Assembly (NCBI GenBank): GCA_004431415.1 | Contig: QPMI01000575.1 | Coordinates: 1-64,000 of the forward strand | From: Cyanophora paradoxa CCMP329 | Lineage: Eukaryota > Plantae > Glaucophyta | Direction of reading: 5' to 3' | Length of the DNA: 64,000 bases | In this document: positions 1 through 64,000 of the stretch, in pieces | How the letters are laid out: every line of letters starts with the position of its first letter | Numbering within the stretch: the stretch's first letter is position 1 | The notes under the pieces: model-generated | The model's database searches: none | Seen by the model: the letters and a program-made list of their open reading frames with translations, nothing else | Told to the model about the DNA's origin: nothing | Translations under genes and position numbers: made by a program

Positions 1-364
1 AGCAAGAAGATTCGCTTTTAACAGAACTCTTGTGGATGCAAGCAATAATATCACATTATCCACAGGCACCTTTACAGCACCTGTGTCCGGAATTTATAGA
101 TTCTTCTTCATTGTTCAAATGTCAACAGCTTCATCAACAGGGGAGTGTAGAGTTGCATTAGAAAGAATGATTTGGCTCTTTCCCCTCAATCGGTTCAAGA
201 ATTTCAACTTACAATGGAAGGCGAAGTGTTCATATGGAGGCTTCTTTTGCTGTATATGCGAACGAATTTGTGAATGTATACAAACCTGGACATCGTCCAT
301 GCAATATGATGCTACAATACAAGGTATTACCTGTTTTGGGGGGCATCTCATCAGTAGATTATAA
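1..364 (+). pseudogene. 3' part of C1q/TNF-like (fibre head-type) domain gene
   Basis: TGTFTAPVSGIYRFFF and C-terminal TCFGGHLI match C1q-domain motifs; frameshifted in the middle. Confidence 0.6.
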
Positions 365-386
365 ACTTTTTGTTGGGAATTTATAG

Positions 387-1407
387 ATGGCTACCCAAAT
401 TGCAGTTCCTGTTTTCTGTTATGCAGCACCTAAATTGCATCAAACTGAACCACACAGTTACAGATGCTATTCCCGGGTTTATTTGCACAGAAACCACAGG
501 AGCAGATTCATTTACTCAAAATTCAATTATCAGATGCAAGGAAATTCGATGTGATAGAAATGCTGGAAAAATACGAACCACACAATTAATCGTAAGTAAC
601 AAGAATCAGGTTTTACCAGGTGGTGTAGTTGCTGATGCAGCTATTTATTGATGCAGGTGGGGTGACCACACCACAAATTGTTACTTTTGATGGGACAGAA
701 AAATAAACAGCACTTGTAGTTAAATCAGGTGGAGCATGGATAGGTTCGGGAGCTTTTGTGAATGGAACACTCTCAGCTACAAATGTTTCAATTTCAGGAA
801 CAACAACATTTACAGGTGTTGTGAATGCAAATGGTGGTCTTTTTGTTCCTACTTATACAGTCCCTGTGATGACCGCAACCACAAAGATACAAACACCTGA
901 AATAGATACAGGAGCAATGTAGATCTGATTCTGAAACGAAATAGCACAGAAGTCGCACGAATTGATGCAGGGGGTCTTACAATCGCAGCAAACTTTTATT
1001 TGAAGCAAGAAACCCAACCTCGATTTTGTGTTGGGTTTGGTGTAGCAACAAGAAGTGGAGTATATGGGCGTCTTACTAATTGGTTGCATGAATTCTTTGA
1101 TAATACCAACTCATTTGATGTAGTAGAAGGGAAATTCACAGCGCCTATAAGTGGAGATTATAGATTCTCTCTTAATTCTTATAGTATTGTTACCTCATCT
1201 GTGAGTGTAGATCTGAAAGTAAATGATCAGAATGTTTCAACAGAATTCAATTTCAGGGTAAACAACTCACAAACAGTAACCAACAAAACAATCATTTTGA
1301 GCGCAATACTCAGACTTGGAGCCGGGGATAATGTCTCTATTTATGCTGTTGATACTTCCATTTCAGAATTCACAACGTTTAGTGGCGAATTGCTGAGCAT
1401 AATTTAA
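387..1407 (+). pseudogene. Fibre-like protein with shared N-terminal module and C-terminal C1q-like domain
   Basis: IRCKEIRCDRNAGKIRTTQLIV module; C-terminal GKFTAPISGDYRFS...LRLGAGDNVSI...TTFSGELL; internal stops and frameshifts. Confidence 0.6.
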
Positions 1408-1426
1408 TTTCTACAAGTAGTTTAGA

Positions 1427-1690
1427 ATGTCGAATATATACCAAGTAGTTCTGACTGATACCGAAAAGTTGGGAATGGAATATTGCGCTGCTTCTGTTCA
1501 GGACTGGATTGATAATGCTGCCCACAACAGGGCAAGAATCGCAATTGATGAGATTGTTCAGAAAGAGATCCAATCTTGCATCTCATCAGGAGTTCAGATA
1601 CCAACCTCAAAGGAAGCGATTGTATTACAGGCATTCCAAAGGGGAACTGTAAAGAAAGGTATCGAGTATAATAATGTCACAGAAGAGTAG
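1427..1690 (+). CDS. 87-aa protein resembling small phage virion-associated proteins found next to C1q-type fibre genes
   Basis: Intact ORF with LTDTE..MEYCAASVQDWIDNAAHNRARIAIDEIV; resemblance recalled from marine phage proteins, not searched. Confidence 0.5.
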   Translation: MSNIYQVVLTDTEKLGMEYCAASVQDWIDNAAHNRARIAIDEIVQKEIQSCISSGVQIPTSKEAIVLQAFQRGTVKKGIEYNNVTEE

Positions 1691-1730
1691 TGTACATTAT
1701 TTTTCTTTCCTTCTTAGTAAAGAAGAAGCA

Positions 1731-2574
1731 ATGGGTGAATATAATCGAGTTCAACTTCCAATATATCCCTTGGATCCCCTGCAATGCACTTTCGCCAGCA
1801 TGAAGTTAATGATGAGTTCGTGGTTTAGAATCCACAGAGAGACCCAATTCCAATGGTAACTCCTTTGATAAAAATTCGATTATTCGAGTTAAAGAGCTGA
1901 GAGCTGATAAGAATTCAGGTGTGGTTAAAACAACTCGACTTCTTGTCACAAATGCTAACTTTTTCCAGCCTACAAATGGAGGTCCTGATGCTTACAGTGT
2001 TGATCTGAAAGCCCTGGATTTCGATAAGAATTCTGCAGCTGTTACTGTGAGATCAGGAGGAGCATTTATTGGGGGTGGCTGCAGAGTTTCAGGTCAACTC
2101 TCATCCTCAATTTCGTATAATGATGTCCCAGATACTCTTGAGCAGAATGTTGAAGACCCCCAACGAATTCGATTATATATACCAGTTGCACAACAGCCAC
2201 TTATTCAATTTTACCAAGGTTATACTGTCACACTTGAAAACTCTGAATTGATTGAAGGAACCAAAAGAGTAATGAGAGGGCTGGTCATTCCTTCTGCAAT
2301 GCTTTCTTTATGTAGAGCCAACAATAACCAGCCAGGTCACAGATACAATTTCAGTGTTCAGGGATATGATCATTTTGGCACAGGGTTCTGTGTTTATAAT
2401 AACAATTTCACCTATGATCTGTTTGTTACAGATATTGGAAAATATACAATTACAGTTATGGGTATCAGAACAGATATAGCTGCTGTCTCAGCTCTTAGAG
2501 GTGTTACTCCTGATACTCTTTCTCAAACAGGGTTTTACATGGAGCCAGATGTGATTGATGAACCCACCCCATAA
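1731..2574 (+). pseudogene. Fibre-like paralogue 2
   Basis: IRVKELRADKNSGVVKTTRLLVTNANF module shared with neighbours; frameshifted 5' part. Confidence 0.5.
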
Positions 2575-2597
2575 AAGATATATCCCTTTAATGTAAA

Positions 2598-3420
2598 ATG
2601 GCTGAGCAACCCCCACTTGAACGAATTATTACACCACAGCTATCATTAGCTGCCCCAGCAAACCATGTTCTGCAGCATGCTACCTTTGATGATGTGGAAG
2701 GTCTCCAATCCACAGAGGTCCAACCTACAATGAACACCTTTGGTTCCACCCACAAACTGAGATTACAGGAACTCAGATGTGATAAAAATAATGGAATAGT
2801 TAAGACAACTAAGCTACTTGTCACAAATGCAAACTTTTCTGCTCATTATGGAGACCCAGATAGCTATGGAGATCCTCTGTCTACTTATTCTTTTGAATCT
2901 AGGTCGGAGCTATTAACTGCAAATCGGGGGAGCTTATATTGGTGATGGTCTTAGGGTTGGTGGGCTGTTGGAGCGCCTTTATTTGTGAATGATCAACCCA
3001 ATCCCATTGATCCCAATACAAAATTCGAACCTATGTCCCAGCAGAATGCCCATACATTATAAAGATATTCCCCATTGTTGTAATGAACAAACAGCAGTAG
3101 TAGACTCCCTTGTTGAAATTGGTGACCACTACAAGGTAGTTGTGGATATCCCACCAGATGTATATGCTGTATGTCAAGTAGAGGGTGGAACTCCTAATTT
3201 TGCAGTTGTGATCACCCATATATAATTTGGTATTGCTTATCATGGAGTCAATTTCGGTTTGGAAGACTATCAGTTTCTGGTGAGAGCCACCAAGTTTGGT
3301 ATCTACAAGTGTGTATTATATGCTGAGAGAACCGATTTTATTGCAAGGCAGAATACCTATGCTGAGTATTATGGCACAAATCGATATTTCCCCATTTTTG
3401 GACAGGATACTGCTCCATAA
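2598..3420 (+). pseudogene. Fibre-like paralogue 3
   Basis: LRLQELRCDKNNGIVKTTKLLVTNANF module; C-terminus (FGIYKCVLYAERTD) parallels IGKYTITVMGIRTD of paralogue 2; frameshifts. Confidence 0.5.
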
Positions 3421-3442
3421 GAATATTGGTTATATATAGAGT

Positions 3443-3686
3443 ATGGATAGTAAAACAAAAAGTTTATTGATGCTGCTATGACAGTTCATGGTAAAGATAA
3501 ATTCGATTACAGTGAGACACATTACATCAAAGCTCAAGAGAAAGTATCTGTGAGATGTTTGCAGTGTAATAAGGTGATCCTTACCTATCCTTTATCATGT
3601 GAAGGGATCAGGTTGCAGGGACTGTAACAAAAGAAAGAGTCAAGCACACAGGAAAAGAGCTACTTCATCAATCAGAGTAGAGTATA
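3443..3686 (+). pseudogene. Remnant of Zn-ribbon repeat (DUF723-like) protein
   Basis: FIDAAMTVHGKDKFDYSETHYIKAQEKVSVRCLQCNK matches the repeat unit of the 36363-37508 protein. Confidence 0.55.
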
Positions 3687-3735
3687 GGGATATTTGCATT
3701 AGGTTTGACTAGTTAATTTTTCTAAGGTATTCTTA

Positions 3736-4127
3736 ATGGAGACTAAATACAGAGGCTTTCATGTTATGCTTGATTACAAGGCTAAATCAGCTATAGCAAA
3801 GGTTATGAGCATGTTAGCTTCCTAGGTAATTGATTATGGGAACCCTTGAACAAGCAGTATTGAGACAAGGTATTAGGATTGTTCATAAGCATTGTGAGAT
3901 ATTTGATGGCAAAACTATCACTCCTGGTTTTGCATTGGTTCTGCTATTAGATGAAAGCCATTGCACAGCTCATTGTTATTCCAATGAAGGCATGTTAGCA
4001 ATTGATATATTCAGTTGTGGTAAGAAGCTCAGCATAAAACAAGCAGTTGCAGATGAGATCGATAAAACAATGATTTCTAACATTTGAGAAGACTGAGAGA
4101 CATAAACATGATAGATTCCCGTTTTGA
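3736..4127 (+). pseudogene. speD: Prokaryotic/viral-type S-adenosylmethionine decarboxylase proenzyme remnant
   Basis: GFHVMLDY at the N-terminus; GFALVLLLDESHCTAHCYSNEGMLAIDIFSCG contains the ESH self-cleavage motif and DIFxCG; interrupted by stop/frameshift. Confidence 0.7.
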
Positions 4128-4519
4128 TGGGTTTCTATAATGATAAACAGGGTAATTTACCTTTTTTTTACAATGGCAATCGTTAAAAAAGGATATAATA
4201 TATCCTTTCCTACAATAGCTTTCTACAATGATTTTCTTCTACAGTAGCTTTTGTTACAATAGAATTCTACTGTATGATGTAGCCGAAATATGAATGCACC
4301 CTACATTAAGCAATGTCAAGTATTTCGAATACTATTCGATTTCCTTACAATAACACTCAGCATCTCCCCTTGATTCCCCTATTATATATATTTATATTTA
4401 AGTGGACGATATCGATATCGATATAACATCGATAAATTAATTGAAATGCATATAAAAATATGAAAATTCAGGTGAAATTCAAATAAATTAATCGATTTTA
4501 TTGATATAAATCGAATCAC

Positions 4520-4587
4520 ACATATGAATATTCATATTTTAATCCTGAGGCGGAACGCCGAGGATTAAAATATGAATATTCATATGT
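4520..4587. repeat. Terminal hairpin: 27-bp perfect inverted repeat with 14-nt loop
   Basis: ACATATGAATATTCATATTTTAATCCT (4520-4546) / AGGATTAAAATATGAATATTCATATGT (4561-4587); the loop contains GGCG-GAA-CGCC. Confidence 0.9.
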
Positions 4588-5202
4588 TCGCAATCCCAAG
4601 TTCTTCGAGAGCCTTGAAACAAAATCGTTCGAATTACACAGCTCTCTCGTCAAGCACTGCTCCACGTGCACCAGCACTGAAGACGAGAAGCATATGTTGG
4701 TGTCGCATGCAGGTAAAACAATTGCACGTTAATCAACACATGAATTAATTGAATTATACGCAGGGTTTCTATTTGCTGTTCCCTCCTATGCAGCACGTAC
4801 ACTACCCGGAATCTCGATAAATATAGCCAGTGAACAGCGCGAAGCTTACAGACGTTATATCTTTCCAATAGACTATTACCATCCAGACTTAAGCATTTCC
4901 TTGCCTCCCCACAGATCTAGATCTATAGCCAGGATAGCTATAGCTAGCAGCAGATCAGGTACATATGCACACAGATATGTACGTGCATATGTAAGGGATC
5001 CGGAGGGAAGGCTCCAGAAAGAGCTTAGTGACCGCACTTGGAAGGCTGCTGCCCGTAAACGCTAGCCTGTTGTTTTGCTGATCACGATCAAAGTGAAGCT
5101 GCAACTCTGAAGGCAATCGCAATTGGCGGCTGGGTGGTCGGCTCTAAAAAACTTGCGATCCGGATCGGAGCTTCGAATTTGCGTGTTCATGGTCAGATAA
5201 AG

Positions 5203-8200
5203 AGAGCTATCCGGTCCGCAGAAGCATTCTGAAGTAGACAACGCCGCAGACCTGCAGAGCCCGCCGTGCTATTCGTGGCCGGAAATTAAAGTCGATGCTG
5301 GAGATTGAGCTCCTCGTATTATGGGCGCTGATCAATAGCGCCAGTTTCGAAAATCGGCCTGCAGCTAGCATCGTTCGAAAAGAGCTATCCGCAGAAGAAT
5401 CAAGATGGAGACTGGGCCGCGGACCTGCAGAGCCCGCGGCTGCTTTGCAATTTGTGGTCGGAAGGTTGATATCGATGTTGGAGATTGAGCTCCTCGTATC
5501 ATTAGTGCTCTTATCAATAGCGCCAGTTTCGAAATCGGCCTGCAGCTAGCATCGTTCAAAAAGAGCTATCCGCAGAAGCATTAAGATGGAGACTGGGCCG
5601 CGGACCTGCAGAGCCCGCCGTGCTATTTGTGGCCGGAAAGTCGATGTTGGAGATTGATCTCCTCGTATTATGGGCGCTGATCAATAGCGCCAGTTTCGAA
5701 AATCGGCCTGCAGCTAGCAGCTAGCATCGCTCGAAAAGAGCTATCCGCAGAAGCATTAAGATGGAGACTGGGCCGCGGACCTGCAGAGCCCGCCGTGCTT
5801 TTTGTGGCCGGAAAGTCGATGCTGGAGATTGAGCTCCTCGTATCATGGGCACACTTATCAATAGCGGCAGTTTCGAAAATCGGCCTGCAGCTAGCATCGC
5901 TCGAAAAGAGCTATCCGCAGAAGCATTAAGATGGAGACTGGGCCGCGGAACTGCAGAGCCCGCTGTGCTATTTGTGGCCGGAAAGTCGATGCTGGAGATT
6001 GAGCTCCTCGTATCATTAGTGCGCTTATCAATAGCGCCAGTATCGAAAATCGGCCTGCAGCTAGCATCGCTCGAAAAGAGCTATCCGCAGAAGCATTAAG
6101 ATGGAGACTGGGCCGCGGACCTGCAGAGCCCGCCGTGCTATTTGTGCCGGAAAGTCGATGTTGGAGATTGAGCTCCTCGTATCATTAGTGCGCTTATCAA
6201 TAGCGCCAGTTTCGAAAATCGGCCTGCAGCTAGCATCGTTCGAAAGAGCTATCCGCAGAAGCATTAAGATGGAGACTGGGCCGCGGACCTGCAGAGCCCG
6301 CCGTGCTATTTGTGGCCGGAAAATCGATGTTGGAGATTGAGCTCCTCGTATCATTAGTGCGCTTATCAATAGCGCCAGTTTCGAAAATCGGCCTGCAGCT
6401 AGCATCGTTCGAAAAGAGCTATCCGCAGAAGCATTAAGATGGAGACTGGGCCGCGGACCTGCAGAGCCCGCCGTGCTTTTTGTGGCCGGAAAGTCGATGC
6501 TGGAGATTGAGCTCCTCGTATCATGGGCACACTTATCAATAGCGGCAGTTTCGAAAATCGGCCTGCAGCTAGCATCGTTCGAAAAGAGCTATCCGCAGAA
6601 GCATTAAGATGGAGACTGGGCCGCGGACCTGCAGAGCCCGCTGCCGCTTTGCAATTCGTGGTCGGAACGTGGATATCGATGTTGGAGATTGAGCTCCTCA
6701 TATCATTAGTGCGCTTATCAATAGCGCCAGTTTCGAAATCGGCCTGCAGCTAGCATCGTTCGAAAAGAGCTATCCGCAGAAGCATTAAGATGGAGACTGG
6801 GCCGCGGACCTGCAGAGCCAGCCGTGCTATTTGTGGCCTGAAAGTCGATGCTGGAGATTGAGCTCCTCGTATCATGGGCACACTTATCAATAGCGGCAGT
6901 TTCGAAAATCGGCCTGCAGCTAGCATCGTTCGAAAAGAGCTATCCGCAGAAGCATTAAGATGGAGACTGGGCCGCGGACCTGCAGAGCCCGCCGTGCGTT
7001 TTGTGGCCGGAAAGTCGATGTTGGAGATTGAGCTCCTCATATCATTAGTGCGCTTATCAATAGCGCCAGTTTCGAAAATCGGCCTGCAGCTAGCATCGTT
7101 CGAAAAGAGCTATCCGCAGAAGCATTAAGATGGAGACTGGGCCGCGGACCTGCAGAGCCCGCCGTGCTTTTTGTGGCCGGAAAGTCGATGCTGGAGATTG
7201 AGCTCCTCGTATCATTAGTGCGCTTATCAATAGCGCCAGTTTCGAAAATCGGCCTGCAGCTAGCATCGCTCGAAAAGAGCTATCCGCAGAAGCATTAAGA
7301 TGGAGACTGGGCCGCGGACCTGCAGAGCCCGCCGTGCTTTTTGTGGCCGGAAAGTCGATGCTGGAGATTGAGCTCCTCGTATCATGGGCACACTTATCAA
7401 TAGCGGCAGTTTCGAAAATCGGCCTGCAGCTAGCATCGTTCGAAAAGCGCTATCCGCAGAAGCATTAAGATGGAGACTGGGCCGCGGACCTGCAGAGCCA
7501 GCCGTGCTATTTGTGGCCTGAAAGTCGATGCTGGAGATTGAGCTCCTCGTATTATGGGCGCTGATCAATAGCGGCAGTTTCGAAACTCGGCCTGCAGGTA
7601 GCATCGCTCGAAAAGAGCTATCCGCAGAAGCATTAAGATGGAGACTGGCCGCGGACCTGCAGAGCCCGCCGTGCTATTTGTGGCCGGAAAGTCGATGTTG
7701 GAGATTGAGCCCTCGTATCATTAGTGCGCTTATCAATAGCGCCAGTTTCGAAAATCGGCCTGCAGCTAGCATCGTTCGAAAAGAGCTATCCGCAGAAGCA
7801 TTAAGATGGAGACTGGGCCGCGGACCTGCAGAGCCCGCCGTGCTATTTGTGGCCGGAAAGTCGATGCTGGAGATTGAGCTCCTCGTATCATGCATATGGG
7901 CACACTTATCAATAGCGGCAGTTTCGAAAATCGGCCTGCAGCTAGCATCGTTCGAAAAGAGCTATCCGCAGAAGGATTAAGATGGAGACTGGGCCGCGGA
8001 CCTGCAGAGCCCGCCGTGCTATTTGTGACCGGAAAGTCGATGCTGGAGATTGAGCTCCTCGGATCATTAGTGCGCTTATCAATAGCGCCAGTTTCGAAAA
8101 TCGGCCTGCAGCTAGCATCGTTCGAAAAGAGCTATCCGCAGAAGCATTAAGATGGAGACTGGGCCGCGGACCTGCAGAGCCCGCCGTGCTTTTTGTGGCC

Positions 8201-11200
8201 GGAAAGTCGATGCTGGAGATTGAGCTCCTCGTATCATGGGCACACTTATCAATAGCGGCAGTTACGAAAATCGGCCTGCAGCTAGCATCGTTCGAAAAGA
8301 GCTATCCGCAGAAGCATTAAGATGGAGACTGGGCCGCGGAACTGCAGAGCCGCTGCCGCTTTGCAATTCGTGGTCGGAACGTGGATATCGATGTTGGAGA
8401 TTGAGCTCCTCGTATCATTAGTGCGCTTATCAATAGCGCCAGTTTCGAAAATCGGCCTGCAGCTAGCATCGCTCGAAAAGAGCTATCCGCAGAAGCATTA
8501 AGATGGAGACTGGGCCGCGGACCTGCAGAGCCCGCCGTGCTTTTTGTGGCCGGAAAGTCGATGCTGGAGATTGAGCTCCTCGGATCATGGGTACACTTAT
8601 CAATAGCGCCAGTTTCGAAAATCGGCCTGCAGCTAGCATCGTTCGAAAAGAGCTATCCGCAGAAGCATTAAGATGGAGACTGGGCCGCGGACCTGCAGAG
8701 CCCGCCGTGCTATTTGTGACTGGAAAATCGATGTTGGAGATTGATCTCCTCGTATTATGGGCGCTTATCAATAGCGGCAGTTTCGAAAATCGGCCTGCAG
8801 CTAGCATCGTTCGAAAAGAGCTATCCGCAGAAGCATTAAGATGGAGACTGGGCCGCGGACCTGCAGAGCCCGCCGTGCTATTTGTGACCGGAAAGTCGAT
8901 GCTGGAGATTGAGCTCCTCGGATCATTAGTGCGCTTATCAATAGCGCCAGTTTCGAAAATCGGCCTGCAGCTAGCATCGTTCGAAAGAGCTATCCGCAGA
9001 AGCATTAAAATGGAGACTGGGCGCGGACCTGCAGAGCCCGCCGTGCGTTTTGTGGCCGGAAAGTCGATGTTGTAGATTGAGCTCTTCGTATCATTAGTGC
9101 TCTTATCAATAGCGCCAGTTTCGAAAATCGGCCTGCAGCTAGCATCGTTCGAAAAGAGCTATCCGCAGAAGCATTAAGATGGAGACTGGGCCGCGGACCT
9201 GCAGAGCCCGCCGTGCTTTTTGTGGCCGGAAAGTCGATGCTGGAGATTGAGCTCCTCGTATCATGGGCACACTTATCAATAGCGGCAGTTTCGAAAATCG
9301 GCCTGCAGCTAGCATCGTTCGAAAAGAGCTATCCGCAGAAGCATTAAGATGGAGACTGGGCCGCGGAACTGCAGAGCCCGCTGCCGCTTTGCAATTCGTG
9401 GTCGGAACGTGGATATCGATGTTGGAGATTGAGCTCCTCGTATCATTAAATATTAGTGCGCTTACCAATAGCGCCAGTTTCGAAAATCGGCCTGCAGCTA
9501 GCATCGTTCGAAAAGAGCTATCCGCAGAAGCATTAAGATGGAGACTGGGCCGCGGACCTGCAGAGCCCGCCGTGCTATTTGTGACCGGAAAGTCGATGCT
9601 GGAGATTGAGCTCCTCGGATCATTAGTGCGCTTATCAATAGCGCCAGTTTCGAAAATCGGCCTGCAGCTAGCATCGTTCGAAAAGAGCTATCCGCAGAAG
9701 CATTAAGATGGAGACTGGGCCGCGGACCTGCAGAGCCCGCCGTGCTTTTTGTGGCCGGAAAGTCGATGCTGGAGATTGAGCTCCTCGTATCATGGGCACA
9801 CTTATCAATAGCGGCAGTTTCGAAAATCGGCCTGCAGCTAGCATCGTTCGAAAAGAGCTATCCGCAGAAGCATTAAGATGGAGACTGGGCCGCGGAACTG
9901 CAGATCCCGCTGCCGCTTTGCAATTCGTGGTCGGAACGTGGATATCGATGTTGGAGATTGAGCTCCTCGTATCATTAGTGCGCTTATCAATAGCGCCAGT
10001 TTCGAAAATCGGCCTGCAGCTAGCATCGTTCGAAAAGAGCTATCCGCAGAAGCATTAAGATGGAGACTGGGCCGCGGACCTGCAGAGCCCGCCGTGCTAT
10101 TTGTGGCCGGAACGTTGATATCGATGTTGGAGATTGAGCTCCTCGTATCATTAGTGCTCTTATCAATAGCGCCAGTTTCGAAAATCGGCCTGCAGCTAGC
10201 ATCGCTCGAAAAGAGCTATCCGCAGAAGCATTAAGATGGAGACTGGGCCGCGGACCTGCAGAGCCCGCCGTGCTATTTGTGACCGGAAAGTCGATGCTGG
10301 AGATTGAGCTCCTCGGATCATTAGTGCGCTTATCAATAGCGCCAGTTTCGAAAATCGGCCTGCAGCTAGCATCGTTCGAAAAGAGCTATCCGCAGAAGCA
10401 TTAAGATGGAGACTGGGCCGCGGACCTGCAGAGCCCGCCGTGCTATTTGTGGCCGGAAAGTCGATGCTGGAGATTGAGCTCCTCGTATCATGGGCACACT
10501 TATCAATAGCGGCAGTTTCGAAAATCGGCCTGCAGCTAGCATCGTTCGAAAAGAGCTATCCGCAGAAGCATTAAGATGGAGACTGGGCCGCGGAACTGCA
10601 GATCCCGCTGCCGCTTTGCAATTCGTGGTCGGAACGTGGATATCGATGTTGGAGATTGAGCTCCTCGTATCATTCAATGATTAGTGCGCTTATCAATAGC
10701 GCCAGTTTCGAAAATCGGCCTGCAGCTAGCATCGTTCGAAAAGAGCTATCCGCAGAAGCATTAAGATGGAGACTGGGCCGCGGACCTGCAGAGCCCGCCG
10801 TGCTATTTGTGGCCGGAACGTTGATATCGATGTTGGAGATTGAGCTCCTCGTATCATTAGTGCGCTTATCAATAGCGCCAGTTTCGAAAATCGGCCTGCA
10901 GCTAGCATCGCTCGAAAAGAGCTATCCGCAGAAGCATTAAGATGGAGACTGGGCCGCGGACCTGCAGAGCCCGCCGTGCTATTTGTGACCGGAAAGTCGA
11001 TGCTGGAGATTGAGCTCCTCGGATCATTAGTGCGCTTATCAATAGCGCCAGTCTCGAAAATCGGCCTGCAGCTAGCATCGTTCGAAAAGAGCTATCCGCA
11101 GAAGCATTAAGATGGAGACTGGGCCGCGGACCTGCAGAGCCCGCCGTGCTTTTTGTGGCCGGAAAGTCGATGCTGGAGATTGAGCTCCTCGTATCATGGG

Positions 11201-11375
11201 CACACTTATCAATAGCGGCAGTTTCGAAAATCGGCCTGCAGCTAGCATCGCTCGAAAAGAGCTATCCGCAGAAGCATTAAGATGGAGACTGGGCCGCGGA
11301 CCTGCAGATCTTGAGCCCGCCGTGCTTTTTGTGGCCGGAAAGTCGATGCTGGAGATTGAGCTCCTTGTATTATGG
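5203..11375. repeat. Tandem satellite, 170-bp monomer (~35 copies) with longer variant monomers
   Basis: CGAAAAGAGC-type anchor recurs at 6761, 6931, 7101, 7271 and 7441 (period 170); edges are degenerate. Confidence 0.95.
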
Positions 11376-13720
11376 AGTTCATGTTCAATTCACGATGTGC
11401 ACGTGTGCATGCTATTGAAGCATTACACACGTGCACACGCTAGAGCTCCAGACTTTGCTTCCGCAAGTTTACTCCGGTGACTTTGCTCCAGGGGGAGAAG
11501 CCAGGGAGGGGTACCGGTCTCGTCATGCACGATTGTGCGCAGCTCCTTTCGGGTGTCGCCCTGTGGTCGGAGAACTAGCTAGAGCGCGCGATCCAGCTAG
11601 CTAGAGACTTTAGCACCGCCAGCTACCTTGGCGGCGCTCGGTCTGAGCATTCGGTACGCAACCATATGCATTGGCAGACATCGGTCTCAAGAGCACCGAT
11701 GTGGCAGCCGTACTTCGGTTGTAACGTAGCTGAAATCAATGCTTACCGCATTCGAAGCGCCGTGCGCTGCGTCCCAGCTCATAATGGTCGGGCCTGGGTG
11801 AAGTTGGCCGAGGTCGGGCCGCCCAACAACCTCCCCTTAAAAGCTGCAAATCGTCTCTAAACGACCTTTTAGAACACTTGAACCAGTCAAGGCAGCCCGC
11901 GTGCGTCGCTCTCTTGACGAGTTGTGCTCGCATCCACGCCGGACCACAGAAGCTACCGGGCCATCGGCGCTCAATGGATCCCGTGCACTTATGCCTAGCT
12001 AAGCACATTTAGCACGGCAGCAGTGCTTCCCCGCGCGGCTTTCCTAGGTGGGGTAAAGACAGGTGTGGTAAAGTCAGCCCTAACTGAGTGAAGTTGCAAG
12101 TTTACCATGTGGTAAACTTAATTCCTGGCTCCCAGTGTATTGTGAACTGCGGCTGAATTCGAAAATGAAGTTGTCGAATATTCTAATCATATTTTGCAAG
12201 CGGATCCGTCTTTTAGCAATTATATTTTGTGCGAACTGTCCTCTAGGAACTAGAAACGAAATGAAACACCTATGTCCAGACTTCGGTCAATCTAGATCAC
12301 GATCAATAGACTTTGGCCCCGCTGTGCTGCACGTCATCGAGGCGCTTGGCCGGGGCGCCACCGAAGACGACGGCACCCGGCGCCTTGTTGACTTGGAACG
12401 TCTGCTCCGATCGGAGTCAGGCCTAGGCCTCGCGACCGATCAACAACTGCAAATCCAAAAATGCGTGCCTTGTCAACCGAGCGGGCGCCCATGATCTGAT
12501 CGATGACGTTTCCGATCTCAGGGGCCTTTTCGGCGCTGATCCAGTGGTTGCTCTCGGCGCCAGCCCGCTGGAAGCCGATTTTGAATGCGCTGGACTCGTA
12601 GTGACCGCCGCCGCAGCAGATGCAACACGTGTCCTTCTCAGCGTGATCCACCTGCACACCGACGAATTCGATGTCATAACTGATCATGATTGTAATGCAT
12701 ACGCATGCGCACCGAGCGGTAAACAGAAAACCCGGTGAGGTCCTTCACGAAGTGCGTGATGCTCTCTGCGCCACGGAATTAAAGGATTGCATTCGAATTC
12801 GTTAACCGAACACGCGCACCATACTCCTCAGTCCACTGCTTCGCATGATCCGGGTTGATCGGCTCCATGGACTCGGTTGCATTCTTGTTCCCGAGACCAA
12901 ACATCGCAAGTGGTGCCCTGCCGCGGTAACGGTGGCTCTCGTACCTGCCGAAAGTTGAAGGTCTCAACTTTCGCGTGCCACTGTGCAAGACTATAGCGCT
13001 TACTTGATTCGAAGGTCCGTGACGATGAGGCGCGCTTCATCGGGTCTCGGCGCCGGCGGCTTGCACAGCCCGCAGCAGTCCAAACACGTTTCAGCTGGAC
13101 GGTAGGGGATTTGCATCTGCAAATCGAGACATGTAAAGGGTTTGGGTCGAACAACCGAAATTCCAAAGATATACGTAAACGTGCCTCCCACTTCCCATAG
13201 AGCTCCTCATCTTTTATAAGATCCATGTCCCTGAAAACGGCGCCATCATCAAATGGCGCACGCCATCAACAACGTTCGACGCACTTCCATGCGAGTTGAC
13301 GCGTGTTAACCTTGCTCTTGCCCATCTCTTCACAAGTTCAACAATGTGAGAAGCCTCCGAATTCGAAGCTGCACTACCGGCCGCGGCCGGGCGGGAATTT
13401 TCGAAGCTGTTGCTGTATACGTACGCGATATACGGTAGCCTACTAGGATAGTACGGTAGTTGCAACTTGCAATTGCAATTGCCGTCGCCGTGACGTCGAT
13501 TCGGCGAGCCTACCCGGTACTCGGCGAGCCTAGCTATATATATAGGCGGCCGGGCCTGACGCAGTGACTCACAGACTCACGTGTGCACACTGCACAGTGA
13601 TCACTGATCATGAGGGGTCGCACGACGTACTTTACTCATTCAAGAGTCCGACCGTCGGACCAACATTACATGGGTAACATGGCTAGTTGCACCGCGTTTC
13701 CCTGTGGAGTCGGTCGGGGC

Positions 13721-14122
13721 TAGGGTTGCCGTGTCCATGCCACTCCATGGACATGTCAGTCAACCCGGTGGACATGGACATTCGGACACGGACATGCCCG
13801 CCGACATGTCCGCGGACATTGAATATTTAATTAAATTAAATTATATAATATTAAATGCCAAAAGCTTAAGTGAGGCGGCGGGGCAGCTTTGGCGAGGTTC
13901 CCGCTGCCCTCCGCCTCTTTCCAAGCATCAGAGACGTGTTGCTAACTTTAGCAGTGTTCTGCTAACGTGTTTAGAGCACGTTTAGCACGCGTTTCAGCCG
14001 GTTTCGAGGGGTATCCCCCCTAATGTCCACGGACATGTCCACCCGGACCCACGGACATTGACATGACATGTCCGCGGACATGGACATGTCAATGTCCGCG
14101 GACATCGGACACGGCAACCCTA
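13721..14122. mobile_element. hAT-type MITE
   Basis: 16-bp TIR TAGGGTTGCCGTGTCC / GGACACGGCAACCCTA; 8-bp TSD GTCGGGGC on both sides; subterminal GGACATG/CATGTCC repeats. Confidence 0.9.
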
Positions 14123-14304
14123 GTCGGGGCCCCAGCTGCAGCAGACGGTACTACGGACTCTCTAGTACGGAGTCTACGGTACTACGGTATATGGTACGTG
14201 TATATGGTACTTTGATGCGCAGCGCCGCATGCGCAGACTCCGGCTCCGGCACTGACCGGCAGTGCCGGGGCCGCGGCCGCCAACTCGCGATCGGCGCCAA
14301 CTAA

Positions 14305-14785
14305 CGCCGCCAAGTTAACTTAGTACTAAGTTAGTACTACTTAGTAGTAGTAACTAGTAAGTTGCGGCGCCGGCGCCAACTTCGAGTCACTGAGAGTCAA
14401 GTCCCGGTCCGGATCCCTCACTGAGTCAATTCACATGCAATGCAAACCGCGTGACGGTGAGCCGGCCCGGCGGGTCAGGTGATCGACTTCCGGCAGTGCC
14501 GCGGCGCCGGCCCGGGCCGCGGCCGCCAAGTTGCCGAAGTTGCGCCAACTTGCAACTTGGCAACTCGGCGCCAAGTTAACTTAGTACTACGGTACTAAGT
14601 TAGTAGTAGTAAGTTACTAGTAACTTAGTAAGTTGCGGCGCCGGCGCCAACTTCCGAAGTTCGAGTCAAGTCCCGGTCCGGACTCCGGACTCCGGACTCC
14701 GGGATCCCTCACTGAGTCAATTGCAATGCAAACCGCGTGACGGTGAGCCGGCCCGCCGGGCCGGCGGGTCAGGTGATCGACTTCC
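14305..14785. repeat. Diverged direct duplication (~190-220 bp units) rich in micro-palindromes
   Basis: GCCAAGTTAACTTAGTACTA...GGCGGGTCAGGTGATCGACTTCC occurs at ~14308-14491 and ~14570-14785. Confidence 0.75.
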
Positions 14786-14885
14786 GTAACGTAACGGTAA
14801 GTTTCGTGCTGTACCAGCCTGTATATACGTACCGTAACGTACGTATACGTATACTCAGTATATGTATATACCGTCATGATCACTA

Positions 14886-15069
14886 CCGTAAAACACAATA
14901 ATATGACGGTCAAATTTATGTCGTTTTAAAACCCGACCCTTCTCTATGCGAAACATGATGTCCCCGTCGTTATATATGCATATGTCGTTATCTCCCGTCC
15001 GAGGCGAAATAATTTGGGGATGACATAATAAAGCTTTTTAAGTGCGTACCTTCATATTCTGTTTTACGG
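14886..15069. mobile_element. Tc1/mariner-type MITE
   Basis: TIR CCGTAAAACA(C/G)AATA, flanked by TA on both sides; interior related (inverted) to 51648-52025. Confidence 0.65.
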
Positions 15070-16485
15070 TATATTACCGTAGTACCGTGTACGGTGTTAT
15101 CATAGTATATTACTTCCAGACTAAAATAATACCAGTTACCAAGTTACGGTTACCGTATACCGTATACGTAGTTCACGTGCCGAGTCGTGCGAATACACGC
15201 AGAAAGCACATGATATTACAGAATAGCCTAGTAGAGGTAGGCAAGCCTGTATTTGATGAATTTGTTTGGCCCGCGACCGTCGGACATGCGCTAGCCTAGT
15301 AGAAATGAGAAGCTAGTTTACGTCAAGCTTAATTATAAGAGGCCGCCTCTCCCCCCCTCGGCTCGAGCCCTGGCTGGCCGGCTCGACCTAGCTCGCCCCT
15401 GGCTCGAGCCAGCCGCTGAGCCCTCCCCTCCGAGGCTCTCCGAATATTTCCGATGTGACACGTGCACTGTACATGTGACAGCCTACCGCAGCCGAGGTCC
15501 GCAAGTAAGTTAATGAGGCTGTGGCCGGATTCACCAACAAAAAAACGTTTAATGCGACGTCGACATGAAGAAATTAATTACATAATGCGGTTATATATAT
15601 TAATTAGCTCGACCCGGACGGTGGCCGGACCCCGGCCGCGAAATGGCCCTAATTGTGACATTGCAATTGATGCGGCACAAAATTATATAAAAAATGCGTT
15701 TTGAAGCTTTTCGCATAGCGTATACCGTATACCGTATACGTACGTAGGTAGTAGACTACTAGTACTAGTAGTTCGGAAGCTGCAGCTGGGCCCTCGGGGG
15801 GTACAAACAGTAGTTTATGAGCGTTTTGAAAGCAATATTTTAATTAAGTATTATACTATGATACAAAATTAAGCTACTGGGCTATCGATCGCGACGATAT
15901 CTAGATCTGGGCTTGCGAAGACGTGAGTCACGTCACGATATCTCAGAGTCTGGGCTTGCGAAGTCACGTACGCGTGGCGTCGTCAATTGCAAGCGCCGCG
16001 CCGCGGCACGGCGCGGCGCCGCGGCGGGCCGGCGGCCCGGCGGCGTTCTAGCATGGAATGTGGAGACTTGCAATCGAGCTCGATTCCACGAACAGTCACC
16101 AAGGCGATGAACTCAAAATTTTGACGCGGTTGCAAAAAATTGCCTATGTAACCGCGCGTCACTGCGGCGTCAGGACTCAGGAGTCAGGACCCCATGGCCA
16201 GGGGCCCAATTGCAACGACCGAAGCGACCAAGTGCCAAAAAAATGATCATCGGATGTCATGGGCCTCATCATCGGCCCTCATGGCCCCTTCGGTCGTTAA
16301 CAAGTGTCAATTTCAATTTCAATTTGTCCATTCATGCATCGCGTTAATTCGCTACCGATTCATGCATCGCATTTATATATTTTACCGGTCTCGCGACCGA
16401 TACTGGAAGTCGGGTAATATTTAAGACGCCTTCGAATCCCGCCCGGCCCGTTTCAGAATCTCATTCGATCATGCCCTACGTATAC

Positions 16486-16960
16486 TGTGCCGTCACGTCT
16501 CGCACGTCTAGGGGAGAGACGTAGACCCACACCGCGTACAACAGTGTACGGACCTGCGATGCACTCGACTGTAGGCCAGCCCGAGTCCCAGGCAGCCCGT
16601 AGCTATGAGATTGCAAGCCGCAGTGCTAGTATTAATTACAGCTGCTACGTAAGCCCAAGTTACTTAGTTAACGCTGTACCAAGCTCGATTAATTGGTAAT
16701 CACAAGTCTGCCCGAGTCCACTAGACTCTGACTATTTACGGGGCTAAGCCACCGCGTGCCACGTCGGCTCAGGCCCTGGCCACGTCGGCTCGGGCCCTTC
16801 AGCGCCACGTCGGCTCGGGCCCTTGAGCGCCGCCGTGCACGTGTCGGGCCGGGGGCCCCTCCGGGACCGGGTACGCCGCGCCCGGCGGCCGGCACCCCCT
16901 CGAGGCCCGCGGCGGGTACGCCCCCACGTTGATCGCGAACTCGCGATCGCGCCCGCGACA
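16486..16960 (-). repeat. 3' LTR
   Basis: TGTGCCGTCA...CCCGCGACA, apparently identical to 50865-51339. Confidence 0.93.
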
Positions 16961-17430
16961 TTCGCCGCAGCACAAGAAAGCCGTCCTCGGCGTCCATCCC
17001 GCGACGTTCGCCGCAGCAAATCGAAAGTCCCCGAATATTTACATATCCACAATTCAGAAGGGTGAGCTGCCGAACAACGACATCGACCGGCTCCGTCCCT
17101 TCGCAACTCGCAGTTGACGTCGGCCCCGCAGCCGCCGCTGCCCCTCGACGTCTTGCGAGTCTGGCCCCTCCGGCCTGCGGCTGGATCTGTAGACGGCGAG
17201 AAAAGAGGGAGTCCTGTGCTGCAGAACGCGGACGCCGCCGCGACGAGCACTTCCAAAATTTCCGCTCTTGTTCTCAAATCCGCCTGACGAGATTCTCCGC
17301 CCATTTTCGACCCCAGAATAAAATTAGCGGCCGGACGCACAGCTAAATTGACGGTTGCTGTGGGTCCGCCGGCGGTAGGTGCACTTGCACATCGAGTCCG
17401 AAGACCGAGAATGTCCGCCGAGGTTGCTCA

Positions 17431-17713
17431 ACACATAGTAAAATGCGGAGTTTTAACCCTCGGCTTATCTTAATTGATTTTGTTGATATATCTCGTATAT
17501 TCTATTTCAATCAATCGATAATCTGTGTATATCTTATCGAATAGTCATTTATTTCGATTATTTTGTATTCTTTTCGATATTTTATCGTAAATTTCTCTTA
17601 TTTTCCGATTAGTCTTACTGAGTCTATCGATAATCTGTATATATTTCCGAATATTATAACTGAATCTCAATTAGATCTTGCCTCTGGTTAAAACTCCGCA
17701 TTTTACTATGTGT
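17431..17713. repeat. Terminal fold-back: 28-bp perfect IR (17431-17458 / 17686-17713) around an AT-rich, partly self-complementary interior; mirrored at 47620-47902
   Basis: ACACATAGTAAAATGCGGAGTTTTAACC and its reverse complement GGTTAAAACTCCGCATTTTACTATGTGT. Confidence 0.92.
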
Positions 17714-18425
17714 GATTGGTCTGTTTGTTAATTGATTTAATCGATATTATATTCATGTACTTTCTCGATTAAATTTAATTAAATTTAATTCATTTAATCG
17801 GAAATATATCGCTAAACTCGATTAAGATCCATAAATGATTCATTTGTTAAATAAAACAAATCGATCTCTTATTGAATCCAATCGTAATTATACATGAAAC
17901 TTATATGTTTTTATCATGTTTTAATGATTCTAAGGGGGGACCCTTAGGATTTTTGAAATAATTGGGTGTGACACATACCATATTCAGTAAGGACCTCTTA
18001 TATTGTGAAAATCTCAGTGTTAGTTGTGTAGTTGATTCAAAAAATGCATTTTATACTCTGATTCATTGTTATTTCCTGTGAAATTTGAGTCAACTCAACC
18101 CACTTAGTCAACCCTTGTATTGAATTCGTAACAAAATCCATATACTATTACTACTTTTACGATTAATATGAGTCAACCTTGAGTCCACTTTAATAATAGG
18201 GGGAATCTTGGGGAGATGTCATTGTAGAAAGCTATTGTAGTAAAATGATATATTATGTCCTTTTGTTACAATAGCTGATCAATGTTATTGTTAGAAAACA
18301 AAGGAATCCTTTCACTGGGATTTTGTTTTTTACGGTTATAAAATTGTATCTGTGGTGCATTTTGTCGAATTGCTTGTATTAAACTGTTTTGCTCTTCTAT
18401 GTATTCGATCGTACTTTTATGTGAA

Positions 18426-18733
18426 GGTTACATTAATGTTTAAAAAGTTACATGGAGTTACGTGATGGGTTACGTAGATATTTTACGATTACTAAGACCA
18501 TTCTCAGTGTTAAAATGGTTGATTTATCGCTATTTTGTCACTGTGAGTTACGGTTACGCAACTTTTTGAATTCTTTCTGAAAATTTGGCTGGGGGTCTTT
18601 TTATAGGTGAAGGTCTAAAACTTGCGTAACCACGTAACTTGCGTAACCTCTACGACATTATGGTGTCATTTCTCTATACTTTTAGGTTACGTAACGTTTT
18701 TACTTACGTAACTTGTGTAACCTTAACGTAACC
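18426..18733. repeat. GTTAC/GTAAC intergenic cassette R1 (copies 26985-27291, 46603-46909)
   Basis: Conserved core GTTACGGTTACGCAACTTTTT...CTTGCGTAACCNCGTAACTTGCGTAACC...GGTTACGTAACG...GTGTAACCTTAACGTAACC. Confidence 0.9.
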
Positions 18734-18810
18734 TTGTTATTCTTACATTTAATCACTGTTATACTATGATATCATGATAACTAAAAATGATACATGATAA
18801 TTGCTTATCT

Positions 18811-19272
18811 TTAACCACGTAGAGATGTTAGATGATCACAATCGAACATCTTAAAGATCTTGCATATCTCATTTTCAGGATCGGTGACATACCATAGACG
18901 GTGTCGCTTATCAAATAAAGCGCCTTGGTTTTTAATGTATTTACGTAATGATGCCTGGGTAAATATACGTTTAGCTTCTATTTCAGGTAGTTTAGTTTTT
19001 ATGTCACCAACGAAATATAGACGTTTCGGGCGATTATGATAATCAGGATCGATAACGATGGGGTTTATTGTAGGAAAGTGCTTTAAGATTCTGTGAAACT
19101 TGTAGCAAACAAACCAATACCCTGTGTCATCATCGAATTTAACGCCACAATCTTTGATATCTAATAGTGATCTGAAACAAGTATTACGGAGGTTGCTTAT
19201 ATCCAACATGTAAGCGCCGTAGTAATGGTGCGGCTCGTTTGTGGTGTTTCCGAAATAAATGAATTGATCCAT
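18811..19272 (-). CDS. 153-aa protein with two DUF5710-like motifs, copy 1
   Basis: IKDCGVKFDDDTGYWFV and IKNQGALFDKRHRLWYV resemble the K..GA.(W/F)D...K.WY motif; AAAATTGA 26 bp upstream. Confidence 0.65.
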   Translation of the reverse strand: MDQFIYFGNTTNEPHHYYGAYMLDISNLRNTCFRSLLDIKDCGVKFDDDTGYWFVCYKFHRILKHFPTINPIVIDPDYHNRPKRLYFVGDIKTKLPEIEAKRIFTQASLRKYIKNQGALFDKRHRLWYVTDPENEICKIFKMFDCDHLTSLRG

Positions 19273-19353
19273 TTGTAATCAGATGTTAAAAAGATTGTCA
19301 ATTTTTCATAAATCCTTCTCTGTAAAGTTTTGGTTAAACAATTGGAAAACTGC

Positions 19354-19672
19354 GGTTACACAACAGTTACACGGCGGTTACACTTGGTTACGCGGGGTTA
19401 CAGGTGAGGTTACGTAGTGATTTTTCGATAAACCACACCATTTTCAGTGTGGTAATCGATAAAAATAACCATTTAGATCCATTGAGGTTACGGTTACGCA
19501 ACTTTTTGAATTCTTTTTAAAAAAATGGCTGGGGGTCTTTTTATAGGTGAAGGTCTAAAACTTGCGTAACCGCGTAACTTGCGTAACCTCACGAGATTTA
19601 TGGTGTCTTTTTGGTATTTTTAAGGTTACGTAACGTTTTTACTTACGTAACCTGTGTAACCTTAACGTAACC
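19354..19672. repeat. GTTAC/GTAAC cassette R2 (copies 27912-28229, 45667-45983)
   Basis: Same core; GTTAC at 19355, 19366, 19377, 19387, 19397 and 19409. Confidence 0.9.
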
Positions 19673-19809
19673 TTATTATAACATCTTAAAAATGTCATCT
19701 GTTATCAAACGGTAGCGGGTGCGATACATAAGATCATGTCACGAGAAGCGATAGGATCCGCTTGTGAAGCGATGAAAAAATGAAGCAAATCTTAAAACTT
19801 AAACAATAA

Positions 19810-20310
19810 GTGAGATACAGCGGAATGTACAATATGAACGCGTCGGATATCCTGACCTACATTAAGAGTATTACCCATATTCCTGTTCTCATCGATGCTG
19901 ACCTATCTTTAAAGAAGGCAAACCCTAACACTATCTGTATTGTGCCGTATGATACTAAACATCGTGCGTATTTCGAAATGTTTCGTAAAAACTTGGGTTA
20001 TTCACCTAATACCCGTTTCGTCTGCTTTCTCACATTAGAGACTCACTATATTCTTGTTCCGGTTCTTACTGAAACATCGTGTAAATCGTTTATCTCTAAG
20101 ATCATCTCTAAATGGTCTATTAACCTACCTGCGCAATCTAATGAAACTAAGGAGTGCGTCATATGCCTTGATGACTGTAAAACTAAAATACAAATGTCTT
20201 GTTTGACATGTTTCGCCAAAATGTGCAACACATGCTTTTTACAGTTGAAGAGATCAGAGAGCTTTAAATGTCCGATCTGTCGTAATGACATAAAGACGCA
20301 ACGTGATTAA
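19810..20310 (+). CDS. RING-finger protein A, copy 1 (ATG start probably 19825 or 19834)
   Basis: CVIC-x11-CLTC-x4-CNTC-x11-CPICR, an all-Cys RING-like pattern. Confidence 0.8.
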   Translation: MRYSGMYNMNASDILTYIKSITHIPVLIDADLSLKKANPNTICIVPYDTKHRAYFEMFRKNLGYSPNTRFVCFLTLETHYILVPVLTETSCKSFISKIISKWSINLPAQSNETKECVICLDDCKTKIQMSCLTCFAKMCNTCFLQLKRSESFKCPICRNDIKTQRD

Positions 20311-20359
20311 TGTAAAAATTGATGGAAGATAAAAGTTTTTCTGAGTGTGCCGCTCTGAC

Positions 20360-20563
20360 ATGAAAGAGAAAATGAATAATGGACATTGGGTAACTTTGGC
20401 GACATTGCATAATAAGAAGATTGAGCTTATCCATCGGGAGGTTGATCTTAAACACACAAAAAGACAAGACCATGAAAGACTACAAAATGTTAAACAGTAT
20501 ATTGATGCAATCGATGTAATGATAGATGTAGTGAATACGATCGCTAAAATTAAGACCATGTGA
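20360..20563 (+). CDS. Small helical hypothetical protein, copy 1
   Basis: Short ORF with AAAATTGA at 20315-20322 upstream. Confidence 0.45.
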   Translation: MKEKMNNGHWVTLATLHNKKIELIHREVDLKHTKRQDHERLQNVKQYIDAIDVMIDVVNTIAKIKTM

Positions 20564-20593
20564 ATTTCATCGATAGCGCAAGCGCTATTTTTA

Positions 20594-20893
20594 TTACTTC
20601 TGTGTGCGGTTTTCAAGCTTCTGCCTCAATCTGAATGTTATAATGCTACCATCATGTCGTGCCTTCCCCCTTTGAATCGCTTTCGATATTTCCCCGGGTG
20701 TGTTCTCATCGAAATCAATGAATCGGGAAACCTTCTTTATAAACTGTCTCTGTAAATATCCGGGTAGTTGGTTGATATTACACCCGTCGTTTTTCTTAAC
20801 AAGGTTCTCGTAAATAATGCTACTGCGGTCATCCTGTGATAAATCGGGATTTTGAAGCTGTTCTATGAAAGCGTCGGGAATCCGTGAAGTCAT
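20594..20893 (-). CDS. 99-aa hypothetical protein, copy 1
   Basis: ATG-initiated ORF, AAAAATGA 32 bp upstream. Confidence 0.6.
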   Translation of the reverse strand: MTSRIPDAFIEQLQNPDLSQDDRSSIIYENLVKKNDGCNINQLPGYLQRQFIKKVSRFIDFDENTPGEISKAIQRGKARHDGSIITFRLRQKLENRTQK

Positions 20894-20938
20894 TGTAGGT
20901 TACACTGTCTATTTTGGCGGGTTGTCATTTTTTGCATC

Positions 20939-21247
20939 GGTTACATAGAGGTTACAAGAAGTTACAGAGGAGTTACGCAACAGGTTACGTAGATATTTTA
21001 CAACTGCAAGACGACTTTCAGTGTTATAATACAGGAGATTTAGTATTTTTAACACTGGCGGTTACGGTTACGCAACTTTTTAAATTCTTTTTAAAAAATG
21101 GCGGGGGGGTCTCTCTCAGATAAAATAGTGAAAACTTGCGTAACCGCGTAACTTGCGTAACCTCTACGACATTATGGTGTCTTTTCTCTGTTATTTTTGG
21201 TTACGTAACGTTTTTATCTACGTAACTTGTGTAACCTTAACGTAACC
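20939..21247. repeat. GTTAC/GTAAC cassette R3 (copies 29496-29804, 44097-44402)
   Basis: Same core; GTTAC at 20940, 20951, 20961, 20972 and 20984. Confidence 0.9.
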
Positions 21248-21273
21248 TTATTATTTAACATTATTCATCTTTA

Positions 21274-21810
21274 TTATCCATTTGCATATAACTTAGGTTC
21301 TAATGCTTCCATTCCGTCAAAAAATAGTTTAGTTCTACAAACTGAACACTTAGCATTCTCATGTGATTCAAGTGAAGAGAGGAAACAATTAGGACAAATA
21401 AGAGTATTGCAAACGATACAGCCTTTATTATTTATGTTAGTGTCAATGTTTTCAAGACAGATAGGACATGTTTCATTCGGACTCTCAAAGTTTTCCCTCG
21501 CGAATGACTTAATAATGATATCTACGAACCATTTGGTGTTCTCCTCATCAAGATATGGGACTAACATGTAACGGTGTTTATATGAGAATGCAAAACGAAT
21601 AGGTTGAAGGGCATGATATCCCGCCTTTTGCTTCCATGCATCAAATACCCCTTTATTCTTGCGGTTCTTTTGAATAAAGTATATAATCTGTCTTTCGTTG
21701 GCTTTCATTAAGAATTTCGTATAATTCTTATCATTCAGTTTATCTGATGCATTGACTATGGGATATGGCGAAATAGACTGTGAAAACGTCAATATATCGT
21801 TTAAATTCAT
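21274..21810 (-). CDS. RING-finger protein B, copy 1 (paralogue of A)
   Basis: CPIC...CIVC...CPNC...CSVCR; N-terminus MNLNDILTFSQSI resembles MNASDILTYIKSI. Confidence 0.8.
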   Translation of the reverse strand: MNLNDILTFSQSISPYPIVNASDKLNDKNYTKFLMKANERQIIYFIQKNRKNKGVFDAWKQKAGYHALQPIRFAFSYKHRYMLVPYLDEENTKWFVDIIIKSFARENFESPNETCPICLENIDTNINNKGCIVCNTLICPNCFLSSLESHENAKCSVCRTKLFFDGMEALEPKLYANG

Positions 21811-21844
21811 TTGGTTGTGCTACTATCTGTTACAGTTTCTTTAA

Positions 21845-22222
21845 TTAGCTTAGAGTTTTTTCAATGTCGAACACTCTTTTGAGAACGCCATCAATTCTTA
21901 CAGCATGTGATTTAATCCCGAAAATGCGCTTAATCACGATTCCGATGGCTGTTTTTGAAATCGGAAAGTCTATAAGCTCTTCTATTTCAGCATGGATTAC
22001 ATCGGAAGGTGTATAATCACCGTCATTACTTAACCTGTAACTATGCATTAAATACGCTTCCACATCAGACATCCCATGTTGATATTCGCCAATCCCATGT
22101 TGATATTCGCCAATCCCATGTTGATATTTGTCCATCCCATGTTGATATTTGCCCATCTCATGTTGATATTCGCCCATTTCCGTTTCATCCATAACAATTT
22201 CGATGTATTCCACGTCTTCCAT
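21845..22222 (-). CDS. 125-aa protein with 7-aa repeats and winged-helix-like C-terminus, copy 1
   Basis: Five 21-bp repeats ((G/D)(E/K)YQH(G/E)(M/I)); C-terminus resembles the C-terminus of the D5 protein. Confidence 0.6.
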   Translation of the reverse strand: MEDVEYIEIVMDETEMGEYQHEMGKYQHGMDKYQHGIGEYQHGIGEYQHGMSDVEAYLMHSYRLSNDGDYTPSDVIHAEIEELIDFPISKTAIGIVIKRIFGIKSHAVRIDGVLKRVFDIEKTLS

Positions 22223-22373
22223 GTTACACTTAACTGTTACATGTTAAAATTTTGTTACAAGTTTTACGGTTGATGTCCAAAAATTGACACTGTAAAACAC
22301 AGAAAGGTATTTAAGGGTTTGACTTAAAAGAGAAGTGAAAGGGAATAATTTCTTACCTTCCATTAGAGAATCA

Positions 22374-22814
22374 ATGGCGAATACTCGGAAATCAAACCAA
22401 GAGCTTATCGCTATTCAGAAAGGCGACCCGTTTGTAGAGATTGGAAAAAAGAAACCTGAGTTATCAATTGAAGAACAGGAAGAAAAGGCAAGGTTGAGAA
22501 GAGAGAAAGACAGGGAAAGAAAACGTGTAGCTTATCAGAAGAAGAAAGAAGAGAGACTCGCAAATGGCGAAAAAACAATACTGACAGCTGAGGAGCTGGA
22601 AAAGAGAGCCATATATTTACGTCGTCGATATGAAGAGGACGCGGAATATAGAAAAAAGAGAATTGAGAGTGCAAACAATTACCTGAAACAGAAAAGGCGT
22701 GAGAAGAAGACGGAGCCAAAACCCAAAGTGCAAACAGTGCCTAAGAAATCGGGAAGACCTCGAAAGTATCCCGACCCGATCACATCTTTATCGGAAAAAA
22801 GCGTAGCGAATTGA
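22374..22814 (+). CDS. Basic K/E/R-rich protein with AT-hook, copy 1
   Basis: KKSGRPRKY; charged helical region; AAAATTGA at 22280-22287. Confidence 0.65.
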   Translation: MANTRKSNQELIAIQKGDPFVEIGKKKPELSIEEQEEKARLRREKDRERKRVAYQKKKEERLANGEKTILTAEELEKRAIYLRRRYEEDAEYRKKRIESANNYLKQKRREKKTEPKPKVQTVPKKSGRPRKYPDPITSLSEKSVAN

Positions 22815-22828
22815 TTGATGGGAGCGCA

Positions 22829-22836
22829 AAAATTGA
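22829..22836 (+). promoter_or_regulatory. AAAATTGA (Mimivirus-type early promoter motif) upstream of primase-helicase; also 22280(+), 20315(+), 19298-19305(-), 36163(+)/37741-37748(-)
   Basis: Exact octamer, correctly oriented 26-233 bp upstream of starts. Confidence 0.6.
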
Positions 22837-22995
22837 CGCTTTACTTTCTCCTTTTTATAACCTAAGCCAAATCATTAAAGTGCCGTGGGCAACCGAAAAG
22901 CATTTAAGGACATCCCGAGAAGATAATTTAAACCTGGGAGTTTCTCACTTCCTCGGATTATTTTCTCTGAGAAATTTAAGAATCAATCGCGAAAA

Positions 22996-25876
22996 ATGAA
23001 TGCTAACACGAAAATCGCAACTCCCTGTGAGAGACTCGGTAACCTGTGCAAATTTACACCTGAGAAACATAATTGGGGTTCTTTCCTACATTGTCTCACT
23101 CCGAATACTGACAGCGAGACTGTCATAGAGTATTTCGACCATCAGATTACGGAAAGGATTAATGATGATTTGAAGAAAGGCAAAAAACCGACCTACGCCG
23201 AATGCATTCAGCCAAACGAAATAACACGTGTCTATCTGGATTATGACGGCTATGTGGATCTTAAACCGGATGTTGCCGATAACTACAAGGAAGCCGATGA
23301 AATCATTCGTGAAATGCGCAAGAGACTACACGAACTCACCGGTGCTACCATTGCTGTGTCCGTGCGTCATCGTCCTATCCATTTCGTTAAGGAAGACGTG
23401 ACCCAATTTAAGGTATCGGGGCATTTCGTCTTTACCGATCTGTGCTGTCGTCATGAAGACATCCCGAAATTCTTAAATGTAATCGGACTTACGCCAAAGG
23501 TGGATTATGACCCACTCGTTTATAAGACAAGGCAGGCGCTTGTTTGTCTGGGTAGTTGCAAGGGTAAATGGTTGGATTCCCAAAACAGACTAAACGCGAT
23601 GTTGATAAGGATGTAGTATTTACCAAATTCGTGGATTGTGAAACCATGTATGACAGCGACTTTTTCGCGCAATTCACGGATTGCCCCACTGTGCTTATCG
23701 ATGAATCAAACATGTATATGTTTGATGCTAACCTAACCCAAGATGAGAAAAACGAACGGTCGGCAAAGGCGGAAGTTGCAAAAGAGCAAATGAAGGAGGA
23801 AGGCAAGACTGAAACCAAGAAGGAGACGACCAAGAAGGAGACGACCAAGAAGGAGACCACAACAAAGAAGAAGGAGACGGCGACGACAAGCAAAAAAACA
23901 ACAAAGAAAACGGAGAGTGAAGAGCAGCCGGAGGAGTCTAATAACGTTTCATTTGAGAAACTGAGAGAAGTCGTGATGGGTCTTAGTGCTGAAAGATCGG
24001 ATACATACGAAGGTTGGCTTAATGTTGGTTTCGCAATCGCGAATGTTGGAGAGGAAAACAATATACCACCCACGAAACAGGAGGCGCTGTTTCACGAATA
24101 CTCCGAGAAAAGCCCTAAGTATGATTATGATGAATGCGCGAACAAATGGATGAGTATCCGCAAAGGCAAAAAATCCGGTTCCGAAAACAAAACTATAACT
24201 TTCGGCTCACTTGTGCATTATCTGAGAGAGGATAACCCGGACACGTATTATGGACTGTTTAAACCAAGCCGACAGTTTGCATTTATCGATGAGGAGGTGT
24301 GTATGGATGAGAATGACTATTCCGATGTTAGCGCCATGAATGATAAGATGGCTCAAATCAAATTAGAAATGGATAAGACGCTATTAAGTCAAGGTCTCCC
24401 ACTTCCTGTTAGCAAGATCTGTAAAGCATTAATTGGCTACAAAGTGCGGTTTTCACGTGGTCTGTGGTTGATCCTGAATGAGAAAACCGGATTTTGGAAG
24501 GTAGATAATAAGTATGATGGTGGTATGATAACTCTTATCGGTGAGGTTGTCGGGAAAGCATACTTAGACCGGGAGAACCATTGGGCTACCAAGGCGGCAA
24601 AGGCGGAGGAACAGAGCGATAAAAAGGAATTCGCAGTAAAGGCAGCCGCCTGTGCAAAAATTGCGCAAAAACTTAACTGTGGAGGTTACACGAAAGGACT
24701 TCTTACATATCTCTCTCATGACCTTTACGATGAGACATTTGCCGATAGGTTGGATTCAGTCGCGAATGTTGTTGGCTTTGACGATGGCGTTTATGATCTT
24801 AACACGTTTGAGTTCCGTAATGGTCGTTCTTCTGATATGATGACTAAGACAGTCTGTTATAACTATGATATTCCGGTGGATCCTGAGAAGGTCAAACGAC
24901 TCAATGACTTCTACATGGATATCACAGGTGACAATGTCGAACTTGCAAGATACATTAAGGCTGTTTATGCCAAGTCTCTAACGGGTAAAAATAACATGCA
25001 GTTTTTCTATATGTTTACGGGTATCGGCTCGAACGGAAAGAGCGTAATCGAAAATTTCATGCATAAGACATTTGGCGACTACTCACGAAATATGAGCATT
25101 GGGATTTTCACGAAGGAGGATAAAGGTAATGGAATGATTCCGGAACTTGCGAATAAGCAAGGTGTTAGGCTCGTCCATACAAACGAACCAAACACGGGTA
25201 GCAAACTGTTGGCGGGACAAATCAAGAATTTCACAGGTTGTGATGAGATCACAGTAAGAACCCTTTTCAAAGAACCAATTTCATTTGCTCCGATGTTTGT
25301 TATCGTCATCCTCTGTAATAATAACCTCGAATTTGATCAGCCCGACAATGCAGTAGCGCGCCGCTTCCGTTCTGTTCCATTTCAGCAGGTCTATGCCGTC
25401 GAACCTAAGCCCGGACAGAAGAAAGCGGATAAAGACCTTACCGGGTTGTTGAATCCCGATAATGACGTAAATGGTGAATGGCGCAGGGCAAACATGGAGA
25501 TTCTCATAGACATGCTTAAAAACCATGATGTTAATCATATAATCGACCATCCGCCCAATGCATCCTCGAACATTCCGCTAATTATCTCGCGGACAGCGAC
25601 CGTATCGGCACATTCCTAAGGGACAACTACGCTTTGGCGGAGGATAACACGAAATACATAATATGTGACGATCTGTTTAAGGATTGCTCAAATACGATGA
25701 GAGATGTTGATAGAAGAGCAGCGATAACAGGACGAGCTGTAAGCAATAAGGTGATGGAGGTGTTTAAGATCGGCTCGACTGTAAAAAAGGTTGGTGGAAA
25801 ATCGAAGCGTGTTTATCTCGGTCTCACAAAGAACCGCGCTAACGATTTTGAAGACGATGACGAAGATGTGGAATAA
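22996..25876 (+). CDS. AEP primase-PriCT-2-D5/SF3 helicase, copy 1 (two 1-bp frameshifts)
   Basis: YLDYDG, KVSGHFVF (AEP motifs); YEGWLNVGFAI..SEKSPKYD..ECANKW (PriCT-2); GFDDGVYDL (D5_N); Walker A GIGSNGKS; AVARRF. Confidence 0.9.
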
Positions 25877-27368
25877 AACTTATTGGAAAATATACTATTG
25901 ATATCTTTTTTATGATCATGAACCGTAAGACTCGGTTCTTAATAGAAGGTTACTTTAAGGTTTCTCGGAGTTACTCGGAGTTACTCAGAGAGGTTACGTA
26001 GCGGTTCCGTTAATTTGTTACCATTTTCAGTATTGATATACCGAATTTCTCTTTATTTCACAGCTGTGAGTTACGGTTACGCAACTTTTTGAATTCTTTC
26101 TGAAAATTTGGAGGGGGTCTTTTATAGGTGAAGGTCTAAAACTTGCGTAACCGCGTAACTTGCGTAACCTCTGCGTAACTTGCGTATCGATAATCTGTAT
26201 ATATTTCCGAATATTATAACTGAATCTCAATTAGATCTTGCCTCTGGTTAAAACTCCGCATTTTACTATGTGTGATTGGTCTGTTTGTTAATTGATTTAA
26301 TCGATATTATATTCATGTACTTTCTCGATTAAATTTAATTAAATTTAATTCATTTAATCGGAAATATATCGCTAAACTCGATTAAGATCCATAAATGATT
26401 CATTTGTTAAATAAAACAAATCGATCTCTTATTGAATCCAATCGTAATTATACATGAAACTTATATGTTTTTATCATGTTTTAATGATTCTAAGGGGGAC
26501 CCTTAGGATTTTTGAAATAATTGGGTGTGACACATACCATATTCAGTAAGGACCTCTTATATTGTGAAAATCTCAGTGTTAGTTGTGTAGTTGATTCAAA
26601 AAATGCATTTTATACTCTGATTCATTGTTATTTCCTGTGAAATTTGAGTCAACTCAACCCACTTAGTCAACCCTTGTATTGAATTCGTAACAAAATCCAT
26701 ATACTATTACTACTTTTACGATTAATATGAGTCAACCTTGAGTCCACTTTAATAATAGGGGGAATCTTGGGGAGATGTCATTGTAGAAAGCTATTGTAGT
26801 AAAATGATATATTATGTCCTTTTGTTACAATAGCTGATCAATGTTATTGTTAGAAAACAAAGGAATCCTTTCACTGGGATTTTGTTTTTTACGGTTATAA
26901 AATTGTATCTGTGGTGCATTTTGTCGAATTGCTTGTATTAAACTGTTTTGCTCTTCTATGTATTCGATCGTACTTTTATGTGAAGGTTACATTAATGTTT
27001 AAAAAGTTACATGGAGTTACGTGATGGGTTACGTAGATATTTTACGATTACTAAGACCATTCTCAGTGTTAAAATGGTTGATTTATCGCTATTTTGTCAC
27101 TGTGAGTTACGGTTACGCAACTTTTTGAATTCTTTCTGAAAATTTGGCTGGGGTCTTTTTATAGGTGAAGGTCTAAAACTTGCGTAACCACGTAACTTGC
27201 GTAACCTCTACGACATTATGGTGTCATTTCTCTATACTTTTAGGTTACGTAACGTTTTTACTTACGTAACTTGTGTAACCTTAACGTAACCTTGTTATTC
27301 TTACATTTAATCACTGTTATACTATGATATCATGATAACTAAAAATGATACATGATAATTGCTTATCT

Positions 27369-27830
27369 TTAACCACGTAGAGATGTTAGATGATCACAAT
27401 CGAACATCTTAAAGATCTTGCATATCTCATTTTCAGGATCGGTGACATACCATAGACGGTGTCGCTTATCAAATAAAGCGCCTTGGTTTTTAATGTATTT
27501 ACGTAATGATGCCTGGGTAAATATACGTTTAGCTTCTATTTCAGGTAGTTTAGTTTTTATGTCACCAACGAAATATAGACGTTTCGGGCGATTATGATAA
27601 TCAGGATCGATAACGATGGGGTTTATTGTAGGAAAGTGCTTTAAGATTCTGTGAAACTTGTAGCAAACAAACCAATACCCTGTGTCATCATCGAATTTAA
27701 CGCCACAATCTTTGATATCTAATAGTGATCTGAAACAAGTATTACGGAGGTTGCTTATATCCAACATGTAAGCGCCGTAGTAATGGTGCGGCTCGTTTGT
27801 GGTGTTTCCGAAATAAATGAATTGATCCAT
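27369..27830 (-). CDS. DUF5710-like protein, copy 2
   Basis: Identical translation to 18811-19272. Confidence 0.65.
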   Translation of the reverse strand: MDQFIYFGNTTNEPHHYYGAYMLDISNLRNTCFRSLLDIKDCGVKFDDDTGYWFVCYKFHRILKHFPTINPIVIDPDYHNRPKRLYFVGDIKTKLPEIEAKRIFTQASLRKYIKNQGALFDKRHRLWYVTDPENEICKIFKMFDCDHLTSLRG

Positions 27831-28366
27831 TTGTAATCAGATGTTAAAAAGATTGTCAATTTTTCATAAATCCTTCTCTGTAAAGTTTTGGTTAAACAAT
27901 TGGAAAACTGCGGTTACACAACAGTTACACGGCGGTTACACTTGGTTACGCGGGGTTACAGGTGAGGTTACGTAGTGATTTTTCGATAAACCACACCATT
28001 TTCAGTGTGGTAATCGATAAAAATAACCATTTAGATCCATTGAGGTTACGGTTACGCAACTTTTTGAATTCTCTTTAAAAAATGGCTGGGGGTCTTTTTA
28101 TAGGTGAAGGTCTAAAACTTGCGTAACCGCGTAACTTGCGTAACCTCACGAGATTTATGGTGTCTTTTTGGTATTTTTAAGGTTACGTAACGTTTTTACT
28201 TACGTAACCTGTGTAACCTTAACGTAACCTTATTATAACATCTTAAAAATGTCATCTGTTATCAAACGGTAGCGGGTGCGATACATAAGATCATGTCACG
28301 AGAAGCGATAGGATCCGCTTGTGAAGCGATGAAAAAATGAAGCAAATCTTAAAACTTAAACAATAA

Positions 28367-28867
28367 GTGAGATACAGCGGAATGTACAATATGAACGCGT
28401 CGGATATCCTGACCTACATTAAGAGTATTACCCATATTCCTGTTCTCATCGATGCTGACCTATCTTTAAAGAAGGCAAACCCTAACACTATCTGTATTGT
28501 GCCGTATGATACTAAACATCGTGCGTATTTCGAAATGTTTCGTAAAAACTTGGGTTATTCACCTAATACCCGTTTCGTCTGCTTTCTCACATTAGAGACT
28601 CACTATATTCTTGTTCCGGTTCTTACTGAAACATCGTGTAAATCGTTTATCTCTAAGATCATCTCTAAATGGTCTATTAACCTACCTGCGCAATCTAATG
28701 AAACTAAGGAGTGCGTCATATGCCTTGATGACTGTAAAACTAAAATACAAATGTCTTGTTTGACATGTTTCGCCAAAATGTGCAACACATGCTTTTTACA
28801 GTTGAAGAGATCAGAGAGCTTTAAATGTCCGATCTGTCGTAATGACATAAAGACGCAACGTGATTAA
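28367..28867 (+). CDS. RING-finger protein A, copy 2
   Basis: Identical translation to 19810-20310. Confidence 0.8.
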   Translation: MRYSGMYNMNASDILTYIKSITHIPVLIDADLSLKKANPNTICIVPYDTKHRAYFEMFRKNLGYSPNTRFVCFLTLETHYILVPVLTETSCKSFISKIISKWSINLPAQSNETKECVICLDDCKTKIQMSCLTCFAKMCNTCFLQLKRSESFKCPICRNDIKTQRD

Positions 28868-29150
28868 TGTAAAAATTGATGGAAGATAAAAGTTTTTCTG
28901 AGTGTGCCGCTCTGACATGAAAGAGAAAATGAATAATGGACATTGGGTAACTTTGGCGACATTGCATAATAAGAAGATTGAGCTTATCCATCGGGAGGTT
29001 GATCTTAAACACACAAAAAGACAAGACCATGAAAGACTACAAAATGTTAAACAGTATATTGATGCAATCGATGTAATGATAGATGTAGTGAATACGATCG
29101 CTAAAATTAAGACCATGTGAATTTCATCGATAGCGCAAGCGCTATTTTTA

Positions 29151-29450
29151 TTACTTCTGTGTGCGGTTTTCAAGCTTCTGCCTCAATCTGAATGTTATAA
29201 TGCTACCATCATGTCGTGCCTTCCCCCTTTGAATCGCTTTCGATATTTCCCCGGGTGTGTTCTCATCGAAATCAATGAATCGGGAAACCTTCTTTATAAA
29301 CTGTCTCTGTAAATATCCGGGTAGTTGGTTGATATTACACCCGTCGTTTTTCTTAACAAGGTTCTCGTAAATAATGCTACTGCGGTCATCCTGTGATAAA
29401 TCGGGATTTTGAAGCTGTTCTATGAAAGCGTCGGGAATCCGTGAAGTCAT
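29151..29450 (-). CDS. 99-aa hypothetical protein, copy 2
   Basis: Identical translation to 20594-20893. Confidence 0.6.
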   Translation of the reverse strand: MTSRIPDAFIEQLQNPDLSQDDRSSIIYENLVKKNDGCNINQLPGYLQRQFIKKVSRFIDFDENTPGEISKAIQRGKARHDGSIITFRLRQKLENRTQK

Positions 29451-29830
29451 TGTAGGTTACACTGTCTATTTTGGCGGGTTGTCATTTTTTGCATCGGTTA
29501 CATAGAGGTTACAAGAAGTTACAGAGGAGTTACGCAACAGGTTACGTAGATATTTTACAACTGCAAGACGACTTTCAGTGTTATAATACAGGAGATTTAG
29601 TATTTTTAACACTGGCGGTTACGGTTACGCAACTTTTTAAATTCTTTTTAAAAAATGGCGGGGGGGTCTCTCTCAGATAAAATAGTGAAAACTTGCGTAA
29701 CCGCGTAACTTGCGTAACCTCTACGACATTATGGTGTCTTTTCTCTGTTATTTTTGGTTACGTAACGTTTTTATCTACGTAACTTGTGTAACCTTAACGT
29801 AACCTTATTATTTAACATTATTCATCTTTA

Positions 29831-30366
29831 TTATCCATTTGCATATAACTTAGGTTCTAATGCTTCCATTCCGTCAAAAAATAGTTTAGTTCTACAAACT
29901 GAACACTTAGCATTCTCATGTGATTCAAGTGAAGAGAGGAAACAATTAGGACAAATAAGAGTATTGCAAACGATACAGCCTTTATTATTTATGTTAGTGT
30001 CAATGTTTTCAAGACAGATAGGACATGTTTCATTCGGACTCTCAAAGTTTTCCCTCGCGAATGACTTAATAATGATATCTACGAACCATTTGGTGTTCTC
30101 CTCATCAAGATATGGGACTAACATGTAACGGTGTTTATATGAGAATGCAAAACGAATAGGTTGAAGGGCATGATATCCCGCCTTTTGCTTCCATGCATCA
30201 AATACCCCTTTATTCTTGCGGTTCTTTGAATAAAGTATATAATCTGTCTTTCGTTGGCTTTCATTAAGAATTTCGTATAATTCTTATCATTCAGTTTATC
30301 TGATGCATTGACTATGGGATATGGCGAAATAGACTGTGAAAACGTCAATATATCGTTTAAATTCAT
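29831..30366 (-). CDS. RING-finger protein B, copy 2 (1-bp frameshift in homopolymer)
   Basis: Split ORFs 30118-30366 and 29831-30124 match 21274-21810. Confidence 0.75.
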
Positions 30367-30400
30367 TTGGTTGTGCTACTATCTGTTACAGTTTCTTTAA

Positions 30401-30778
30401 TTAGCTTAGAGTTTTTTCAATGTCGAACACTCTTTTGAGAACGCCATCAATTCTTACAGCATGTGATTTAATCCCGAAAATGCGCTTAATCACGATTCCG
30501 ATGGCTGTTTTTGAAATCGGAAAGTCTATAAGCTCTTCTATTTCAGCATGGATTACATCGGAAGGTGTATAATCACCGTCATTACTTAACCTGTAACTAT
30601 GCATTAAATACGCTTCCACATCAGACATCCCATGTTGATATTCGCCAATCCCATGTTGATATTCGCCAATCCCATGTTGATATTTGTCCATCCCATGTTG
30701 ATATTTGCCCATCTCATGTTGATATTCGCCCATTTCCGTTTCATCCATAACAATTTCGATGTATTCCACGTCTTCCAT
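30401..30778 (-). CDS. Repeat/winged-helix-like protein, copy 2
   Basis: Identical translation to 21845-22222. Confidence 0.6.
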   Translation of the reverse strand: MEDVEYIEIVMDETEMGEYQHEMGKYQHGMDKYQHGIGEYQHGIGEYQHGMSDVEAYLMHSYRLSNDGDYTPSDVIHAEIEELIDFPISKTAIGIVIKRIFGIKSHAVRIDGVLKRVFDIEKTLS

Positions 30779-30928
30779 GTTACACTTAACTGTTACATGT
30801 TAAATTTTGTTACAAGTTTTACGGTTGATGTCCAAAAATTGACACTGTAAAACACAGAAAGGTATTTAAGGGTTTGACTTAAAAGAGAAGTGAAAGGGAA
30901 TAATTTCTTACCTTCCATTAGAGAATCA

Positions 30929-31369
30929 ATGGCGAATACTCGGAAATCAAACCAAGAGCTTATCGCTATTCAGAAAGGCGACCCGTTTGTAGAGATTGGA
31001 AAAAAGAAACCTGAGTTATCAATTGAAGAACAGGAAGAAAAGGCAAGGTTGAGAAGAGAGAAAGACAGGGAAAGAAAACGTGTAGCTTATCAGAAGAAGA
31101 AAGAAGAGAGACTCGCAAATGGCGAAAAAACAATACTGACAGCTGAGGAGCTGGAAAAGAGAGCCATATATTTACGTCGTCGATATGAAGAGGACGCGGA
31201 ATATAGAAAAAAGAGAATTGAGAGTGCAAACAATTACCTGAAACAGAAAAGGCGTGAGAAGAAGACGGAGCCAAAACCCAAAGTGCAAACAGTGCCTAAG
31301 AAATCGGGAAGACCTCGAAAGTATCCCGACCCGATCACATCTTTATCGGAAAAAAGCGTAGCGAATTGA
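30929..31369 (+). CDS. AT-hook basic protein, copy 2
   Basis: Identical translation to 22374-22814. Confidence 0.65.
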   Translation: MANTRKSNQELIAIQKGDPFVEIGKKKPELSIEEQEEKARLRREKDRERKRVAYQKKKEERLANGEKTILTAEELEKRAIYLRRRYEEDAEYRKKRIESANNYLKQKRREKKTEPKPKVQTVPKKSGRPRKYPDPITSLSEKSVAN

Positions 31370-31550
31370 TTGATGGGAGCGCAAAAATTGACGCTTTACT
31401 TTCTCCTTTTTATAACCTAAGCCAAATCATTAAAGTGCCGTGGGCAACCGAAAAGCATTTAAGGACATCCCGAGAAGATAATTTAAACCTGGGAGTTTCT
31501 CACTTCCTCGGATTATTTTCTCTGAGAAATTTAAGAATCAATCGCGAAAA

Positions 31551-34432
31551 ATGAATGCTAACACGAAAATCGCAACTCCCTGTGAGAGACTCGGTAACCT
31601 GTGCAAATTTACACCTGAGAAACATAATTGGGGTTCTTTCCTACATTGTCTCACTCCGAATACTGACAGCGAGACTGTCATAGAGTATTTCGACCATCAG
31701 ATTACGGAAAGGATTAATGATGATTTGAAGAAAGGCAAAAAACCGACCTACGCCGAATGCATTCAGCCAAACGAAATAACACGTGTCTATCTGGATTATG
31801 ACGGCTATGTGGATCTTAAACCGGATGTTGCCGATAACTACAAGGAAGCCGATGAAATCATTCGTGAAATGCGCAAGAGACTACACGAACTCACCGGTGC
31901 TACCATTGCTGTGTCCGTGCGTCATCGTCCTATCCATTTCGTTAAGGAAGACGTGACCCAATTTAAGGTATCGGGGCATTTCGTCTTTACCGATCTGTGC
32001 TGTCGTCATGAAGACATCCCGAAATTCTTAAATGTAATCGGACTTACGCCAAAGGTGGATTATGACCCACTCGTTTATAAGACAAGGCAGGCGCTTGTTT
32101 GTCTGGGTAGTTGCAAGGGTAAATGGTTGGATTCCCAAAACAAGACTAAACGCGATGTTGATAAGGATGTAGTATTTACCAAATTCGTGGATTGTGAAAC
32201 CATGTATGACAGCGACTTTTTCGCGCAATTCACGGATTGCCCCACTGTGCTTATCGATGAATCAAACATGTATATGTTTGATGCTAACCTAACCCAAGAT
32301 GAGAAAAACGAACGGTCGGCAAAGGCGGAAGTTGCAAAAGAGCAAATGAAGGAGGAAGGCAAGACTGAAACCAAGAAGGAGACGACCAAGAAGGAGACGA
32401 CCAAGAAGGAGACCACAACAAAGAAGAAGGAGACGGCGACGACAAGCAAAAAAACAACAAAGAAAACGGAGAGTGAAGAGCAGCCGGAGGAGTCTAATAA
32501 CGTTTCATTTGAGAAACTGAGAGAAGTCGTGATGGGTCTTAGTGCTGAAAGATCGGATACATACGAAGGTTGGCTTAATGTTGGTTTCGCAATCGCGAAT
32601 GTTGGAGAGGAAAACAATATACCACCCACGAAACAGGAGGCGCTGTTTCACGAATACTCCGAGAAAAGCCCTAAGTATGATTATGATGAATGCGCGAACA
32701 AATGGATGAGTATCCGCAAAGGCAAAAAATCCGGTTCCGAAAACAAAACTATAACTTTCGGCTCACTTGTGCATTATCTGAGAGAGGATAACCCGGACAC
32801 GTATTATGGACTGTTTAAACCAAGCCGACAGTTTGCATTTATCGATGAGGAGGTGTGTATGGATGAGAATGACTATTCCGATGTTAGCGCCATGAATGAT
32901 AAGATGGCTCAAATCAAATTAGAAATGGATAAGACGCTATTAAGTCAAGGTCTCCCACTTCCTGTTAGCAAGATCTGTAAAGCATTAATTGGCTACAAAG
33001 TGCGGTTTTCACGTGGTCTGTGGTTGATCCTGAATGAGAAAACCGGATTTTGGAAGGTAGATAATAAGTATGATGGTGGTATGATAACTCTTATCGGTGA
33101 GGTTGTCGGGAAAGCATACTTAGACCGGGAGAACCATTGGGCTACCAAGGCGGCAAAGGCGGAGGAACAGAGCGATAAAAAGGAATTCGCAGTAAAGGCA
33201 GCCGCCTGTGCAAAAATTGCGCAAAAACTTAACTGTGGAGGTTACACGAAAGGACTTCTTACATATCTCTCTCATGACCTTTACGATGAGACATTTGCCG
33301 ATAGGTTGGATTCAGTCGCGAATGTTGTTGGCTTTGACGATGGCGTTTATGATCTTAACACGTTTGAGTTCCGTAATGGTCGTTCTTCTGATATGATGAC
33401 TAAGACAGTCTGTTATAACTATGATATTCCGGTGGATCCTGAGAAGGTCAAACGACTCAATGACTTCTACATGGATATCACAGGTGACAATGTCGAACTT
33501 GCAAGATACATTAAGGCTGTTTATGCCAAGTCTCTAACGGGTAAAAATAACATGCAGTTTTCTATATGTTTACGGGTATCGGCTCGAACGGAAAGAGCGT
33601 AATCGAAAATTTCATGCATAAGACATTTGGCGACTACTCACGAAATATGAGCATTGGGATTTTCACGAAGGAGGATAAAGGTAATGGAATGATTCCGGAA
33701 CTTGCGAATAAGCAAGGTGTTAGGCTCGTCCATACAAACGAACCAAACACGGGTAGCAAACTGTTGGCGGGACAAATCAAGAATTTCACAGGTTGTGATG
33801 AGATCACAGTAAGAACCCTTTTCAAAGAACCAATTTCATTTGCTCCGATGTTTGTTATCGTCATCCTCTGTAATAATAACCTCGAATTTGATCAGCCCGA
33901 CAATGCAGTAGCGCGCCGCTTCCGTTCTGTTCCATTTCAGCAGGTCTATGCCGTCGAACCTAAGCCCGGACAGAAGAAAGCGGATAAAGACCTTACCGGG
34001 TTGTTGAATCCCGATAATGACGTAAATGGTGAATGGCGCAGGGCAAACATGGAGATTCTCATAGACATGCTTAAAAACCATGATGTTAATCATATAATCG
34101 ACCATCCGCCCCAATGCATCCTCGAACATTCCGCTAATTATCTCGCGGACAGCGACCGTATCGGCACATTCCTAAGGGACAACTACGCTTTGGCGGAGGA
34201 TAACACGAAATACATAATATGTGACGATCTGTTTAAGGATTGCTCAAATACGATGAGAGATGTTGATAGAAGAGCAGCGATAACAGGACGAGCTGTAAGC
34301 AATAAGGTGATGGAGGTGTTTAAGATCGGCTCGACTGTAAAAAAGGTTGGTGGAAAATCGAAGCGTGTTTATCTCGGTCTCACAAAGAACCGCGCTAACG
34401 ATTTTGAAGACGATGACGAAGATGTGGAATAA
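31551..34432 (+). CDS. AEP primase-PriCT-2-D5/SF3 helicase, copy 2 (one 1-bp frameshift; consensus ~960 aa)
   Basis: ORFs 31551-33602 and 33566-34432 join if the T4 run at ~33558 is T5, as in the other two copies. Confidence 0.9.
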
Positions 34433-34503
34433 AACTTATTGGAAAATATACTATTGATATCTTTTTTATGATCATGAACCGTAAGACTCGGTTCTTAATA
34501 GAA

Positions 34504-34812
34504 GGTTACTTTAAGGTTTCTCGGAGTTACTCGGAGTTACTCAGAGAGGTTACGTAGCGGTTCCGTTAATTTGTTACCATTTTCAGTATTGATATACCGA
34601 ATTTCTCTTTATTTCACAGCTGTGAGTTACGGTTACGCAACTTTTTGAATTCTTTCTGAAAATTTGGAGGGGGGTCTTTTTATAGGTGAAGGTCTAAAAC
34701 TTGCGTAACCGCGTAACTTGCGTAACCTCTACGACATTATGGTGTCATTTCTCTATTATTTTGGGTTACGTAACGTTTCTCCTTGCGTAACTTGTGTAAC
34801 CTCAACGTAACC
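34504..34812. repeat. GTTAC/GTAAC cassette R4 (truncated copy 25948-26172; inverted copy 39094-39400)
   Basis: Same core, directly downstream of the primase-helicase gene. Confidence 0.9.
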
Positions 34813-34957
34813 TTCTTATTAATACATAGATATCACATGTTCTCTCTTGTTATCATTTGTTGGCGTTATAGAATGTAGGTAAGACATCGGAAAAAGTGAA
34901 AAAATGACATCTTAACTACATATAAGGTTGTTGTGATATATTCATTTGATAATTAAG

Positions 34958-35182
34958 ATGGCTTGCAAACTCCCCGAACGCATCGACATGGGTGAATATC
35001 TCATTAAAGACCTTCCGGAAGAGTTAAAACCACTTGCACGCAAGATGGACTTAAAAGGAATACGAGAATACTATGAGAGAACCTACCCTGATTTATACAA
35101 GAAAAAACAGCGTGTCGAACCATCGGAATGCATCACTGTTAAGGTTCCAAAAGGCGTAAAGGTCAGAATTCAGAGAATCTAA
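34958..35182 (+). CDS. 74-aa hypothetical protein (mirror copy 38725-38949, minus strand)
   Basis: ATG ORF with AAAAATGA at 34900-34907. Confidence 0.6.
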   Translation: MACKLPERIDMGEYLIKDLPEELKPLARKMDLKGIREYYERTYPDLYKKKQRVEPSECITVKVPKGVKVRIQRI

Positions 35183-35246
35183 CACGCTGAATAATATAAA
35201 AAACAATTGTAACGCATGATTAATAGAAACAAAAAAAACATTTAAA

Positions 35247-35564
35247 ATGAAGAGCTTCTACGCTATCAGAGAGCATGACGCCCTTCTTTTTTATACGCGA
35301 TTCTTTGAGAATCCGGAAAACAGATGTATGGAGAAATTCGAAGACTTCTGTAAAGAATTTACCCAAATCGCTTATGGTAACACTGAAATACGAAGACCAT
35401 CAAGAAAGCAAAAATTAAAAGACCTTTTTCAAAACATGATCTTGTCATTTGATGCTGATAATAGAAATACTAAATATCATAATACAGTCACAGGATCTGT
35501 TAGGGAACGTCTCCAAGAGAAATTAGCAAAACGAAGAATATCACAATGTGTGACCTATTGTTAA
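35247..35564 (+). CDS. 105-aa hypothetical protein (mirror copy 38343-38660, minus strand)
   Basis: ATG ORF, protein-like composition. Confidence 0.6.
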   Translation: MKSFYAIREHDALLFYTRFFENPENRCMEKFEDFCKEFTQIAYGNTEIRRPSRKQKLKDLFQNMILSFDADNRNTKYHNTVTGSVRERLQEKLAKRRISQCVTYC

Positions 35565-35681
35565 ACGCACTTTAAAAAGGGTCTTTTTTGCAAACCTCCA
35601 CAGGATCGTGTAGGTTTATGTTTCGATCTACGCAAACAGCTACAATGTCCTGTATAGGTAGTTTTGAAAATTAAAGCGTTT

Positions 35682-36191
35682 TCACTCTTTCCTGTTCCGA
35701 TAACATTCGCATTCTGAAAGAAATGACCTTAATATTAACTTCCTTATTGCGTCGCGACCTTCCCAATTGTTGTGATCTTTACCCAAAAGTTTGACAAAGT
35801 CTAAGATATGGATAAACTCGGAACGCGATATATCATTAGGTAAATCAAACGGCTCCGTTTCTATTTCCCAATAATTCACTTTGTAGAAATATAACAAACC
35901 GTCAGATCCCTTAGCATAATGTATATCGGGATTCTCTGTAAAATATCCGATTTGCTCAATTTTCCATATTATGTCGCTATTATCTAATTCATTCATAAAC
36001 ATTATCAATCTGTCGATATTGATTTTAATTAAGGAAGTATTAACTGAAAACACGGGCTTTCCGTTGTACATATACGGCGTCTCCATCATTGCAATCAATC
36101 TTAGCACGAGCGTTAGGATGTCTCCCATGCCGCTTAAATGGTTTTCATTTTTTGCCCGCTCAAAAATTGACGCCCCACAAGAACAAACCAT
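35682..36191 (-). CDS. Hypothetical protein, probable start MGDIL at ~36128 (mirror copy 37720-38226, frameshifted)
   Basis: 169-codon ORF with globular composition; AAAAATGA just upstream of the MGDIL start. Confidence 0.55.
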   Translation of the reverse strand: MVCSCGASIFERAKNENHLSGMGDILTLVLRLIAMMETPYMYNGKPVFSVNTSLIKINIDRLIMFMNELDNSDIIWKIEQIGYFTENPDIHYAKGSDGLLYFYKVNYWEIETEPFDLPNDISRSEFIHILDFVKLLGKDHNNWEGRDAIRKLILRSFLSECECYRNRKE

Positions 36192-36362
36192 AACCTGTAA
36201 TGCAACGCTCTGTTATTTATGGTCGAATCTAATGATGCTACATATGTATTTGTCGAAAAAGAGAATTAACACACTCTAAACCTCTTTCGAAATGCTATAA
36301 TCCCCATTGTTTACTTTTCACTTTGTGAAAAATCCCTTTTGTATGTGGAAATATCTTTTTTT

Positions 36363-37508
36363 TCAGAGAGTCTTTAAGAATTGGTCAATACATCCTTTTA
36401 TGTTTTTTTCAGTGTATGGTATTCTTAAAAGCTTTAAATTATGAGTCTCACAGTATCTGTTTTTAATTCCATCTCTAATCTGTGTTATTTTAAATCCTTC
36501 TTCTCCCCCAAACCACTTAACAGGTTCAAAATGTTGTTGACCGTCAAACTCTATAACAATGTTCAGGCTTGGTATGAAAAAGTCAAACCTCAATTTATTT
36601 TTATAAAAGCAATCAGAAAACATATACTCTGTCTTGTGAGCAATGTCCAAATCTTCTAAATACCTTTTTATTTCCCGTTCTCCATGTGATGATTTACAGT
36701 GGGGACAGCCGCTTTTTTGTGAAAGATGATAATTTGGAACCTGAGAGAACTCACTATTACATTTTCGGCAAGTTAGGTTAACTTTTGTTTTCGAATCAAT
36801 ATAATTGACCTTTGAGTAATCATAATCATCTCCATGCACCTCTCTTGCTTTTTCTACAAACTGTCGCGTTGTTAACCTGAAAGTCTCGGAACGTTTTCTA
36901 TGACTACAATGTTTACAACCCTGTCCGCTTAAATGGTTTGCCGGTTCCATTAAAAAGAATTGCTCACAAGTCAGACACTGTATCTTAACTTTTACTTTTG
37001 AATTCACATAGTCTGCATGCTGATAATCATATTTTCCATTATGGGCTTCTGTTGCCTTTGCAACAAATGTGTCTTTTGTCAATCTCTGCTTTTGTTTCAT
37101 TGTTTTAATGCCTTTTTGGGGACATCCACTCCCCATTATATGACTGTTTGGCGTTTGAAAATAAAAATGATTGCATTCAAAGCAATAGATTTTAACCTTT
37201 GTTTGACTGTTAATATAGTCGACCTCATCATATCCATACTGTTCACCGTGCTTTGCTTTCGCTCTTTCTATAAACTCTTCTTTGGTATGTCTATTTTTAT
37301 CTTTAATTGTTTGGATTTTACACAATTTACACCCGCAACCTGATAAATGGTCATGGGGTGTTTGAGTAAACACCGTTTTGCAAGAAAGGCAAACTATCGA
37401 AACCCTTGTTGAGTTATCAATGTATTCTACATTGGCGTAGTTATATTTGTCTCCATGCTTGGCTTTTGCCTTTTCTACAAAACTCTCGGTTGTATCTTTT
37501 ACAGGCAT
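36363..37508 (-). CDS. 381-aa endonuclease: four DUF723-like Zn-ribbon repeats plus C-terminal PD-(D/E)XK/Vsr-like nuclease domain
   Basis: Four repeats of F..KA...HG..Y.Y....Y..S..KV.I.CxxC...F...P..H..G.GC; C-terminal LRFDFFIPSLNIVIEFDGQQHF..RDGIKNRYC..LLRIPY. Confidence 0.85.
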   Translation of the reverse strand: MPVKDTTESFVEKAKAKHGDKYNYANVEYIDNSTRVSIVCLSCKTVFTQTPHDHLSGCGCKLCKIQTIKDKNRHTKEEFIERAKAKHGEQYGYDEVDYINSQTKVKIYCFECNHFYFQTPNSHIMGSGCPQKGIKTMKQKQRLTKDTFVAKATEAHNGKYDYQHADYVNSKVKVKIQCLTCEQFFLMEPANHLSGQGCKHCSHRKRSETFRLTTRQFVEKAREVHGDDYDYSKVNYIDSKTKVNLTCRKCNSEFSQVPNYHLSQKSGCPHCKSSHGEREIKRYLEDLDIAHKTEYMFSDCFYKNKLRFDFFIPSLNIVIEFDGQQHFEPVKWFGGEEGFKITQIRDGIKNRYCETHNLKLLRIPYTEKNIKGCIDQFLKTL

Positions 37509-39470
37509 CTTATTAAAACTATAAACTGTTATACTTTTAAATAAATTTGTTCCGCGATATTTCCACATACAAAAGGGATTTTTCACAAAGTGAAAAGTAA
37601 ACAATGGGGATTATAGCATTTCGAAAGAGGTTTAGAGTGTGTTAATTCTCTTTTTCGACAAATACATATGTAGCATCATTAGATTCGACCATAAATAACA
37701 GAGCGTTGCATTACAGGTTATGGTTTGTTCTTGTGGGGCGTCAATTTTTGAGCGGGCAAAAAATGAAAACCATTTAAGCGGCATGGGAGACATCCTAACG
37801 CTCGTGCTAAGATTGATTGCAATGATGGAGACGCCGTATATGTACAACGGAAAGCCCGTGTTTTCAGTTAATACTTCCTTAATTAAAATCAATATCGACA
37901 GATTGATAATGTTTATGAATGAATTAGATAATAGCGACATAATATGGAAATTGAGCAAATCGGATATTTTACAGAGAATCCCGATATACATTATGCTAAG
38001 GATCTGACGGTTTGTTATATTTCTACAAAGTGAATTATTGGGAAATAGAAACGGAGCCGTTTGATTTACCTAATGATATATCGCGTTCCGAGTTTATCCA
38101 TATCTTAGACTTTGTCAAACTTTTGGGTAAAGATCACAACAATTGGAAGGTCGCGACGCAATAAGGAAGTTAATATTAAGGTCATTTCTTTCAGAATGCG
38201 AATGTTATCGGAACAGGAAAGAGTGAAAACGCTTTAATTTTCAAAACTACCTATACAGGACATTGTAGCTGTTTGCGTAGATCGAAACATAAACCTACAC
38301 GATCCTGTGGAGGTTTGCAAAAAGACCCTTTTTAAAGTGCGTTTAACAATAGGTCACACATTGTGATATTCTTCGTTTTGCTAATTTCTCTTGGAGACGT
38401 TCCCTAACAGATCCTGTGACTGTATTATGATATTTAGTATTTCTATTATCAGCATCAAATGACAAGATCATGTTTTGAAAAAGGTCTTTTAATTTTTGCT
38501 TTCTTGATGGTCTTCGTATTTCAGTGTTACCATAAGCGATTTGGGTAAATTCTTTACAGAAGTCTTCGAATTTCTCCATACATCTGTTTTCCGGATTCTC
38601 AAAGAATCGCGTATAAAAAAGAAGGGCGTCATGCTCTCTGATAGCGTAGAAGCTCTTCATTTTAAATGTTTTTTTTGTTTCTATTAATCATGCGTTACAA
38701 TTGTTTTTTATATTATTCAGCGTGTTAGATTCTCTGAATTCTGACCTTTACGCCTTTTGGAACCTTAACAGTGATGCATTCCGATGGTTCGACACGCTGT
38801 TTTTTCTTGTATAAATCAGGGTAGGTTCTCTCATAGTATTCTCGTATTCCTTTTAAGTCCATCTTGCGTGCAAGTGGTTTTAACTCTTCCGGAAGGTCTT
38901 TAATGAGATATTCACCCATGTCGATGCGTTCGGGGAGTTTGCAAGCCATCTTAATTATCAAATGAATATATCACAACAACCTTATATGTAGTTAAGATGT
39001 CATTTTTTCACTTTTTCCGATGTCTTACCTACATTCTATAACGCCAACAAATGATAACAAGAGAGAACATGTGATATCTATGTATTAATAGAAGGTTACG
39101 TTGAGGTTACACAAGTTACGCAAGGAGAAACGTTACGTAACCCAAATAATAGAGAAATGACACCATAATGTCGTAGAGGTTACGCAAGTTACGCGGTTAC
39201 GCAAGTTTTAGACCTTCACCTATAAAAAGACCCCCTCCAAATTTTCAGAAAGAATTCAAAAAGTTGCGTAACCGTAACTCACAGCTGTGAAATAAAGAGA
39301 AATTCGGTATATCAATACTGAAAATGGTAACAAATTAACGGAACCGCTACGTAACCTCTCTGAGTAACTCCGAGTAACTCCGAGAAACCTTAAAGTAACC
39401 TTCTATTAAGAACCGAGTCTTACGGTTCATGATCATAAAAAGATATCAATAGTATATTTTCCAATAAGTT

Positions 39471-42351
39471 TTATTCCACATCTTCGTCATCGTCTTCAAA
39501 ATCGTTAGCGCGGTTCTTTGTGAGACCGAGATAAACACGCTTCGATTTTCCACCAACCTTTTTTACAGTCGAGCCGATCTTAAACACCTCCATCACCTTA
39601 TTGCTTACAGCTCGTCCTGTTATCGCTGCTCTTCTATCAACATCTCTCATCGTATTTGAGCAATCCTTAAACAGATCGTCACATATTATGTATTTCGTGT
39701 TATCCTCCGCCAAAGCGTAGTTGTCCCTTAGGAATGTGCCGATACGGTCGCTGTCCGCGAGATAATTAGCGGAATGTTCGAGGATGCATTGGGGCGGATG
39801 GTCGATTATATGATTAACATCATGGTTTTTAAGCATGTCTATGAGAATCTCCATGTTTGCCCTGCGCCATTCACCATTTACGTCATTATCGGGATTCAAC
39901 AACCCGGTAAGGTCTTTATCCGCTTTCTTCTGTCCGGGCTTAGGTTCGACGGCATAGACCTGCTGAAATGGAACAGAACGGAAGCGGCGCGCTACTGCAT
40001 TGTCGGGCTGATCAAATTCGAGGTTATTATTACAGAGGATGACGATAACAAACATCGGAGCAAATGAAATTGGTTCTTTGAAAAGGTTCTTACTGTGATC
40101 TCATCACAACCTGTGAAATTCTTGATTTGTCCCGCCAACAGTTTGCTACCCGTGTTTGGTTCGTTTGTATGGACGAGCCTAACACCTTGCTTATTCGCAA
40201 GTTCCGGAATCATTCCATTACCTTTATCCTCCTTCGTGAAAATCCCAATGCTCATATTTCGTGAGTAGTCGCCAAATGTCTTATGCATGAAATTTTCGAT
40301 TACGCTCTTTCCGTTCGAGCCGATACCCGTAAACATATAGAAAAACTGCATGTTATTTTTACCCGTTAGAGACTTGGCATAAACAGCCTTAATGTATCTT
40401 GCAAGTTCGACATTGTCACCTGTGATATCCATGTAGAAGTCATTGAGTCGTTTGACCTTCTCAGGATCCACCGGAATATCATAGTTATAACAGACTGTCT
40501 TAGTCATCATATCAGAAGAACGACCATTACGGAACTCAAACGTGTTAAGATCATAAACGCCATCGTCAAAGCCAACAACATTCGCGACTGAATCCAACCT
40601 ATCGGCAAATGTCTCATCGTAAAGGTCATGAGAGAGATATGTAAGAAGTCCTTTCGTGTAACCTCCACAGTTAAGTTTTTGCGCAATTTTTGCACAGGCG
40701 GCTGCCTTTACTGCGAATTCCTTTTTATCGCTCTGTTCCTCCGCCTTTGCCGCCTTGGTAGCCCAATGGTTCTCCCGGTCTAAGTATGCTTTCCCGACAA
40801 CCTCACCGATAAGAGTTATCATACCACCATCATACTTATTATCTACCTTCCAAAATCCGGTTTTCTCATTCAGGATCAACCACAGACCACGTGAAAACCG
40901 CACTTTGTAGCCAATTAATGCTTTACAGATCTTGCTAACAGGAAGTGGGAGACCTTGACTTAATAGCGTCTTATCCATTTCTAATTTGATTTGAGCCATC
41001 TTATCATTCATGGCGCTAACATCGGAATAGTCATTCTCATCCATACACACCTCCTCATCGATAAATGCAAACTGTCGGCTTGGTTTAAACAGTCCATAAT
41101 ACGTGTCCGGGTTATCCTCTCTCAGATAATGCACAAGTGAGCCGAAAGTTATAGTTTTGTTTTCGGAACCGGATTTTTTGCCTTTGCGGATACTCATCCA
41201 TTTGTTCGCGCATTCATCATAATCATACTTAGGGCTTTTCTCGGAGTATTCGTGAAACAGCGCCTCCTGTTTCGTGGGTGGTATATTGTTTTCCTCTCCA
41301 ACATTCGCGATTGCGAAACCAACATTAAGCCAACCTTCGTATGTATCCGATCTTTCAGCACTAAGACCCATCACGACTTCTCTCAGTTTCTCAAATGAAA
41401 CGTTATTAGACTCCTCCGGCTGCTCTTCACTCTCCGTTTTCTTTGTTGTTTTTTTGCTTGTCGTCGCCGTCTCCTTCTTCTTTGTTGTGGTCTCCTTCTT
41501 GGTCGTCTCCTTCTTGGTCGTCTCCTTCTTGGTTTCAGTCTTGCCTTCCTCCTTCATTTGCTCTTTTGCAACTTCCGCCTTTGCCGACCGTTCGTTTTTC
41601 TCATCTTGGGTTAGGTTAGCATCAAACATATACATGTTTGATTCATCGATAAGCACAGTGGGGCAATCCGTGAATTGCGCGAAAAAGTCGCTGTCATACA
41701 TGGTTTCACAATCCACGAATTTGGTAAATACTACATCCTTATCAACATCGCGTTTAGTCTTGTTTTGGGAATCCAACCATTTACCCTTGCAACTACCCAG
41801 ACAAACAAGCGCCTGCCTTGTCTTATAAACGAGTGGGTCATAATCCACCTTTGGCGTAAGTCCGATTACATTTAAGAATTTCGGGATGTCTTCATGACGA
41901 CAGCACAGATCGGTAAAGACGAAATGCCCGATACCTTAAATTGGGTCACGTCTTCCTTAACGAAATGGATAGGACGATGACGCACGGACACAGCAATGGT
42001 AGCACCGGTGAGTTCGTGTAGTCTCTTGCGCATTTCACGAATGATTTCATCGGCTTCCTTGTAGTTATCGGCAACATCCGGTTTAAGATCCACATAGCCG
42101 TCATAATCCAGATAGACACGTGTTATTTCGTTTGGCTGAATGCATTCGGCGTAGGTCGGTTTTTTGCCTTTCTTCAAATCATCATTAATCCTTTCCGTAA
42201 TCTGATGGTCGAAATACTCTATGACAGTCTCGCTGTCAGTATTCGGAGTGAGACAATGTAGGAAAGAACCCCAATTATGTTTCTCAGGTGTAAATTTGCA
42301 CAGGTTACCGAGTCTCTCACAGGGAGTTGCGATTTTCGTGTTAGCATTCAT
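39471..42351 (-). CDS. AEP primase-PriCT-2-D5/SF3 helicase, copy 3 (two 1-bp frameshifts)
   Basis: Reverse complement of copies 1 and 2; frameshifts fall at different homopolymers. Confidence 0.9.
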
Positions 42352-42532
42352 TTTTCGCGATTGATTCTTAAATTTCTCAGAGAAAATAATCCGAGGAAGT
42401 GAGAAACTCCCAGGTTTAAATTATCTTCTCGGGATGTCCTTAAATGCTTTTCGGTTGCCCACGGCACTTTAATGATTTGGCTTAGGTTATAAAAAGGAGA
42501 AAGTAAAGCGTCAATTTTTGCGCTCCCATCAA

Positions 42533-42971
42533 TCAATTCGCTACGCTTTTTCCGATAAAGATGTGATCGGGTCGGGATACTTTCGAGGTCTTCCGATTTC
42601 TTAGGCACTGTTTGCACTTTGGGTTTTGGCTCCGTCTTCTTCTCACGCCTTTTCTGTTTCAGGTAATTGTTTGCACTCTCAATTCTCTTTTTTCTATATT
42701 CCGCGTCCTCTTCATATCGACGACGTAAATATATGGCTCTCTTTTCCAGCTCCTCAGCTGTCAGTATTGTTTTTTCGCCATTTGCGAGTCTCTCTTCTTT
42801 CTTCTTCTGATAAGCTACACGTTTTCTTTCCCTGTCTTTCTCTCTTCTCAACCTTGCCTTTTCTTCCTGTTCTTCAATTGATAACTCAGGTTTCTTTTTT
42901 CCAATCTCTACAAACGGGTCGCCTTTCTGAATAGCGATAAGCTCTTGGTTTGATTTCCGAGTATTCGCCAT
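42533..42971 (-). CDS. AT-hook basic protein, copy 3 (frameshift near end)
   Basis: Mirror of 22374-22814. Confidence 0.6.
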
Positions 42972-43122
42972 TGATTCTCTAATGGAAGGTAAGAAATTAT
43001 TCCCTTTCACTTCTCTTTTAAGTCAAACCCTTAAATACCTTTCTGTGTTTTACAGTGTCAATTTTTGGACATCAACCGTAAAACTTGTAACAAAATTTTA
43101 ACATGTAACAGTTAAGTGTAAC

Positions 43123-43500
43123 ATGGAAGACGTGGAATACATCGAAATTGTTATGGATGAAACGGAAATGGGCGAATATCAACATGAGATGGGCAAATAT
43201 CAACATGGGATGGACAAATATCAACATGGGATTGGCGAATATCAACATGGGATTGGCGAATATCAACATGGGATGTCTGATGTGGAAGCGTATTTAATGC
43301 ATAGTTACAGGTTAAGTAATGACGGTGATTATACACCTTCCGATGTAATCCATGCTGAAATAGAAGAGCTTATAGACTTTCCGATTTCAAAAACAGCCAT
43401 CGGAATCGTGATTAAGCGCATTTTCGGGATTAAATCACATGCTGTAAGAATTGATGGCGTTCTCAAAAGAGTGTTCGACATTGAAAAAACTCTAAGCTAA
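43123..43500 (+). CDS. Repeat/winged-helix-like protein, copy 3
   Basis: Identical translation to copy 1. Confidence 0.6.
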   Translation: MEDVEYIEIVMDETEMGEYQHEMGKYQHGMDKYQHGIGEYQHGIGEYQHGMSDVEAYLMHSYRLSNDGDYTPSDVIHAEIEELIDFPISKTAIGIVIKRIFGIKSHAVRIDGVLKRVFDIEKTLS

Positions 43501-43534
43501 TTAAAGAAACTGTAACAGATAGTAGCACAACCAA

Positions 43535-44070
43535 ATGAATTTAAACGATATATTGACGTTTTCACAGTCTATTTCGCCATATCCCATAGTCAATGCATCA
43601 GATAAACTGAATGATAAGAATTATACGAAATTCTTAATGAAAGCCAACGAAAGACAGATTATATACTTTATTCAAAAGAACCGCAAGAATAAAGGGTATT
43701 TGATGCATGGAAGCAAAAGGCGGGATATCATGCCCTTCAACCTATTCGTTTTGCATTCTCATATAAACACCGTTACATGTTAGTCCCATATCTTGATGAG
43801 GAGAACACCAAATGGTTCGTAGATATCATTATTAAGTCATTCGCGAGGGAAAACTTTGAGAGTCCGAATGAAACATGTCCTATCTGTCTTGAAAACATTG
43901 ACACTAACATAAATAATAAAGGCTGTATCGTTTGCAATACTCTTATTTGTCCTAATTGTTTCCTCTCTTCACTTGAATCACATGAGAATGCTAAGTGTTC
44001 AGTTTGTAGAACTAAACTATTTTTTGACGGAATGGAAGCATTAGAACCTAAGTTATATGCAAATGGATAA
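43535..44070 (+). CDS. RING-finger protein B, copy 3 (1-bp frameshift)
   Basis: Mirror of 21274-21810. Confidence 0.75.
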
Positions 44071-44447
44071 TAAAGATGAATAATGTTAAATAATAAGGTT
44101 ACGTTAAGGTTACACAAGTTACGTAGATAAAAACGTTACGTAACCAAAATAACAGAGAAAAGACACCATAATGTCGTAGAGGTTACGCAAGTTACGCGGT
44201 TACGCAAGTTTTCACTATTTTATCTGAGAGAGACCCCCCGCCATTTTTAAAAAGAATTTAAAAAGTTGCGTAACCGTAACCGCCAGTGTTAAAAATACTA
44301 AATCTCCTGTATTATAACACTGAAAGTCGTCTTGCAGTTGTAAAATATCTACGTAACCTGTTGCGTAACTCCTCTGTAACTTCTTGTAACCTCTATGTAA
44401 CCGATGCAAAAAATGACAACCCGCCAAAATAGACAGTGTAACCTACA

Positions 44448-44745
44448 ATGACTTCACGGATTCCCGACGCTTTCATAGAACAGCTTCAAAATCCCGATTT
44501 ATCACAGGATGACCGCAGTAGCATTATTTACGAGAACCTTGTTAAGAAAAACGACGGGTGTAATATCAACCAACTACCCGGATATTTACAGAGACAGTTT
44601 ATAAAGAAGGTTTCCCGATTCATTGATTTCGATGAGAACACACCGGGGAAATATCGAAAGCGATTCAAAGGGGAAGGCACGACATGATGGTAGCATTATA
44701 ACATTCAGATTGAGGCAGAAGCTTGAAAACCGCACACAGAAGTAA
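44448..44745 (+). CDS. 99-aa hypothetical protein, copy 3 (frameshifted)
   Basis: Mirror of 20594-20893. Confidence 0.5.
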
Positions 44746-45028
44746 TAAAAATAGCGCTTGCGCTATCGATGAAATTCACATGGTCTTAATTTTAGCGATC
44801 GTATTCACTACATCTATCATTACATCGATTGCATCAATATACTGTTTAACATTTTGTAGTCTTTCATGGTCTTGTCTTTTTGTGTGTTTAAGATCAACCT
44901 CCCGATGGATAAGCTCAATCTTCTTATTATGCAATGTCGCCAAAGTTACCCAATGTCCATTATTCATTTTCTCTTTCATGTCAGAGCGGCACACTCAGAA
45001 AAACTTTTATCTTCCATCAATTTTTACA

Positions 45029-45529
45029 TTAATCACGTTGCGTCTTTATGTCATTACGACAGATCGGACATTTAAAGCTCTCTGATCTCTTCAACTGTAA
45101 ATAGCATGTGTTGCACATTTTGGCGAAACATGTCAAACAAGACATTTGTATTTTAGTTTTACAGTCATCAAGGCATATGACGCACTCCTTAGTTTCATTA
45201 GATTGCGCAGGTAGGTTAATAGACCATTTAGAGATGATCTTAGAGATAAACGATTTACACGATGTTTCAGTAAGAACCGGAACAAGAATATAGTGAGTCT
45301 CTAATGTGAGAAAGCAGACGAAACGGGTATTAGGTGAATAACCCAAGTTTTTACGAAACATTTCGAAATACGCACGATGTTTAGTATCATACGGCACAAT
45401 ACAGATAGTGTTAGGGTTTGCCTTCTTTAAAGATAGGTCAGCATCGATGAGAACAGGAATATGGGTAATACTCTTAATGTAGGTCAGGATATCCGACGCG
45501 TTCATATTGTACATTCCGCTGTATCTCAC
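45029..45529 (-). CDS. RING-finger protein A, copy 3 (one F>Y substitution)
   Basis: CNTCYLQ versus CNTCFLQ. Confidence 0.8.
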   Translation of the reverse strand: MRYSGMYNMNASDILTYIKSITHIPVLIDADLSLKKANPNTICIVPYDTKHRAYFEMFRKNLGYSPNTRFVCFLTLETHYILVPVLTETSCKSFISKIISKWSINLPAQSNETKECVICLDDCKTKIQMSCLTCFAKMCNTCYLQLKRSESFKCPICRNDIKTQRD

Positions 45530-46064
45530 TTATTGTTTAAGTTTTAAGATTTGCTTCATTTTTTCATCGCTTCACAAGCGGATCCTATCGCTTCTCGTGA
45601 CATGATCTTATGTATCGCACCCGCTACCGTTTGATAACAGATGACATTTTTAAGATGTTATAATAAGGTTACGTTAAGGTTACACAGGTTACGTAAGTAA
45701 AAACGTTACGTAACCTTAAAAATACCAAAAAGACACCATAAATCTCGTGAGGTTACGCAAGTTACGCGGTTACGCAAGTTTTAGACCTTCACCTATAAAA
45801 AGACCCCAGCCATTTTTTTAAAAGAATTCAAAAAGTTGCGTAACCGTAACCTCAATGGATCTAAATGGTTATTTTTATCGATTACCACACTGAAAATGGT
45901 GTGGTTTATCGAAAAATCACTACGTAACCTCACCTGTAACCCCGCGTAACCAAGTGTAACCGCCGTGTAACTGTTGTGTAACCGCAGTTTTCCAATTGTT
46001 TAACCAAAACTTTACAGAGAAGGATTTATGAAAAATTGACAATCTTTTTAACATCTGATTACAA

Positions 46065-46525
46065 ATGGATCAATTCATTTATTTCGGAAACACCACAAAC
46101 GAGCCGCACCATTACTACGGCGCTTACATGTTGGATATAAGCAACCTCCGTAATACTTGTTTCAGATCACTATTAGATATCAAAGATTGTGGCGTTAAAT
46201 TCGATGATGACACAGGGTATTGGTTTGTTTGCTACAAGTTTCACAGAATCTTAAAGCACTTTCCTACAATAAACCCATCGTTATCGATCCTGATTATCAT
46301 AATCGCCCGAAACGTCTATATTTCGTTGGTGACATAAAAACTAAACTACCTGAAATAGAAGCTAAACGTATATTTACCCAGGCATCATTACGTAAATACA
46401 TTAAAAACCAAGGCGCTTTATTTGATAAGCGACACCGTCTATGGTATGTCACCGATCCTGAAAATGAGATATGCAAGATCTTTAAGATGTTCGATTGTGA
46501 TCATCTAACATCTCTACGTGGTTAA
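46065..46525 (+). CDS. DUF5710-like protein, copy 3 (1-bp frameshift)
   Basis: Mirror of 18811-19272. Confidence 0.6.
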
Positions 46526-48687
46526 AGATAAGCAATTATCATGTATCATTTTTAGTTATCATGATATCATAGTATAACAGTGATTAAATGTAAGAATAAC
46601 AAGGTTACGTTAAGGTTACACAAGTTACGTAAGTAAAAACGTTACGTAACCTAAAAGTATAGAGAAATGACACCATAATGTCGTAGAGGTTACGCAAGTT
46701 ACGTGGTTACGCAAGTTTTAGACCTTCACCTATAAAAAGACCCCAGCCAAATTTTCAGAAAGAATTCAAAAAGTTGCGTAACCGTAACTCACAGTGACAA
46801 AATAGCGATAAATCAACCATTTTAACACTGAGAATGGTCTTAGTAATCGTAAAATATCTACGTAACCCATCACGTAACTCCATGTAACTTTTTAAACATT
46901 AATGTAACCTTCACATAAAAGTACGATCGAATACATAGAAGAGCAAAACAGTTTAATACAAGCAATTCGACAAAATGCACCACAGATACAATTTTATAAC
47001 CGTAAAAAACAAAATCCCAGTGAAAGGATTCCTTTGTTTTCTAACAATAACATTGATCAGCTATTGTAACAAAAGGACATAATATATCATTTTACTACAA
47101 TAGCTTTCTACAATGACATCTCCCCAAGATTCCCCTATTATTAAAGTGGACTCAAGGTTGACTCATATTAATCGTAAAAGTAGTAATAGTATATGGATTT
47201 TGTTACGAATTCAATACAAGGGTTGACTAAGTGGGTTGAGTTGACTCAAATTTCACAGGAAATAACAATGAATCAGAGTATAAAATGCATTTTTTGAATC
47301 AACTACACAACTAACACTGAGATTTTCACAATATAAGAGGTCCTTACTGAATATGGTATGTGTCACACCCAATTATTTCAAAAATCCTAAGGGTCCCCCT
47401 TAGAATCATTAAAACATGATAAAAACATATAAGTTTCATGTATAATTACGATTGGATTCAATAAGAGATCGATTTGTTTTATTTAACAAATGAATCATTT
47501 ATGGATCTTAATCGAGTTTAGCGATATATTTCCGATTAAATGAATTAAATTTAATTAAATTTAATCGAGAAAGTACATGAATATAATATCGATTAAATCA
47601 ATTAACAAACAGACCAATCACACATAGTAAAATGCGGAGTTTTAACCAGAGGCAAGATCTAATTGAGATTCAGTTATAATATTCGGAAATATATACAGAT
47701 TATCGATAGACTCAGTAAGACTAATCGGAAAATAAGAGAAATTTACGATAAAATATCGAAAAGAATACAAAATAATCGAAATAAATGAATATTCGATAAG
47801 ATATACACAGATTATCGATTGATTGAAATAGAATATACGAGATATATCAACAAAATCAATTAAGATAAGCCGAGGGTTAAAACTCCGCATTTTACTATGT
47901 GTTGCTCACACCGCCACAGGGTCAGGAGCACAAACGAAAGACGGCACTAGCCTCGAACGACATCAGATGGTTTGGAGCGTCCCCCGCCCCACCCGACGCG
48001 TGAAGCTGTGCTCGACCTCCCGTTGTCCCCTCCAAAACTCCAGCATCCGACGATGATGCGTACAGATGCCTCTTCCAGACGATGGTGCGCCTGGAAGGAC
48101 CCGACGCTAAGCCTCACTGGCCTCAGTCCGCGACGATGATGCGCCGCGGACGCCCTGCTCCGAGCGATGGTGCGCTCGAGCTCGCTCCGACGTCGAGTAC
48201 CAAGGGACGCCGCACTTGGATTTCGAATTTTGCCACCTGCGGTGACGAGACGTTGAGCCCGCGTCCGTCTGATGCAGGTCCGACCCGGTCACGTTCGGAT
48301 GGACGACGACCTCGGGCCCTCCCGGCCCTCAACCGCCGTACGTCCCCCGTCCCACCCAGCTGTCACAGGCGCCCTCCTCGACCCGTCCTGATCAGGGCCC
48401 GGGCAGGTCCGCGCCTCGGCTGTGGACGCCGGTCCACCGGACATAATCGGCACGACGCCTCCTTTCTTCCCGAAGGCAGGCCGTCGTCGGCACCGGTGCT
48501 TCTCCTTTCTGTCCCGAAAGCAAGCAAGCACCACTTCAACGTTGCAGATTGCAAATTGCAAAACCAACGAATATTCACAGCTGACTCCGCGCGCCCTTGC
48601 TTGCGAAGCTGCAGCTGACACCCCACGCCATCTCGCGCTGGCCTTTTCGAACTGGCGGAGACCTAACCGCCAAGAAAATGTTCGAAG

Positions 48688-50265
48688 TCACGACGGCTGT
48701 GCGCGGCCGCCGTCGGCACTCCCAAAGCCGCGACGCCGCTCAACCTCCTGCTGCCAAGCCGCACGTTCCGCCTTCAATTCTTTCAGCTCGCGCTGAAGCT
48801 TCCAGCGGCAGACATCGGTGTCGTGCGAGCTGCTCTTGCACTCGTCACACCAGCGTCCGTCACCACGCCGCTGAACGAAATTTCCAGCATCATCCTCATC
48901 GCCTTCACCGTCTTCAGTGCTGCTGTCGCTTGAATCCTGACTCTGCTCGTCCTCCGAATCGGAATCGTCACTGCCCGACGCCTTGCGCTTCGACCCGACG
49001 CTGTTGACAGCATTTACAGGTTCGTATCCCGAGCTTGCCGCGGCTGCCACCTGAGCCGAGCTTGTCCCGACCGCAGCCAATAACACGTTCGCCTGTCGAA
49101 GCCTGATTGAAAGCTCGTGGAACGACCTCACCCGCCGAAAGAATTCGTTGCCCCATTCCAAAATATCCTGGCGAGCTGCCTCCGGAATTTTGCAGATGAG
49201 CTTCATCATCGCCACCGACGTGATGACATCAGCCGACATCATCTCAGCGATGAGGATCTCGTCCGAATAATCAAGCTGCAGTAGACGACGAAATACAACG
49301 ACGCTGTTCACAAAAGACTGAGCGTCCAACTCTGTTGGGTCGCTCAAAGTTGAGAAATGGTTGCCAGCCGACTTCACAACATTACGTAGGAGCTCAAACT
49401 TGTTGCCAGGCACCATGCCAATTAAATGTGCACGAATCTGAGTCCACGACGACATATCCAAGACGCCCAGGTTCGACTTAGTTGACATCGCCCCCAGCAC
49501 AGCAGCGTTGAAGGCCCCGCCAACAGGATCAATTGCGCCGCGTTGCAGAGCTGACACCGCGAGCTCCGCCAAGACAGTATCAGGGTCAGAATATTTCGGC
49601 GGCCGCACAGACCAGGTGCCCAGCCGCTCCACCGACATTATCCACGATAGAAGCCCCGCCTGCGACAAGACAGAAATATTCTCCGCAAGAGAGTTCAACT
49701 CGCGCCGCTGAGCGTGCTGCTTCATATCGACCCTCAGCGCGTCCAGCGCATCCCGCAGGACCAACGCGGTCTCGGCCCCGGCCTCACGATCAAGCCCCTG
49801 CCGCTCGCCTCCGCCGGCGCCATCCTGCTCCTCGAGCTCGCCCTCGACGGGTTCGTGCTCAGCCCGCTCAGCTTCAAGCCCCTCCTCCGCGGCAGCTGCG
49901 GCTGCGGCCGCATCCGCAGCCCGCGCCCTAGATCGCCGTGTCCGCGCCATCGAAATCGAGATATAAATCGAAATTAAATCGACCCGCAGCCGCTCGCTAG
50001 TGCGTGCTCGCACGCGTACACCGTCCGCTCCGCGCACGCCGGCGCGCCCCCGCGATCGTCCGGCCCAGCAGCTAGCGCTGCAAGACACTCGCGATCGCCG
50101 ATCCGTGCCCAAACTCGAGCTCGCAGCCCGCCAGGGCCTTGCGCGCGCGCGGCCGGCCCGCGCCGCTCGCCGTCCGAGATTCACGCCGCCCGCGCGCCCA
50201 CGACCGCGCCCGCACGCCCACGACCGTCCGGCAGCCGCCGACAGGCCCCTCGAGCTCGCCTGCAC
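48688..50265 (-). CDS. gag: Gag-like protein with CCHC zinc knuckle (true start probably MARTRRSR, ~49950)
   Basis: CDECKSSSHDTDVC = C-X2-C-X4-H-X4-C near the C-terminus; lies between LTRs. Confidence 0.8.
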   Translation of the reverse strand: MQASSRGLSAAAGRSWACGRGRGRAGGVNLGRRAARAGRARARPWRAASSSLGTDRRSRVSCSASCWAGRSRGRAGVRGADGVRVRARTSERLRVDLISIYISISMARTRRSRARAADAAAAAAAAEEGLEAERAEHEPVEGELEEQDGAGGGERQGLDREAGAETALVLRDALDALRVDMKQHAQRRELNSLAENISVLSQAGLLSWIMSVERLGTWSVRPPKYSDPDTVLAELAVSALQRGAIDPVGGAFNAAVLGAMSTKSNLGVLDMSSWTQIRAHLIGMVPGNKFELLRNVVKSAGNHFSTLSDPTELDAQSFVNSVVVFRRLLQLDYSDEILIAEMMSADVITSVAMMKLICKIPEAARQDILEWGNEFFRRVRSFHELSIRLRQANVLLAAVGTSSAQVAAAASSGYEPVNAVNSVGSKRKASGSDDSDSEDEQSQDSSDSSTEDGEGDEDDAGNFVQRRGDGRWCDECKSSSHDTDVCRWKLQRELKELKAERAAWQQEVERRRGFGSADGGRAQPS

Positions 50266-50848
50266 GTGTGCGCCCGCCCGCGACGGCCCCGATCGATTGC
50301 AATATTAATTGCACGCCACCCGCGACGTCAACGTCGACACGCCGACAGCTAGAGCGCTAGCCCGCAGCTAGCGCTGTAGCTCCGTACGCGTCCGCGGTCC
50401 CGCTCCCGCAGCTCCGAGCCCGACCAGCGCCACGCCACGCGAAGTTTTGCAGCTCCGGCTCAAGCGTACGCTCGCAAGCTGCGATGCAACAGCTGCGCTC
50501 GCGCCCCGAACGAGCCCATGTCAGGACAGCATCTCGGCGCGCGCATATGCATGCGCCTTAAGAGAGTCCGAATTCGACGCCATATATCGGCGCGCAGCGC
50601 CCGCGGCCGCAGAATTCGGAAGGGACAAGCACGCATCTTTTAGAAGGGTGCGCGGCGATGCCCAGAGATCGCTCACCCATGATCGAGCAAGGGGTCGCCG
50701 AGATGATAGCATCACGATAATGCGCAAAAGGCTCAAGATCAGTTCACGGGGCGCTGTGAGGGGAACGCGCGCGCGTTCGCGCGCAAGGGAATTCGAAGCT
50801 TAAGATCCCTCGAGCTCGAGCTCAAGGTCCAAGTTAGAGAGAACTTTT

Positions 50849-50860
50849 GAGCAGCCCCCA
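50849..50860 (-). promoter_or_regulatory. Putative primer-binding site (tRNA-Pro-like)
   Basis: Minus strand reads TGGGGGCTGCTC 4 nt inside the 5' LTR; the first 8 nt match the canonical tRNA-Pro PBS TGGGGGCT. Confidence 0.5.
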
Positions 50861-50864
50861 AACG

Positions 50865-51339
50865 TGTGCCGTCACGTCTCGCACGTCTAGGGGAGAGACG
50901 TAGACCCACACCGCGTACAACAGTGTACGGACCTGCGATGCACTCGACTGTAGGCCAGCCCGAGTCCCAGGCAGCCCGTAGCTATGAGATTGCAAGCCGC
51001 AGTGCTAGTATTAATTACAGCTGCTACGTAAGCCCAAGTTACTTAGTTAACGCTGTACCAAGCTCGATTAATTGGTAATCACAAGTCTGCCCGAGTCCAC
51101 TAGACTCTGACTATTTACGGGGCTAAGCCACCGCGTGCCACGTCGGCTCAGGCCCTGGCCACGTCGGCTCGGGCCCTTCAGCGCCACGTCGGCTCGGGCC
51201 CTTGAGCGCCGCCGTGCACGTGTCGGGCCGGGGGCCCCTCCGGGACCGGGTACGCCGCGCCCGGCGGCCGGCACCCCCTCGAGGCCCGCGGCGGGTACGC
51301 CCCCACGTTGATCGCGAACTCGCGATCGCGCCCGCGACA
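50865..51339 (-). repeat. 5' LTR
   Basis: Direct repeat of 16486-16960, upstream of gag on the minus strand. Confidence 0.93.
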
Positions 51340-51647
51340 ATACCTTGCCTGTACACGGCGTACTACACGCCCCCATGGCCACAGTGCTGGAGTAGACTAG
51401 AGGCTGTGGGCCTGTGGCCGGTAATTCACCAAAAAGAAAAGATAACCACGACATCGAAGGATTCGAAGGAGTGATCGGTTTATAGTGGGCTGAAATTAAA
51501 ATAATTAATTATAAGAGGTGGCCGAGCGCGGAGTGGGACCGCTTTAATATAGTACTAGTCACTGAGTACGTACGGCGACCTGTATATGGTAGCGCAGTAG
51601 TTATGTCAGCGCGGTAATTAAGTATTACACGGTAGCTATCGCCTATA

Positions 51648-52025
51648 CCGTGTAAGTTCGGTGTAACACTATATGAAGGTACTCACTTTCTTATGTCAAA
51701 AAAAAAAATTTGCTCGGATAGGTCCGGCCAGGCAGGGAGGGGGTTGCCCCCCTCCCCACGCGCCGCTGTTTCCAGCGGCTCGGCCGGACCCTACTCACTT
51801 TCTTATGTCATCCCCAAATTATGTCGCCTCGGGCATGACGTAATTTGGGACCGTCATAAAGCGGGTATAGTAAGTCGCCCCATACAAGGGACCGCCCCAT
51901 CATGGCATACAAGCCCGAAAATTTCATGACGACATAATTTGGGACCGTCATATTTTGCGTAGCGGAGGGTCAGGTTTTATAACGACATAATTTGACCGTC
52001 GACGTCATAATATAGTGTTACACGG
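51648..52025. mobile_element. Degenerate Tc1/mariner-type MITE related to 14886-15069
   Basis: GTGTAACACTATA / TATAGTGTTACAC inverted ends; shares TTATGTCATCCCCAAATTAT.TCGCCTCGG with the reverse complement of the other copy. Confidence 0.5.
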
Positions 52026-52147
52026 TCGAGCCCTCGCGATCGAGCTCGGAGAGTCGCCGGAGTCTTTGAAGTTTGAACTTTGAAGCGACCATATGTACAC
52101 TGTACAGTACAGTGTCAGACTGTCAGTCCTATGATATACTAGTAATA

Positions 52148-53113
52148 CCGTGTGGCACTATAATACCGCGCCCACTTAATTACCGCGGTACCAAATTACC
52201 GCGTCGAGAATTTCCAAAAACGCGGTAATTTGGTACCGCGGTAATTACCTGCTGAGAAGTCGCCCCGGACGGAGTTGAACCCGTGCGCCCTCCAGCCTTC
52301 GCGCGGGAACAGCGAGCGCTAGCGACGATGGGTCGGCCGAAGGGCGTAGCTATAGGCAAGAACCTGTTCGGTAAAGAGAAGGATCCGAAGGTTGAGCAGC
52401 GCTAGCCGATTACCAACCTGTTCAAGGTGCTGTCGGCGTCGAAGGAGGCGACGTCGACGCCGCTGCCGCAGGGCGCCCTCGACCCCGCTGCTGCCAGCAC
52501 AGCTGAGCAGGCTGCGTTAAAAAAAAATTCGCAAGCGCGTCGCCAGTGGTCTTCAGAAGGAGGAGGTTAAGCGACAGGCTCGCGCCGAGTCGCAGCAGCC
52601 GCAGATCTAGAAGCGATCGTCGTATTCGCGCGCTTCGCGATCGTCGGCGGAGGCGGATATCGATGCCGCGCGCGCGCGGCCGGCGCCGGGAGCTCTGCTG
52701 CGGGACTCCGGGAGTCGCCGACACCGAGTCCGAGATGAGCGACGCTAGCGCTAGCGCTGGCTTCAGCGATGCGGGCGAGCTGCCATGCCGAGCGACAGCG
52801 ACGAGGGCGGCAGCGACGAGGAGGACGACTTCGGCAACGAGGACGTCGACGCCTAGGCTAGCTAAGTCAGGCGCAGGCCCCCGCAGGATTCGAGCGCAGG
52901 ACCGTCGGGCTCTCTCTCAGCCAGGACGGACACGTAGCTCGAGAATTATAATTTGTGACCACCACCCCCCCCCCCCCTAAAATTACCGCCCCATACAAGC
53001 CTCCAGTTTTTTAAAACGCGGTAATTTGGTACCGCGGTATTTTGGCCACCCTCGGGCCGGAGTTTCTATAGCTAACGCGGTAATTTACGCCGCGGTATTT
53101 TAGTGCCACACGG
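52148..53113. mobile_element. Non-autonomous Tc1/mariner-type DNA transposon
   Basis: 23-bp TIR CCGTGTGGCACTA(T/A)AATACCGCG; TA on both flanks; subterminal AATTACCGCG repeats. Confidence 0.8.
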
Positions 53114-53489
53114 TAGTCTAGTATGCATATCGATATCGGCCGCGGCCCGCCGCGGCCCGCGCGCGGCCGCCGGCCGGGGCGCCCGGCCCGGCCGGGCGGA
53201 CTGTCAATCATTGAATTAATACTTGTATTGCAAATCAGTGTCAATGTCTGTACTACCGTAGGTCCGTGCCACTCCGTGGTACACTGGTACCGTAGTACGG
53301 TACCGGTAGACCGTACTACGGTACGTCGGACGGCGGTACTATTTTGGAATACCATCACTCTACTAGGCTAGAGACTAGAGTCTACTAGTGAGGCTGGCAC
53401 TGCCGGCATGCCGGACCAGTGCCGGTGCCGGCCGGTGCCGTTACTCCGGGAATCCGACGGTCTGGCCCAGTGGACTCTGGAGTCTGGAC

Positions 53490-54030
53490 TAGGGCTGGGC
53501 ACAGTCCACCTCAACCCCCACCCGGTCGGTGGGCCCGCTGACTGTTACCCGCCGGTGGCGGTCGGTAGAGGGGAGGTACTTGCTGCAGTGCGTGGAAATT
53601 GACAGGAAATACGCTTGATTCTGCACAGCTTCAAGGCGCTACGCGCCTACTCTGTTCCGAACTGTCTAAAGCAAGTGCTTTGGGGCGAGTTCAAGGCTAG
53701 TTTTGGGGGAGGCGCCCGGGGTGGTTGATGCTCAGGAGGGGTACGGGATATCGCGATCGATGGCGTCAGCTCCCTTGGGCTCCGGATCCGTCGGACTGAA
53801 GAGCGCAGGAGCGCAGGAGAGCAGGAAGATGAGCTAAGCAGGACTTTCCTGGCCTGGGTGCACGGAATATGTAACTTTCGCGCGCGAGAATATGAAATTT
53901 TCGCGAGCCTACCCCCCCTAGAATTTTTATTTGTATGGTACCGGGCGTTGTATGGCGGTGGGCCGGATTTTCCACCCGGTCGGTCGGTGGCAGCCTGCCA
54001 CTGCCACCGGCCGCCACCGGCCCAGCCCTA
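53490..54030. mobile_element. hAT-type MITE
   Basis: TIR TAGGGCTGGGC / GCCCAGCCCTA; 8-bp TSD GTCTGGAC. Confidence 0.85.
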
Positions 54031-54203
54031 GTCTGGACTCTAGCCCTGGACTCTCAGAGCTCGAGTGCCGCGGCACTGCGGCAGCACGGTTCAAAACGGT
54101 TGGAACTTAGTACAGTACTAGTATTGCGCACTGCCAGGCTGCCAGAGGCTGCGGCATGCATATGCAGCTGTGATCTGACAAGCGATCATCGCGAGATCGG
54201 GCC

Positions 54204-56898
54204 ATGGTCTGCTGCTGCGATCGTGATGATGAGCGAAGTGAGCAGGTTCGTTATAAATTATCATGACCGTCCGGTCGGTCTGTGCGTATGTATACGTAGT
54301 GTGCTTATAGTACGCTTATAGCCTTAGTACTCCTTTCTGAATTCCGACAAACGTACTCGCGATCGTGTGCCCTTGCTACCAGCCAGATTAGAAGTGAGTG
54401 TGTGTGAGTCCTTTGCCAGTATACGTATGTAGCTATCATAGTAGTAGTATCTATATATGTATAGCTTTAGTCGCGCAGTTTCCGACTTCAGCTTACTAAA
54501 TTACGCAGGGAAGCACGGATGGCAACAATGCGAGGCCTCGAGCTCTGCAGCCGCCGCGTGCTGTGTTCGTGGAATCTGTGTCTGCCGACTCTGTCGTCTG
54601 CCACGTCCGCTGCCCGAAGAGTGCGCAGATGGTTTGTCTGTATATATATGCGTCTGCATGTGATATATACGATGCGCGCGTGCACGCGTGCGCTACCAAA
54701 TGCTGACTTGCAGCACATCTGCAGCGCCCCAACAAAGCTTCCCGCTCTGCATCATCGCGTTCGACGCCAGCACCGGGCGCAACCTCCTTGAACGTCAAGT
54801 TACTTCCAATCCCGTAGAGCTTCGAGGCCTGCCCCGGAACGCGGAGCTAATCGTCGAACTGCGTGCAATGAATTCGAGAGTCGCCTCCGTTCGAACCGTG
54901 CGCGCAAGATTTAGATTTCGCTGTTGAAGAAAGCACACAACGTTAACATTTAACTTGGCAGCGTGCGGGAAGTAATGTCGATCTCGCTTCCGCGGCAGAC
55001 CTGTTTCTTCTAGAGTTTGAAAGAGAATCGGGGACGCGGATGGTTCGCAACAATCCCATCTGCATCTTTCCCAGGGGACAGGCGAGCGGACGGCGCGTTC
55101 AGGTCGAAACTGACGATTACGGAAAGGTGCGGGTCATCGCTGCTGTGCTTGTCTCTATCCACTGAAGCTATCTCGATCCGATGATGATCGCAGGCCGTGT
55201 TTTCGTTTGAGAATCCTGAAAGCTTCAATTATGCTTTCACGATTCAGGTGCGCGTTGCAAACAGATTCTTTAAATGGGTGCACTTATCTCACTCGACTTC
55301 TGTGAAGGTGCTGGAGAAAGGAACGGAGGCCGGAGGCGGCGGCGCTGTGCAATGGGAGGCATCGTTTCAGCTGGACCCGTTCACCAAGACTCACATCGAG
55401 GTTCCAGACAAGAACCTGGATACCCACTTCAAAAAATCCGAGAATGCGGATGTCAGTTCCTCATATGTTGAGATATTAATATTAATACTATATTTATATC
55501 CTATGGGCTAATGTGCTTCCAGATTGAAGGGTTGCCTATCACCCAAAGAATTAGAAAACGACAGCGGGACCAGGTCAATCGGGACCCCTCTCAAGTTCAA
55601 CTCGATTTCACGGTACGCAGTGCCAAAACCAAGAGATCTTCTCTGTGAACTTAAGCACCATCTGCGCGAGAAGAATCAGAACGGCGGAGGCGGGCACGTG
55701 CGATCGCGGGAGATAACATTCGAGATGCTCAGCGGAGGTGGCCATGGTTTCGACGCCCAGGTACGTTATTGATTTTTATGCCCGATGCACATGATGCATT
55801 TGATAGTTATTCTATTGACTGACGCGTACGCTTGAGCCTGATTTGTAATTACGTAACAGGCCGTCAACAAGGGGATGCGGGATGAATACGACATCTTCAT
55901 GTCGCACCTGCAGGCAACAGGCGGCGCTCACGCACAATGGATCACGGAAGAGGTGTGCGTCGCACTCACATGCACCGCACCAGTCTCATATGCCAAGATC
56001 CTGCTTATAATTAAGAATTGATTTTGTGCATGTGCAGATTAAAAAACGGATCCCCGGAATCGAGTTTTTCCTCGATGTCGACAATTGGAGCCAAGTCTGC
56101 GCGCTTTATTTCCGAACACATAATCCCATCATGTCTCTCAAATTTTCTGGCCGGTCAGAACAACGATCTTCTCGGCGTGCTGAAGCGCACCAAAAATGTG
56201 ATCATCCTCCTGACTCCAGGTGCGCACGCCTGCATAATGTTGACGCTCGATTGTGGCTGTGAGCGATGGTTTTCGCAGGGTGGTCGAAATCCCAATGGGT
56301 TCAGCAAGAAATTTACTGGATGTTCGAGCTGAAGGATAAATCTCCTTCTGGCTTTCCTAATGTAAGTAAAATATGCCGACAGTACGCAGTACATAATTAT
56401 CTACTAGCTATAGTATAGCGCACAACAGATATCCAAGCGCAGATAGTGCCCATTTTCGTGAGGGACGAGAACAAGCACGCGAACGTCCCCTGGACTCAGA
56501 AGGGACACGGTGCGTTCGCAAATGGCCTGTATTAAGTTGTTTAGATATATATTTTCATTGGAGGTCATGTGTTATTGAACCCAATTTCGCAACTGTTTCC
56601 GCAGCAATCGACGAGATGAATTCAACTGCCGACAGCGGGGGGTGGCGCTTTTTGGACTCGCCAGAGGATTCGCGGAACCCAGACGCGACGATCACGCTCC
56701 CCAAGTCTGGAGTGATAAAAGCCGCCGCGTTCAGCGGCCTTCTTAAAAGTGCATGAATTTTATTCAACATTGAGTTTACCGGTGTTAATGCTCTATTTCG
56801 AAGGAATCACTGGGGGAATGAACGTGATGGAGGCAAAGCGCGACGAGCCGTACAAGACTGCTTTTATCGAAAAGGAGGTTCTTCCCGCCCTGAAGTAG
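54204..56898 (+). CDS. Multi-exon host gene: FN3-like N-terminal region plus C-terminal TIR domain
   Basis: GT-AG exons give MVCCCDRDDERSEQ, PPRAVFVESVSADSV (FN3-like), YDIFMSH, FFLDVD, VIILLTP, WSKSQWVQQEI, IVPIF; some exon boundaries are uncertain. Confidence 0.7.
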
Positions 56899-57229
56899 GC
56901 CCAAACCCGGTCCCCTGAAAAAGCTTATTTTTCGCAATCGGGTCTGTCGCTATCGTGTCCCGGGTCCGTAATCGAAATGCGAAACGCCAATGCGTGGCAT
57001 AGTCAACTAACGGGATATCCGGATACGTAGCACTATGTGCATGTGAACAGTACTATGGGCACAAAAATGTAAAAACAGTCTAGTACCATTGTCTTCAGTC
57101 CTCAGTCCGAAAGGGCCGGAAGCCCGGCGGGCGGGCGGGCGCCCCCTGCATATGACGCAGGGCGAGGGGACAGGGGAGGAAGTGGAATAGTACTCGGCGT
57201 ACTTGATAGGGTACGAGGTGATAGGGAGG

Positions 57230-60200
57230 AGAGCTCGAGTGGGTCGCTAGCGGCGGCCGCCGCTGGGGCGGCCGCTGCCGCTCGAGCGGCGGCCCGGGCG
57301 GGGTGCGCTGCTCGCGCTCGACGCCTTCCCGGCGCTCGAGGCCGGCGGGCCGGGAGCGGCGCTGCGGCCGAACCACGAGCGGCCTTGGCGGAGGCGGGCG
57401 CGGCGGATGAAGCGGACGGGGCGGGTTGGGCGGACGGGGCGCCGACAGAAGGCCGCCCCGTCGACGGGCGAGAGGGGCGGGGAGGGCTTTAGCTGGGGCG
57501 CGGGGCATCGGCGGGGGTGGCGGGGCCGGGGCGGAGGGCGCGGGCCGCAACCCGAGGGGGCGGGGCGGGCCGGGGTGGAGTGGGAGGAGGCGGTGGCGGG
57601 CTCGGAGGGGCCTCGGGCTTGCGCGGCGGCTCGAGGACGACGGAGAGCCAGACGTCGGTCGTCCGCGCCTGCTCCGCCACGCACGCCGGCAGCAGCCCCG
57701 CCGCCTGCAGCCGCTTCAGCCGCGCCGAGAGCTGCCGACGAGGTCAGCTCGGGGCGCCGCCGACGGGGGGGGGGGGGGGGGGGAGGGGGGGGAGGGGGGG
57801 GGGGAGGGGGGCGGCGGGCCTTGATGGCGTTCTGGAGGGCCTGGGAGCGGAGGCGGGGAAGACCTCGCCGGCGGAGGCGACGGCGAGGGCCTCGAGGAGG
57901 GCGATGACGCGCCGCAAGAGGCGGCCGGGGCCCCGGCGAGGGCGGCGGCTGTGGCGGGGCGGGAGGCGAAGGGGAGGACGCCGGCGCGGTCGTCGTCGGC
58001 GGCGACCTCGGTGAGCTCGTGGTGCGCGAGCGCGAGGAGGCGGTCGGCGAGCTCCGCGGCGACGCCGCTGGCGAGCAGCTCGCGCTGGAACGCCGGGCGC
58101 CGCCACACTAGCGCCCCGAAGAGCGCCACCGCCTCCTCCCACACCGCCCCGCCCGCTCCCACGGCCCGCGCCCCGTCCCCGCCGGGCGCGGCCGCCGCTG
58201 TCCCGGGGCCGTGCTCGCGGGGGCGGGGCGGCGGGCGGCGGGGCCAAGTACGCGGGGTCCCACCAGACCTGGCACGCCGCGTGGTAGAGCAGGCCCGACG
58301 CGGCGCGGTCGCCGGCGCTGCCGCCCCGCATCTCCCGCACCGCCGCCTCGTACAGCGCGTCGTCTGCCGCGCGCGCCGCGTCGGGCGGCGCGGCGGGGCG
58401 GCGGGCGGGCGGCGCACTCTCGAGGAGGACGGAGAGGCCGGCGATGGCCGCGCGGCGCGCCTCGGCGCGGGGGAGGGCCCCCGCCTCGCCCCCGCCTCCA
58501 GCGCCCGCCGTATCGCCCCGAGCGCCTGCTCCCGCCGCCTGCGGCCGGCGGCCCTGCGGGGGCCCGACGGGCGCGCACAGCAGCCGCTCGACGAAGGAAG
58601 GCTGCGGGGGCGGTGAGCGGCGGCGGGGCGGCGGGGGAGCGGGGCGGGCGGGGCACCGGTGGAGGAGGTCGCGGGGGAAGACGGCGGCGGCGGCGGCGAG
58701 GAAGTCGAGGGCGGCGGCGAGGGCCCCCGGCGGCGCCTCCTCCCGCCGCTCCGCCACCCGCAGCGCCGCTCCACCGCCCGCGCGGCCGCCTTCAGCCTCT
58801 CCTCGGGCGGGGCGGCCGCCGGCGGGGCGGAGGGGCCCCCGCAGGACGAGCCGCGGGGCCGGGGCGGGGCCGGGGCGGGGTCGGGCGCGGGGTCGAGGGC
58901 GGCGGCGAGGAGGCGGCGGCAGCGGGGCTGGCGCGGAGGAGGGCGGCGAGGAGGGCGAGGGCCTCGGGCTCGCCGGCGCTGGCCGCCCCTCGAGGAGCGC
59001 CAGGAGGCCCTCGGGCTCGCCCCGCCCTGCAGCGCCCCCGTCACGTGCCCCAGCAGCGGCGCCCCGCCCCCGCGGACGCGGCCCCCCGCGCGAGGGCCGC
59101 CAGGCGCGCCGGGCCCGCGGGGTCCTCGATGAAGAGCCGCCGCGCGACGCTCTCGCCTCCTCCGAGGCCCCCGGCCCCGCGGGCCCCCCGCGCCGCCGCC
59201 GCCGGCCCCCCAGCGCCAGCGCCGCGAGGGCGGCCACGTCGGCGGGGCCGGGGCGCGGTACAGGGAGCGGCCCTGCGGCGGCGTCAGGCGCGCTGGCGAA
59301 CGCCGGGCGGAGCGGGCCTGCCTTGGTCGCGATCGACATGGCGCGCAGGGCGACGGAGAGCGAGCCGTCCGCCTTCTCGGCGCGCCCGCGGAGGTCGCCC
59401 GGGGCCCCAGCACCTTGCCCGAACCCGAGCCGGGGCTGCGGGGCCGGCGTCGGCGGGGCGGGCAGGCGGGGCGGGGCGGGCGGGCGGGCGGGGCACCGAG
59501 AGGAGCCGCCGTCGGAGAGCTCGTCGGGAGGGCGGGAGCGCTTTGCGGGCGGCTCGTGCTCGCTGGGGCTCCCCCGGGCGGGGCGGGGGCCGGCGGCGAG
59601 GACTTCCTGCGCGAGGCGCTGGGCCGGGCGAAGGCCGAGGGCCGCGGCGAGCCGACGAGCACGACCTCGCCCGAGCCGCCGGGCGAGGCCGGGGCGAGCG
59701 CCGGCGGGTCCGAGAGCGCCTTGGCCTCCGCCTGCGCGGCCTGCAGCTGGGCGCGCAGCTGCAGAATCGTCTCCTCCGCCTCCCGCTGCTTGGCCTGCAG
59801 CTGGCGCTCCGACTCCTGCACCTCCTCGAGCTCCCGCGCCTTCATCCCCAGCGCGTCCCGCAGCTTCTTCGCCTCCCTCTCCGCCGCGTCCCCGGGGCCC
59901 CGGCTCGACTGCCGCGCCGCCCCTGCGACGCCGGAGCCGCCGCCTGCGCCGCCGCCTGCGCCGCCGCCGCCCGCTCCTGCTTGAGGCGCTCCTTCTCCCG
60001 ATCCGCCTGCGGCGGCGGCGCTCAGGGGCGAGTGACGGGGGCCTCGGGGGAGGGCGAGGGGGGCACGCACGGCTTCGAGCTTGGCGCGCAGGGTGGCGCA
60101 CTCGCCGCCGCGGACGAAAAGCTGGCGCTTCAGGTCCTCGACCTCCGCCTCCAGCTCCCGCGCCTTCTTCTCTGCCTCCGCAGAGGGCCCCGGCGCCGCC

Positions 60201-61243
60201 GCCGGCGCAGGGGCCGCCGGCGCCGGCGGGAGGGGAGAGGGAGAAGCTGCGGGAGAGGGAGAAGCCGCCGGTGGCACGGCCGGCGGCACGACCGGCGGCA
60301 GCTGGGAAGAGGAAGAATGGACGGCGGGGGCGGGAGACGGGGCGCGTGTGGGGGCGCGGGAGAGCGAGGGCATCGGAGGGGCAGGTGGAGGGAGGCGCCG
60401 GGCCGGGGAGAGGGGAGCGACTGCACGCCGCGGCCCGGCGGCTGGCGGCCGGCCTCCCCGCGCCGCCCCGTCCGCCTGCATATGGCCCTGCTCCTCCTCC
60501 CGCCGCCGAGGCCGCAGCCGCAGCCGCGTAGGGGTCGAACGCGGGGCGCCCCCGGGCGCCCGCGGCGCGGCGGCCGACGCTCCTCCTCCTCCTCCTCCTG
60601 AAGGGACGGGGCTCGGGCCCCGCGCCTGCGCCGCGCTGGAGGGCCGGGCTGCGGACTCGGCTGCCGGCCCCCCCGCCCTGCGCGCCCCGACCCTGCCACG
60701 GCTGCGGCCCGCCCGTGACCGGCCGCGTCCCCTGCGCAGAGCCGGAGACCGGGGTCGGGGACGTCCCGCGGGGCCCCGGCGGCCCCTGCGCCCACTGCCC
60801 GCCAGGCGCCGCGCCCCCGTGGCTGCCACTCGTGCCGGGCCCGCTGCCGCCCGTCCCCCTCCACTGCCGCTGCGAGGGCGGATACGGCGGCTGTTGCTGC
60901 TGCTGGTGCTGCTGCTGATGCTGATGCTGCTGCTGCTGCTGCTGCTGAGGAGCCGCGTGATGCGGTCGCTGAGCCTGCTGGGGAGCGTTAGGCGACGGGG
61001 CCCGCGGCACCACGGCTGGCGCGGGAGCGCTCTGCGGCCGGGGCGGCTGCGGGGCCGGCTGGGGCTTCGGGGGCGAGTCGCTGGGAAGCGGCTCGTCGAA
61101 GATGGATGGGTCGATGCCTTCGAAAAGCTCATGGAGCATGTTCGCTGGCCCCGCCGAGGGCGAGGCCGCCGCCGGCTGCGGCGCTTGCTGCGGCGGAGGG
61201 AGCGGTTGGGCCGGCTGGGGGCCCCAGGCGCCGCTCGAGCCAC

Positions 61244-61287
<44 letters not shown>

Positions 61288-61480
61288 GGGGGCGGCTGTG
61301 GCTTCGGGGGCGAGTCGCTGGGAAGCGGCTCGTCGAAGATGGATGGGTCGATGCCTTCGAAAAGCTCATGGAGCATGTTCGCTGGCCCCGCCGAGGGCGA
61401 GGCCGCCGCCGGCTGCGGCGCTTGCTGCGGCGGAGGGAGCGGTTGGGCCGGCTGGGGGCCCCAGGCGCCGCTCGAGCCAC

Positions 61481-61518
<38 letters not shown>

Positions 61519-63131
61519 TGCCGCGACCCGCCCTGGTGCCACGAGGATTGCTGCTGCTGAGCACCCTGCTGGGCCTGCTGGTGCTGCGGGGGCGACGGCC
61601 CGCGCGGCCCAGACCCCGACGGCCCCTGCGCGGGCCTAGAGCCGGCTTGCTGGCCCCACGGCTGCCCGCCCTGCTGCACCTGCTGCGGCGGCTGCCCGCG
61701 CCCGGCGCCACCCTGCTGACCAGAACTGGAGGCGCCCGGTGGCCTCTGGCCCTGTTGCTGCGGCTGCGCGTGCGGACCCGGCCCCGGCCCGGGCCCCGAC
61801 CCAGCCCCGGTCCCCGGACGCTGCTGGCCGGGGGAAGGCCAGCCGTGCTGCCCGCCGTAGTGCTGCTGCTGCGGGGTCGGCGACGGGCCCCGTTGAGGTC
61901 CGCCCTGCGGGCCGCCGCCCTGCGCGTGCTGCTGGCTCAACTGATGCTGCTGCTGCTGAGGCGGTGCACCGCGCCCCATGCCGCCGCCGTGCGGGCCTCC
62001 CTGTGGCGCCCCTGTCTTCTGCTGCTGCTGCTGCTGCTGAGGCCTCCAGCTGCCCTGCTGGCCCCCCGCTTGGGCTTGGTGGGGCGCCCCTTGTGCCTGT
62101 CCCTGCTGAGGATGCTGGGCCTGTCTTTGATCTCGCTGCTGATGCCAAGCGGGTTGTTGCTGCCCGTGCTGCTGAGCCGGAGGGTGCTGCTGTCCTCCGG
62201 GCGTCGCTTGCGCCTGCCTCGCCGGCTGCCCGCCGGCGGGCGACGGAGCCCTGCCTCCCGGCGCGCCGGATCCCATCGCTTCGCTCTGCGCTCCGCGTTG
62301 CTGCGGTTGCTGCTGTTGCGCGCCTCTGTGTCCAGACTGCTGGTTTTGCACCGATGGGCCGCCGCTCACGCCAGGATGGTGCGTCTGCTGTGCGGGTTGC
62401 TGCGGGGCGCTGTGCGGTTTGCCACCGAACTGTCCTTGCGGCGCCTGCATGCCGAAACTCTGCGGCCCCGGCTGCTGACCGCCGGGCGGCGCGGAGCTGG
62501 GGCGCTGCCCTCCGTTTGAGCTCCCCGCCCCCTGGGGCTGCCATTGGCCGCTTCCTCCTTGCGCTGGTCGTTGCTGGCTGAAGTTCCGCGCTCCCTGCAT
62601 CTGATGCCCGAACCGCTGCTGCCCAGGCTGCGCTTGACCTTGCGGCGGATGTTGATCTGATCGCTGCCCTTGCACCGGCGGCCCAGGTGGTTGCTGTCCG
62701 CGTCCAGAGTTGGAAATGAAGCCTCCGGGTGCGTTGTTTGCGGGCTCGTGCACGAAACCTGTTCGCGCGCGGGACGATGAGCGCGGGAAGATTTGATCCT
62801 GCAGGAAAGCGAAAGCGCTCGCCTCCGGCCTCCTCAAGGAAGGCATCATCGCCGGAATCGTCCCGCGGGCGCTTCAGGCCTCCCGCCTGCCCTCCCGCCT
62901 GCCCTCCTTGCGCCTACAGACGAACGGCACGCCAGCGTCAGCGCACGGTGCGAAGTACACGAAACACACGGCGCTGCCTGTGCGACGCACGTTGAACTGC
63001 AGTGCCGGGCCTTTCGGCTGCGCATGCTGCGGGCCTGCAGCGCTTCCCTGGCCGAACTGATGCTGCGGGCGCCATGAACCGCCTCCAGCACCGCTTCCAC
63101 CCCCACGGCCGGCCCCGGGAGCGCCATACAT
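57230..63131 (-). CDS. Large host protein: Q/G/P-rich N-terminus, coiled coil, helical C-terminus; possibly ATRIP-like (3' end and exon structure uncertain)
   Basis: PolyQ tracts; duplicated acidic motif LHELFEGIDPSIFDE; coiled coil LKRQLFVRGGECATLRAKLE resembles the ATRIP/Rad26 GE..xLR motif; frameshifts in GC runs. Confidence 0.45.
61063..61520. repeat. 237-bp coding tandem duplication with CAG tracts
   Basis: CTGGGAAGCGGCTCGTCG at 61081 and 61318. Confidence 0.9.
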
Positions 63132-63337
63132 CACACTCCCGGACCGCTTCACGCGCCGATGCGAATTCGGCGGGTGTACCCGCACTCGGGTCTTCGGCGG
63201 GTGTACCCGCTCCCTCGGCCAGCCACCGACGTTCCGCAAGCCTTGCGAGCTTTGTGCTCGAGCTAGTTAGAATAAGCCCTCATCACCGAAGCGAGGCGCT
63301 CGCCAGCTGATCAGCGACTCGGCTTCCGCGCGACGCG

Positions 63338-63899
63338 ATGGTGCGCTTTAAGAATCGCTACGTGCTAGCGGAACTGCACTGGGAGGACGGAAAGTTCGAC
63401 GAGGAGCTCGCAGCCGGCCACGTTCTCGCCGCGGTGCGGGCCAGCATACAGACCAACTTCGGGGACATAGGGACCGCTCGAACGCAGCAATCGTTGCAAG
63501 GTGAGTCGCCGCGTTGCTGTTCGAGCTCTCCGCCGCCTCACGCTGGGCGCAGTGAAGTACTTCAACAACGTGACAAACCTTCTGATCATGCGCGTGGCGC
63601 GCGGGCCGCACCAGGACGCGTGGGCGGCCTTGAACTTCATCACCAAGATCAAAAACCGCACAGTCACAATACGTGTGATCCACGTGGCCGGTCCGACTCC
63701 GCCTCGCTTTTCGCCGCGGCGCCGCGCCCGATCTCACACCCGTGCAGGCACGATCCGGTCGTGCCAGAAGAAGGCGCTGGAGCATGACCGTAATTGCATG
63801 CGGGAGTTCATCCGCACGCGGCGGACGGCGGCGGAGCGGGAGCGCGGCGAGGAGCTCGCGAAGAGGGGCGAGGAGGAGATCGCCAGGCTCGATCTGTAA
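63338..63899 (+). CDS. POP5: RNase P/MRP subunit Pop5 (Rpp14/Pop5 family), 3 exons: 63338-63500, 63553-63690, 63748-63899
   Basis: MVRFKNRY start; FGDIG; VKYFN..T.L.I.RVAR; IHVAGTIRSCQK after splicing two GT-AG introns. Confidence 0.92.
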
Positions 63900-64000
63900 G
63901 CGGCGCGCCAGATCATGCGCAACCGATCTGGGAGACATCTATGCTCGGGAGAGGCCCCGATTGGTGCGCGGGGCAAACTCGCGCGTCGCGGGTCCGACCG

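Follow-up and report, generated by a model that had tools for sequence, protein, structure and literature searches.

[quoted passage not shown] They are described, in the available text of a preprint on Halocafeteria seosinensis (bioRxiv 10.64898/2026.07.28.741278), as lying within the TIRs beside the TSDs in virophages, where every complete element of four subtypes has one, and in one PLV subtype. The same text finds the palindromes preferentially alongside replicases other than pPolB, a D5 primase-helicase being one example, and associates them with particular rve integrases, and it proposes hairpin-primed replication as a model that is untested according to its authors (bioRxiv 10.64898/2026.07.28.741278). 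A broader picture of cryptophyte/protist PLVs is given in the available part of a second study (PMC12220804), where they are 14–40 kb long with TIRs of hundreds of bp and 5-6-bp TSDs that are attributed to an rve integrase. The replicases of the cryptophyte PLVs are AEP-S3H primase-helicases, their fibre proteins are diverse and they have undergone large expansions within single genomes, and the strings ‘hairpin’ and ‘palindrom’ do not occur in the main text of that article as available (PMC12220804).

The DNA considered here is a stretch of 64,000 nucleotides from Cyanophora paradoxa CCMP329 (contig QPMI01000575.1, positions 1 to 64,000), referred to below as the window. It contains two AT-rich elements whose termini are assembled from the same parts in the same order and close with a hairpin that has changed in sequence and kept its pairing. 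We consider it probable, by a modest measure, that the two stretches belong to a single family of virus-like mobile elements, present in many copies, bounded by TIRs and modular at the terminus, in which the hairpin would act as a structure-selected signal for replication and for an integrase supplied in trans.

The two AT-rich elements and their setting

The host DNA of the window is GC-rich (0.53–0.84) and has a eukaryote-like look, with a 170-bp satellite at about 5215–11364 and an ORF of the Rpp14/Pop5 family; tRNA and Rfam scans of the whole 64 kb returned no match. This DNA is broken by two AT-rich blocks, at 1–4587 and 17431–47902. Coordinates of features refer to the forward strand, apart from the second block as a whole and its TSDs, to which no strand is assigned.

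The first block (GC 0.36–0.41 against 0.53 in the flank) is the right-hand part of what is called here the left element. It runs off the start of the window, with its other end and most of its body lying beyond that point, and only one terminus falls within the window. The boundary at this terminus is real, since 4587 is where contigs from further family copies come to an end, and contigs of other copies of the flanking repeat (4589–4884) begin at 4589 and differ on the opposite side.

The second block, the big palindromic element (17431–47902; 30 kb), was delineated from repeats together with Pfam and PHROGs matches. Its layout is that of one unit, a second unit in tandem (beginning at 26185, within the loop of the hairpin), a central part and a further unit in inverted orientation. 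Inverted identity extends from the termini inward, reaching for example 98% between 17429–17953 and 47380–47904, and the element hence possesses TIRs of hundreds of bp. It is flanked by two copies of TGCTCA, at 17425–17430 and 47903–47908, which form a TSD of 6 bp, or of 7 bp if the adjoining T is counted; a TSD in the 5-6-bp range is thus present, in this single element. Polintons end in AG...CT, and the termini of the big element read ACACATAG...CTATGTGT. A copy of GCCGAGG beside the left TSD (17417–17423) was considered as an echo of the hairpin tip and is attributed to chance, as the window has 15 copies of this heptamer where 7.7 would be expected.

Gene content

Four paralogous fibre-like genes are located in the left element, at about 2–364, 445–1407, 1816–2574 and 2598–3420, as traced by self-tblastx, a frame map and tblastn. 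They have an N-terminal module in common (..NSF..IRVKELRADKN.G..KTT.L.V.N .. GGA.IG.G) and carry variable heads, of which those at 2–364 and 1000–1407 are C1q domains (Pfam E 2.1e-5 and 5.9e-9, respectively). An earlier note on this DNA, prepared from the letters alone, had credited the left element with virion-fibre-like genes and, to judge by these domains and the common module, the label appears reasonable. All four genes are interrupted in the window copy, and tblastn with their relatives (P0004–P0007, see below) needs changes of frame. The genes are followed by a DUF4379-type zinc-finger repeat fragment (3430–3600; tblastx and translation) and by a short ORF of 85 aa that resembles S-adenosylmethionine decarboxylase (3830–4087; Pfam AdoMet_dc E 1.5e-10, phrog_3125 E 1.4e-10).

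The big element encodes a D5-type primase-helicase, recognised by its PriCT_2 (E 6.7e-14), D5_N (E 5e-10) and DUF5906 (E 9.4e-8) domains in Pfam, and so has a replicase of its own, the kinds expected of a PLV or virophage-type element being pPolB or a primase/polymerase-helicase fusion. It also encodes two RING-finger proteins and small ORFs of no known family, while its centre is formed by a unique 1.2 kb with a 413-aa homing-endonuclease-like protein (phrog_559, E 4.8e-90); primase excepted, no ORF of the element is longer than this. DUF4379-type endonuclease sequence is present in both elements, with three tblastx matches (E 0.001–0.004) linking 3496–3591 of the left element to 36735–37451 of the big element through the repeats of the 413-aa endonuclease.

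No capsid module (double-jelly-roll major capsid protein, minor capsid/penton protein or packaging ATPase) was detected among the window ORFs scanned with Pfam and PHROGs, and the same holds for a protease. Likewise, no protein-primed family B polymerase was found among the window ORFs scanned with Pfam, and no integrase (rve), tyrosine recombinase or transposase was found in either element or in the host flanks within the window.

Shared subterminal blocks

The same series of parts recurs at both termini: a block of iterons comes first, then a block reading CATCTCCCC..GATTCCCCTATTA, a stretch rich in TCGA, the 11-mer AATCACACATA and lastly the terminal hairpin. Block 1, which contains TACAAT-type iterons, occupies 4176–4231 in the left element (AAAGGATATAATATATC..CTACAATAGCTTTCTACAATGA) and 47060–47116 in the big element. 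The two copies are 86% identical over 57 nt (blastn E 1.3e-11), and their Smith-Waterman score of 72 compares with 26.3 ± 3.1 (maximum 44) in dinucleotide shuffles, none of 500 of which reached it. The 22-mer CTACAATAGCTTTCTACAATGA, for which 0.00 occurrences are expected, is found four times in the window (at 4210 and 47095, and at 18219 and 26778 on the reverse strand), in subterminal regions only. A role of block 1 as a promoter, considered because it contains TATAATATAT and TCTACAATG, was rejected: the ORF behind it differs between the two elements and is not conserved.

Block 2 (CATCTCCCCTTGATTCCCCTATTA .. AAGTGGAC; 4361–4407 in the left element) marks the start of the terminal module, which in the big element spans 47117–47902 and comprises block 2, the TCGA-rich stretch, AATCACACATA and the hairpin, as defined by motifs, fold and a jump in sequencing depth. 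Positions 4361–4385 and 47117–47141 are 92% identical over 25 nt (E 0.002), a score attained by one of 500 shuffles, and AAGTGGAC follows at 4400–4407 and 47144–47151, respectively. Blocks 1 and 2 abut in the big element, whereas in the left element they are 129 nt apart, separated by an iteron-rich insert (4232–4360) from which the big element is free according to the alignment. The hexamer TACAAT/ATTGTA occurs five times in 4150–4385.

The TCGA-rich subterminal stretch of the left element (4408–4519), delimited by TCGA counts and the 11-mer, ends in the conserved AATCAC. There are five TCGA in the 202 nt of the left terminus (4386–4587) against 0.42 expected, and nine in 763 nt of the big terminus against 1.9 expected; neither count was reached in any of 2000 shuffles. 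The 11-mer AATCACACATA has four copies in the window (4514 and 47616, and 17707 and 26267 on the reverse strand) against 0.05 expected, and each copy sits where a hairpin, or what is left of one, has its inner base. The strings that the earlier note had quoted are located where it placed them, and the motif likeness that it saw between 4150–4587 and the big terminus is real. Its proposal that the two elements are related and share their terminal architecture is borne out by the pairwise alignment of the ends, by the collinear blocks and by the hairpin, the collinear likeness of the two termini being far above AT-rich chance.

Terminal hairpins

The left element closes with a palindrome of 68 nt (4520–4587), whose arms at 4520–4546 and 4561–4587 form a perfect stem of 27 bp with 14 nt between them. 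Its predicted folding energy is -30 kcal/mol (z -10.9), none of 200 shuffles being as good, and its tip is a 4-bp mini-stem with a GAA loop. In the big element the arms, at 47620–47647 and 47875–47902, form a perfect stem of 28 bp and stand 227 nt apart; the hairpin has a folding energy of -51.2 kcal/mol (z -10.0), equalled by none of 100 shuffles, and near its tip there are a 3x3 mismatch and a GGC/GCC clamp. Both stems reach to the very edge of their elements, pairing up to the final base at 4587 and 47902, immediately at the junction with the host.

The 5' arms of the two stems differ at about eight positions and by two indels between ACACATA and TTTTAA, and every one of these changes is mirrored on the 3' arm. 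Three short elements have remained unchanged in both hairpins: AATCAC|ACATA at the inner junction, TTTTAA..CC within the stem and GAGGC...GCCGAGG at the tip, with its small asymmetry or mismatch. The earlier note had stated that the stems have changed yet stay perfectly paired, with loops of 14 and about 227 nt, and had concluded that structure rather than sequence is maintained. The pairing holds in full, the loop sizes are exact and the conclusion is well founded on the co-varying stems and the variable gap between the arms.

Hairpin transfer, in which an arm has its own complement as template, does not by itself keep the pairing perfect. That the stems are fully compensated therefore points to selection on pairing, or to repair of the DNA in its folded state. 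Compensated arms would also result if a protein-binding site were present as two inverted copies and both evolved together with the protein. The spacing of the arms, at 14 and 227 nt, differs 16-fold, which argues against a dimeric site bound in the duplex and fits pairing within one strand better. The hairpin is likely to be a structure-selected signal in which structure has been kept over sequence. Against the preferred reading counts that the two stems differ, so that a protein which recognises the sequence of the stem would be unable to act on both. Candidate recognition sites are offered by the inner junction, by the tip and by the subterminal blocks.

Sequence relatives

Relatives of these elements are extremely sparse. 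Exact look-up in a protein collection found none of 10 ORFs, and the primase had no match in a phage collection. In IMG/VR neither the primase, the 22-mer CTACAATAGCTTTCTACAATGA nor the hairpin pattern gave a match, and 39 pattern matches to the fibre-family alignment yielded none that could be confirmed. Two DNA motifs were scanned in the JGI metagenomes: the 22-mer was not encountered there, and the six matches to the hairpin pattern (L001–L006) are due to chance, all six being devoid of a second arm.

A word-indexed search with the second fibre gene returned no matches, and an exhaustive HMMER search of 1.84 billion representatives gave four for the fibre family. Among these, P0004 (274 aa) corresponds to the fourth fibre gene of the left element and is intact, and P0006 and P0007 are intact proteins of about 300 aa that combine the N-terminal module with a C1q head. 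All four reside on contigs of 1.3–3.3 kb and hence come without genomic context. A language-model look-up of P0006, which can be taken as a lead only, placed viral hypothetical proteins nearest, with phage tail-fibre and tropism proteins further down; an AlphaFold model of P0006 built on a 7-row alignment is too poor for use (mean pLDDT 43.8). Among the papers listed on polinton-like viruses, virophages and fibres, none was found that links C1q-type proteins to these viruses. The primase has three distant relatives, at about 25% identity, which are the only ones detectable. With three primase matches and four fibre-family matches in billions of sequences, the lineage itself is new, and sequence provides no tie to the known PLVs or virophages.

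Abundance and exchange of termini

About half of the words of 1–4700 are contained in 14 DNA-type sequencing runs of one organism, and 0.08–0.13 of the words in six runs guessed to be of RNA. Contigs from three DNA-type runs of different years (X1, X3 and X5) and from one run guessed to be of RNA (X15) were aligned on the window. The contigs of X15 cover 2065–4587 and 47139–47902, although, its label being a guess, DNA may be present in it.

At 90–100% identity, 899, 1723 and 952 contigs of X1, X3 and X5 fit the left element. Its summed word depth is about 550–2,500 over 1–1440, rises to 9,000–40,000 over 1441–2160 and 12,500–36,000 over 2521–3600, and is about 2,600–14,000 over 3601–4680, these depth sums not being copy numbers and their ratios being rough. 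The unique flank at 5041–5220, by comparison, has depths of 85, 51 and 38 in X1, X3 and X5. The body of the big element (39000–47099) has depths of roughly 580–1,600, 120–800 and 220–1,270 in the three runs, with one bin at about 160, 74 and 81, and its terminus (47100–47904) has 20,700–29,500, 6,000–19,300 and 8,000–26,400. The terminal 790–800 nt or so of the big element are therefore about 20 times as abundant as its body, and a repeat family of high abundance includes both termini as well as those portions of the fibre genes that are conserved.

Other copies diverge from the window exactly at 47116|47117, which is the boundary of blocks 1 and 2 and the site of the 129-nt insert of the left element, and also at 47139. 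Moreover, in all three DNA runs a contig joins CGTTTTGATGGGTTTCTATAATGA to big-type sequence from 47023. This 24-mer is found in the window only at 4120–4143, directly after the AdoMet-decarboxylase ORF of the left element, and so elsewhere in the genome left-type body sequence is joined to big-type subterminal sequence. The termini are accordingly modular and have been exchanged.

The contigs also bear on the state of the genes. Many of them have an extra base where the left genes are frameshifted, for example behind 2905, 2925, 2961 and 4021. At two of the frameshift sites of the big primase an extra base, behind 40084 and 41926, is present in all covering contigs, with the exception of X5 at 41926 (about one-third of the depth). 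The window further deviates from the contigs of all three runs by four indels and one substitution in 461 nt of unique DNA. As such indels occur in unique DNA as well, the apparent decay may partly reflect assembly error. The description of the left element as old consequently needs qualification: its frameshifts may in part be errors of the assembly and not marks of age.

Interpretation

The family would be of the virophage or polinton-like kind. Under the preferred reading, that of a virus-like family with a structure-selected terminal hairpin, the hairpin would form by fold-back once the DNA is excised or single-stranded and would prime or resolve the replication of a linear form. The AATCAC|ACATA junction and the GAGGC/GCCGAGG tip would provide points of recognition for sequence-specific proteins. 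Parvoviruses are nicked at a conserved sequence at the inner boundary of the stem and, by analogy with their terminal resolution sites, a nick might be expected at the junction. The hairpin would also mark the end of the element for an integrase, presumably an rve-type enzyme encoded by other members of the family. Some members, equipped with fibre genes of the left type, would make particles that carry C1q-headed proteins. The capsid-less big element, perhaps along with copies that consist of the terminus alone, would owe its mobility to relatives with the same ends.

The earlier note had gone on to suggest that the left element represents a candidate helper lineage and that the family probably includes particle-forming autonomous members. 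Such members may exist, and a helper role for the left lineage is plausible. Its stem differs from that of the big element, however, and copies with the big-type terminus, which are abundant and some of which have a left-type body, are the better candidates for helpers. Membership of the PLVs or virophages is not established, since neither the capsid module nor an integrase was found in the window, although the part of the left element beyond its start could contain such genes. A bolder version of the preferred reading, which we put forward tentatively and hold to be rather doubtful, would have a lineage-restricted family in which fibre-bearing, particle-forming members, primase-helicase replicons without capsid genes that persist in the genome as palindromic dimers of rolling-hairpin replication, and hundreds of terminus-only miniatures all trade in one hairpin currency, with AATCAC|ACATA as the resolution site.

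An ordinary cut-and-paste DNA transposon is the strongest of the rival explanations. In such an element the hairpin would be two inverted transposase-binding sites, the subterminal blocks and TCGA motifs would be further sites and the viral-looking genes would be cargo, with neither virion nor hairpin DNA involved. TIRs, a short TSD, high copy number and a terminus that is far commoner than the body, as in MITEs, are all typical of transposons, and the missing capsid genes would come as no surprise. Yet no transposase was found in the window either, and the AT-rich foreign composition and the combination of D5-type primase-helicase, homing endonuclease, RING-finger and fibre-like C1q proteins amount to a gene set of viral type. 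Moreover, exactly two copies of 27–28 bp that are perfectly complementary in both lineages go beyond what is usual for binding sites, and a transposon is on these grounds considered unlikely.

A lower probability still is given to the debris of an endogenised giant virus (NCLDV), with the common termini belonging to a small repeat or a transpoviron-like plasmid element that was carried in with it. The closest relatives of the primase are of the AEP_C962R / D5 type, and a locus related to one of them (L007) is NCLDV-like, with a topoisomerase IA, Rpb6, FNIP repeats, a kinase and two AEP_C962R-D5 genes. Giant viruses often encode homing endonucleases and fibre proteins, and transpovirons, linear plasmid-like DNAs of about 7 kb that depend on mimivirids, have TIRs of about 500 bp. 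What makes this origin improbable is that the big element is a discrete unit of 30 kb, with its own TIRs and a 6-bp TSD, set in GC-rich host DNA, that identity to NCLDV primases is only 25% and that no other NCLDV hallmark gene is found in the window.

An assembly artefact or a chance likeness of AT-rich DNA is very hard to credit and is largely refuted, for in spite of the proneness of a large perfect palindrome to misassembly and of the four gaps in unique DNA noted above against each of the three runs, chance is excluded by the shuffle tests and contigs of the three DNA-type runs from different years cover both termini with the same end points.

Comparison with known systems

The hairpin telomeres of parvoviruses and poxviruses resemble the termini described here in their self-complementarity, in a small conserved mismatch near the tip, in a sequence kept at the inner boundary of the stem and in the palindromic, dimer-like arrangement of the big element. 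They differ in that the present elements are integrated, TSD-flanked dsDNA, no gene for an HUH nickase or a telomere resolvase is seen and the hairpin ends are predicted from the potential of the sequence to fold. MITEs and other non-autonomous transposons similarly have a terminus that is far commoner than the body, and a TSD without an integrase gene implies mobilisation in trans. Unlike MITEs, the big element keeps its own replicase, and terminus-only copies are not seen directly as TSD-flanked units.

With Polintons/Mavericks the big element shares a 6-bp TSD and long TIRs (PMC12220804), but the pPolB and rve integrase of that group are not found here. The PLVs, as presented in the available part of the same study, are alike in TIRs, TSD, primase-helicase, fibre proteins and expansion, and differ in the capsid module and integrase, which are not found in the window (PMC12220804).

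The closest correspondence is with the elements of Halocafeteria, where a palindrome in the TIR beside the TSD accompanies a non-pPolB replicase, a combination that the big element also displays. Going by the available text of the preprint, RING-finger and HNH/homing-endonuclease genes are likewise shared, as is the occurrence in multiple copies as AT-poor or AT-rich islands in a protist genome (bioRxiv 10.64898/2026.07.28.741278). The Halocafeteria elements described there encode MCP, mCP, ATPase, a protease and an rve integrase, while the window shows none of these. Their palindromes are given as 52 nt; the left element has one of 68 nt, and in the big element arms of 28 bp are separated by 227 nt. 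Stem covariation between lineages, an over-abundant terminal module and a capsid-less palindromic derivative, all of them seen here, do not feature in the available text of the preprint.

Stems that change with full compensation while the inner junction, the tip and the subterminal blocks stay fixed form the sort of pattern by which a structural signal can be told from a simple repeat. The abundant terminus, the exchange of modules at one boundary and the replicase-only palindromic derivative are together suggestive of a small community in which autonomous and dependent elements have their ends in common, which bears on how such elements spread and on a possible role in defence against giant viruses. 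If the bolder version of the preferred reading were true, this would be the first family of eukaryotic dsDNA mobile elements in which rolling-hairpin replication can be read from the genome. Relative to the earlier note, the TGCTCA TSD, the high-copy termini and the breaks at the boundary of blocks 1 and 2 are new.

Insertion site of the left element and probable assembly indels

The left element, an AT-rich virus-like stretch (1–4587) that runs off the start of the window, is inserted within another repeat. The sequence directly to its right (4589–4884) has a depth of 755–1,872, as opposed to 38–85 for unique DNA, and the contigs that hold the other copies of this repeat diverge left of 4589. 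It is the combination of this depth and divergence that places the element inside the repeat. A satellite array of about 35 copies, with units of ~170–176 bp that are 60–99% alike, extends from 5215 to 11364; around 600 bp separate its start from the right end of the element.

When the window was compared with short-read contigs of three public DNA-type sequencing runs (X1, X3 and X5), the differences were found to be mostly single-base indels (at 40084, 41926, 4855–5317 and others). These are present at the primase frameshift sites and also in unique DNA, where 4 gaps were seen in 461 nt. The window assembly probably contains indel errors, and hence its frameshifts, unless polished, are no proof of decay.

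Host DNA and GC-rich sequence

The AT-rich, palindromic big element (17431–47902) is flanked by the 6-bp target site duplication TGCTCA. Immediately to the left of this duplication, at 17417–17423, lies the heptamer GCCGAGG, which also forms part of the tip common to the terminal hairpins of both elements. As this heptamer is common in host DNA, with 15 occurrences in the window, its position here is probably due to chance. Further out, GC-rich host DNA carries a 475-bp direct repeat, 100% identical, with one copy on each side of the big element (16486–16960 and 50865–51339), separated from it by ~0.5 kb on the left and ~3 kb on the right; a segmental duplication or a repeat native to the host might account for it. 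The region at 57000–62900 has an extreme GC content (0.75–0.84), with G-runs, CAG/CTG repeats and long ORFs of up to 1701 aa that overlap on both strands, and no match to Pfam families was found within it.

Internal organisation of the big element

Intergenic cassettes of ~100–185 nt with GCGTAAC/GTTACG repeats (families D8, D9, D12 and D13) are found at 18497–18741, 19437–19680 and 21011–21255, with copies in the other units. They recur upstream of several genes of the big element and may represent promoter or terminator modules. A 21-nt tandem repeat (family D7; 22050–22222, 30606–30778 and 43123–43300) within a 125-aa ORF gives rise to GEYQHG-type heptad repeats in the product.

The big element as a whole is a near-perfect palindrome, with only ~1.2 kb of unique DNA, located at its centre (36356–37555) and coinciding with a 413-aa homing-endonuclease-like ORF (36363–37604). 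One arm contains an additional tandem unit, the junction of which (26184|26185) falls within a terminal hairpin loop. The element looks like the frozen product of head-to-head replication or fold-back.

What the first reader, a model, noticed from the sequence alone, without database searches (positions are those of the whole stretch)
17431..47902. Giant palindromic, capsid-less and integrase-less primase-helicase element integrated with a 6-bp TSD
Seen: clean ends, TSD TGCTCA, ~10.3-kb inverted arms around only 1.2 kb of unique DNA, and a gene set limited to an AEP-D5 primase-helicase, RING, AT-hook and small proteins, and one nuclease. No rve integrase, tyrosine recombinase, pPolB, capsid, ATPase or protease was recognised. 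Known: Polintons/Mavericks and mavirus-type virophages integrate with ~6-bp TSDs through their own retroviral-type integrase and usually have much shorter TIRs; transpovirons are capsid-less linear parasites of giant viruses but use an SF1 helicase. Inference: this is either a new class of non-autonomous self-replicating satellite, or a snap-back defective genome of a Polinton-like virus integrated in trans. The precise TSD implies the palindromic molecule existed before insertion.
Basis: partly seen in the sequence, partly recalled or inferred. Interest (0 to 1): 0.95.

Follow-up and report, generated by a model that had tools for sequence, protein, structure and literature searches.

The report
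Mirror-image satellite of endogenous virophages
A 22-kb mobile element made of two mirror-image halves around one nuclease gene sits cleanly inserted in a eukaryotic genome; it carries a replication enzyme but no capsid or integrase, and is likely a fold-back offshoot that would borrow those functions from a large family of virus-like elements sharing its ends.

Summary
Real, but not as measured and probably not a new class. The 30.5-kb span holds a 21.9-kb palindrome (10.35-kb arms, 1.2-kb centre that is exactly one nuclease gene) plus an unreported 8.56-kb tandem duplication of the left arm. Short-read contigs support both centre junctions, the exact end and an empty site, so the 6-bp TSD holds. 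Only the outer ~0.88 kb of each arm is high-copy: it is the TIR of an abundant family in this host. A neighbouring fibre-encoding element ends in a homologous terminal palindrome. The AEP-D5 primase-helicase groups weakly with virophage enzymes. No capsid, ATPase, protease or integrase fits the ORFs. Each arm has four ~350-bp palindromic repeats. Best reading (0.6): a fold-back copy of the replication end of an endogenous virophage/PLV, of near-normal genome length, integrated in trans. The TSD does not prove the palindrome pre-dated insertion. Arm identity and the duplication need long reads, because sister arm alleles exist. This scan already noted palindromic Polinton satellites in animal genomes (unchecked notes); this would be a primase-helicase version in a probable protist. 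My paper searches found no description.

The parts
16486..16960 (.). LTR (TG...CA, 475 bp) of the host gag-only LTR retroelement; 4-bp TSD ATAC
   Evidence: 100% identical to 50865-51339
17425..17430 (.). left TSD copy TGCTCA
   Evidence: single copy at an empty site in 4 of 4 runs
17431..18310 (+). left family TIR (~880 bp, non-coding), high-copy in the host
   Evidence: mirror of 47023-47902, where summed contig depth rises to 157-211x the centre
17431..17713 (.). terminal palindrome: 28-bp arms (17431-17458, 17686-17713) around a 227-nt loop
   Evidence: fold z -9.6
17431..26172 (+). copy C1: outer 8.74 kb of the arm (extra tandem copy)
18415..18775 (.). intergenic palindromic GTTAC/GTAAC repeat 1 of 4 per arm (others 19361-19705, 20928-21274, 25945-26172 cut, and 34500-34856 whole); candidate origins or recombination sites (inferred)
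   Evidence: 70-85% alike; fold z -3.95
18811..19272 (-). 153-aa ORF with weak DUF5710 match
   Evidence: Pfam E 5e-5, below cut-off
19825..20310 (+). 161-aa RING-finger ORF
   Evidence: Pfam E 2e-5, below cut-off
20594..20893 (-). 99-aa ORF, no family
21274..21810 (-). 178-aa RING-finger ORF
   Evidence: Pfam E 1e-3
21845..22222 (-). 125-aa ORF with 21-bp tandem repeats
22374..22814 (+). 146-aa basic ORF with an AT-hook-like GRPRK motif (motif name recalled)
   Evidence: no Pfam hit
22996..25880 (+). AEP-PriCT2-D5/SF3 primase-helicase, copy 1 (frameshifted as assembled)
26173..26184 (.). 12-bp junction insert copied from 20 bp upstream, joining repeat 4 to the loop of the terminal palindrome
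   Evidence: not tested in reads
26185..36355 (+). copy C2: left arm without its outermost 194 bp
   Evidence: 99.7% to C3
31551..34432 (+). primase-helicase, copy 2 (in two frames as assembled)
34958..36191 (.). inner-arm small ORFs: 74 aa (+), 105 aa (+), 169 aa (-); no relatives found
36356..37555 (-). unique centre: one intact nuclease gene (four zinc-finger repeats plus a PD-(D/E)XK-like end read by eye), from 47 bp before its likely start to 7 A after its stop
   Evidence: PHROG 559 E 2e-90; Pfam DUF4379
37556..47902 (-). copy C3: complete right arm, 10,347 bp
47023..47902 (-). right family TIR with terminal palindrome (47620-47647, 47875-47902)
47903..47908 (.). right TSD copy TGCTCA
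48688..49952 (-). gag-like ORF with a CCHC knuckle (read by eye) of the host LTR element; no pol seen
   Evidence: no Pfam family
50865..51339 (.). second LTR of the host element
1..4587 (+). right end of a second AT-rich virus-like element (C1q fibre genes, SAM decarboxylase, relic of the same nuclease family) with a homologous terminal palindrome at 4520-4587; likely a member of the parent or helper family

Best explanation
The element is a 21.9-kb mirror-image molecule with a 6-bp target duplication and ends shared with a high-copy family, and it is likely a fold-back copy of the replication end of an endogenous virophage or Polinton-like virus that would need full-length relatives to integrate and be packaged. 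Shown: two arms around one nuclease gene; the exact end; an empty site; a ~0.88-kb high-copy TIR ending in a palindrome; an AEP-D5 primase-helicase with primase and helicase motifs; no room for capsid or integrase. Inferred steps: (1) the parent was a ~20-kb provirus with hairpin-forming ends and its replication module at one end; (2) during replication a strand copied that end up to the nuclease gene, switched template and copied the same 10.35 kb back out, giving two functional ends and a length near that of normal virophages, so still packageable; (3) its own primase-helicase, acting at the terminal palindromes or the four internal repeats, would let it replicate beside a helper; (4) an rve-type integrase from a relative inserted it with a 6-bp stagger into a young LTR element; (5) a separate template switch, or the assembler, added the 8.56-kb duplication.
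For: Architecture and TSD. Centre joined to arm sequence on both sides in 4 of 4 runs from 3 samples. Empty site in 4 of 4 runs, three other flanks joined to the same end, and the terminal 60-mer at 42x centre depth in X13. Depth rises from 3-5x to 157-211x in the outer ~880 bp, so most holders of these ends carry other cargo. A loose end at 47023 in 4 of 4 runs equals window 4120-4143 in the fibre-encoding neighbour, and that neighbour's terminal palindrome aligns with this one. The helicase lies on a 21-row side (SH-aLRT 98) with six capsid-bearing virophage contigs and 14 unlabelled proteins, apart from the side holding the other viral contigs, mostly giant-virus ones. TIRs of median 0.9 kb and genomes of median 19.8 kb in EMALEs (PMC8547959, passages). 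Terminal palindromes beside TSDs go with non-pPolB replicases, and gene-poor copies keep TIR and TSD (10.64898/2026.07.28.741278, sections 5 and 7). rve integrase typically gives 6-bp TSDs (PMC12220804, passages).
Against: No helper with integrase or capsid was seen: no genome is held and the neighbour is cut by the window edge. The tree is a quick one on 50 rows that I chose, the window branch is long (1.62), and the 101-row tree gave no supported set. In the runs the window's allele at 42466-42948 has only 0.8-1.2x the centre's depth beside other alleles, and the inner arm has 3.1-3.6x rather than 2x. That does not fit three identical copies per centre unless the centre is itself multi-copy or the strain differs. 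No listed contig bridges this site's own left junction, and in X9 the two listed flank contigs account for all depth at 17408-17419. A centre that is exactly one gene could equally be a homing nuclease that entered the axis of an older perfect palindrome. Activity was not tested.
Confidence: 0.6

Rival explanations
1. A normal virophage/PLV integrated first; a break was then repaired inside the chromosome by priming from the right TIR on the left TIR, replacing capsid and integrase genes with a mirror copy of the left end while keeping both ends and the TSD.
For: The TSD only dates the ends. The 8.56-kb duplication with a templated 12-bp insert, if real, shows template switching at this locus. 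The centre's depth is close to that of flank contigs in X13 and X20, compatible with one locus.
Against: The host LTRs are still identical, leaving little time. Diverged sister arm alleles exist. The product has near-normal virophage length.
Confidence: 0.15
2. The long, near-identical arms are partly an assembly product: the true palindrome is shorter or its arms are diverged mosaics, homogenised and duplicated by long-read correction.
For: Window allele at ~1x centre depth in one arm segment, with a 405-bp variant at similar depth; patches of clustered differences in contigs. Copies differ almost only by homopolymer indels.
Against: Both centre junctions are in short-read contigs. The listed arm contigs stay at 3-5x the centre except one segment, whose bin sums to about 2.6-3.4x. 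The flanks are collinear halves of one LTR element with an exact TSD.
Confidence: 0.12
3. An independent new class of mobile element with its own ends and an unrecognised integrase among the small ORFs, unrelated to the host's endogenous viruses.
For: The 169-aa ORF has no relative among 23 candidates. The replicase has at most 38% identity to anything listed. Single-sequence folds were uninformative, so hidden folds are not excluded.
Against: The ends are shared with a far more abundant family and with a fibre-encoding neighbour. All unexplained ORFs are under 180 aa.
Confidence: 0.07
4. A composite transposon bounded by two 283-bp MITE-like units with 28-bp inverted repeats, moved by a host DDE transposase.
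For: Each end is a 283-bp unit with its own perfect 28-bp inverted repeat, and the ends are high-copy.
Against: No target duplication at the inner side of the unit. The high-copy region runs ~600 bp beyond it. The neighbour has the homologous palindrome with a loop of only a few bases.
Confidence: 0.04

Closest known systems
Endogenous virophages and PLV subtype 4 of Halocafeteria seosinensis with terminal palindromes (bioRxiv 10.64898/2026.07.28.741278; passages and sections 5 and 7 read; supplements not seen)
   Same: Palindromes inside the TIR next to the TSD; non-pPolB replicase such as D5 primase-helicase; RING and endonuclease genes; TIR ~0.8 kb; AT-rich against the host; gene-poor copies that keep TIR and TSD
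   Different: Complete ones encode capsid and rve integrase. No whole-element mirror duplication is described in what I read. The palindrome here has 28-bp arms with a 227-nt loop rather than a 52-nt palindrome.
EMALEs (endogenous mavirus-like virophages) of Cafeteria burkhardae (PMC8547959; passages)
   Same: TIRs 0.2-2.3 kb (median 0.9), length median 19.8 kb, short TSDs, primase/helicase in the replication module, truncated copies
   Different: Unique interior with capsid module and rve integrase; TSDs mostly 3-5 bp; no 10-kb mirror arms
Mavericks/Polintons (PMC8097293; passages)
   Same: 6-bp TSD; short repeated end motif, including an AC-type 5'-(AC)3A in Monopterus albus
   Different: Defined by pPolB and integrase, both absent here; this end is (AC)2AT
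Palindromic non-autonomous Polintons in animal genomes noted by this scan (e1-8072377, e1-7883520, e1-8073239, e1-7857165; AI notes, not checked)
   Same: Mirror-image copy of one end of a virus-like element, helper-dependent
   Different: Reported from animals with Polinton ends, gene-less or with pPolB or IAP cargo, often in large families; here an AEP-D5 replicase, a 1.2-kb gene spacer and only a few copies
ITR expansion in vaccinia MVA-CR19 (PMC11680203; passages)
   Same: One terminus copied to the other end so that a long region is mirrored (10 to 27 kb); works-like analogy
   Different: Keeps the essential core and does not integrate
Transpovirons (features recalled)
   Same: Capsid-less linear parasites with TIRs and their own helicase
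   Different: SF1 helicase and ~7 kb, not palindromic; here an SF3 primase-helicase

Membership tests
Virophages (Maveriviricetes) | Major and minor capsid, packaging ATPase, protease genes | tested here: not met
   No tblastn hit (E<=1) of a virophage MCP, mCP or protease in the window; ATPase not searched by query, but no family hit and no spare ORF above 229 codons
Virophages (Maveriviricetes) | Replicase related to virophage primase-helicases | tested here: inconclusive
   On a 21-row side with six capsid-bearing contigs, SH-aLRT 98, long branch, quick tree; no supported set
Endogenous virophages / PLVs | TIR of hundreds of bp, short TSD, lower GC than the host | tested here: met
   ~880-bp high-copy TIR, 6-bp TSD, GC 38% against 63% in the flank
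Polinton-like viruses | Double jelly-roll MCP and ATPase | tested here: not met
   No ORF of sufficient length and no hit; no PLV capsid profile was available
Polintons/Mavericks | pPolB and rve integrase | tested here: not met
Polintons/Mavericks | 6-bp TSD | tested here: met
Polintons/Mavericks | Repeated 6-bp end motif | tested here: inconclusive
   End reads (AC)2AT; the published AC type is (AC)3A
Terminal-palindrome virophages/PLVs (H. seosinensis type) | Palindrome in the TIR next to the TSD, with a non-pPolB replicase | tested here: met
Terminal-palindrome virophages/PLVs (H. seosinensis type) | Own rve integrase and capsid module | tested here: not met
Transpovirons | SF1 helicase (recalled) | tested here: not met
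   D5/SF3 helicase
Helper-dependent satellite | Replication, packaging or integration by a helper in trans | not testable with these tools
   No genome; no experiment
Helper-dependent satellite | Several independent insertions of the same palindromic form | tested here: inconclusive
   Sister arm alleles at 3-5x the centre, sites unknown

The most novel reading that the evidence does not exclude
A self-propagating lineage of palindromic satellites of endogenous virophages: hairpin-ended, genome-length mirror molecules that replicate with their own primase-helicase from repeated internal origins, swap gene cassettes at those repeats, and steal capsid and integrase from sister proviruses. Fold-back satellites would then be a general product of the whole Polinton/PLV/virophage group whatever the replicase, and invisible to capsid-based surveys.
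Probability: 0.3. Interest if true: 0.8.

Novelty: new variant of a known kind. Interest (0 to 1): 0.6.

Why it matters
How virophages and PLVs without a protein-primed polymerase copy their ends is open; a hairpin-priming model was proposed but awaits experiment (10.64898/2026.07.28.741278). A natural fold-back product with intact ends and replicase records strand switching in such a system and marks the cis elements that may suffice: the TIR, the terminal palindrome and the internal repeats. It would also be a parasite of a parasite in hosts where such proviruses are thought to act in antiviral defence. Current surveys would miss it: one starts from capsid genes (PMC10120064), another keeps only TIRs up to 8 kb and inserts of 6 kb or more (PMC12220804). 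If it is a one-off defective copy, its value is mainly as that mechanistic record.

Tried and rejected
No whole genome is held, so copies and helpers could not be listed. Terminal motif scans gave 0 hits in viral contigs and 0 in prokaryote genomes. The 1 hit in metagenomes is a bare match inside a giant-virus-like contig and is rejected as chance. The internal-repeat 16-mer gave 21 viral loci, none alike beyond the word. The replicase alone found no viral locus; the neighbour's 251-aa ORF found none among 30 stretches and 810 candidates; the 169-aa ORF found none among 23. The nuclease has 88 relatives among 95 stretches (27-46% identity in the 80 kept). None of those 80 loci carries the small genes, the replicase or a virophage capsid, and only 4 have inverted repeats of 150 bp or more, all 73-82% alike and so unlike these arms. 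Single-sequence folds of the 169-aa and 153-aa ORFs had pLDDT 36 and 39 and were not searched. The ESM Atlas gave no answer. No RNA holder was listed, which says nothing on expression. Bridging of this site's own junctions was not shown; contigs may drop such links, so this is not counted as absence. TSD readings of 4 or 2 bp are rejected by contig starts at 17431. Of ten paper searches, eight sought this form or its relatives and listed no title or abstract describing a wholly palindromic virophage/PLV derivative; two sought fold-back analogies. Subscription papers, Repbase entries and the supplements of the papers read were not seen and may bear on this.


Full report
OBSERVATION. Self-comparison shows three arm copies, not two. 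C1 is 17431-26172. After a 12-bp insert, C2 (26185-36355) repeats 17625-26172 directly at 99.9% and continues. A 1,200-bp centre follows (36356-37555), then C3 (37556-47902), a complete 10,347-bp inverted arm. The minimal element is 21,894 bp and the span 30,472 bp. TGCTCA flanks both ends. The element is 38% GC inside 63% GC DNA. It interrupts an LTR retroelement with identical 475-bp LTRs, its own 4-bp TSD and a gag-like ORF but no visible pol, so the insertion is young. Differences between copies are 54 pairwise indels, 53 in homopolymer runs, and 8 pairwise substitutions. Every replicase copy is frameshifted at such places, which I read as sequencing error (inference).

INDEPENDENT DATA. 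No genome is held. Twenty of 24 listed runs, from 19 studies of one coded organism, hold 0.80-0.83 of the words of 27600-37555; one may be the window's source. In 4 of 4 runs laid (3 samples) the centre is a single 1,260-bp contig with 30 arm letters at each end and 0, 0, 0 and 2 differences. That is one letter short of the tool's bridging bar, but it is what a 31-letter-word graph gives for a unique stretch between two inverted copies (word length assumed). At the left end, 4 of 4 runs show an empty site: one TGCTCA followed by the right flank with one mismatch in 24, possibly a sister LTR copy. Seven of 32 listed pieces start exactly at 17431, and three different long flanks join the same end among the 24 loose ends shown (8 not shown). 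So the end and the 6-bp TSD are right, and the end is used at other sites.

WHAT THE DEPTHS SAY. The tool warns that depth is no copy number, so these are rough. Arm interior runs at 3.0-5.0x the centre, the bin 46964-47377 at 157-211x, and the terminal 60-mer alone at 42x in X13. The family TIR is thus about 880 bp (from 47023), and most holders of it carry other cargo. Against a simple picture: the window's allele at 42466-42948 has only 0.8-1.2x the centre's depth, a variant skipping or replacing 405 bp has the same, and contigs show patches of clustered differences. Either these cultures differ from the window's strain, the centre is multi-copy, or the assembly homogenised diverged arms. 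No listed contig bridges this site's own junction, and the tandem junction was not tested.

GENES. Each arm encodes an AEP-PriCT2-D5/SF3 primase-helicase (Pfam PriCT_2, D5_N, DUF5906). Its N-terminus has the three primase motifs by eye. It scores 24.2 bits on a 14-sequence profile against 7.2 for the best of 200 shuffles, and 13.4 against 4.4 on a 125-sequence profile; the small profile includes one sequence chosen for its match. There are two RING proteins, a weak DUF5710 protein and small ORFs without family. The centre is one nuclease gene from 47 bp before its likely start to 7 A after its stop, of a family common in viral contigs. Gaps between ORFs and repeats are under 200 bp outside the TIR, and no other stop-free stretch exceeds 229 codons, so no capsid or pPolB can hide and an integrase is unlikely.

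CIS FEATURES. Each end is a 283-bp palindrome with perfect 28-bp arms. Four ~350-bp repeats per arm, 70-85% alike and rich in GTTAC then GTAAC, separate the gene blocks. One of them lies just downstream of the replicase, and the duplication joins it to the loop of the terminal palindrome through a locally templated 12-mer. That they are origins or recombination sites is inference.

RELATIVES. The best of 1.84 billion representatives reach 26-38% identity. Nine of 159 loci carry a capsid like that of L141, which matches PDB capsid protein V20 at E 1e-32 (that this is Sputnik's is recalled), beside a replicase of the same architecture. I built a quick tree of 50 rows: the window, 24 of 159 proteins, 6 capsid-bearing loci and 19 other loci (L104 dropped, no ORF extracted). 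It puts the window on a 21-row side with those virophages and 14 unlabelled proteins (SH-aLRT 98), apart from the other viral contigs. The branch is long, and an earlier 101-row tree without the virophages gave no supported set. Closer evidence lies in the window. Bases 1-4587 are the right end of another 38%-GC element with C1q fibre genes, a SAM decarboxylase and a relic of the same nuclease family. It ends in a perfect 27-bp-arm palindrome that aligns with this element's terminal motifs and shares a 57-bp subterminal block at 86%. A loose end at 47023 in 4 of 4 runs equals its bases 4120-4143, so some elements join this TIR to neighbour-type interior. No capsid or integrase of a helper was seen.

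MECHANISM. Most likely (0.6) a replicating virophage/PLV genome was copied from one end to the nuclease gene, switched template and copied that end again. This gave two working ends and 21.9 kb, between the 19.8 kb median of EMALEs and the 24.6 kb mean of H. seosinensis virophages. An rve-type integrase from a relative then inserted it; rve typically leaves 6 bp, and integration without an own integrase has been suggested for a PLV (PMC11296320, passages and first part of section 9). All these steps are inferred. Rivals: repair after insertion (0.15), which the TSD cannot exclude; assembly homogenisation (0.12); an independent class (0.07); a MITE-bounded composite (0.04). The duplication is a separate question; I put its being an assembly error near one in three.

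COMPARISON. It works like a defective or satellite genome of terminal-palindrome virophages, and its mirroring resembles ITR expansion in vaccinia CR19. It fails membership of virophages, PLVs, Polintons and transpovirons on gene content. Papers were seen as passages or the named sections only (also PMC10120064; 10.1101/2025.10.09.676808; PMC8097293), and no supplements were seen. My searches listed no description of this form. This scan's notes hold 101 findings with the words palindromic and Polinton in at least 14 genomes, 8 shown, six of them mirror-image Polinton derivatives in animals; they are unchecked and not evidence. The host is a GC-rich eukaryote, probably a protist (inference from composition; not established).

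VERDICT. A real palindromic, capsid-less insertion, and a new variant of a known kind. Interest 0.6; 0.8 if it proves to be a propagating satellite lineage (probability 0.3).

Noticed in passing
window 1-4587: Right end of a second AT-rich virus-like element: two C1q fibre ORFs, ORFs sharing a short repeated motif, a SAM decarboxylase, a nuclease relic and a near-loopless terminal palindrome (4520-4587) whose outer arm lacks the last 2 bp; many frames are broken as assembled.
   Followed up: partly
window 5215-11375: Satellite array of 35.6 copies of a 170-bp unit, 90% alike.
   Followed up: no
window 16486-51339: Young gag-only LTR retroelement (~4.4 kb without the insert, identical LTRs, TSD ATAC); several diverged sister copies appear in the runs.
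   Followed up: partly
window 52146-53115: ~970-bp element with 25-bp inverted ends and subterminal repeats, MITE-like.
   Followed up: no
window 13720-14123: ~400-bp element with perfect 17-bp inverted ends and internal palindromes, MITE-like.
   Followed up: no
window 57100-63000: Host gene region of 70-84% GC with a Q/P-rich reading frame and a coiled-coil stretch; no Pfam family.
   Followed up: no
L135, L138, L139, L141-L143, L145, L146, L154: Virophage contigs with a V20-like capsid beside an AEP-PriCT2-D5 primase-helicase of the same architecture as the window's.
   Followed up: partly
window 38431-46436 (table 5): Contigs that skip 92, 297, 405, 5190 or 6428 bp of the arm; the two longest join one intergenic repeat to another and may be cassette deletions in sister elements or cross-mapping of the repeats.
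   Followed up: no

Follow-up and report, generated by a model that had tools for sequence, protein, structure and literature searches.

Organization of the insert

The stretch of Cyanophora paradoxa CCMP329 DNA analysed here (the window, 64,000 nucleotides) contains an AT-rich block at 17431-47902. Its GC content is about 31-44% in 1-kb windows, next to immediate flanks of 59-63% and other host-like parts of 47-84%. This block, the 30-kb insert, is nearly a giant palindrome. Self-BLAST showed that its right arm, followed from 47904 back to 37556, is an inverted copy of 17429-17624 plus 26185-36355; the arms at 26185-36355 and 47708-37556 match at 99.7%. The left side also contains a tandem duplication in which 17625-26172 matches 26185-34730 at 99.87%, the full units of 8.56 kb being located at 17625-26184 and 26185-34744 (both on the plus strand). 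Without the 8.56-kb duplication the insert amounts to about 21.9 kb and consists of two inverted arms of 10.35 kb and a unique centre of 1.2 kb (36356-37555). The 10.35-kb terminal inverted repeats (TIRs) span 90% of this canonical element.

The two tandem copies differ in 13 alignment columns (3 substitutions and 10 indel columns), and the left and right arms in 3 substitutions and 24 indel columns. Most indels between the copies are single-base changes in homopolymer length and look like long-read errors. Because of these indels the primase-helicase frame is broken at a different homopolymer in each copy.

The hexamer TGCTCA, read directly from the sequence, abuts both tips of the insert (17425-17430 and 47903-47908). 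It represents a target site duplication (TSD) of 6 bp, though with this one insertion a 4- or 2-bp reading is possible as well, because the inverted repeat can be extended by CA/TG.

Gene content

Each arm codes for a D5-like primase-helicase, two RING-finger proteins and several small ORFs without assignment. Copy A of the primase-helicase occupies two frames at 22927-25616 (plus strand) and matched the Pfam families PriCT_2 (3e-14), D5_N (7e-10) and DUF5906 (1e-6). The other copies, with frame breaks at different homopolymers, are located at 31482-34429 (plus strand) and 39474-42420 (minus strand). The unique segment between the arms (36356-37555, minus strand) consists essentially of one homing-endonuclease-like gene, the ORF 36363-37604 on the minus strand, with matches to DUF4379 (8e-17, zinc-ribbon repeats) and DUF5889 (1e-4).

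Between 17431 and 47902 there are 128 stop-to-stop frames of at least 60 aa, each of which was scanned against Pfam with a cut-off of E <= 0.001. Only primase-helicase domains, RING, DUF5710 and endonuclease domains were found across these frames. Integrase, recombinase, transposase, HUH nickase, resolvase, protein-primed PolB (pPolB), capsid, penton and packaging ATPase families were absent from 128 of 128 frames at this threshold, and no protelomerase was found in the element; the longest frames without assignment are shorter than 230 aa, and divergent capsid genes could escape Pfam. The first-pass annotation of this DNA had described an element lacking a protein-primed PolB, and this was confirmed at the Pfam level, with no DNA_pol_B family in any of the 128 frames.

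The best database relatives of the primase-helicase, from a large protein set, share 23-33% identity with it. No close relatives were present in viral contigs; a search of these contigs with a 6-sequence alignment as query resulted in 19 loci, mostly from giant-virus bins, with 23-36% identity. None of the 19 loci had an exact inverted repeat of at least 14 nt in the first or last 600 nt, and none had 20-mers common to both locus ends, most of these locus ends not being genome ends. In one distant homologue (P0001), the Walker A (GxxGxGKS) region of the helicase domain is the exact site of an intein-like insertion, about 200 residues long; the Pfam list of this protein includes PF05203.

An intergenic repeat of about 200-340 bp with 80-93% identity is placed between the genes of the element (18426-18762, 19486-19679, 20939-21274, 26017-26171, 34620-34856 and the mirror copies). 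It is full of GTTACG and GGTTACGTAACC-like motifs and may act as a shared promoter or terminator, or as a protein-binding array. Inside a 125-aa ORF, a 21-nt tandem repeat of 5.1 copies (22070-22177, also 30626-30733 and 43168-43275) encodes G(E/K)YQHG(M/I) heptads.

The terminal fold-back

The outermost 28 nt of the insert (ACACATAGTAAAATGCGGAGTTTTAACC) occur in five copies with 0 mismatches, at 17431(+), 17686(-), 26246(-), 47620(+) and 47875(-); the expectation derived from 100 shuffles is none. The outer copy at the left tip (17431-17458, plus strand) is flush against the TSD, and at the left and right ends alike the outer arm begins at the first base past TGCTCA. As had been noted from the sequence before, the 28-mer recurs inverted at 17686-17713. 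This left inverted pair extends to 47-nt arms with 81% complementarity, composed of the perfect 28 nt and an imperfect extension (17431-17477 on the plus strand and 17667-17713 on the minus strand). The arms enclose an AT-rich apex of 189 nt with (A)TCGA(T) motifs (17478-17666). TCGAT reaches a density of 14.1 per kb in the 283-bp unit, compared to 1.5 per kb in the body of the element.

The first-pass annotation had also described the interior as partly self-complementary (ATCTTAATTGA versus TCAATTAGAT) and the structure as mirrored at the right end. Both observations were reproduced. The two self-complementary stretches lie inside the 47-nt arms, and the right-end fold-back at 47620-47902 (minus strand) differs from the reverse complement of 17431-17713 only by a substitution at 17544; its inner and outer 28-mers are located at 47620-47647 and 47875-47902, respectively. 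The further suggestion that the inner 28-mer creates alternative end pairs which could move as mini-elements gained no support. The unit 17431-17713 has no duplication of its own, since 17425-17430 reads TGCTCA and 17714-17719 reads GATTGG, and no step in contig depth was found at 17713. The pair 17431-26273 is a by-product of the tandem duplication: the third, inner 28-mer at 26246-26273 exists because 17625-26184 was duplicated at 26185-34744. The junction of this duplication (26184/26185), like the start of its first unit, falls within the fold-back apex.

Exact searches with the tip sequence gave 0 matches in viral contigs (20-mer) and 0 matches in metagenome contigs (21-mer). Rfam yielded 0 matches and the tRNA scan 0 genes. 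The abutting arm ends (ATC|GAT) were considered as a mark of an exact palindrome centre and rejected, as any mirrored arms give ATC|GAT by construction.

Folded as single-stranded DNA, the 283 nt reach -44.2 kcal/mol (z = -8.8), a value equalled by 0 of 200 shuffles, and base 1 is paired with base 283 in the minimum-energy as well as the centroid fold. The inner 189 nt (17478-17666) alone reach only -10.4 kcal/mol (z = +0.11), and 104 of 200 shuffles are equal or better. The fold signal of the unit arises entirely from the stem. The unit is a perfect stem of 28 bp (47 nt imperfect) which closes a large unstructured AT-rich loop, and not a mostly paired hairpin. No stable fold exists past the 28/47-nt stem, and the earlier comparison with the AT-rich hairpins of poxviruses and ASFV, which are mostly paired, is therefore not supported: the inner 189 nt fold no better than shuffled sequences. 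The paired terminal base together with the arm flush with the tip is the geometry required for a self-priming 3' end.

A related end in element 2

Positions 1-4588 of the window represent the right part of a second AT-rich virus-like element, element 2, which is cut by the window start. Two of its frames contain C1q domains (2-361 and 901-1404) and one is AdoMet-decarboxylase-like (3830-4084). The element ends in a perfect 27-nt inverted repeat with a 14-nt spacer (4520-4546 and 4561-4587). The resulting terminal hairpin of 68 nt (4520-4587), whose arms are homologous to the 28-mer, folds at -30 kcal/mol (z = -11). Its outer arm ends at 4587, and host-like flanking DNA begins at 4589. In X1, one of the four sequencing runs used below, the flanking repeat is also represented by a contig from a paralogous copy that is unoccupied; this contig begins to match at 4589, after 123 unrelated letters. 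Therefore, element 2 ends at or before 4588 and its hairpin is located at the very tip. That the tip of element 2 is shorter than its inner arm owing to end-processing by an integrase was considered and rejected, being a single example and inconsistent with the 30-kb insert.

In an alignment with the 283-bp unit, the 68-nt hairpin corresponds to both arms, and a single gap of 210 columns falls exactly at the apex; the 189-nt spacer is missing from the hairpin. The apex borders CCTCGGC...GCC are common to both ends, as is the inner junction AATC|ACACATA. Across columns 3-28 of the outer arm, the two elements agree at 18 of 26 positions and differ by 7 substitutions and 1 gap. The arms of each element are nevertheless perfectly complementary to each other, with 28/28 positions in the 30-kb insert and 27/27 in element 2. 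Since each stem is perfectly self-complementary despite the 8 differences, all 8 are present on both arms and thus compensated. The spacer between the perfect arms measures 14 nt in element 2 versus 227 nt in the 30-kb insert. In the simplest reading of this alignment, the 283-bp unit looks like the compact palindrome of the family with about 210 nt extra at the apex.

According to the first-pass annotation, the lack of a stable fold beyond the 28-bp stem and the lack of conservation in related elements would together speak against the fold-back. The former is what we observed beyond the 28/47-nt stem. The latter is not, as the fold-back architecture is kept in element 2 with a perfect 27-nt stem, a 14-nt spacer and eight compensated differences. 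The terminal fold-back is real and conserved, and it is probably functional.

The subterminal 289 bp of element 2 contain TCGAT at 17.3 per kb versus 1.9 per kb in the body. At 18230-18276, close to the inner boundary of the left end module described below, the 30-kb insert has a second, inner palindrome (-9 kcal/mol, z = -4.5), to which a block of element 2 at 4176-4231 is homologous (BLAST, 86% over 57 nt).

End module and contig depth

Logan contigs of four DNA runs from the same organism (X1, X3, X10 and X12) were mapped to 16431-19431 and 3901-5100. One contig per run at 4855-5100, assumed to be single-copy, provided the reference level with depths of 69.7, 51.3, 37.9 and 107.3, respectively. 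Summed contig depth does not equal copy number, and the following figures indicate no more than orders of magnitude. Across the 283-bp unit, the three bins add up to 9,074-68,990, which is about 130-710 times the probable single-copy contig; the body at 18350-19431 reaches 145-1,540, about 3-20 times the probable single-copy level, with the exception of bin 18552-18652 at 1,428-6,981; and the hairpin bins of element 2 reach 7,155-55,055, which is 340-515 times the probable single-copy contig. On the same rough scale, the last 650 bp of element 2 have about 20-500 times the depth of this contig. In the 30-kb insert the high depth, with summed values of 10^4 to 7x10^4 or roughly 100-700 times the probable single-copy level, persists to about 18248. 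With contig depth as a rough measure, there is no step at 17713 and the 283-bp unit is not deeper than the rest of an 882-bp module in three of the four runs. In run X1, depth in the first 100-bp bin exceeds that of the following bins about 3.4-fold.

This high-copy, non-coding end module covers 17431-18312 (882 bp, plus strand), and its mirror at the right end covers 47023-47902 (minus strand; BLAST 1-870 versus 47902-47035, 99.66%). Frames of at least 60 aa are absent from it and from the whole of 17431-18813. Past 18312, single contigs in X1, X3 and X10 carry on with element 2 sequence in reverse complement (about 4120-4141), and past 4143 a contig of X10 runs into the reverse complement of 18289-18312. 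From these mosaic loose ends it follows that the module 17431-18312 is a portable end module carried by at least two different bodies. The loose ends also place an element-2-type body with either end type.

Solo 283-bp units were not seen in the contigs of the four runs, contig depth being a rough measure. The loose ends listed contained no strand-switch joint at the unit that would mark flip/flop forms in any of the four runs, and the letters listed contained no inverted 14-nt loop of element 2 (4547-4560), again in four of four; the contigs are short, which makes both results weak evidence. At 17967-17973, 1-5 contigs break per row among those listed in all four runs. The loose ends at this site (GGTGTGACAGGTC... 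and ...GACCTGTGACACC) look as though a different small transposon, with these sequences as its inverted ends, had inserted into other copies of the module.

Discussion

In kind, the fold-back corresponds to a feature first reported in 2026. The available part of a preprint on Halocafeteria seosinensis (10.64898/2026.07.28.741278) describes four virophage subtypes and one PLV subtype whose TIRs contain palindromes adjoining the TSDs. According to this part, palindromes occur preferentially in elements with non-pPolB replication genes, one example being 52 nt long, and the authors propose a hairpin-priming model that is untested there. As far as the elements are described in it, their palindromes are located at the TIR extremity beside the TSD, which was also found at both ends of the 30-kb insert. 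They are likewise AT-rich and integrated and carry a non-pPolB replication gene; D5 primase-helicase is listed there, and PriCT_2, D5_N and DUF5906 were found here. RING and endonuclease genes belong to the common gene pool. In contrast to the 52-nt example, the ends analysed here comprise a compact form of 68 nt and a form of 283 nt with a 189-nt unpaired apex. Furthermore, the Halocafeteria elements, as presented, carry capsid genes and RVE integrases, neither of which was found in the 128 frames of the 30-kb insert by Pfam. Their host is given as 47% GC, whereas our flanks have 53-84% in 1-kb windows, and the likeness is one of description and not of sequence comparison. New at this locus are the large apex insert, the portable high-copy end module and the capsid-less, near-palindromic primase-helicase element.

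AT-rich PLV insertions with TIRs and 5-6-bp TSDs are described in the accessible text of PMC12220804 and PMC10120064. Like these PLVs and like Maverick/Polinton elements, the insert has TIRs and a 6-bp TSD and is AT-rich relative to its host. Unlike Maverick/Polinton elements, it lacks pPolB, rve integrase, capsid and packaging ATPase, and its TIRs of 10.35 kb make up 90% of the canonical element. The accessible sections of PMC11296320 propose inverted repeats, primase-helicase and recombinase of PLVs as an 'end module' related to the TIR/telomere regions of poxviruses. A giant endogenous virus of Chlamydomonas (bioRxiv 10.1101/2024.09.03.611062) is described with TIRs of 10.8/14.8 kb, 6-bp TSDs, relic copies and no identifiable integrase able to make TSDs. 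It resembles the insert as an integrated viral element with long TIRs, 6-bp TSDs and no recognisable integrase, but it differs in its size of 617 kb, about 60% GC and ACC-GGT termini, and the accessible text mentions no terminal palindrome. The accessible text of a punuivirus preprint of 2026 holds nothing on end structure. Because no capsid module or integrase was found, membership in the virophages or PLVs proper is not established for the insert. It resembles a stripped-down, possibly non-autonomous relative.

Parvoviruses and AAV have ssDNA genomes with terminal palindromes, an HUH nickase, flip/flop isomers and rolling-hairpin replication. They share with the elements of this study a palindrome at each genome end which allows the 3' end to fold back flush and to prime, as base 1 pairs with base 283 here and the stem of element 2 is paired at 27/27 positions. 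Integrated copies also keep the whole palindrome in both cases. Unlike in parvoviruses and AAV, no HUH family was found in 128 of 128 frames, the element is dsDNA of 22-30 kb flanked by a 6-bp TSD, and its ends have a large unpaired apex; flip/flop isomers were not among the loose ends listed here, which derive from short contigs. Telomeres of poxviruses, ASFV and chloroviruses are mostly base-paired loops of about 100 nt at covalently closed ends and involve a viral resolvase. The insert has in common with these viruses that its TIRs are long, its ends AT-rich and its replication protein a primase-helicase of the D5 type, but only 28-47 nt pair in the insert and no resolvase gene was detected. 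Foldback transposons and MITEs are similar in that they are short, non-coding, high-copy units bounded by inverted repeats. In contrast to them, the 283-bp unit lacks a separate TSD, did not exceed the adjoining module in contig depth in three of four runs, and forms the outermost part of a longer end module that is shared.

We tentatively propose that the 283-bp unit is a conserved terminal palindrome which would form a hairpin on an excised linear form of the element, so that the ends could be primed or regenerated without a protein primer. We assign this reading a probability of roughly 45%. The palindrome would be maintained by pairing within one strand at some stage. The compact ancestral end presumably formed a hairpin with almost all of its bases paired; at the end of the 30-kb insert, the apex would now be occupied by about 210 nt of DNA rich in AT and in (A)TCGA(T) motifs. 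If one arm were copied from the other in each replication round, the arms would stay identical, and a spacer varying in length while the arms are kept would be tolerated by intrastrand pairing. The D5-like primase-helicase may drive internal replication. Since the element encodes no integrase, chromosomal insertion might be mediated in trans by the integrase of an autonomous relative sharing the module. The tip-flush palindrome, the covarying stems, the high-copy ends, the lack of pPolB and the Halocafeteria precedent are in favor of hairpin ends. The unstructured 189-nt apex, which would result in a very large open loop unlike the ends of poxviruses and parvoviruses, is a point against them, as is the lack of an HUH nickase, resolvase, protelomerase or integrase in the element. 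The hairpin-capped or hairpin-primed linear stage put forward in the first-pass annotation thus gains plausibility from the lack of pPolB and the conserved fold-back, and loses some from the nickase and resolvase that were looked for and not found, and only weakly from flip/flop forms missing among the listed loose ends of short contigs.

A 6-bp TSD indicates double-strand integration, for which a duplex tip suffices, and two copies of one protein-binding site would also give identical arms. The main rival explanation is that the outer and inner 28-mers are duplex recognition sites only, i.e. inverted binding sites of an integrase or transposase for synapsis which never form a hairpin. The TSD and the exact tip position are typical of DDE/rve-type integration, and a high-copy end module on different bodies is what one would expect if a transposition module acted in cis and was mobilised in trans. 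Like many transposon ends, both subterminal regions contain abundant (A)TCGA(T) repeats, the family thrives despite the unstructured 189-nt spacer, and no flip/flop form was present among the loose ends listed. However, binding sites normally tolerate drift at non-contact positions, yet in both families 27-28 of 27-28 positions are identical between the arms despite the 8 between-family differences. This identity of the arms suggests templated copying of one arm from the other, and a fixed protein architecture would be hard to reconcile with a site spacing that changes from 14 to 227 nt. We regard duplex recognition without a hairpin as less likely than the hairpin reading, though as the competitor to be taken most seriously.

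Palindromes are known to arise readily at DNA ends. The palindrome may once have been produced by snap-back synthesis or by fold-back repair, acting on an end that was broken or single-stranded, and since then would have been inherited as a neutral by-product. We consider this quite improbable, because the palindrome is older than the split of the two end-module types, its arms are perfect through eight changes and it is present at both ends with hundreds-fold depth, whereas a relic should have decayed arms. Accidental annealing after single-strand breaks is named as an alternative in the available part of the Halocafeteria preprint (10.64898/2026.07.28.741278). Even less probable is a separate MITE or foldback mini-transposon which is located at the tips or able to move alone, with the 30-kb element as a composite mobilised by two such units. 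The 28/47-nt inverted repeats bounding the unit are those of the element's own tip, and in one of four runs (X1) the first 100-bp bin stands about 3.4-fold above the next bins. Nevertheless, the hexamers TGCTCA on the left and GATTGG on the right provide no duplication, the 10.35-kb inverted repeat passes straight through the unit, and three of four runs gave neither an excess of the unit over the 882-bp module nor a step at 17713. In addition, the version of element 2 is only 68 nt long with nothing inside. Finally, giant palindromes can be artefacts of read chimeras, and the differences among the three 8.6-10-kb copies are mostly single-base homopolymer changes typical of long-read errors. 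That palindromic chimeric long reads produced the mirrored ends during assembly is nonetheless barely credible, since the two ends adjoin different host DNA with the same hexamer, the 28-mers and the unit are deeply covered by short-read-derived contigs from each of the four independent runs, and element 2 independently has the same architecture.

An extension of our preferred hairpin reading would regard the locus as a chromosomal fossil of hairpin-mediated replication among polintons and virophages. In this scenario, a capsid-less primase-helicase satellite of about 10-11 kb with hairpin ends would have integrated as an unresolved head-to-head dimer with re-templated palindromes, hitch-hiking on a high-copy virus-like family by using its integrase and end module. 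The dimer would explain the 10.35-kb arms, and re-templating of one arm from the other would explain flawless stems in two diverged end types. As a whole, we hold this extended scenario to be rather unlikely.

How linear ends are replicated in PLVs and virophages without a protein-primed polymerase is an open question. A full-text literature search found the hairpin-priming idea only as a model in one preprint of 2026, as far as its available part goes. The covarying stems of the two homologous end types, of which one is compact and the other has a large insert at the apex, are comparative evidence that the palindrome itself is maintained. It belongs to a portable non-coding end module found on different bodies, including a capsid-less and integrase-less primase-helicase element, and the 28-mer, the module and the element supply concrete molecules for tests. 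If hairpin ends were confirmed, they would provide a mechanistic tie to end replication in the style of poxviruses and parvoviruses.

Surrounding DNA

The flanking DNA is eukaryote-like, with a 170-bp satellite, few long ORFs and a Q/G/P-rich frame of 80% GC. The satellite array (5215-11370) comprises 35.6 copies of 170 bp with 90% matches and is located between the two AT-rich elements. Direct repeats of 475 bp with 100% identity (16486-16960 and 50865-51339) bracket the insert and a gag-like zinc-knuckle ORF (48688-50265, minus strand), for which an atlas search matched only zf-CCHC/gag-like clusters. A young LTR-retrotransposon-like unit may have been the insertion site of the virus-like element. 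The open frame of about 80% GC at 57744-62849 (1701 aa) gave no Pfam match; it is rich in Q, G, P and A and contains CAG/GCT-type microsatellites and a tandem duplication of 237 bp.

Follow-up and report, generated by a model that had tools for sequence, protein, structure and literature searches.

Twelve cassettes of facing GTTAC/GTAAC arrays lie within an integrated palindromic element in the window, the 64,000 nucleotides of Cyanophora paradoxa contig QPMI01000575.1 analysed here. They are probably SaPI/P4-type iteron origins of a satellite derived from a polinton-like virus (PLV). The sequence-only reading had proposed origins of the iteron kind, or sites where the D5 protein loads; this proposal is supported by the position of cassette d, the fold predicted for the C-terminus of D5 and two comparative searches. 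Whether all four cassette types fire as origins is an even question. The cassettes are as follows.

18427..18732, +, cassette a, copy 1
19355..19671, +, cassette b, copy 1
20940..21246, +, cassette c, copy 1
25949..26185, +, cassette d, copy 1, interrupted by the junction of the tandem duplication, where 12 added bases (26174-26185) repeat the iteron array
26986..27290, +, cassette a, copy 2
27913..28228, +, cassette b, copy 2
29497..29803, +, cassette c, copy 2
34505..34811, +, cassette d, copy 2, beginning 73 bp past the stop codon of D5, the classical place of such an origin
39095..39399, -, cassette d, copy 3
44098..44401, -, cassette c, copy 3
45668..45982, -, cassette b, copy 3
46604..46908, -, cassette a, copy 3

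The number and size given by the sequence-only reading, twelve cassettes of about 310 bp, proved correct (12 cores, 8 on the forward and 4 on the reverse strand; 11 whole, 1 cut). A core search of the window returned these 12 matches against none in 100 dinucleotide shuffles. Whole cassettes measure 305-317 bp and hold 14-16 GTTAC/GTAAC pentamers, compared with 0.6-0.7 expected and a maximum of 5-6 in shuffled cassettes (10,000 shuffles each). Together the cassettes (3.7 kb in all) contain 175 of the 216 pentamers of the element, and all six GTTAC positions quoted earlier (19355, 19366, 19377, 19387, 19397 and 19409) were exact. The four diverged paralogous types are real, with 69-78% identity between types and 99-100% within a type, but the twelve are four distinct sequences multiplied by tandem and inverted duplications. 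Helical spacing holds for the left outer array (10-13 bp) and fails in the other arrays, where it is 6, 8, 9, 11 or 17 bp. The claim that pentamers are kept while spacers diverge applies mainly to the left half; the right half is kept as one block in which substitutions are patchy. Invariant columns number 77 of 85 for the motif and 120 of 249 elsewhere, a partly circular comparison since the motif defined the columns. The iteron is best written RGTTACR. The perfect palindrome GTTACGTAAC reported earlier is present in 11 of the 12 cassettes and is kept in all four types. The core between the facing arrays is about 68 bp in all types, a-c included; the inner core is 63-66% AT compared to 62% element-wide, and just a 28-bp tract reaches 75-82%. 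Every cassette is oriented toward the element centre, and cassettes face the starts and ends of genes alike. An exact search with 16 bases of the core found 21 viral loci, but no more than 4 pentamers lay near any of these matches and motif arrays were absent; Rfam gave no match over positions 17400-38000.

The carrier element and its genes are organised as follows.

17431..47903, no strand, whole element, 30,473 bp, 62% AT, layout T-A-A-B-U-B'-A'-T', 6-bp target-site duplication TGCTCA
17431..17713, no strand, terminal segment, first 28 bp repeated inverted at 17686-17713; mirrored at the right end
36356..37555, -, unique palindrome centre (1.2 kb), containing a homing-endonuclease-like gene (36363-37568)
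31551..34432, +, D5-type primase-helicase with AEP-like N-terminus, PriCT-2, D5_N, SF3 helicase and predicted RFX-like winged helix
22996..25876, +, and 39471..42351, -, the other D5 copies
22374..22814, +, basic ORF of 146 aa directly upstream of D5
21845..22222, -, 125-aa ORF with three GTTAC (22223, 22236, 22254) closely preceding its start
19825..20310, +, RING-finger ORF, 31% identical to its paralogue, the RING ORF at 21274-21810 (-)
22829..22836, +, AAAATTGA, 167 bp upstream of D5

The element is AT-rich, with arms of about 10 kb and 11.6 kb of non-redundant sequence. It is surrounded by identical LTRs and its flanks are eukaryotic, including a Pop5-like exon; a contig from another insertion likewise begins at the base corresponding to 17431, next to a different flank. 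The terminal segment with its inverted 28 bp could be a terminal hairpin or an integration site. As stated in the sequence-only reading, the 8.56-kb tandem duplication (period 8,560 bp) breaks inside a cassette, namely d; its junction joins cassette d to unrelated terminal sequence, and the 12 extra bases found there repeat the neighbouring iteron array. All three D5 copies are frameshifted in the assembly, at differing places, and the breaks in copy 1 correspond to single-base indels among short-read contigs. Capsid, ATPase and protease genes gave no match in the 12 element ORFs scanned, and no unexplained frame is long enough; the ORF scan likewise revealed no integrase or tyrosine recombinase. 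No membrane protein was detected across 11 ORFs, the highest 19-residue hydropathy being 1.38. The carrier is a capsid-less, integrase-less element with terminal inverted repeats (TIRs) that likely stems from the replication module of a PLV. It was likely integrated in trans, and a giant virus likely drives its early transcription. AAAATTGA, which also precedes three other ORFs by 33, 45 and 94 bp, is a giant-virus early promoter motif (PMC11788076; 10.1101/2022.07.28.501842).

D5 is assigned to Pox_D5 by Atlas (0.96). Its C-terminal domain, about the last 95 residues, has the predicted fold of an RFX-like winged helix. The model (pLDDT 89) superimposes on SaPI5 PriRep5 (7ola; Z 12.7, rmsd 4.2, 225 aligned residues), on RFX1 through its residues 199-276 (1dp7; Z 10.7, rmsd 1.8, 75 aligned) and on the origin-binding domain of phage P4 (1ka8; Z 7.8, rmsd 2.4, 80 aligned). 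A wing pattern written after the sequences had been inspected, and thus a lead only, is present in the window D5, in 6/23 proteins of GTTAC loci, 0/23 of the clade, 3/28 other D5 proteins and 1/194 of the background. Covariation of the motif with the wing in particular was not significant: across 23 loci with motifs picked by eye, loci with more distant proteins overall also have more distant motifs (rho 0.41), but with the helicase controlled for the wing makes no significant further contribution (partial 0.13, p 0.10). L191 and L195 are 94% identical in the helicase part yet carry different iterons, GTGGAGG and GTGTCGG. The 125-aa protein may also be a stand-alone winged helix, a lead only, and a role for it at the cassettes is a weak lead. 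It matched the D5 C-terminus neither by BLAST nor by profile, its homologue search returned none, its score on two winged-helix profiles was not above shuffles, and its single-sequence fold has a pLDDT of 50. A Cnr-like role, by analogy to P4, is unsupported. The three loose GTTAC lie in the divergent promoter of this ORF and the basic ORF. The latter gave a weak profile match (11.2 bits compared to at most 6.0 in 500 shuffles), and in relatives, too, D5 follows a small basic ORF of similar kind.

Facing arrays also adjoin the helicase genes of related loci. Among the 23 dereplicated closest D5 loci, 20 have a facing array at most 350 bp from the D5 stop, each built from its own motif, with an inner gap of mostly 53-71 bp compared to 68 in the window. 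In controls, arrays were found in 12/920 shuffles, 19/380 other windows of the relatives' loci, 5/58 mostly giant-virus D5 loci and 12/38 other D5 loci; the control matches L217 and L233 are chance occurrences in coding-like DNA. Three of the 23 relatives have no downstream array, one of them having an array upstream. Four loci (L179, L191, L194 and L195) reproduce the two-tier geometry seen here, in the order outer array, about 75 bp, inner repeats, core and inverted array, with a 10-11 bp outer period in three of the four. Extra array copies occur in 6/20 relatives and a single copy in 14/20, on the contigs covered. L162 has a hairpin centre. The core motif ATAGG/ATATGG is common to just 8/20. 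The window D5 forms a long branch (support 0.82/0.90) in a tree where L102 and L103 were the only clade loci placed; it shares 25-37% identity with the relatives, and its primase domain matches theirs weakly (probability 6%). One relative (L198) encodes an A32 ATPase. No capsid protein was identified in the relatives, the 481-aa ORF of L198 matching Capsid_N with an E value of 0.062 and no PDB entry. A generic array scan of 140 loci matched mostly coding repeats and missed L102, and single-protein locus searches found nothing. The second comparison was a DNA-only search with the GTTAC/GTAAC geometry, which recovered at least 120 viral loci. A long ORF ends adjoining the array in 48 of the 80 loci with flanks, and 26 of the 36 ORFs scanned are primase-helicases (1 phage initiator, 9 unassigned). 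These primase-helicases, phage-type families among them, sit just upstream of the array.

The SaPI/P4 primase-helicase origin is a closer precedent than SV40 and the baculovirus hrs, which the sequence-only reading named. Baculovirus hrs are dispersed multi-copy palindromic origins and SV40 has pentamer arrays for an SF3 helicase, while the initiators and binding domains of both differ from those of the element. In the available text of two sources, SaPI origins consist of 6-12 iterons immediately downstream of rep, facing each other across a central region (PMC9371898; 10.64898/2026.10.17.759575); the SaPI5 iteron TGCAAC(C), as it appears in the accessible part of the latter, is one base apart from TGTAAC(C) here. 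The likeness to SaPI/PriRep5 extends to a size of about 300 bp, short penta- or hexanucleotide iterons (at least two per side) in opposite orientation over a core, a place directly downstream of the helicase gene, and a cognate SF3 helicase with a C-terminal winged helix in the predicted structure. The place is occupied by cassette d and not by a-c; that three of the four types lie away from the helicase gene counts against the origin reading. The element differs from SaPI/PriRep5 in its eukaryotic setting, its four paralogous copies, its 14-16 iterons (above the SaPI range), a core that is not clearly AT-rich and its want of an integrase. Nor is it a bacterial chromosomal island with an integrase, as SaPIs and PICIs are. 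With phage P4 alpha it shares a D5-family helicase with an RFX-like origin-binding winged helix (available text of PMC4889955; predicted here), but its primase is AEP-like whereas P4 has DnaG.

The element shares TIRs, a 6-bp target-site duplication, a replication gene, low GC, RING and homing-nuclease genes and AAAATTGA with PLVs and virophages carrying D5; it differs in having ~10-kb arms and no capsid, packaging ATPase, protease, integrase or tyrosine recombinase. Core-gene-less remnants with TIRs are known from the literature on PLVs and virophages. The rival origin model places PLV origins at the TIRs or terminal hairpins, and internal iteron origins are not described in the available text of its sources (PMC11296320; 10.64898/2026.07.28.741278). 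Direct repeats of >300 bp are noted in Gezel-14T (PMC11296320). Transpovirons likewise have TIRs, a helicase, zinc-finger genes, no capsid and AAAATTGA upstream of the helicase; they are, however, linear DNAs of ~7 kb that travel in giant-virus particles and have an SF1 helicase and a membrane protein, whereas the element has an SF3 primase-helicase and no membrane protein, is larger (30.5 kb, 11.6 kb non-redundant) and is integrated in a cell genome.

In the proposed mechanism, the element's own D5 would load itself at the facing iterons and start replication there. The winged-helix domains of the helicase hexamer would read successive iterons on either side of the ~68-bp core, and the A/T tract would be melted by a pair of loaded hexamers. 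The fused primase would then prime synthesis by a polymerase that the host or a helper giant virus provides. Cassette d would occupy the ancestral position directly after the helicase gene. Cassettes a, b and c would be older copies whose likeness is maintained by selection for the motif and, probably, by gene conversion, and would serve as extra origins or helicase-titrating sites.

It is somewhat unlikely that only d is an origin, with a, b and c bound by the same winged helix or the 125-aa protein for copy-number or transcription control. The single array in most relatives, the distance of a-c from D5 and the loose GTTAC in the divergent promoter favour it, but the whole geometry including the 68-bp core is kept in a-c, which pure titration does not need. 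Enhancers for transcription factors of the host or a helper virus, comparable to baculovirus hrs, are improbable. Four copies dispersed among gene blocks and the conserved palindrome GTTACGTAAC, which resembles bZIP and RFX sites, would suit such a role; against it, relatives carry many different motifs at this site downstream of the helicase gene, the same geometry adjoins phage-type primase-helicases, and gene starts and ends are faced equally. The suggestion that the cassettes are dedicated recombination sites shuffling gene modules retains weak support from one junction and patchy homogenisation, and is improbable. The differences between a-d are clustered into blocks (of 78 singleton sites, 37 adjacent pairs are of the same type, p ~0.0001), two contig joints connect different cassettes, the copies in L102 bound gene modules and the duplication ends within d. 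However, the element has no recombinase, the partner of d at that junction is unrelated terminal sequence, the joints could stem from best matches to a diverged subfamily, and repeats and origins tend to recombine as a side effect.

It is rather unlikely that misassembly accounts for part of the twelve copies or of the palindrome. The copies differ almost solely by single-base indels, and the junction and centre are those of the assembly; yet the target-site duplication at both ends, the identical LTRs, the unique centre and the 12-base junction insert all speak for the structure, and four cassette types remain regardless. A MITE family that entered the element would fit units of ~310 bp with inverted motif arrays, but this is extremely unlikely. 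The dispersed copies with their own target duplications that the sequence-only reading associated with a MITE were found neither in the window, where no cassette lies outside the element, nor in contig depth, and all cassettes point to the centre. Summed contig depth, which is not copy number, is similar for cassette bins (498-789) and D5 (413-973), and 8,000-12,000 for terminal bins.

Iteron origins of the phage/SaPI type are already known; new would be four versions of one in a capsid-less virus-derived element in a eukaryotic genome. A literature search, mostly of main texts outside subscription papers, found no description of iteron origins in PLVs or virophages. If the reading of the cassettes as iteron origins is true, it would supply a testable candidate origin for eukaryotic mobile viruses such as PLVs that have no protein-primed polymerase, together with a predicted binding domain, and about twenty natural protein-motif pairs as material for gel shifts. 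This kind of element would be overlooked by capsid-based surveys of endogenous viruses, and the facing-array geometry would be a DNA signature for finding more. Tentatively, endogenous capsid-less PLV satellites may replicate as giant palindromes from several phage-type iteron origins, and D5-type PLVs may generally use a code between wing residues and iterons that holds each helicase to its own origin, like plasmid incompatibility groups.

The sequence-only reading had proposed twelve cassettes of four paralogous types with helically phased GTTAC and GTAAC arrays. Anchoring on the common core located twelve copies in the window (eight on the + strand and four on the − strand), and a gapped-pattern search recovered the identical twelve, with none in 100 shuffles; the four types, a to d, share 69-78% identity. 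Because the region is laid out as T-A-A-B-U-B'-A'-T' (T, terminal segments; A and B, duplicated blocks; U, unique palindrome centre; primes, inverted copies), each paralogue occurs in three copies. Whole cassettes (305-317 bp) hold 14-16 GTTAC/GTAAC pentamers compared to 0.6-0.7 expected. The outer array has 4-6 GTTAC at 10-13 bp spacing, followed by a spacer of about 72 bp and by two GTTAC, 6 bp apart, next to a 68-bp core that contains an A/T tract plus a G run. The right side carries three GTAAC (spacing 8 and 9), GTTACGTAAC and three further GTAAC. Given these spacings, helical phasing is limited to the outer GTTAC array and does not extend to the others. Differences among types come in blocks, which suggests gene conversion. 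Contig joints at 19575-26013 and 20915-19503 connect different cassettes and represent either recombinant cassettes or best matches of a diverged subfamily.

Cassette d starts 73 bp from the stop of the D5 gene, which encodes the element's SF3-type primase-helicase. The predicted model of the D5 C-terminal half (pLDDT 89) retrieved asfarvirus and poxvirus primase-helicases at the top Foldseek ranks. In a wide structure search it matched SaPI5 PriRep5 (Z 12.7), RFX5 (Z 10.8), RFX1 (Z 10.7, rmsd 1.8 over 75 residues, model residues 199-276) and the P4 origin-binding domain (Z 7.8). RFX half-sites are probably GTTRC. Origin binding by D5-family members goes through the C-terminal winged-helix domain (PMC4889955). 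SaPI origins span about 300 bp directly 3' of rep, with iterons opposing each other across an AT-rich centre, and the wing of PriRep5 recognises TGCAAC(C) (PMC9371898; 10.64898/2026.10.17.759575). Cassette d likewise lies just 3' of a primase-helicase gene, and its iteron is one base apart from the PriRep5 site.

The best D5 homologues are only 33-37% identical, none being close. In a tree of 181 sequences the query lies on a long branch, in a group of D5 proteins of short contigs that has L102 and L103 as members (support values 0.82 and 0.90; L-numbers denote loci on other contigs). Loci L176-L206, found with an alignment of this group (35-48% identity to its first sequence), were assigned to it by similarity, not by tree. 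Removal of incomplete genes and 90% duplicates reduced the 34 group loci to 23. Facing arrays were present within 350 bp of the D5 stop in 20 of these 23, compared to 12/920 shuffles, 19/380 other windows of the loci, 5/58 mostly giant-virus D5 loci and 12/38 other D5 loci; among the D5-locus control matches, several are plainly arrays of this type, and two or more arose by chance. Each of the 20 has a motif of its own, and most inner gaps measure 53-71 bp. A two-tier layout is common to L179 and the L191/L194/L195 group, the outer-inner distance being about 75 bp versus 77-78 in the window. Extra array copies occur in 6 of the 20 (L102, L162, L177, L189, L193, L198); that of L162 follows from locus symmetry and that of L177 lies at the contig end. 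Positions 1-9950 of L162 form a perfect 9,950-bp palindrome with two converging D5 genes, an array after each and the hairpin centre about 170 bp beyond the arrays, which points to a hairpin end or a dimer junction, or else to assembler read-through. In most relatives whose locus extends far enough, a small basic ORF lies ahead of D5, and L198 encodes an A32 ATPase. The helicase parts of L191 and L195 share 94% identity, with wing and motif both different. Covariation of wing and motif is suggestive only: across the 23 loci the wing contributes nothing significant once overall relatedness is accounted for (p 0.10).

Viral contigs were also searched, with no protein query, for GTTAC-GTTAC, 50-80 bp, GTAAC-GTAAC. 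This yielded at least 120 loci, 80 of them with flanks among the matches listed (L255-L334), and an ORF of at least 250 aa ends beside the array in 48 of these 80. We scanned 36 of the 48, omitting six near-duplicates and six short frames: among these listed matches, 26 are primase-helicases (D5_N, DUF5906, VapE, DUF927/Cch, AAA_25), with a single phage O-type initiator and nine left unassigned. The geometry therefore marks primase-helicase genes without a protein query. Several loci also bear outer arrays, and some of the proteins end in a wing resembling that of the window D5, by a pattern set post hoc. Across L255-L334, facing arrays sit after primase-helicase genes of several unrelated families.

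The cassettes are carried by an AT-rich element nested in an LTR element.

17431-47903: AT-rich element, TGCTCA on either side
16486-16960 and 50865-51339: identical 475-bp LTRs of the enclosing element (4-bp target duplication, internal region of about 3.4 kb)
48688-50265, − strand: 525-aa ORF of the enclosing LTR element, no Pfam match
63338-63900: host gene resembling Pop5/Rpp14, introns short

Since the block lies between identical LTRs, the insertion is young. The host flanks have a high GC content, short introns and the Pop5-like gene, features that suggest a unicellular eukaryote. The twelve non-redundant ORFs of the AT-rich element comprise the D5-type primase-helicase, a basic ORF ahead of it, two paralogous RING proteins, small unknowns and, in the unique centre, a homing-endonuclease-like gene. 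No capsid, ATPase, polymerase or integrase gene was found among these twelve, and no long frame was left unexplained; remnants without core genes have been noted (10.64898/2026.07.28.741278). AAAATTGA, a giant-virus early promoter also used by a polinton-like virus (PLV) and a transpoviron (PMC11788076; 10.1101/2022.07.28.501842), lies upstream of 4 of the 12 ORFs, D5 included, at 33, 45, 94 and 167 bp (6 observed in the element versus about 1.3 expected). The D5 copies carry frameshifts at differing places, which are probably assembly errors because at both breaks of copy 1 the short-read contigs of three DNA runs differ by single-base indels.

The element stretch is present in 20 of the 24 sequencing runs listed, all 20 from one organism. 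A near-identical D5 contig has a depth of 496 versus 57-73 for flanking host contigs in run X1, and 151 versus 17-19 in run X11, suggesting about 7-8 element copies, depth not being itself a copy number. Bins over the cassettes do not exceed those over D5 in depth. Depth over the terminal 900 bp or so (17374-18441) is 10-20 times that of the element body; the ends are therefore common to many other elements in the genome. Contigs about 87% identical at 21870-22288 and 24542-25040 show that the organism also has a second subfamily, which has diverged, lacks the 21-bp coding repeat of the small 125-aa ORF and retains the C-terminal part of that ORF. Another AT-rich virus-like element, now decayed, has its end at window positions 1-4587. 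It carries C1q-domain fibre-like ORFs, an AdoMet decarboxylase fragment and a terminal palindrome of 69 bp, and over 57 bp it shows 86% identity to the terminal region of the 17431-47903 element; it is a candidate relative of a helper. A 170-bp satellite (about 36 copies, 90% identity) occupies 5215-11370.

Taken with the predicted D5 fold, the cassettes are best read as a putative iteron origin for a self-loading helicase, which we consider probable. Against this reading, the core is unremarkable in AT content, the query D5 lies on a long branch and its primase domain matched weakly. Cassettes a-c may fire or may only regulate. At its end inside cassette d the tandem duplication carries 12 bases that repeat the iteron array. 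This single event in the assembly would fit template switching at an origin, or slippage there. Enhancers, recombination sites and a MITE all fit the cassettes worse than the putative origin does.

Inverted repeats (PMC11296320) and terminal hairpins (10.64898/2026.07.28.741278) have been proposed as origins. In the literature searched, iteron origins are not described for PLVs or virophages; PMC10120064, PMC12220804, PMC3671162, PMC5838959 and supplements could hold such annotations. The origin type itself is already known from bacterial satellites and phages, and facing GTTAC/GTAAC arrays may be a common type of phage origin that annotation has largely missed.

Follow-up and report, generated by a model that had tools for sequence, protein, structure and literature searches.

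Results

Architecture and insertion of the element

The window analysed here, a 64,000-nucleotide stretch of Cyanophora paradoxa CCMP329 contig QPMI01000575.1, contains an element that splits an LTR retroelement. Its structural features are as follows (window coordinates).

17431..47902: whole element, 30,472 bp, about 37% GC, with ends 5'-ACAC...GTGT-3'
17425..17430, plus: left copy of the 6-bp target-site duplication (TSD), TGCTCA
47903..47908, plus: right copy of the TSD, TGCTCA
17431..17715: left terminal palindrome, a 28-bp perfect stem with an imperfectly paired AT-rich loop; mirror at 47618-47902
17625..26172, plus: 8.55-kb unit, repeated head to tail at 26185-34730 (99.87%, as assembled)
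26185..36355, plus: left arm, an inverted copy of 37556-47708 (99.7%)
36356..37555: unique centre, 1200 bp, placed precisely on the axis of the palindrome, which is perfect apart from it
18420..18750: intergenic repeat of about 330 bp, one of four (others at about 19350-19680, 20940-21262 and 34490-34820)
16486..51339, minus: LTR retroelement split by the element, 4-bp TSD ATAC

The element consists of a 21.9-kb palindrome (two 10.35-kb arms and the 1.2-kb centre) and one extra tandem arm, and the joint between the tandem 8.55-kb units is filler built from repeat words. Differences between the left and right arms are nearly all single-base indels. The terminal palindromes have DNA folding z-scores of -9.6 and -9.1 (0 of 200 shuffles). 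A single 1260-nt contig with 30 arm letters at each end spans the centre in all three DNA runs, and an RNA-labelled contig exits the window at 47902 into different DNA, which places the same element end at another site. The assembled arms predict that contig depth at the AT-hook-like gene should be 2-3 times that of the centre unless the centre is itself multi-copy; this ratio was not seen in the three runs, where the depths were about equal (103/88, 39/48 and 72/64), depth not being a copy number.

The four intergenic repeats share 79% mean column identity and have GGTTAC/GTAACC words arranged head to head about a G-run. TTRCGYAA words, which we take to resemble bZIP sites, are clustered in them. 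We infer that the repeats are replication origins and recombination sites. Contigs from other copies of the family have repeat-to-repeat joints linking 39235 to 44426 (2/3 DNA runs) and 39335 to 45764 (3/3), and one such deletion takes out the primase gene.

The LTRs of the interrupted retroelement are identical over 475 bp (16486-16960 and 50865-51339), and its gag-like ORF (48688-49950) has a zinc-knuckle-like motif by eye and no Pfam match. A second element, at 1-4580, is decayed and fragmented and carries C1q fibre-like genes; it has a homologous hairpin end and a subterminal block in common with the 30,472-bp element.

Gene content

Twelve genes were examined in the non-redundant part of the element.

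18811..19272, minus: 153-aa DUF5710-like ORF (Pfam E 4.8e-5, below cut-off)
19825..20310, plus: RING A, 161 aa, paralogue of RING B (31%, E 4e-18)
20360..20563, plus: 67-aa ORF
20594..20893, minus: 99-aa ORF
21274..21810, minus: RING B, 178 aa
21845..22222, minus: 125-aa ORF with 7-aa repeats
22374..22814, plus: 146-aa basic ORF with an AT-hook-like GRPRK, recognised from sequence
22996..25876, plus: D5-type primase-helicase (Pfam PriCT_2, D5_N, DUF5906) with PriCT-2, D5_N and SF3 ATPase domains
34958..35182, plus: 74-aa ORF
35247..35564, plus: 105-aa ORF
35682..36128, minus: MGDIL ORF, 148 aa
36363..37508, minus: 381-aa zinc-ribbon-repeat endonuclease, homing-endonuclease-like (phrog_559 E 4e-90, DUF4379)

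The N-terminus of the primase-helicase is a primase-like region, where most homologues have PF23162. Local identity to homologues is 23-37%, and the closest matches among 1.84 billion representatives reach 29-31%. In a weak, midpoint-rooted FastTree phylogeny of 355 sequences, the protein has a long branch and falls outside the main D5-homologue clade. The gene is frameshifted at different positions in each of its three copies, and the right-arm breaks are absent from short-read contigs of three runs; these frameshifts are likely assembly errors. Relatives of the nuclease are encoded by 88 viral stretches. The C-terminus of the 125-aa ORF matched DUF3874/Pox_D5 in the ESM Atlas at 0.91-0.94 and our own D5 C-terminal profile gave no confirmation (E 1.7), so that a winged-helix-like fold is possible and serves as a lead only. 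The 146-aa AT-hook-like ORF had no Pfam or PHROG match, and the MGDIL ORF had none in Pfam, PHROG or the Atlas.

No element ORF matched a Pfam or PHROG family for major or minor capsid protein, packaging ATPase, polymerase B or integrase (rve or tyrosine recombinase). Since only the primase-helicase and the nuclease exceed 180 aa, no other ORF can be a capsid protein, ATPase, polymerase B or integrase. Among giant-virus core genes (polB, MCP, RNA polymerase, VLTF3) none was found in the element, which has the D5-type gene only. Coding differences among other family copies are synonymous in 14 of 23 cases (P 3e-4), and the genes thus look to be under selection. None of the other element genes occurred in 238 fetched loci, and sequence searches turned up neither an autonomous partner nor a helper virus nor a close relative.

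An upstream motif shared by most of the genes

The first-pass annotation had reported exact copies of AAAATTGA at 19298-19305 (minus), 20315 (plus), 22280 (plus), 22829 (plus) and 37741-37748 (minus), and AAAAATGA at 19776 (plus), 20925-20932 (minus), 34900 (plus) and ahead of the MGDIL ORF (37759, plus; mirror 36145, minus), and all of these coordinates are correct. The list omitted a sixth AAAATTGA at 35956 (minus), which has four A's only and lies within the coding sequence of the left-arm MGDIL copy. AAAAAWTGA(C) is a better spelling of the motif: each of the nine non-redundant sites has an extra 5' A, the 9-mers divide into five AAAAATTGA and four AAAAAATGA, and a C directly follows the core in six of the nine, marked (C) below.

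19298..19306, minus: AAAAATTGA(C), 34 nt ahead of the DUF5710-like ORF
19775..19783, plus: AAAAAATGA, 50 nt ahead of RING A
20314..20322, plus: AAAAATTGA, 46 nt ahead of the 67-aa ORF
20925..20933, minus: AAAAAATGA(C), 40 nt ahead of the 99-aa ORF
22279..22287, plus: AAAAATTGA(C), 95 nt ahead of the AT-hook-like ORF
22828..22836, plus: AAAAATTGA(C), 168 nt ahead of the primase-helicase, with no ATG between
34899..34907, plus: AAAAAATGA(C), 59 nt ahead of the 74-aa ORF
37741..37749, minus: AAAAATTGA(C), facing the nuclease, 241 nt from its MPVK start and back to back with the MGDIL site
37758..37766, plus: AAAAAATGA, 25 nt ahead of the MGDIL ORF; mirror 36145-36153 (minus)

Sites repeated across the three nearly identical arms do not count as independent, and enrichment and position were therefore tested on a non-redundant set of about 11.5 kb. 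This set took the right-arm MGDIL copy, which lacks the 8-mer at 35956; counting that site leaves the 8-mer upstream in 5/6 cases and the 9-mer figures unchanged. The motif ranked first of 35,855 candidate words de novo. The positional bias on which the first-pass annotation had relied was borne out: all nine AAAAAWTGA sites lie upstream of a gene on its sense strand and within 250 nt of its start (P 7.6e-9; P 7.9e-6 against non-coding positions only), six of them within 60 nt (P 1.8e-5). As to the concern that hits in AT-rich DNA could arise by chance, the count of the 8-mer by itself is marginal (5 observed, 1.25-2.43 expected, P 0.01-0.11), but the 9-mer is clearly in excess, with nine sites against 1.4-1.6 expected, a number equalled in 0/300 simulations at each of four Markov orders.

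The nine sites serve nine of the 12 genes. An exact site is lacking ahead of the other three (RING B, the 125-aa repeat ORF, the 105-aa ORF), of which RING B carries a site with one mismatch at -89. Distances to the start are 25-59 nt for six sites, 95 nt for one and more than 150 nt for two; giant-virus early promoters (AAAA(A)TTGA / WWWWWTGW) are expected no more than about 150 nt from the ATG, with their peak near -30 to -70. Eight of the genes have no ATG between site and start, across 365 nt of predicted leader (P 5e-4, in-frame ATGs being absent partly by construction). Although all five sites said to precede genes as exact 8-mers are present, the nuclease is the weakest of the nine assignments: its site and the ORF's first ATG are 180 nt apart, and seven ATGs intervene before the likelier MPVK start. 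All three arms keep the six sites of the repeated unit intact.

Comparison with viral and host DNA

The motif was compared with 78 D5-carrying viral loci (37 labelled GVMAG) and, as a control, 80 nuclease-carrying viral loci that are equally AT-rich. With mechanically called ORFs, it precedes 7/14 in the element, 281/1236 in the D5 loci and 39/1468 in the control loci, and it precedes 0/8 in the neighbouring viral remnant and 0/15 in the host DNA of the window. Among 1183 ORFs of the D5 loci, AAAAATTGA lies upstream of 134 and AAAAAATGA of 128, against 5:4 in the element, and so AAAAAATGA is an equally common form and not the mismatch it had been called. The median distance from motif to start in these loci is 47-48 nt, with 16-17% of sites more than 90 nt out and 7% more than 150 nt. 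A C follows the 9-mer in 6/9 element sites versus 18/296 in the D5 loci (6/31 in loci with at least 35% GC). The A/T-rich flank of giant-virus early promoters is not found in the element, whereas the fetched loci mostly have T after TGA. The motif occurs non-randomly upstream of genes and belongs to the early-promoter type of giant viruses.

Discussion

An intriguing question is what kind of element would carry an early signal before nine of its 12 genes and yet have no genes for a coat or for integration. The combination suggests that it is likely a stripped-down parasite activated by giant-virus infection. We put at roughly 0.6 the probability that it is a non-autonomous derivative of a polinton-like virus (PLV) or virophage, lacking capsid and integrase and relying for its transcription on the early machinery of a giant virus that co-infects the cell. 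Like PLVs and virophages it has TIRs, a TSD in the 4-6 bp range, GC content low for its host and a size in the 15-30 kb class, and its PriCT2-D5N-SF3 domains supply the primase-SF3 helicase that, as an alternative to pPolB, serves as replicase in such elements; AEP-S3H replicases are described as common in PLVs. As proposed earlier, the likeliest reading is that the element depends on a giant virus as helper, but the motif alone is no proof of a viral polymerase, because its C-extended form resembles AATGACA of the chloroviruses, which are said to use host RNA polymerase. The motif had also been ascribed to the Mimiviridae. It is of the giant-virus early type, but is not specific to that family: ChlorV/CroV has an early motif given as AAAAATTGA, and motifs of this type are on record for PgV, pacmanvirus, ASFV and the iridovirus IIV-6.

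Use of early promoters is to be expected of an element without structural genes. The proposed switch "early rather than late" has precedents in PgVV-14T and a pacmanvirus transpoviron. PgVV-14T (Gezel-14T), a PLV virophage of Phaeocystis globosa virus, is reported to carry a helper early motif with a AAAATTGA core before replication, recombinase and endonuclease genes, and has TIRs and low-GC relatives integrated in a GC-rich host (10.1101/2022.07.28.501842). Unlike our element, it owns capsid genes, an ATPase, TVpol and a tyrosine recombinase; 5/10 of its motif matches are described as preceding starts, against 9/9 here, and the 10-kb arms are the element's own (10.1101/2022.07.28.501842). 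Transpovirons, especially pacmanvirus lostcity pltv, are similarly linear, TIR-bounded and capsid-less, with a helicase and small nucleic-acid-binding proteins, and lostcity pltv has AAAATTGA ahead of its helicase (PMC11788076, PMC11464507, PMC5499653). They are, however, described as virion episomes of about 7 kb with mostly late promoters (PMC11788076, PMC11464507, PMC5499653), whereas the element has early-type sites only, is chromosomal with a TSD, and measures 11.5 kb as a monomer and 21.9 kb as a palindrome. The mimivirus transpovirons are said to encode a Tlr1-like SF1 helicase fused to an inactive pPolB (PMC11788076, PMC11464507, PMC5499653), in contrast to the SF3 D5-type enzyme found here.

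In its termini the element resembles the terminal-palindrome virophages and PLVs described from Halocafeteria seosinensis, with palindromes within TIRs beside TSDs, non-pPolB replicases (D5 primase-helicase), RING and HNH accessory genes, and some fragments that retain TIR and TSD without structural genes (10.64898/2026.07.28.741278). Their giant-virus-like promoter is instead the CroV late motif, and no layout of two whole inverted arms appears in the passages describing them (10.64898/2026.07.28.741278). Truncated EMALEs of Cafeteria burkhardae are reported to have regenerated TIRs after truncation, and their promoter motifs are read as a sign of a helper, but the TIRs are 0.2-2.3 kb rather than 10 kb, and those of mavirus type use a late TCTA motif (PMC8547959). 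The repeat-bracketed AEP-SF3 modules of polisuviruses, proposed to be mobile, share the AEP-SF3 replicase, a nearby endonuclease, tandem arrangements and the lack of capsid and integrase; the element differs in being multi-gene with its own termini and TSD, and promoters are not analysed in that report, where the word does not occur (10.64898/2026.10.13.758929).

The main rival is that host RNA polymerase II reads the motif in the nucleus, chlorovirus-style. The element would then be a derivative of an autonomous nuclear PLV, and one for which a sibling PLV suffices and no giant virus is needed, and GTTACGTAAC-type arrays would serve as host-factor enhancers. We consider this rather unlikely. 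It ranks first among the alternatives because the C-extended core, AAAAAWTGAC, resembles AATGACA, the early motif of PBCV-1, which is present exactly within two of the nine sites. Chlorovirus early genes share the ATGAC core (AATGACA/ATGACAA) and phycodnaviruses are said to borrow the host RNA polymerase, but the reported consensus has no five-A run and its hotspot is at -60 to -90, in contrast to -25 to -59 for most sites here (PMC5294985). TsV-N1 is presented as a lytic PLV with no helper reported, the bases flanking the motif differ from those in the D5 loci, and TTRCGYAA words cluster in the four repeats, all of which would fit transcription by the host; however, the five-A core agrees with the D5 giant-virus loci in its two forms, their ratio and their distance from the start, and the motif precedes none of the 15 ORFs in host DNA of the window.

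It is also conceivable, though improbable, that the promoters, while real, are vestiges. The element would then be a piece, dead or transposon-like, of a virus that depended on a helper; it would be copied only by a relative's integrase and by recombination, and would now never be activated. Missing capsid and integrase genes, repeat-to-repeat deletions in family copies (one without the primase gene) and the fragmented relative at 1-4580 would all suit such a relic. Its arms and the surrounding LTRs are nevertheless essentially identical, the frameshifts are copy-specific with the right-arm ones missing from short-read contigs, synonymous differences are in excess among family copies, and the six sites of the repeated unit survive in every arm. 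That the genes and promoters are simply a piece of an endogenous giant-virus genome, with no satellite involved, is very improbable: giant viruses do have the motif, RING genes and a D5-type primase-helicase, but the element has defined ends, a 6-bp TSD and hairpins in common with the fibre-bearing small-virus remnant, lacks any further giant-virus core gene, and has a primase outside the main D5 clade in the weak, midpoint-rooted tree.

If the element is a helper-dependent PLV or virophage derivative, its parent virus may have lost the structural and integrase half, and duplication of the early/replication arm as an inverted repeat may have restored two ends and a virus-typical length (21.9 kb). 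Insertion would be recent and in trans, by an rve-type integrase from an autonomous relative. On infection, the early transcription factor and RNA polymerase of the giant virus would read the nine sites, yielding primase-helicase, RING proteins and small DNA-binding proteins. The primase-helicase may start at the GTAAC repeat arrays or at the hairpin ends, with DNA polymerase provided by the helper, and packaging, if any, would draw on capsids made by the helper or by a sibling virus. A bolder version, which we offer only tentatively, is that of an active double parasite resembling a defective interfering genome: the folded-back early half of a small DNA virus forming a 22-kb packageable palindrome, stored in the host chromosome, activated entirely through the early machinery of a giant virus, replicated by its own primase-helicase from its own repeat arrays, and reliant on a sibling virus for integration and packaging.

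On this bolder version, the element would be a host-integrated counterpart of the transpovirons that uses another replicase, and the pair of RING proteins could turn it into an inducible early defence against the giant virus.

Structure of the element and its insertion site

The element, a virus-derived insertion, interrupts an LTR retroelement, and the features in and around it are as follows:

1-4580: terminal part of another viral element, AT-rich and decayed, that retains remnants of C1q fibre-like, AdoMetDC and nuclease genes
16486-16960 and 50865-51339: identical 475-bp LTRs of the interrupted retroelement, with a 4-bp target-site duplication (TSD)
17431-47902: the element, 37% GC, with ends ACAC...GTGT and a 6-bp duplication, TGCTCA
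18420-18750, 19350-19680, 20940-21262 and 34490-34820: four repeats, each about 330 bp long, built of GGTTAC/GTAACC words
48688-49950: gag-like ORF of the LTR retroelement
57716-62849, minus strand: frameshifted host gene, glutamine-rich and of low complexity (host genes 66-84% GC)
63338-63499, plus strand: host POP5/Rpp14 exon (Pfam E 1.8e-7), likewise among the 66-84% GC host genes

Since the LTRs of the split retroelement are identical, insertion of the element was likely recent. The retroelement lacks pol in its roughly 3.4 kb of internal DNA, and the depth of its contig relative to the nuclease centre varies by run (about 3.1, 1.0 and 1.7). A 170-bp satellite (5215-11370, about 36 copies, 90% matches) sits between the two viral insertions. 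One EukProt protein (P0071) is matched by an exon of the host, a GC-rich eukaryote that is probably a protist.

Inverted arms of 10.35 kb each flank a unique 1.2-kb nuclease gene that sits exactly on the axis of the palindrome, an extra 8.55-kb unit on the left side forms a tandem repeat, and both ends of the element are themselves palindromic, with a 28-bp stem and an AT-rich loop (folding z about -9). When the 1200-bp centre (junctions 36355/36356 and 37555/37556) is taken out, a perfect palindrome remains. The stop codon of the nuclease gene is followed by seven A's exactly at the centre junction, which could be the mark of a cDNA-like or homing insertion at the hairpin axis. At the tandem joint (26140-26186) a truncated repeat array is joined to the terminal loop's interior, with a short filler composed of repeat words in between, an arrangement that looks like a template switch.

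The gene set comprises a DUF5710-like protein, two paralogous RING proteins (A and B), an AT-hook-like protein, a D5-type primase-helicase, a zinc-ribbon endonuclease and six unknown ORFs. Capsid, packaging ATPase, polB and integrase genes are all absent, and there is no space left in which one could lie. By eye, the primase and Walker motifs appear intact. Single-sequence AlphaFold models were poor for the 125-aa repeat ORF (pLDDT 65) and the 148-aa MGDIL ORF (pLDDT 41), and a winged helix that the Atlas suggested in the former was not recovered with our own profile. The four repeats, whose words are arranged head to head, are set between gene blocks. Short-read contigs reveal a family of such elements with variant arms and repeat-to-repeat deletions, and the gene blocks may therefore behave as cassettes.

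Between 83 and 88% of the sampled words of 29900-37550 were present in 20 of the 24 listed runs (19 studies, one organism); those 20 runs may all come from a single strain, with the source possibly among them. In all three DNA runs examined, one 1260-nt contig spans the centre and runs 30 letters into the arm on either side, one below the 31-letter bridging rule, a pattern to be expected where its two ends run into one and the same inverted repeat. The frameshifts in the right arm are absent from the contigs of the three DNA runs and are therefore likely assembly errors. An RNA-labelled run gave no coverage of the genes, which says nothing about their expression. Summed contig depth, which gives no copy number, was 6,000-26,000 over the terminal kilobase (46948-47915) versus 45-88 over the centre, and this points to numerous elements, or miniature derivatives, whose ends are related. 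Depth over the AT-hook gene, a poor measure of copies, is about equal to that of the centre and counts against the assembled structure, so that a third arm, and possibly also the length of the arms, must be taken as provisional.

An early-promoter-type motif precedes most genes of the element

The first-pass annotation had reported a Mimivirus-type early promoter ahead of the element's genes, and every one of its sites was found at the position and on the strand given. The exact 8-mer, AAAATTGA, does stand upstream of the five genes named; a sixth copy, which has four A's only, falls inside the left MGDIL coding sequence at 35956. All five upstream sites extend to AAAAATTGA, and the four sites described as mismatched all read AAAAAATGA, which makes the 9-mer AAAAAWTGA the signal. 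Because the element has three near-identical arms, counting was restricted to about 11.5 kb of non-redundant sequence. The 8-mer is marginal alone (five versus 1.25-2.43 expected, P 0.01-0.11). The 9-mer occurs nine times against an expectation of 1.4-1.6, a number that 300 simulations at each Markov order from 1 to 4 never reached. The positional bias offered as the evidence also holds, as all nine sites are non-coding, in sense orientation and at most 250 nt from a start (P 7.9e-6 when compared with non-coding positions only), with six lying within 60 nt. A de novo ranking placed AAAAAWTGA first among 35,855 words, with occurrences in nine of 12 upstream regions.

The nuclease site is present as annotated, but it lies 241 nt from the likelier start (MPVK) with seven ATGs between; the other eight predicted leaders have no ATG between motif and start. 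Three genes (RING B, the 125-aa ORF and the 105-aa ORF) have no exact site, and short TGTAAC words were also seen by eye before these three. Inspection by eye of the nine sites showed no second promoter box at a fixed position. A candidate poxvirus-type T5NT terminator lies 24-37 nt past the stop in four of 12 genes, where about 9% per gene is expected, but T5NT is not depleted in the coding strands (2 versus 3.9, P 0.23).

As the gene list behind the nine of 12 was partly curated, we recounted with a single mechanical ORF caller, which placed the motif before 7 of 14 ORFs of the element. The same caller gave 281 of 1236 ORFs in 78 viral loci with D5 homologues (37 carry a GVMAG label, the remainder being unclassified in this analysis), and 39 of 1468 in 80 viral loci with nuclease relatives (33% GC, one labelled GVMAG); none of the 8 ORFs in the AT-rich remnant (1-4600) and none of the 15 in host DNA had the motif. 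The two forms of the 9-mer are about equally used in the D5 loci (134 and 128 of 1183 ORFs; medians 47-48 nt), and the element resembles these loci both in form usage (5:4) and in distance (six sites at 25-59 nt).

Relatives of the element

The remnant at 1-4580 retains pieces of a C1q fibre-like ORF (Pfam C1q E 1e-8), traces of AdoMetDC (E 1.5e-10) and a leftover of the nuclease family found in the element, and it has no occurrence of AAAAAWTGA. Its terminal hairpin, short and perfect and closed by a GAA loop, is homologous to the end of the main element, and a 57-nt subterminal block is common to both, which links the element to a family that has members with virion-type genes. Loose ends of the short-read contigs resemble subterminal DNA of the remnant.

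No close relative was found elsewhere: the best matches of the primase among 1.84 billion representatives are 29-31% identical, and in a tree of 355 sequences it forms a long branch, weakly placed outside the main clade of D5 homologues. None of the other element genes occurred in the 238 loci fetched via the primase alignment or the nuclease, and the primase alone found no viral contig. Searches of viral contigs gave 21 pattern matches for RING A, none confirmed, and four candidates for RING B, none significant. The terminal-stem pattern had one match in viral contigs and none in metagenomes, and the repeat pattern had five; alignment went no further in any of these six loci, which were therefore treated as chance.

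Discussion

By what machinery might the motif sites be read? The simplest reading is that the early machinery of a helper virus would do so, which we propose because the element has no RNA polymerase and three quarters of its genes bear the signal. Such reading has been argued for PgVV-14T, a PLV (polinton-like virus) virophage (10.1101/2022.07.28.501842), and for the helicase of a pacmanvirus transpoviron (PMC11788076). Expression would be early only, since the gene set is without structural genes, and the presence of a TSD without an integrase indicates that the element may have been mobilised in trans. The palindrome is best explained if a parent virus had its early arm copied back to rebuild the second end, an extreme case of the TIR regeneration described for truncated EMALEs (PMC8547959). 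In Halocafeteria, terminal palindromes with non-pPolB replicases have been described, as have elements that lack structural genes and retain TIR and TSD (10.64898/2026.07.28.741278). We infer each of these steps, and give helper early transcription, mobilisation in trans and a copied-back early arm together a probability of roughly 0.6.

An alternative, which we consider rather unlikely, is that host Pol II reads the motif. Chloroviruses, whose early word is AATGACA, are said to use the host polymerase (PMC5294985). Two element sites contain this word, and C follows the core in six of the nine element sites, whereas the D5 loci have it in 18 of 296 (and in 6 of 31 when counting is limited to loci with at least 35% GC). 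It is less likely still that the element is a dead fragment with vestigial promoters; coding differences within the family are synonymous in 14 of 23 cases (from 40 of 371 difference rows, leaving out 14 non-coding rows and three near a RING B frameshift). That the element is a piece of an endogenous giant virus seems very improbable.

Read by helper early machinery, the element would function in the manner of a transpoviron, or of a virophage-type PLV reduced to its early half. It belongs to neither group: it lacks the capsid and integrase of PLVs, and differs from transpovirons in size and in lacking an SF1 helicase. Promoter sharing with giant viruses is already a known idea. What is new is the combination of no capsid, no integrase, early-type sites on nine of 12 genes, 10-kb inverted arms and a chromosomal insertion that is likely recent. 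Our search of the accessible literature, which covered main texts under terms other than the host name, found no report of a fully palindromic element that lacks a capsid and bears early giant-virus promoters; the element could be among the EVEs catalogued in supplements of PMC10120064 or two 2026 preprints.

Protist surveys for endogenous small DNA viruses begin with capsid or pPolB genes, so an element with neither escapes them. The promoter signature offers an alternative route to such satellites, together with a prediction of the helper. An active capsid-less chromosomal satellite, if true, would fill a real gap, because the integrated "transpovirons" of Bigelowiella have been reclassified as PLVs with capsids. 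Which virus activates the element is now open to direct test, as is the question of whether an early-only satellite lowers the yield of its helper, as late-promoter virophages do.

What the first reader, a model, noticed from the sequence alone, without database searches (positions are those of the whole stretch)
36356..37555. The palindrome's only unique DNA is one nuclease gene in a central slot
Seen: the gene fills 1146 of the 1200 spacer bp, with 47 bp upstream and an A7 run from its stop codon to the arm boundary. Both arms point an AAAATTGA inward (36163 on +, 37741 on -), so one could drive sense and the other antisense transcription. Recombination between the arms would invert the gene without changing its context. 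Inference: this could be an exchangeable cargo slot (e.g. an anti-giant-virus or competitor-cutting nuclease), or the nuclease cut initiated the fold-back that created the palindrome.
Basis: partly seen in the sequence, partly recalled or inferred. Interest (0 to 1): 0.75.

Follow-up and report, generated by a model that had tools for sequence, protein, structure and literature searches.

The report
Fold-back virus relic around nuclease
A virus-like DNA element inserted in a GC-rich, likely protist, chromosome is mirrored around one gene for a predicted DNA-cutting enzyme, and that gene is most likely just the last one kept before the element folded back on itself, not cargo in a purpose-built swappable slot.

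Summary
The anatomy is real. The 1200-bp spacer holds one 381-aa ORF, and in 4 of 4 short-read runs laid it forms an identical 1260-bp contig with arm sequence on both sides, so the centre is not a read artefact. The 30.5-kb element has mirror-image ends, a 6-bp target duplication and a primase-D5 helicase, but no capsid, ATPase or integrase: a defective Polinton-like virus or virophage derivative. The protein has four Zn-finger repeats and a predicted Vsr-like (EDxHD-type) nuclease domain, a very common homing-endonuclease-like family. An 85-bp stretch private to the nuclease-bearing copy lies on both sides of the gene, so the second arm was most likely copied from the first (fold-back), leaving the gene in the loop. 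Other copies carry different DNA at this position, but nothing shows them to be palindromic. The inward AAAATTGA is a poor promoter candidate. Caveat: in all four runs an outer-arm gene has the spacer's depth, not 2-3 times it, so the 10-kb perfect arms are probably overstated by the assembly or differ between isolates. The scan noted similar fold-back Polinton derivatives in other genomes (unchecked).

The parts
17425..17430 (+). 6-bp target-site duplication, left copy (TGCTCA)
   Evidence: same six bases at 47903-47908
17431..17713 (+). Left terminus: 28-bp inverted repeat (17431-17458 / 17686-17713) closing a 283-nt fold; start of a terminal region that is highly repeated in the genome
   Evidence: z -8.8; 0 of 200 shuffles fold as well; depth at the mirrored end 47046-47887 about 120-270 times the spacer's in 4 runs
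17625..26172 (+). Tandem first copy of the 8.55-kb gene block (153-aa, RING 161-aa, 99-aa, RING 178-aa, 125-aa, 146-aa, primase-helicase)
   Evidence: 99.87% to 26185-34730; junction 26173-26184 carries a short insert templated from a nearby repeat; junction not seen in the short-read contigs, which is inconclusive
26185..36355 (+). Left arm of the palindrome
30929..31369 (+). 146-aa coiled-coil gene; three copies in the window but spacer-level depth in short reads
   Evidence: ratio to spacer 1.09, 0.81, 1.13, 1.21
31551..34432 (+). Primase-D5 (SF3) helicase gene, split by single-base frameshifts at different places in each copy (likely long-read errors)
   Evidence: PriCT_2 6.7e-14, D5_N 5e-10, DUF5906 9.4e-8; TIGR01613 above cutoff; differences listed
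35682..36191 (-). 169-aa ORF downstream of and co-oriented with the nuclease; starts with a decayed repeat of the nuclease type (Cys pair and NHLSG motif) and contains the 'inward' AAAATTGA on its opposite strand
36271..36355 (-). 85-bp 3' flank of the nuclease, private to the nuclease-bearing copy, mirrored at 37556-37640
   Evidence: other copies join the arm only from 37640 outward; no loose end listed at 37556; node depth 2.55 and 2.44 times the spacer
36363..37508 (-). Nuclease gene, 381 aa: four 69-aa Zn-finger repeats (DUF723/DUF4379 type) and a Vsr-like EDxHD-type catalytic domain at residues 271-381
37509..37555 (-). 47 bp upstream of the ATG; the fold-back junction lies at 37555/37556
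   Evidence: junction present in 4 of 4 runs
37556..47902 (-). Right arm, inverted copy of the left arm down to the terminus; inner 0.75-0.9 kb supported as a second identical copy by short-read depth, outer part not
47903..47908 (+). 6-bp target-site duplication, right copy

Best explanation
The spacer is the loop of a likely fold-back (snap-back) derivative of a Polinton-like virus or virophage, and the predicted nuclease is most likely simply the last gene of the half that was kept. Shown: mirror-image ends, a 6-bp target duplication, a primase-D5 helicase and RING genes, no capsid, ATPase or integrase, a real centre, and an 85-bp flank private to the nuclease copy on both sides of the gene. 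Inferred: (1) a homing-endonuclease-like gene occupied a variable accessory position in one member of a multi-copy family; (2) during replication the growing strand switched, 47 bp upstream of the ATG, to the opposite strand just past the gene's 3' end and copied the left half back to the terminus, losing the virion and integrase half; (3) two good ends let a helper's integrase insert the molecule. The gene has probably lost its original upstream region and may be silent. The outer arms are probably not identical in the sequenced cultures.
For: Ends and 6-bp duplication; AT-rich island in GC-rich flanks; gene content and absence of any other large ORF; 1260-bp contig = spacer plus 30 bp of arm on each side, 0 differences, in 4 of 4 runs; arm node beside the spacer at 2.4-2.6 times spacer depth with no third neighbour listed, while other copies enter only at 37640; nuclease co-oriented with a downstream ORF bearing a decayed repeat of the same type; 0 of 73 viral loci with this nuclease family have inverted repeats within 500 bp on both sides, so the slot is not a family trait; terminal hairpin-forming repeat as in non-pPolB virophages and PLVs.
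Against: No parental copy with this nuclease followed by more genes was found, so the lost half is inferred. The 146-aa gene is at 0.8-1.2 times spacer depth in 4 of 4 runs and many outer-arm positions show only non-window letters at full depth: a simple, recent, perfect fold-back of 10 kb does not fit those runs. The junction falls very neatly just outside an intact ORF, which chance explains less well than a link to homing. No microhomology could be read at the junction without the parent.
Confidence: 0.6

Rival explanations
1. Complete or less symmetrical element, mis-assembled. Only the inner 0.75-1.2 kb on each side of the nuclease is a true inverted duplication. The long-read assembly filled the rest of the right arm (and perhaps the tandem copy) with reads from the left arm, by way of the inner repeat and the highly repeated ends; the true right part is a related copy with other accessory genes, a deleted arm, or the virion genes.
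For: 146-aa gene at spacer depth in 4 of 4 runs although the window has three copies; single-copy joints 42519>42925, 39335>45764 and 38431>38524 in 4 of 4 runs; non-window letters at full depth from 38435-38468 outward. Copies differ almost only by single-base indels in homopolymers. PMC10120064 (passages) warns of false consensus at such elements.
Against: The matching 6-bp duplication shows both ends belong to one insertion. No window-identical copy leaves the right arm before 38800. The runs may be other isolates than the window's. Contig depth is a rough measure, and assemblers drop minor variants. This rival changes the arm length, not the reading of the centre.
Confidence: 0.17
2. Aborted homing. 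The nuclease cut a nuclease-free sister genome; the broken end copied across the gene from the donor, found no match beyond it and switched strands, giving a palindrome whose inner part is the co-converted tract and whose outer arms come from two different family members.
For: Junction 47 bp outside an intact ORF; catalytic residues conserved and fold matching a homing endonuclease; nuclease-free relatives exist in the same genomes; inner arms look identical while outer arms look different; breaks are known to induce fold-back duplications in yeast (PMC10622511, passages).
Against: No cleavage site or activity shown; alleles that carry a homing endonuclease are usually immune to it (recalled); a plain template switch followed by divergence or recombination explains the same pattern; the yeast fold-backs in the passages read have spacers of 6-35 bp, not 1200.
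Confidence: 0.13
3. Exchangeable cargo slot in a propagating, capsid-less palindromic satellite: arms supply replication genes and promoters, the centre carries a swappable weapon against a giant virus or competitors.
For: The element keeps ends, a replicase and giant-virus-type early motifs (6 in one arm plus spacer against 1.5 expected); the neighbouring DNA differs among family copies; related Zn-finger nuclease domains are used in phage-satellite conflicts (PMC10448857, passages).
Against: Only one centre was seen, at single-copy-like depth, in 4 of 4 runs. The alternative neighbours at 37640 resemble each other instead of being the two ends of a different cargo. The private 85-bp flank is on both arms. 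The inward motif is 232 nt away inside another ORF. No recombinase or cassette sites were found.
Confidence: 0.08

Closest known systems
Endogenous virophages and Polinton-like viruses with non-pPolB replicases and terminal palindromes (Halocafeteria seosinensis, bioRxiv 10.64898/2026.07.28.741278; passages and section 7 read)
   Same: Low-GC insertion, terminal inverted repeats, target duplication, D5 primase-helicase, RING genes, patchy nuclease genes, fold-back sequence at the tips
   Different: No capsid, ATPase, protease or integrase here; the terminal stem closes a 227-nt loop instead of a 52-nt palindrome; the whole element is mirrored around one gene
Copy-back and snap-back defective viral genomes (PMC13506859, passages)
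   Same: One end of the genome copied back on itself, both ends functional, essential genes lost, helper needed
   Different: Described mainly for RNA viruses in the passages read; here a 30-kb DNA copy fixed in a chromosome, with an intact gene in the loop
EDxHD / Vsr-like homing endonucleases (I-Bth0305I, Hef type; PMC3239194, passages) and DUF723/DUF4379 repeat HEGs (PMC10448857, passages)
   Same: Catalytic-domain fold (Z 11.5, rmsd 2.5 A, 92 residues to 3r3p_B, tied with Vsr 1cw0_A Z 11.2); conserved E277, D309, E320, H326, D346; beads-on-a-string Zn-finger repeats
   Different: Four Zn-finger repeats instead of NUMOD motifs; free-standing, not in an intron; Vsr-like domain instead of T5orf172; activity and target untested
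Transpovirons (PMC11788076, passages)
   Same: Linear, capsid-less, terminal inverted repeats, giant-virus early promoter motif
   Different: About 7 kb episomes of giant viruses; this is 30 kb, chromosomal with a target duplication, and has a primase-D5 helicase (transpovirons have a superfamily 1 helicase, from the listing of PMC5499653)

Membership tests
Polinton-like virus / virophage (complete) | Major capsid protein, minor capsid protein and packaging ATPase | tested here: not met
   Only the primase-helicase and the nuclease exceed about 210 aa as credible genes in any of the three copies; no such Pfam, PHROG or NCBIfam hit in the element ORFs scanned. The assembly may have lost them.
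Polinton-like virus / virophage (complete) | Integrase (RVE or tyrosine recombinase) | tested here: not met
   No hit and no ORF of fitting size
Polinton-like virus / virophage (derivative) | Terminal inverted repeats with a short target-site duplication | tested here: met
   Mirror ends at 17431 and 47902 with a 6-bp duplication; that 5-6 bp is typical of RVE integrases is recalled
Polinton-like virus / virophage (derivative) | pPolB or primase-helicase replicase | tested here: met
   PriCT_2 + D5_N + DUF5906; nearest relatives only about 22-35% identical, so it cannot be placed in a named group
Polinton / Maverick | pPolB plus RVE integrase | tested here: not met
   Neither found
Transpoviron | About 7-kb episome with superfamily 1 helicase, carried by a giant virus | tested here: not met
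   30-kb chromosomal insertion with a D5-type helicase
Snap-back defective genome | Second arm copied from the same molecule as the first | tested here: met
   85-bp flank private to the nuclease copy on both sides; node depth about 2.5 times the spacer; shown for the inner arm only
Snap-back defective genome | Full-length parent with the same left half and the lost right half | tested here: inconclusive
   Relatives exist in the same genomes but contigs are too short to read them; none in IMG/VR or metagenomes
EDxHD (Vsr-like) homing endonuclease | Vsr-like fold with E, D, H, D catalytic residues | tested here: met
   Model pLDDT 94; best match 3r3p_B; E277 34 of 35, D309 35 of 35, H326 35 of 35, D346 34 of 35. 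The pairing with E170, D196, H213, D222 of I-Bth0305I is by order and spacing, not by residue-level superposition.
EDxHD (Vsr-like) homing endonuclease | Cuts a gene-free allele and homes into it | not testable with these tools
   Needs a cleavage assay; gene-free relatives exist
Exchangeable cassette system | Several copies with the same flanks around different genes, with recombination sites or a recombinase | tested here: inconclusive
   One centre only in 4 of 4 runs; alternative neighbours not shown to be central; no recombinase

The most novel reading that the evidence does not exclude
The palindrome is a frozen record of an aborted homing event in a protist DNA virus: its own Vsr-like nuclease cut a nuclease-free sister genome, repair copied across the gene and folded back, and the resulting two-ended, capsid-less hybrid with its own replicase was integrated by a helper. 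It could be the founder of a helper-dependent palindromic satellite that carries an armed nuclease.
Probability: 0.13. Interest if true: 0.7.

Novelty: new variant of a known kind. Interest (0 to 1): 0.42.

Why it matters
A chromosomal fold-back derivative of a primase-helicase Polinton-like virus or virophage is indirect evidence that these viruses replicate by strand displacement with template switching or hairpin priming, a model proposed but untested in the Halocafeteria preprint (section 7). It shows that molecules with two left ends and no integrase or capsid can still be inserted, and surveys keyed on capsid genes would miss them. The genome also holds nuclease-free sister alleles, so the target of a very large, little-studied nuclease family could be tested directly. 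The nuclease itself is an ordinary member of that family, and the cargo-slot idea has little support.

Tried and rejected
No whole genome is held for this window. No close relative of the helicase C-terminal piece in IMG/VR or metagenomes, of the 105-aa gene in IMG/VR, or of the terminal motif in IMG/VR and metagenomes. An alignment-based helicase scan returned 80 loci at 21-31% identity, many on giant-virus MAG contigs; too distant to place the element, and their neighbourhoods were not examined. Atlas searches with the 105-aa and 153-aa proteins gave no usable hit; a PDB sequence search with the nuclease gave none. No RNA holder listed, so expression is untested. The tandem-duplication junction was not among the listed joints, but it borders very high-depth terminal sequence and could have been dropped: inconclusive. 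No significant hairpin at either spacer boundary (z -0.03 and -1.34) and no inverted repeat or cassette site in the spacer. The sequence that other copies carry at 37640 was not found in the window. 'Read-level fold-back artefact' was rejected for the centre. Paper searches (listings only) showed no description of a palindromic endogenous PLV or virophage; the library lacks most subscription journals, and no supplements were read. Look-ups of earlier findings by place, sequence and a first word set gave nothing relevant.

Full report
OBSERVATION. Arms 26185-36355 and 37556-47708 are 99.7% identical and enclose 1200 bp. The ORF at 36363-37508 on the minus strand encodes 381 aa, with 47 bp upstream and seven A after the stop. 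The two AAAATTGA sites exist but are one site mirrored, and the motif occurs 16 times in the window.

THE ELEMENT. It runs from 17431 to 47902 (30,472 bp), is AT-rich inside flanks of 48-83% GC, has mirror-image ends and is bounded by the same six bases on both sides. It is therefore one insertion; that a 5-6 bp duplication points to an RVE-type integrase is recalled, not tested. The first 283 nt close on a 28-bp stem. One arm holds two RING genes, seven small ORFs without confident family and a primase-D5 helicase; no capsid, ATPase, polymerase or integrase was found, and the gaps between ORFs leave no room for one. An 8.55-kb block is also duplicated in tandem on the left. The three copies differ almost only by single-base indels in homopolymers (24 gap columns and 3 mismatches in 10,174 columns), the signature of long-read consensus error. 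The host was not identified; GC-rich flanks, a satellite array and CAG-rich ORFs suggest a protist or alga (inference).

THE NUCLEASE. It has four 69-aa repeats, Pfam DUF4379 (E 5.9e-17) and phrog_559 (E 4e-90). 2740 of 3459 candidates were homologous; the 120 listed are 33-45% identical and carry the DUF723 label. The model (pLDDT 94) matches, over residues 271-381, the catalytic domain of homing endonuclease I-Bth0305I (Z 11.5, rmsd 2.5 A, 92 aligned) and Vsr (Z 11.2), a tie (Foldseek agrees). In an alignment of 35 sequences (the query and 34 of the 120 listed hits) E277, D309, E320, H326 and D346 are kept in 34-35 of 35, fitting the composite EDxHD motif (PMC3239194, passages). Zn-finger repeats of this kind are the DNA-binding modules of phage homing endonucleases and of satellite proteins (PMC10448857, passages). 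It is a predicted active, homing-endonuclease-like enzyme of a common family. Of 80 IMG/VR loci with a relative, 7 had under 600 bp on one side and were left out; 0 of the other 73 have an inverted repeat within 500 bp on both sides. The central position is not a family trait.

IS THE CENTRE REAL? Twenty DNA runs of one coded organism hold 81-85% of the sampled words. I laid 4 of the 20 on 36100-48700 and 2 of those 4 on 37300-38800. In 4 of 4 there is one contig of exactly 1260 bp, 36326-37585, without a difference: the spacer plus 30 bp of arm on each side. Both junctions thus exist in short-read data from 2012, 2019 and 2024, and no listed contig carries this gene with another flank. The runs may be one strain and may include the window's source, so they are independent of the long-read chemistry but not necessarily of the lineage.

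HOW IT AROSE. The arm node beside the spacer has 2.55 and 2.44 times the spacer's depth and no loose end is listed at 37556. Other family copies join the arm only from 37640 outward (two contigs in X6, one listed in X11), and their inward sequences resemble each other. So the 85 bp between 37556 and 37640 belong to the nuclease-bearing copy alone, yet lie on both sides of the gene. On the left they are its natural 3' flank, followed by a co-oriented ORF that starts with a decayed repeat of the same type. The right arm therefore began as a copy of the left side of this same molecule. The simplest account is a template switch 47 bp upstream of the ATG to the opposite strand just past the stop, copying back to the terminus and losing the virion and integrase half, followed by integration in trans. 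This resembles copy-back and snap-back defective genomes (PMC13506859, passages) and fits the hairpin-priming model proposed for non-pPolB virophages and PLVs with terminal palindromes (bioRxiv 10.64898/2026.07.28.741278, passages and section 7). The switch, the lost half and the helper are inferred.

RESULTS AGAINST THE SIMPLE PICTURE. The window has three copies of the 146-aa gene, but its 485-bp (354-bp in X16) identical contig has 1.09, 0.81, 1.13 and 1.21 times the spacer's depth, and a version that skips the gene has about the same. The helicase has 3.2-5.1 times (two different helicase contigs were used). From 38435-38468 outward many positions show only non-window letters at full depth. 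A single-copy joint 39335>45764 that drops the helicase block is seen in 4 of 4 runs. In these cultures the perfect repeat seems to be 0.75-0.9 kb, and the outer arms differ in sequence and gene content. Either the assembly homogenised or mis-joined them (a known hazard; PMC10120064 and PMC8547959, passages) or the window comes from another isolate. Contig depth is rough and minor variants are dropped, so this is strong but not final. I put about 65% on the 10-kb perfect arms being overstated.

PROMOTER CLAIM. AAAATTGA is enriched in the element (6 in one arm plus spacer, 1.5 expected; 2 of 300 simulations reach 6) and is the giant-virus early motif also used by a PLV and a transpoviron (10.1101/2022.07.28.501842 and PMC11788076, passages). 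Allowing A or T at the fifth place, it lies 25-86 nt upstream in 5 of 11 genes, 159 nt upstream of the helicase, is absent within 300 nt in 4, and is 232 nt from the nuclease ATG, inside another ORF. It is unlikely to be the nuclease's promoter; the gene's own 47 bp lack the motif. No RNA data were available.

RIVALS. Mis-assembly of the outer arms (0.17 as the main story) leaves the centre as described. Aborted homing (0.13) would explain the neat junction and the identical-inner, different-outer pattern; breaks do trigger fold-backs in yeast (PMC10622511, passages), but nothing here shows a cut. The cargo slot (0.08) needs other palindromes with other centres; none was seen, although the neighbouring DNA does vary in the family, as nuclease genes do among Halocafeteria elements.

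NOVELTY. Five paper searches (listings only) showed no palindromic endogenous PLV or virophage. The scan's own notes describe fold-back Polinton derivatives in other genomes; they agree with my reading, were seen after I had formed it, and were not checked. This case differs from those notes in keeping a primase-helicase and an intact gene in the loop. Verdict: a new variant of a known kind, interest 0.42.

Noticed in passing
window 1-4600: End of a second AT-rich virus-like element: two C1q-domain genes, other fibre-like ORFs, an S-adenosylmethionine decarboxylase gene (PF02675, E 1.5e-10, 3830-4084), a decayed repeat of the nuclease type (3457-3684) and subterminal motifs shared with the palindromic element (4176-4231 to 47060-47116, 86%).
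   Followed up: partly
window 4520-4587: Near-perfect hairpin (about 26-bp stem plus a small GC stem-loop) at the apparent end of that second element; z -10.9.
   Followed up: partly
window 47046-47887: The terminal 850 bp has about 120-270 times the spacer's contig depth in 4 of 4 runs: a large family of elements or short derivatives shares these ends.
   Followed up: no
window 18617, 19557, 21131, 26138, 27175, 28114, 29688, 34696 and mirrors: A repeated intergenic module of about 200 bp (80-92% alike) separates gene blocks; short-read joints such as 39235>44426 and 39335>45764 fall near copies, suggesting that blocks are dropped by recombination between them.
   Followed up: partly
window 26173-26184: The tandem-duplication junction has a short insert templated from the adjacent repeat and a 2-bp overlap with the terminal region, typical of template switching.
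   Followed up: partly
window 5200-11400: Satellite array of 170/176-bp units, about 30-36 copies, directly beside the second element.
   Followed up: no
window 16486-16960 and 50865-51339: An identical 475-bp direct repeat in the host DNA on either side of the element.
   Followed up: no
window 21845-22222: 125-aa ORF built partly from five 21-bp tandem repeats.
   Followed up: no
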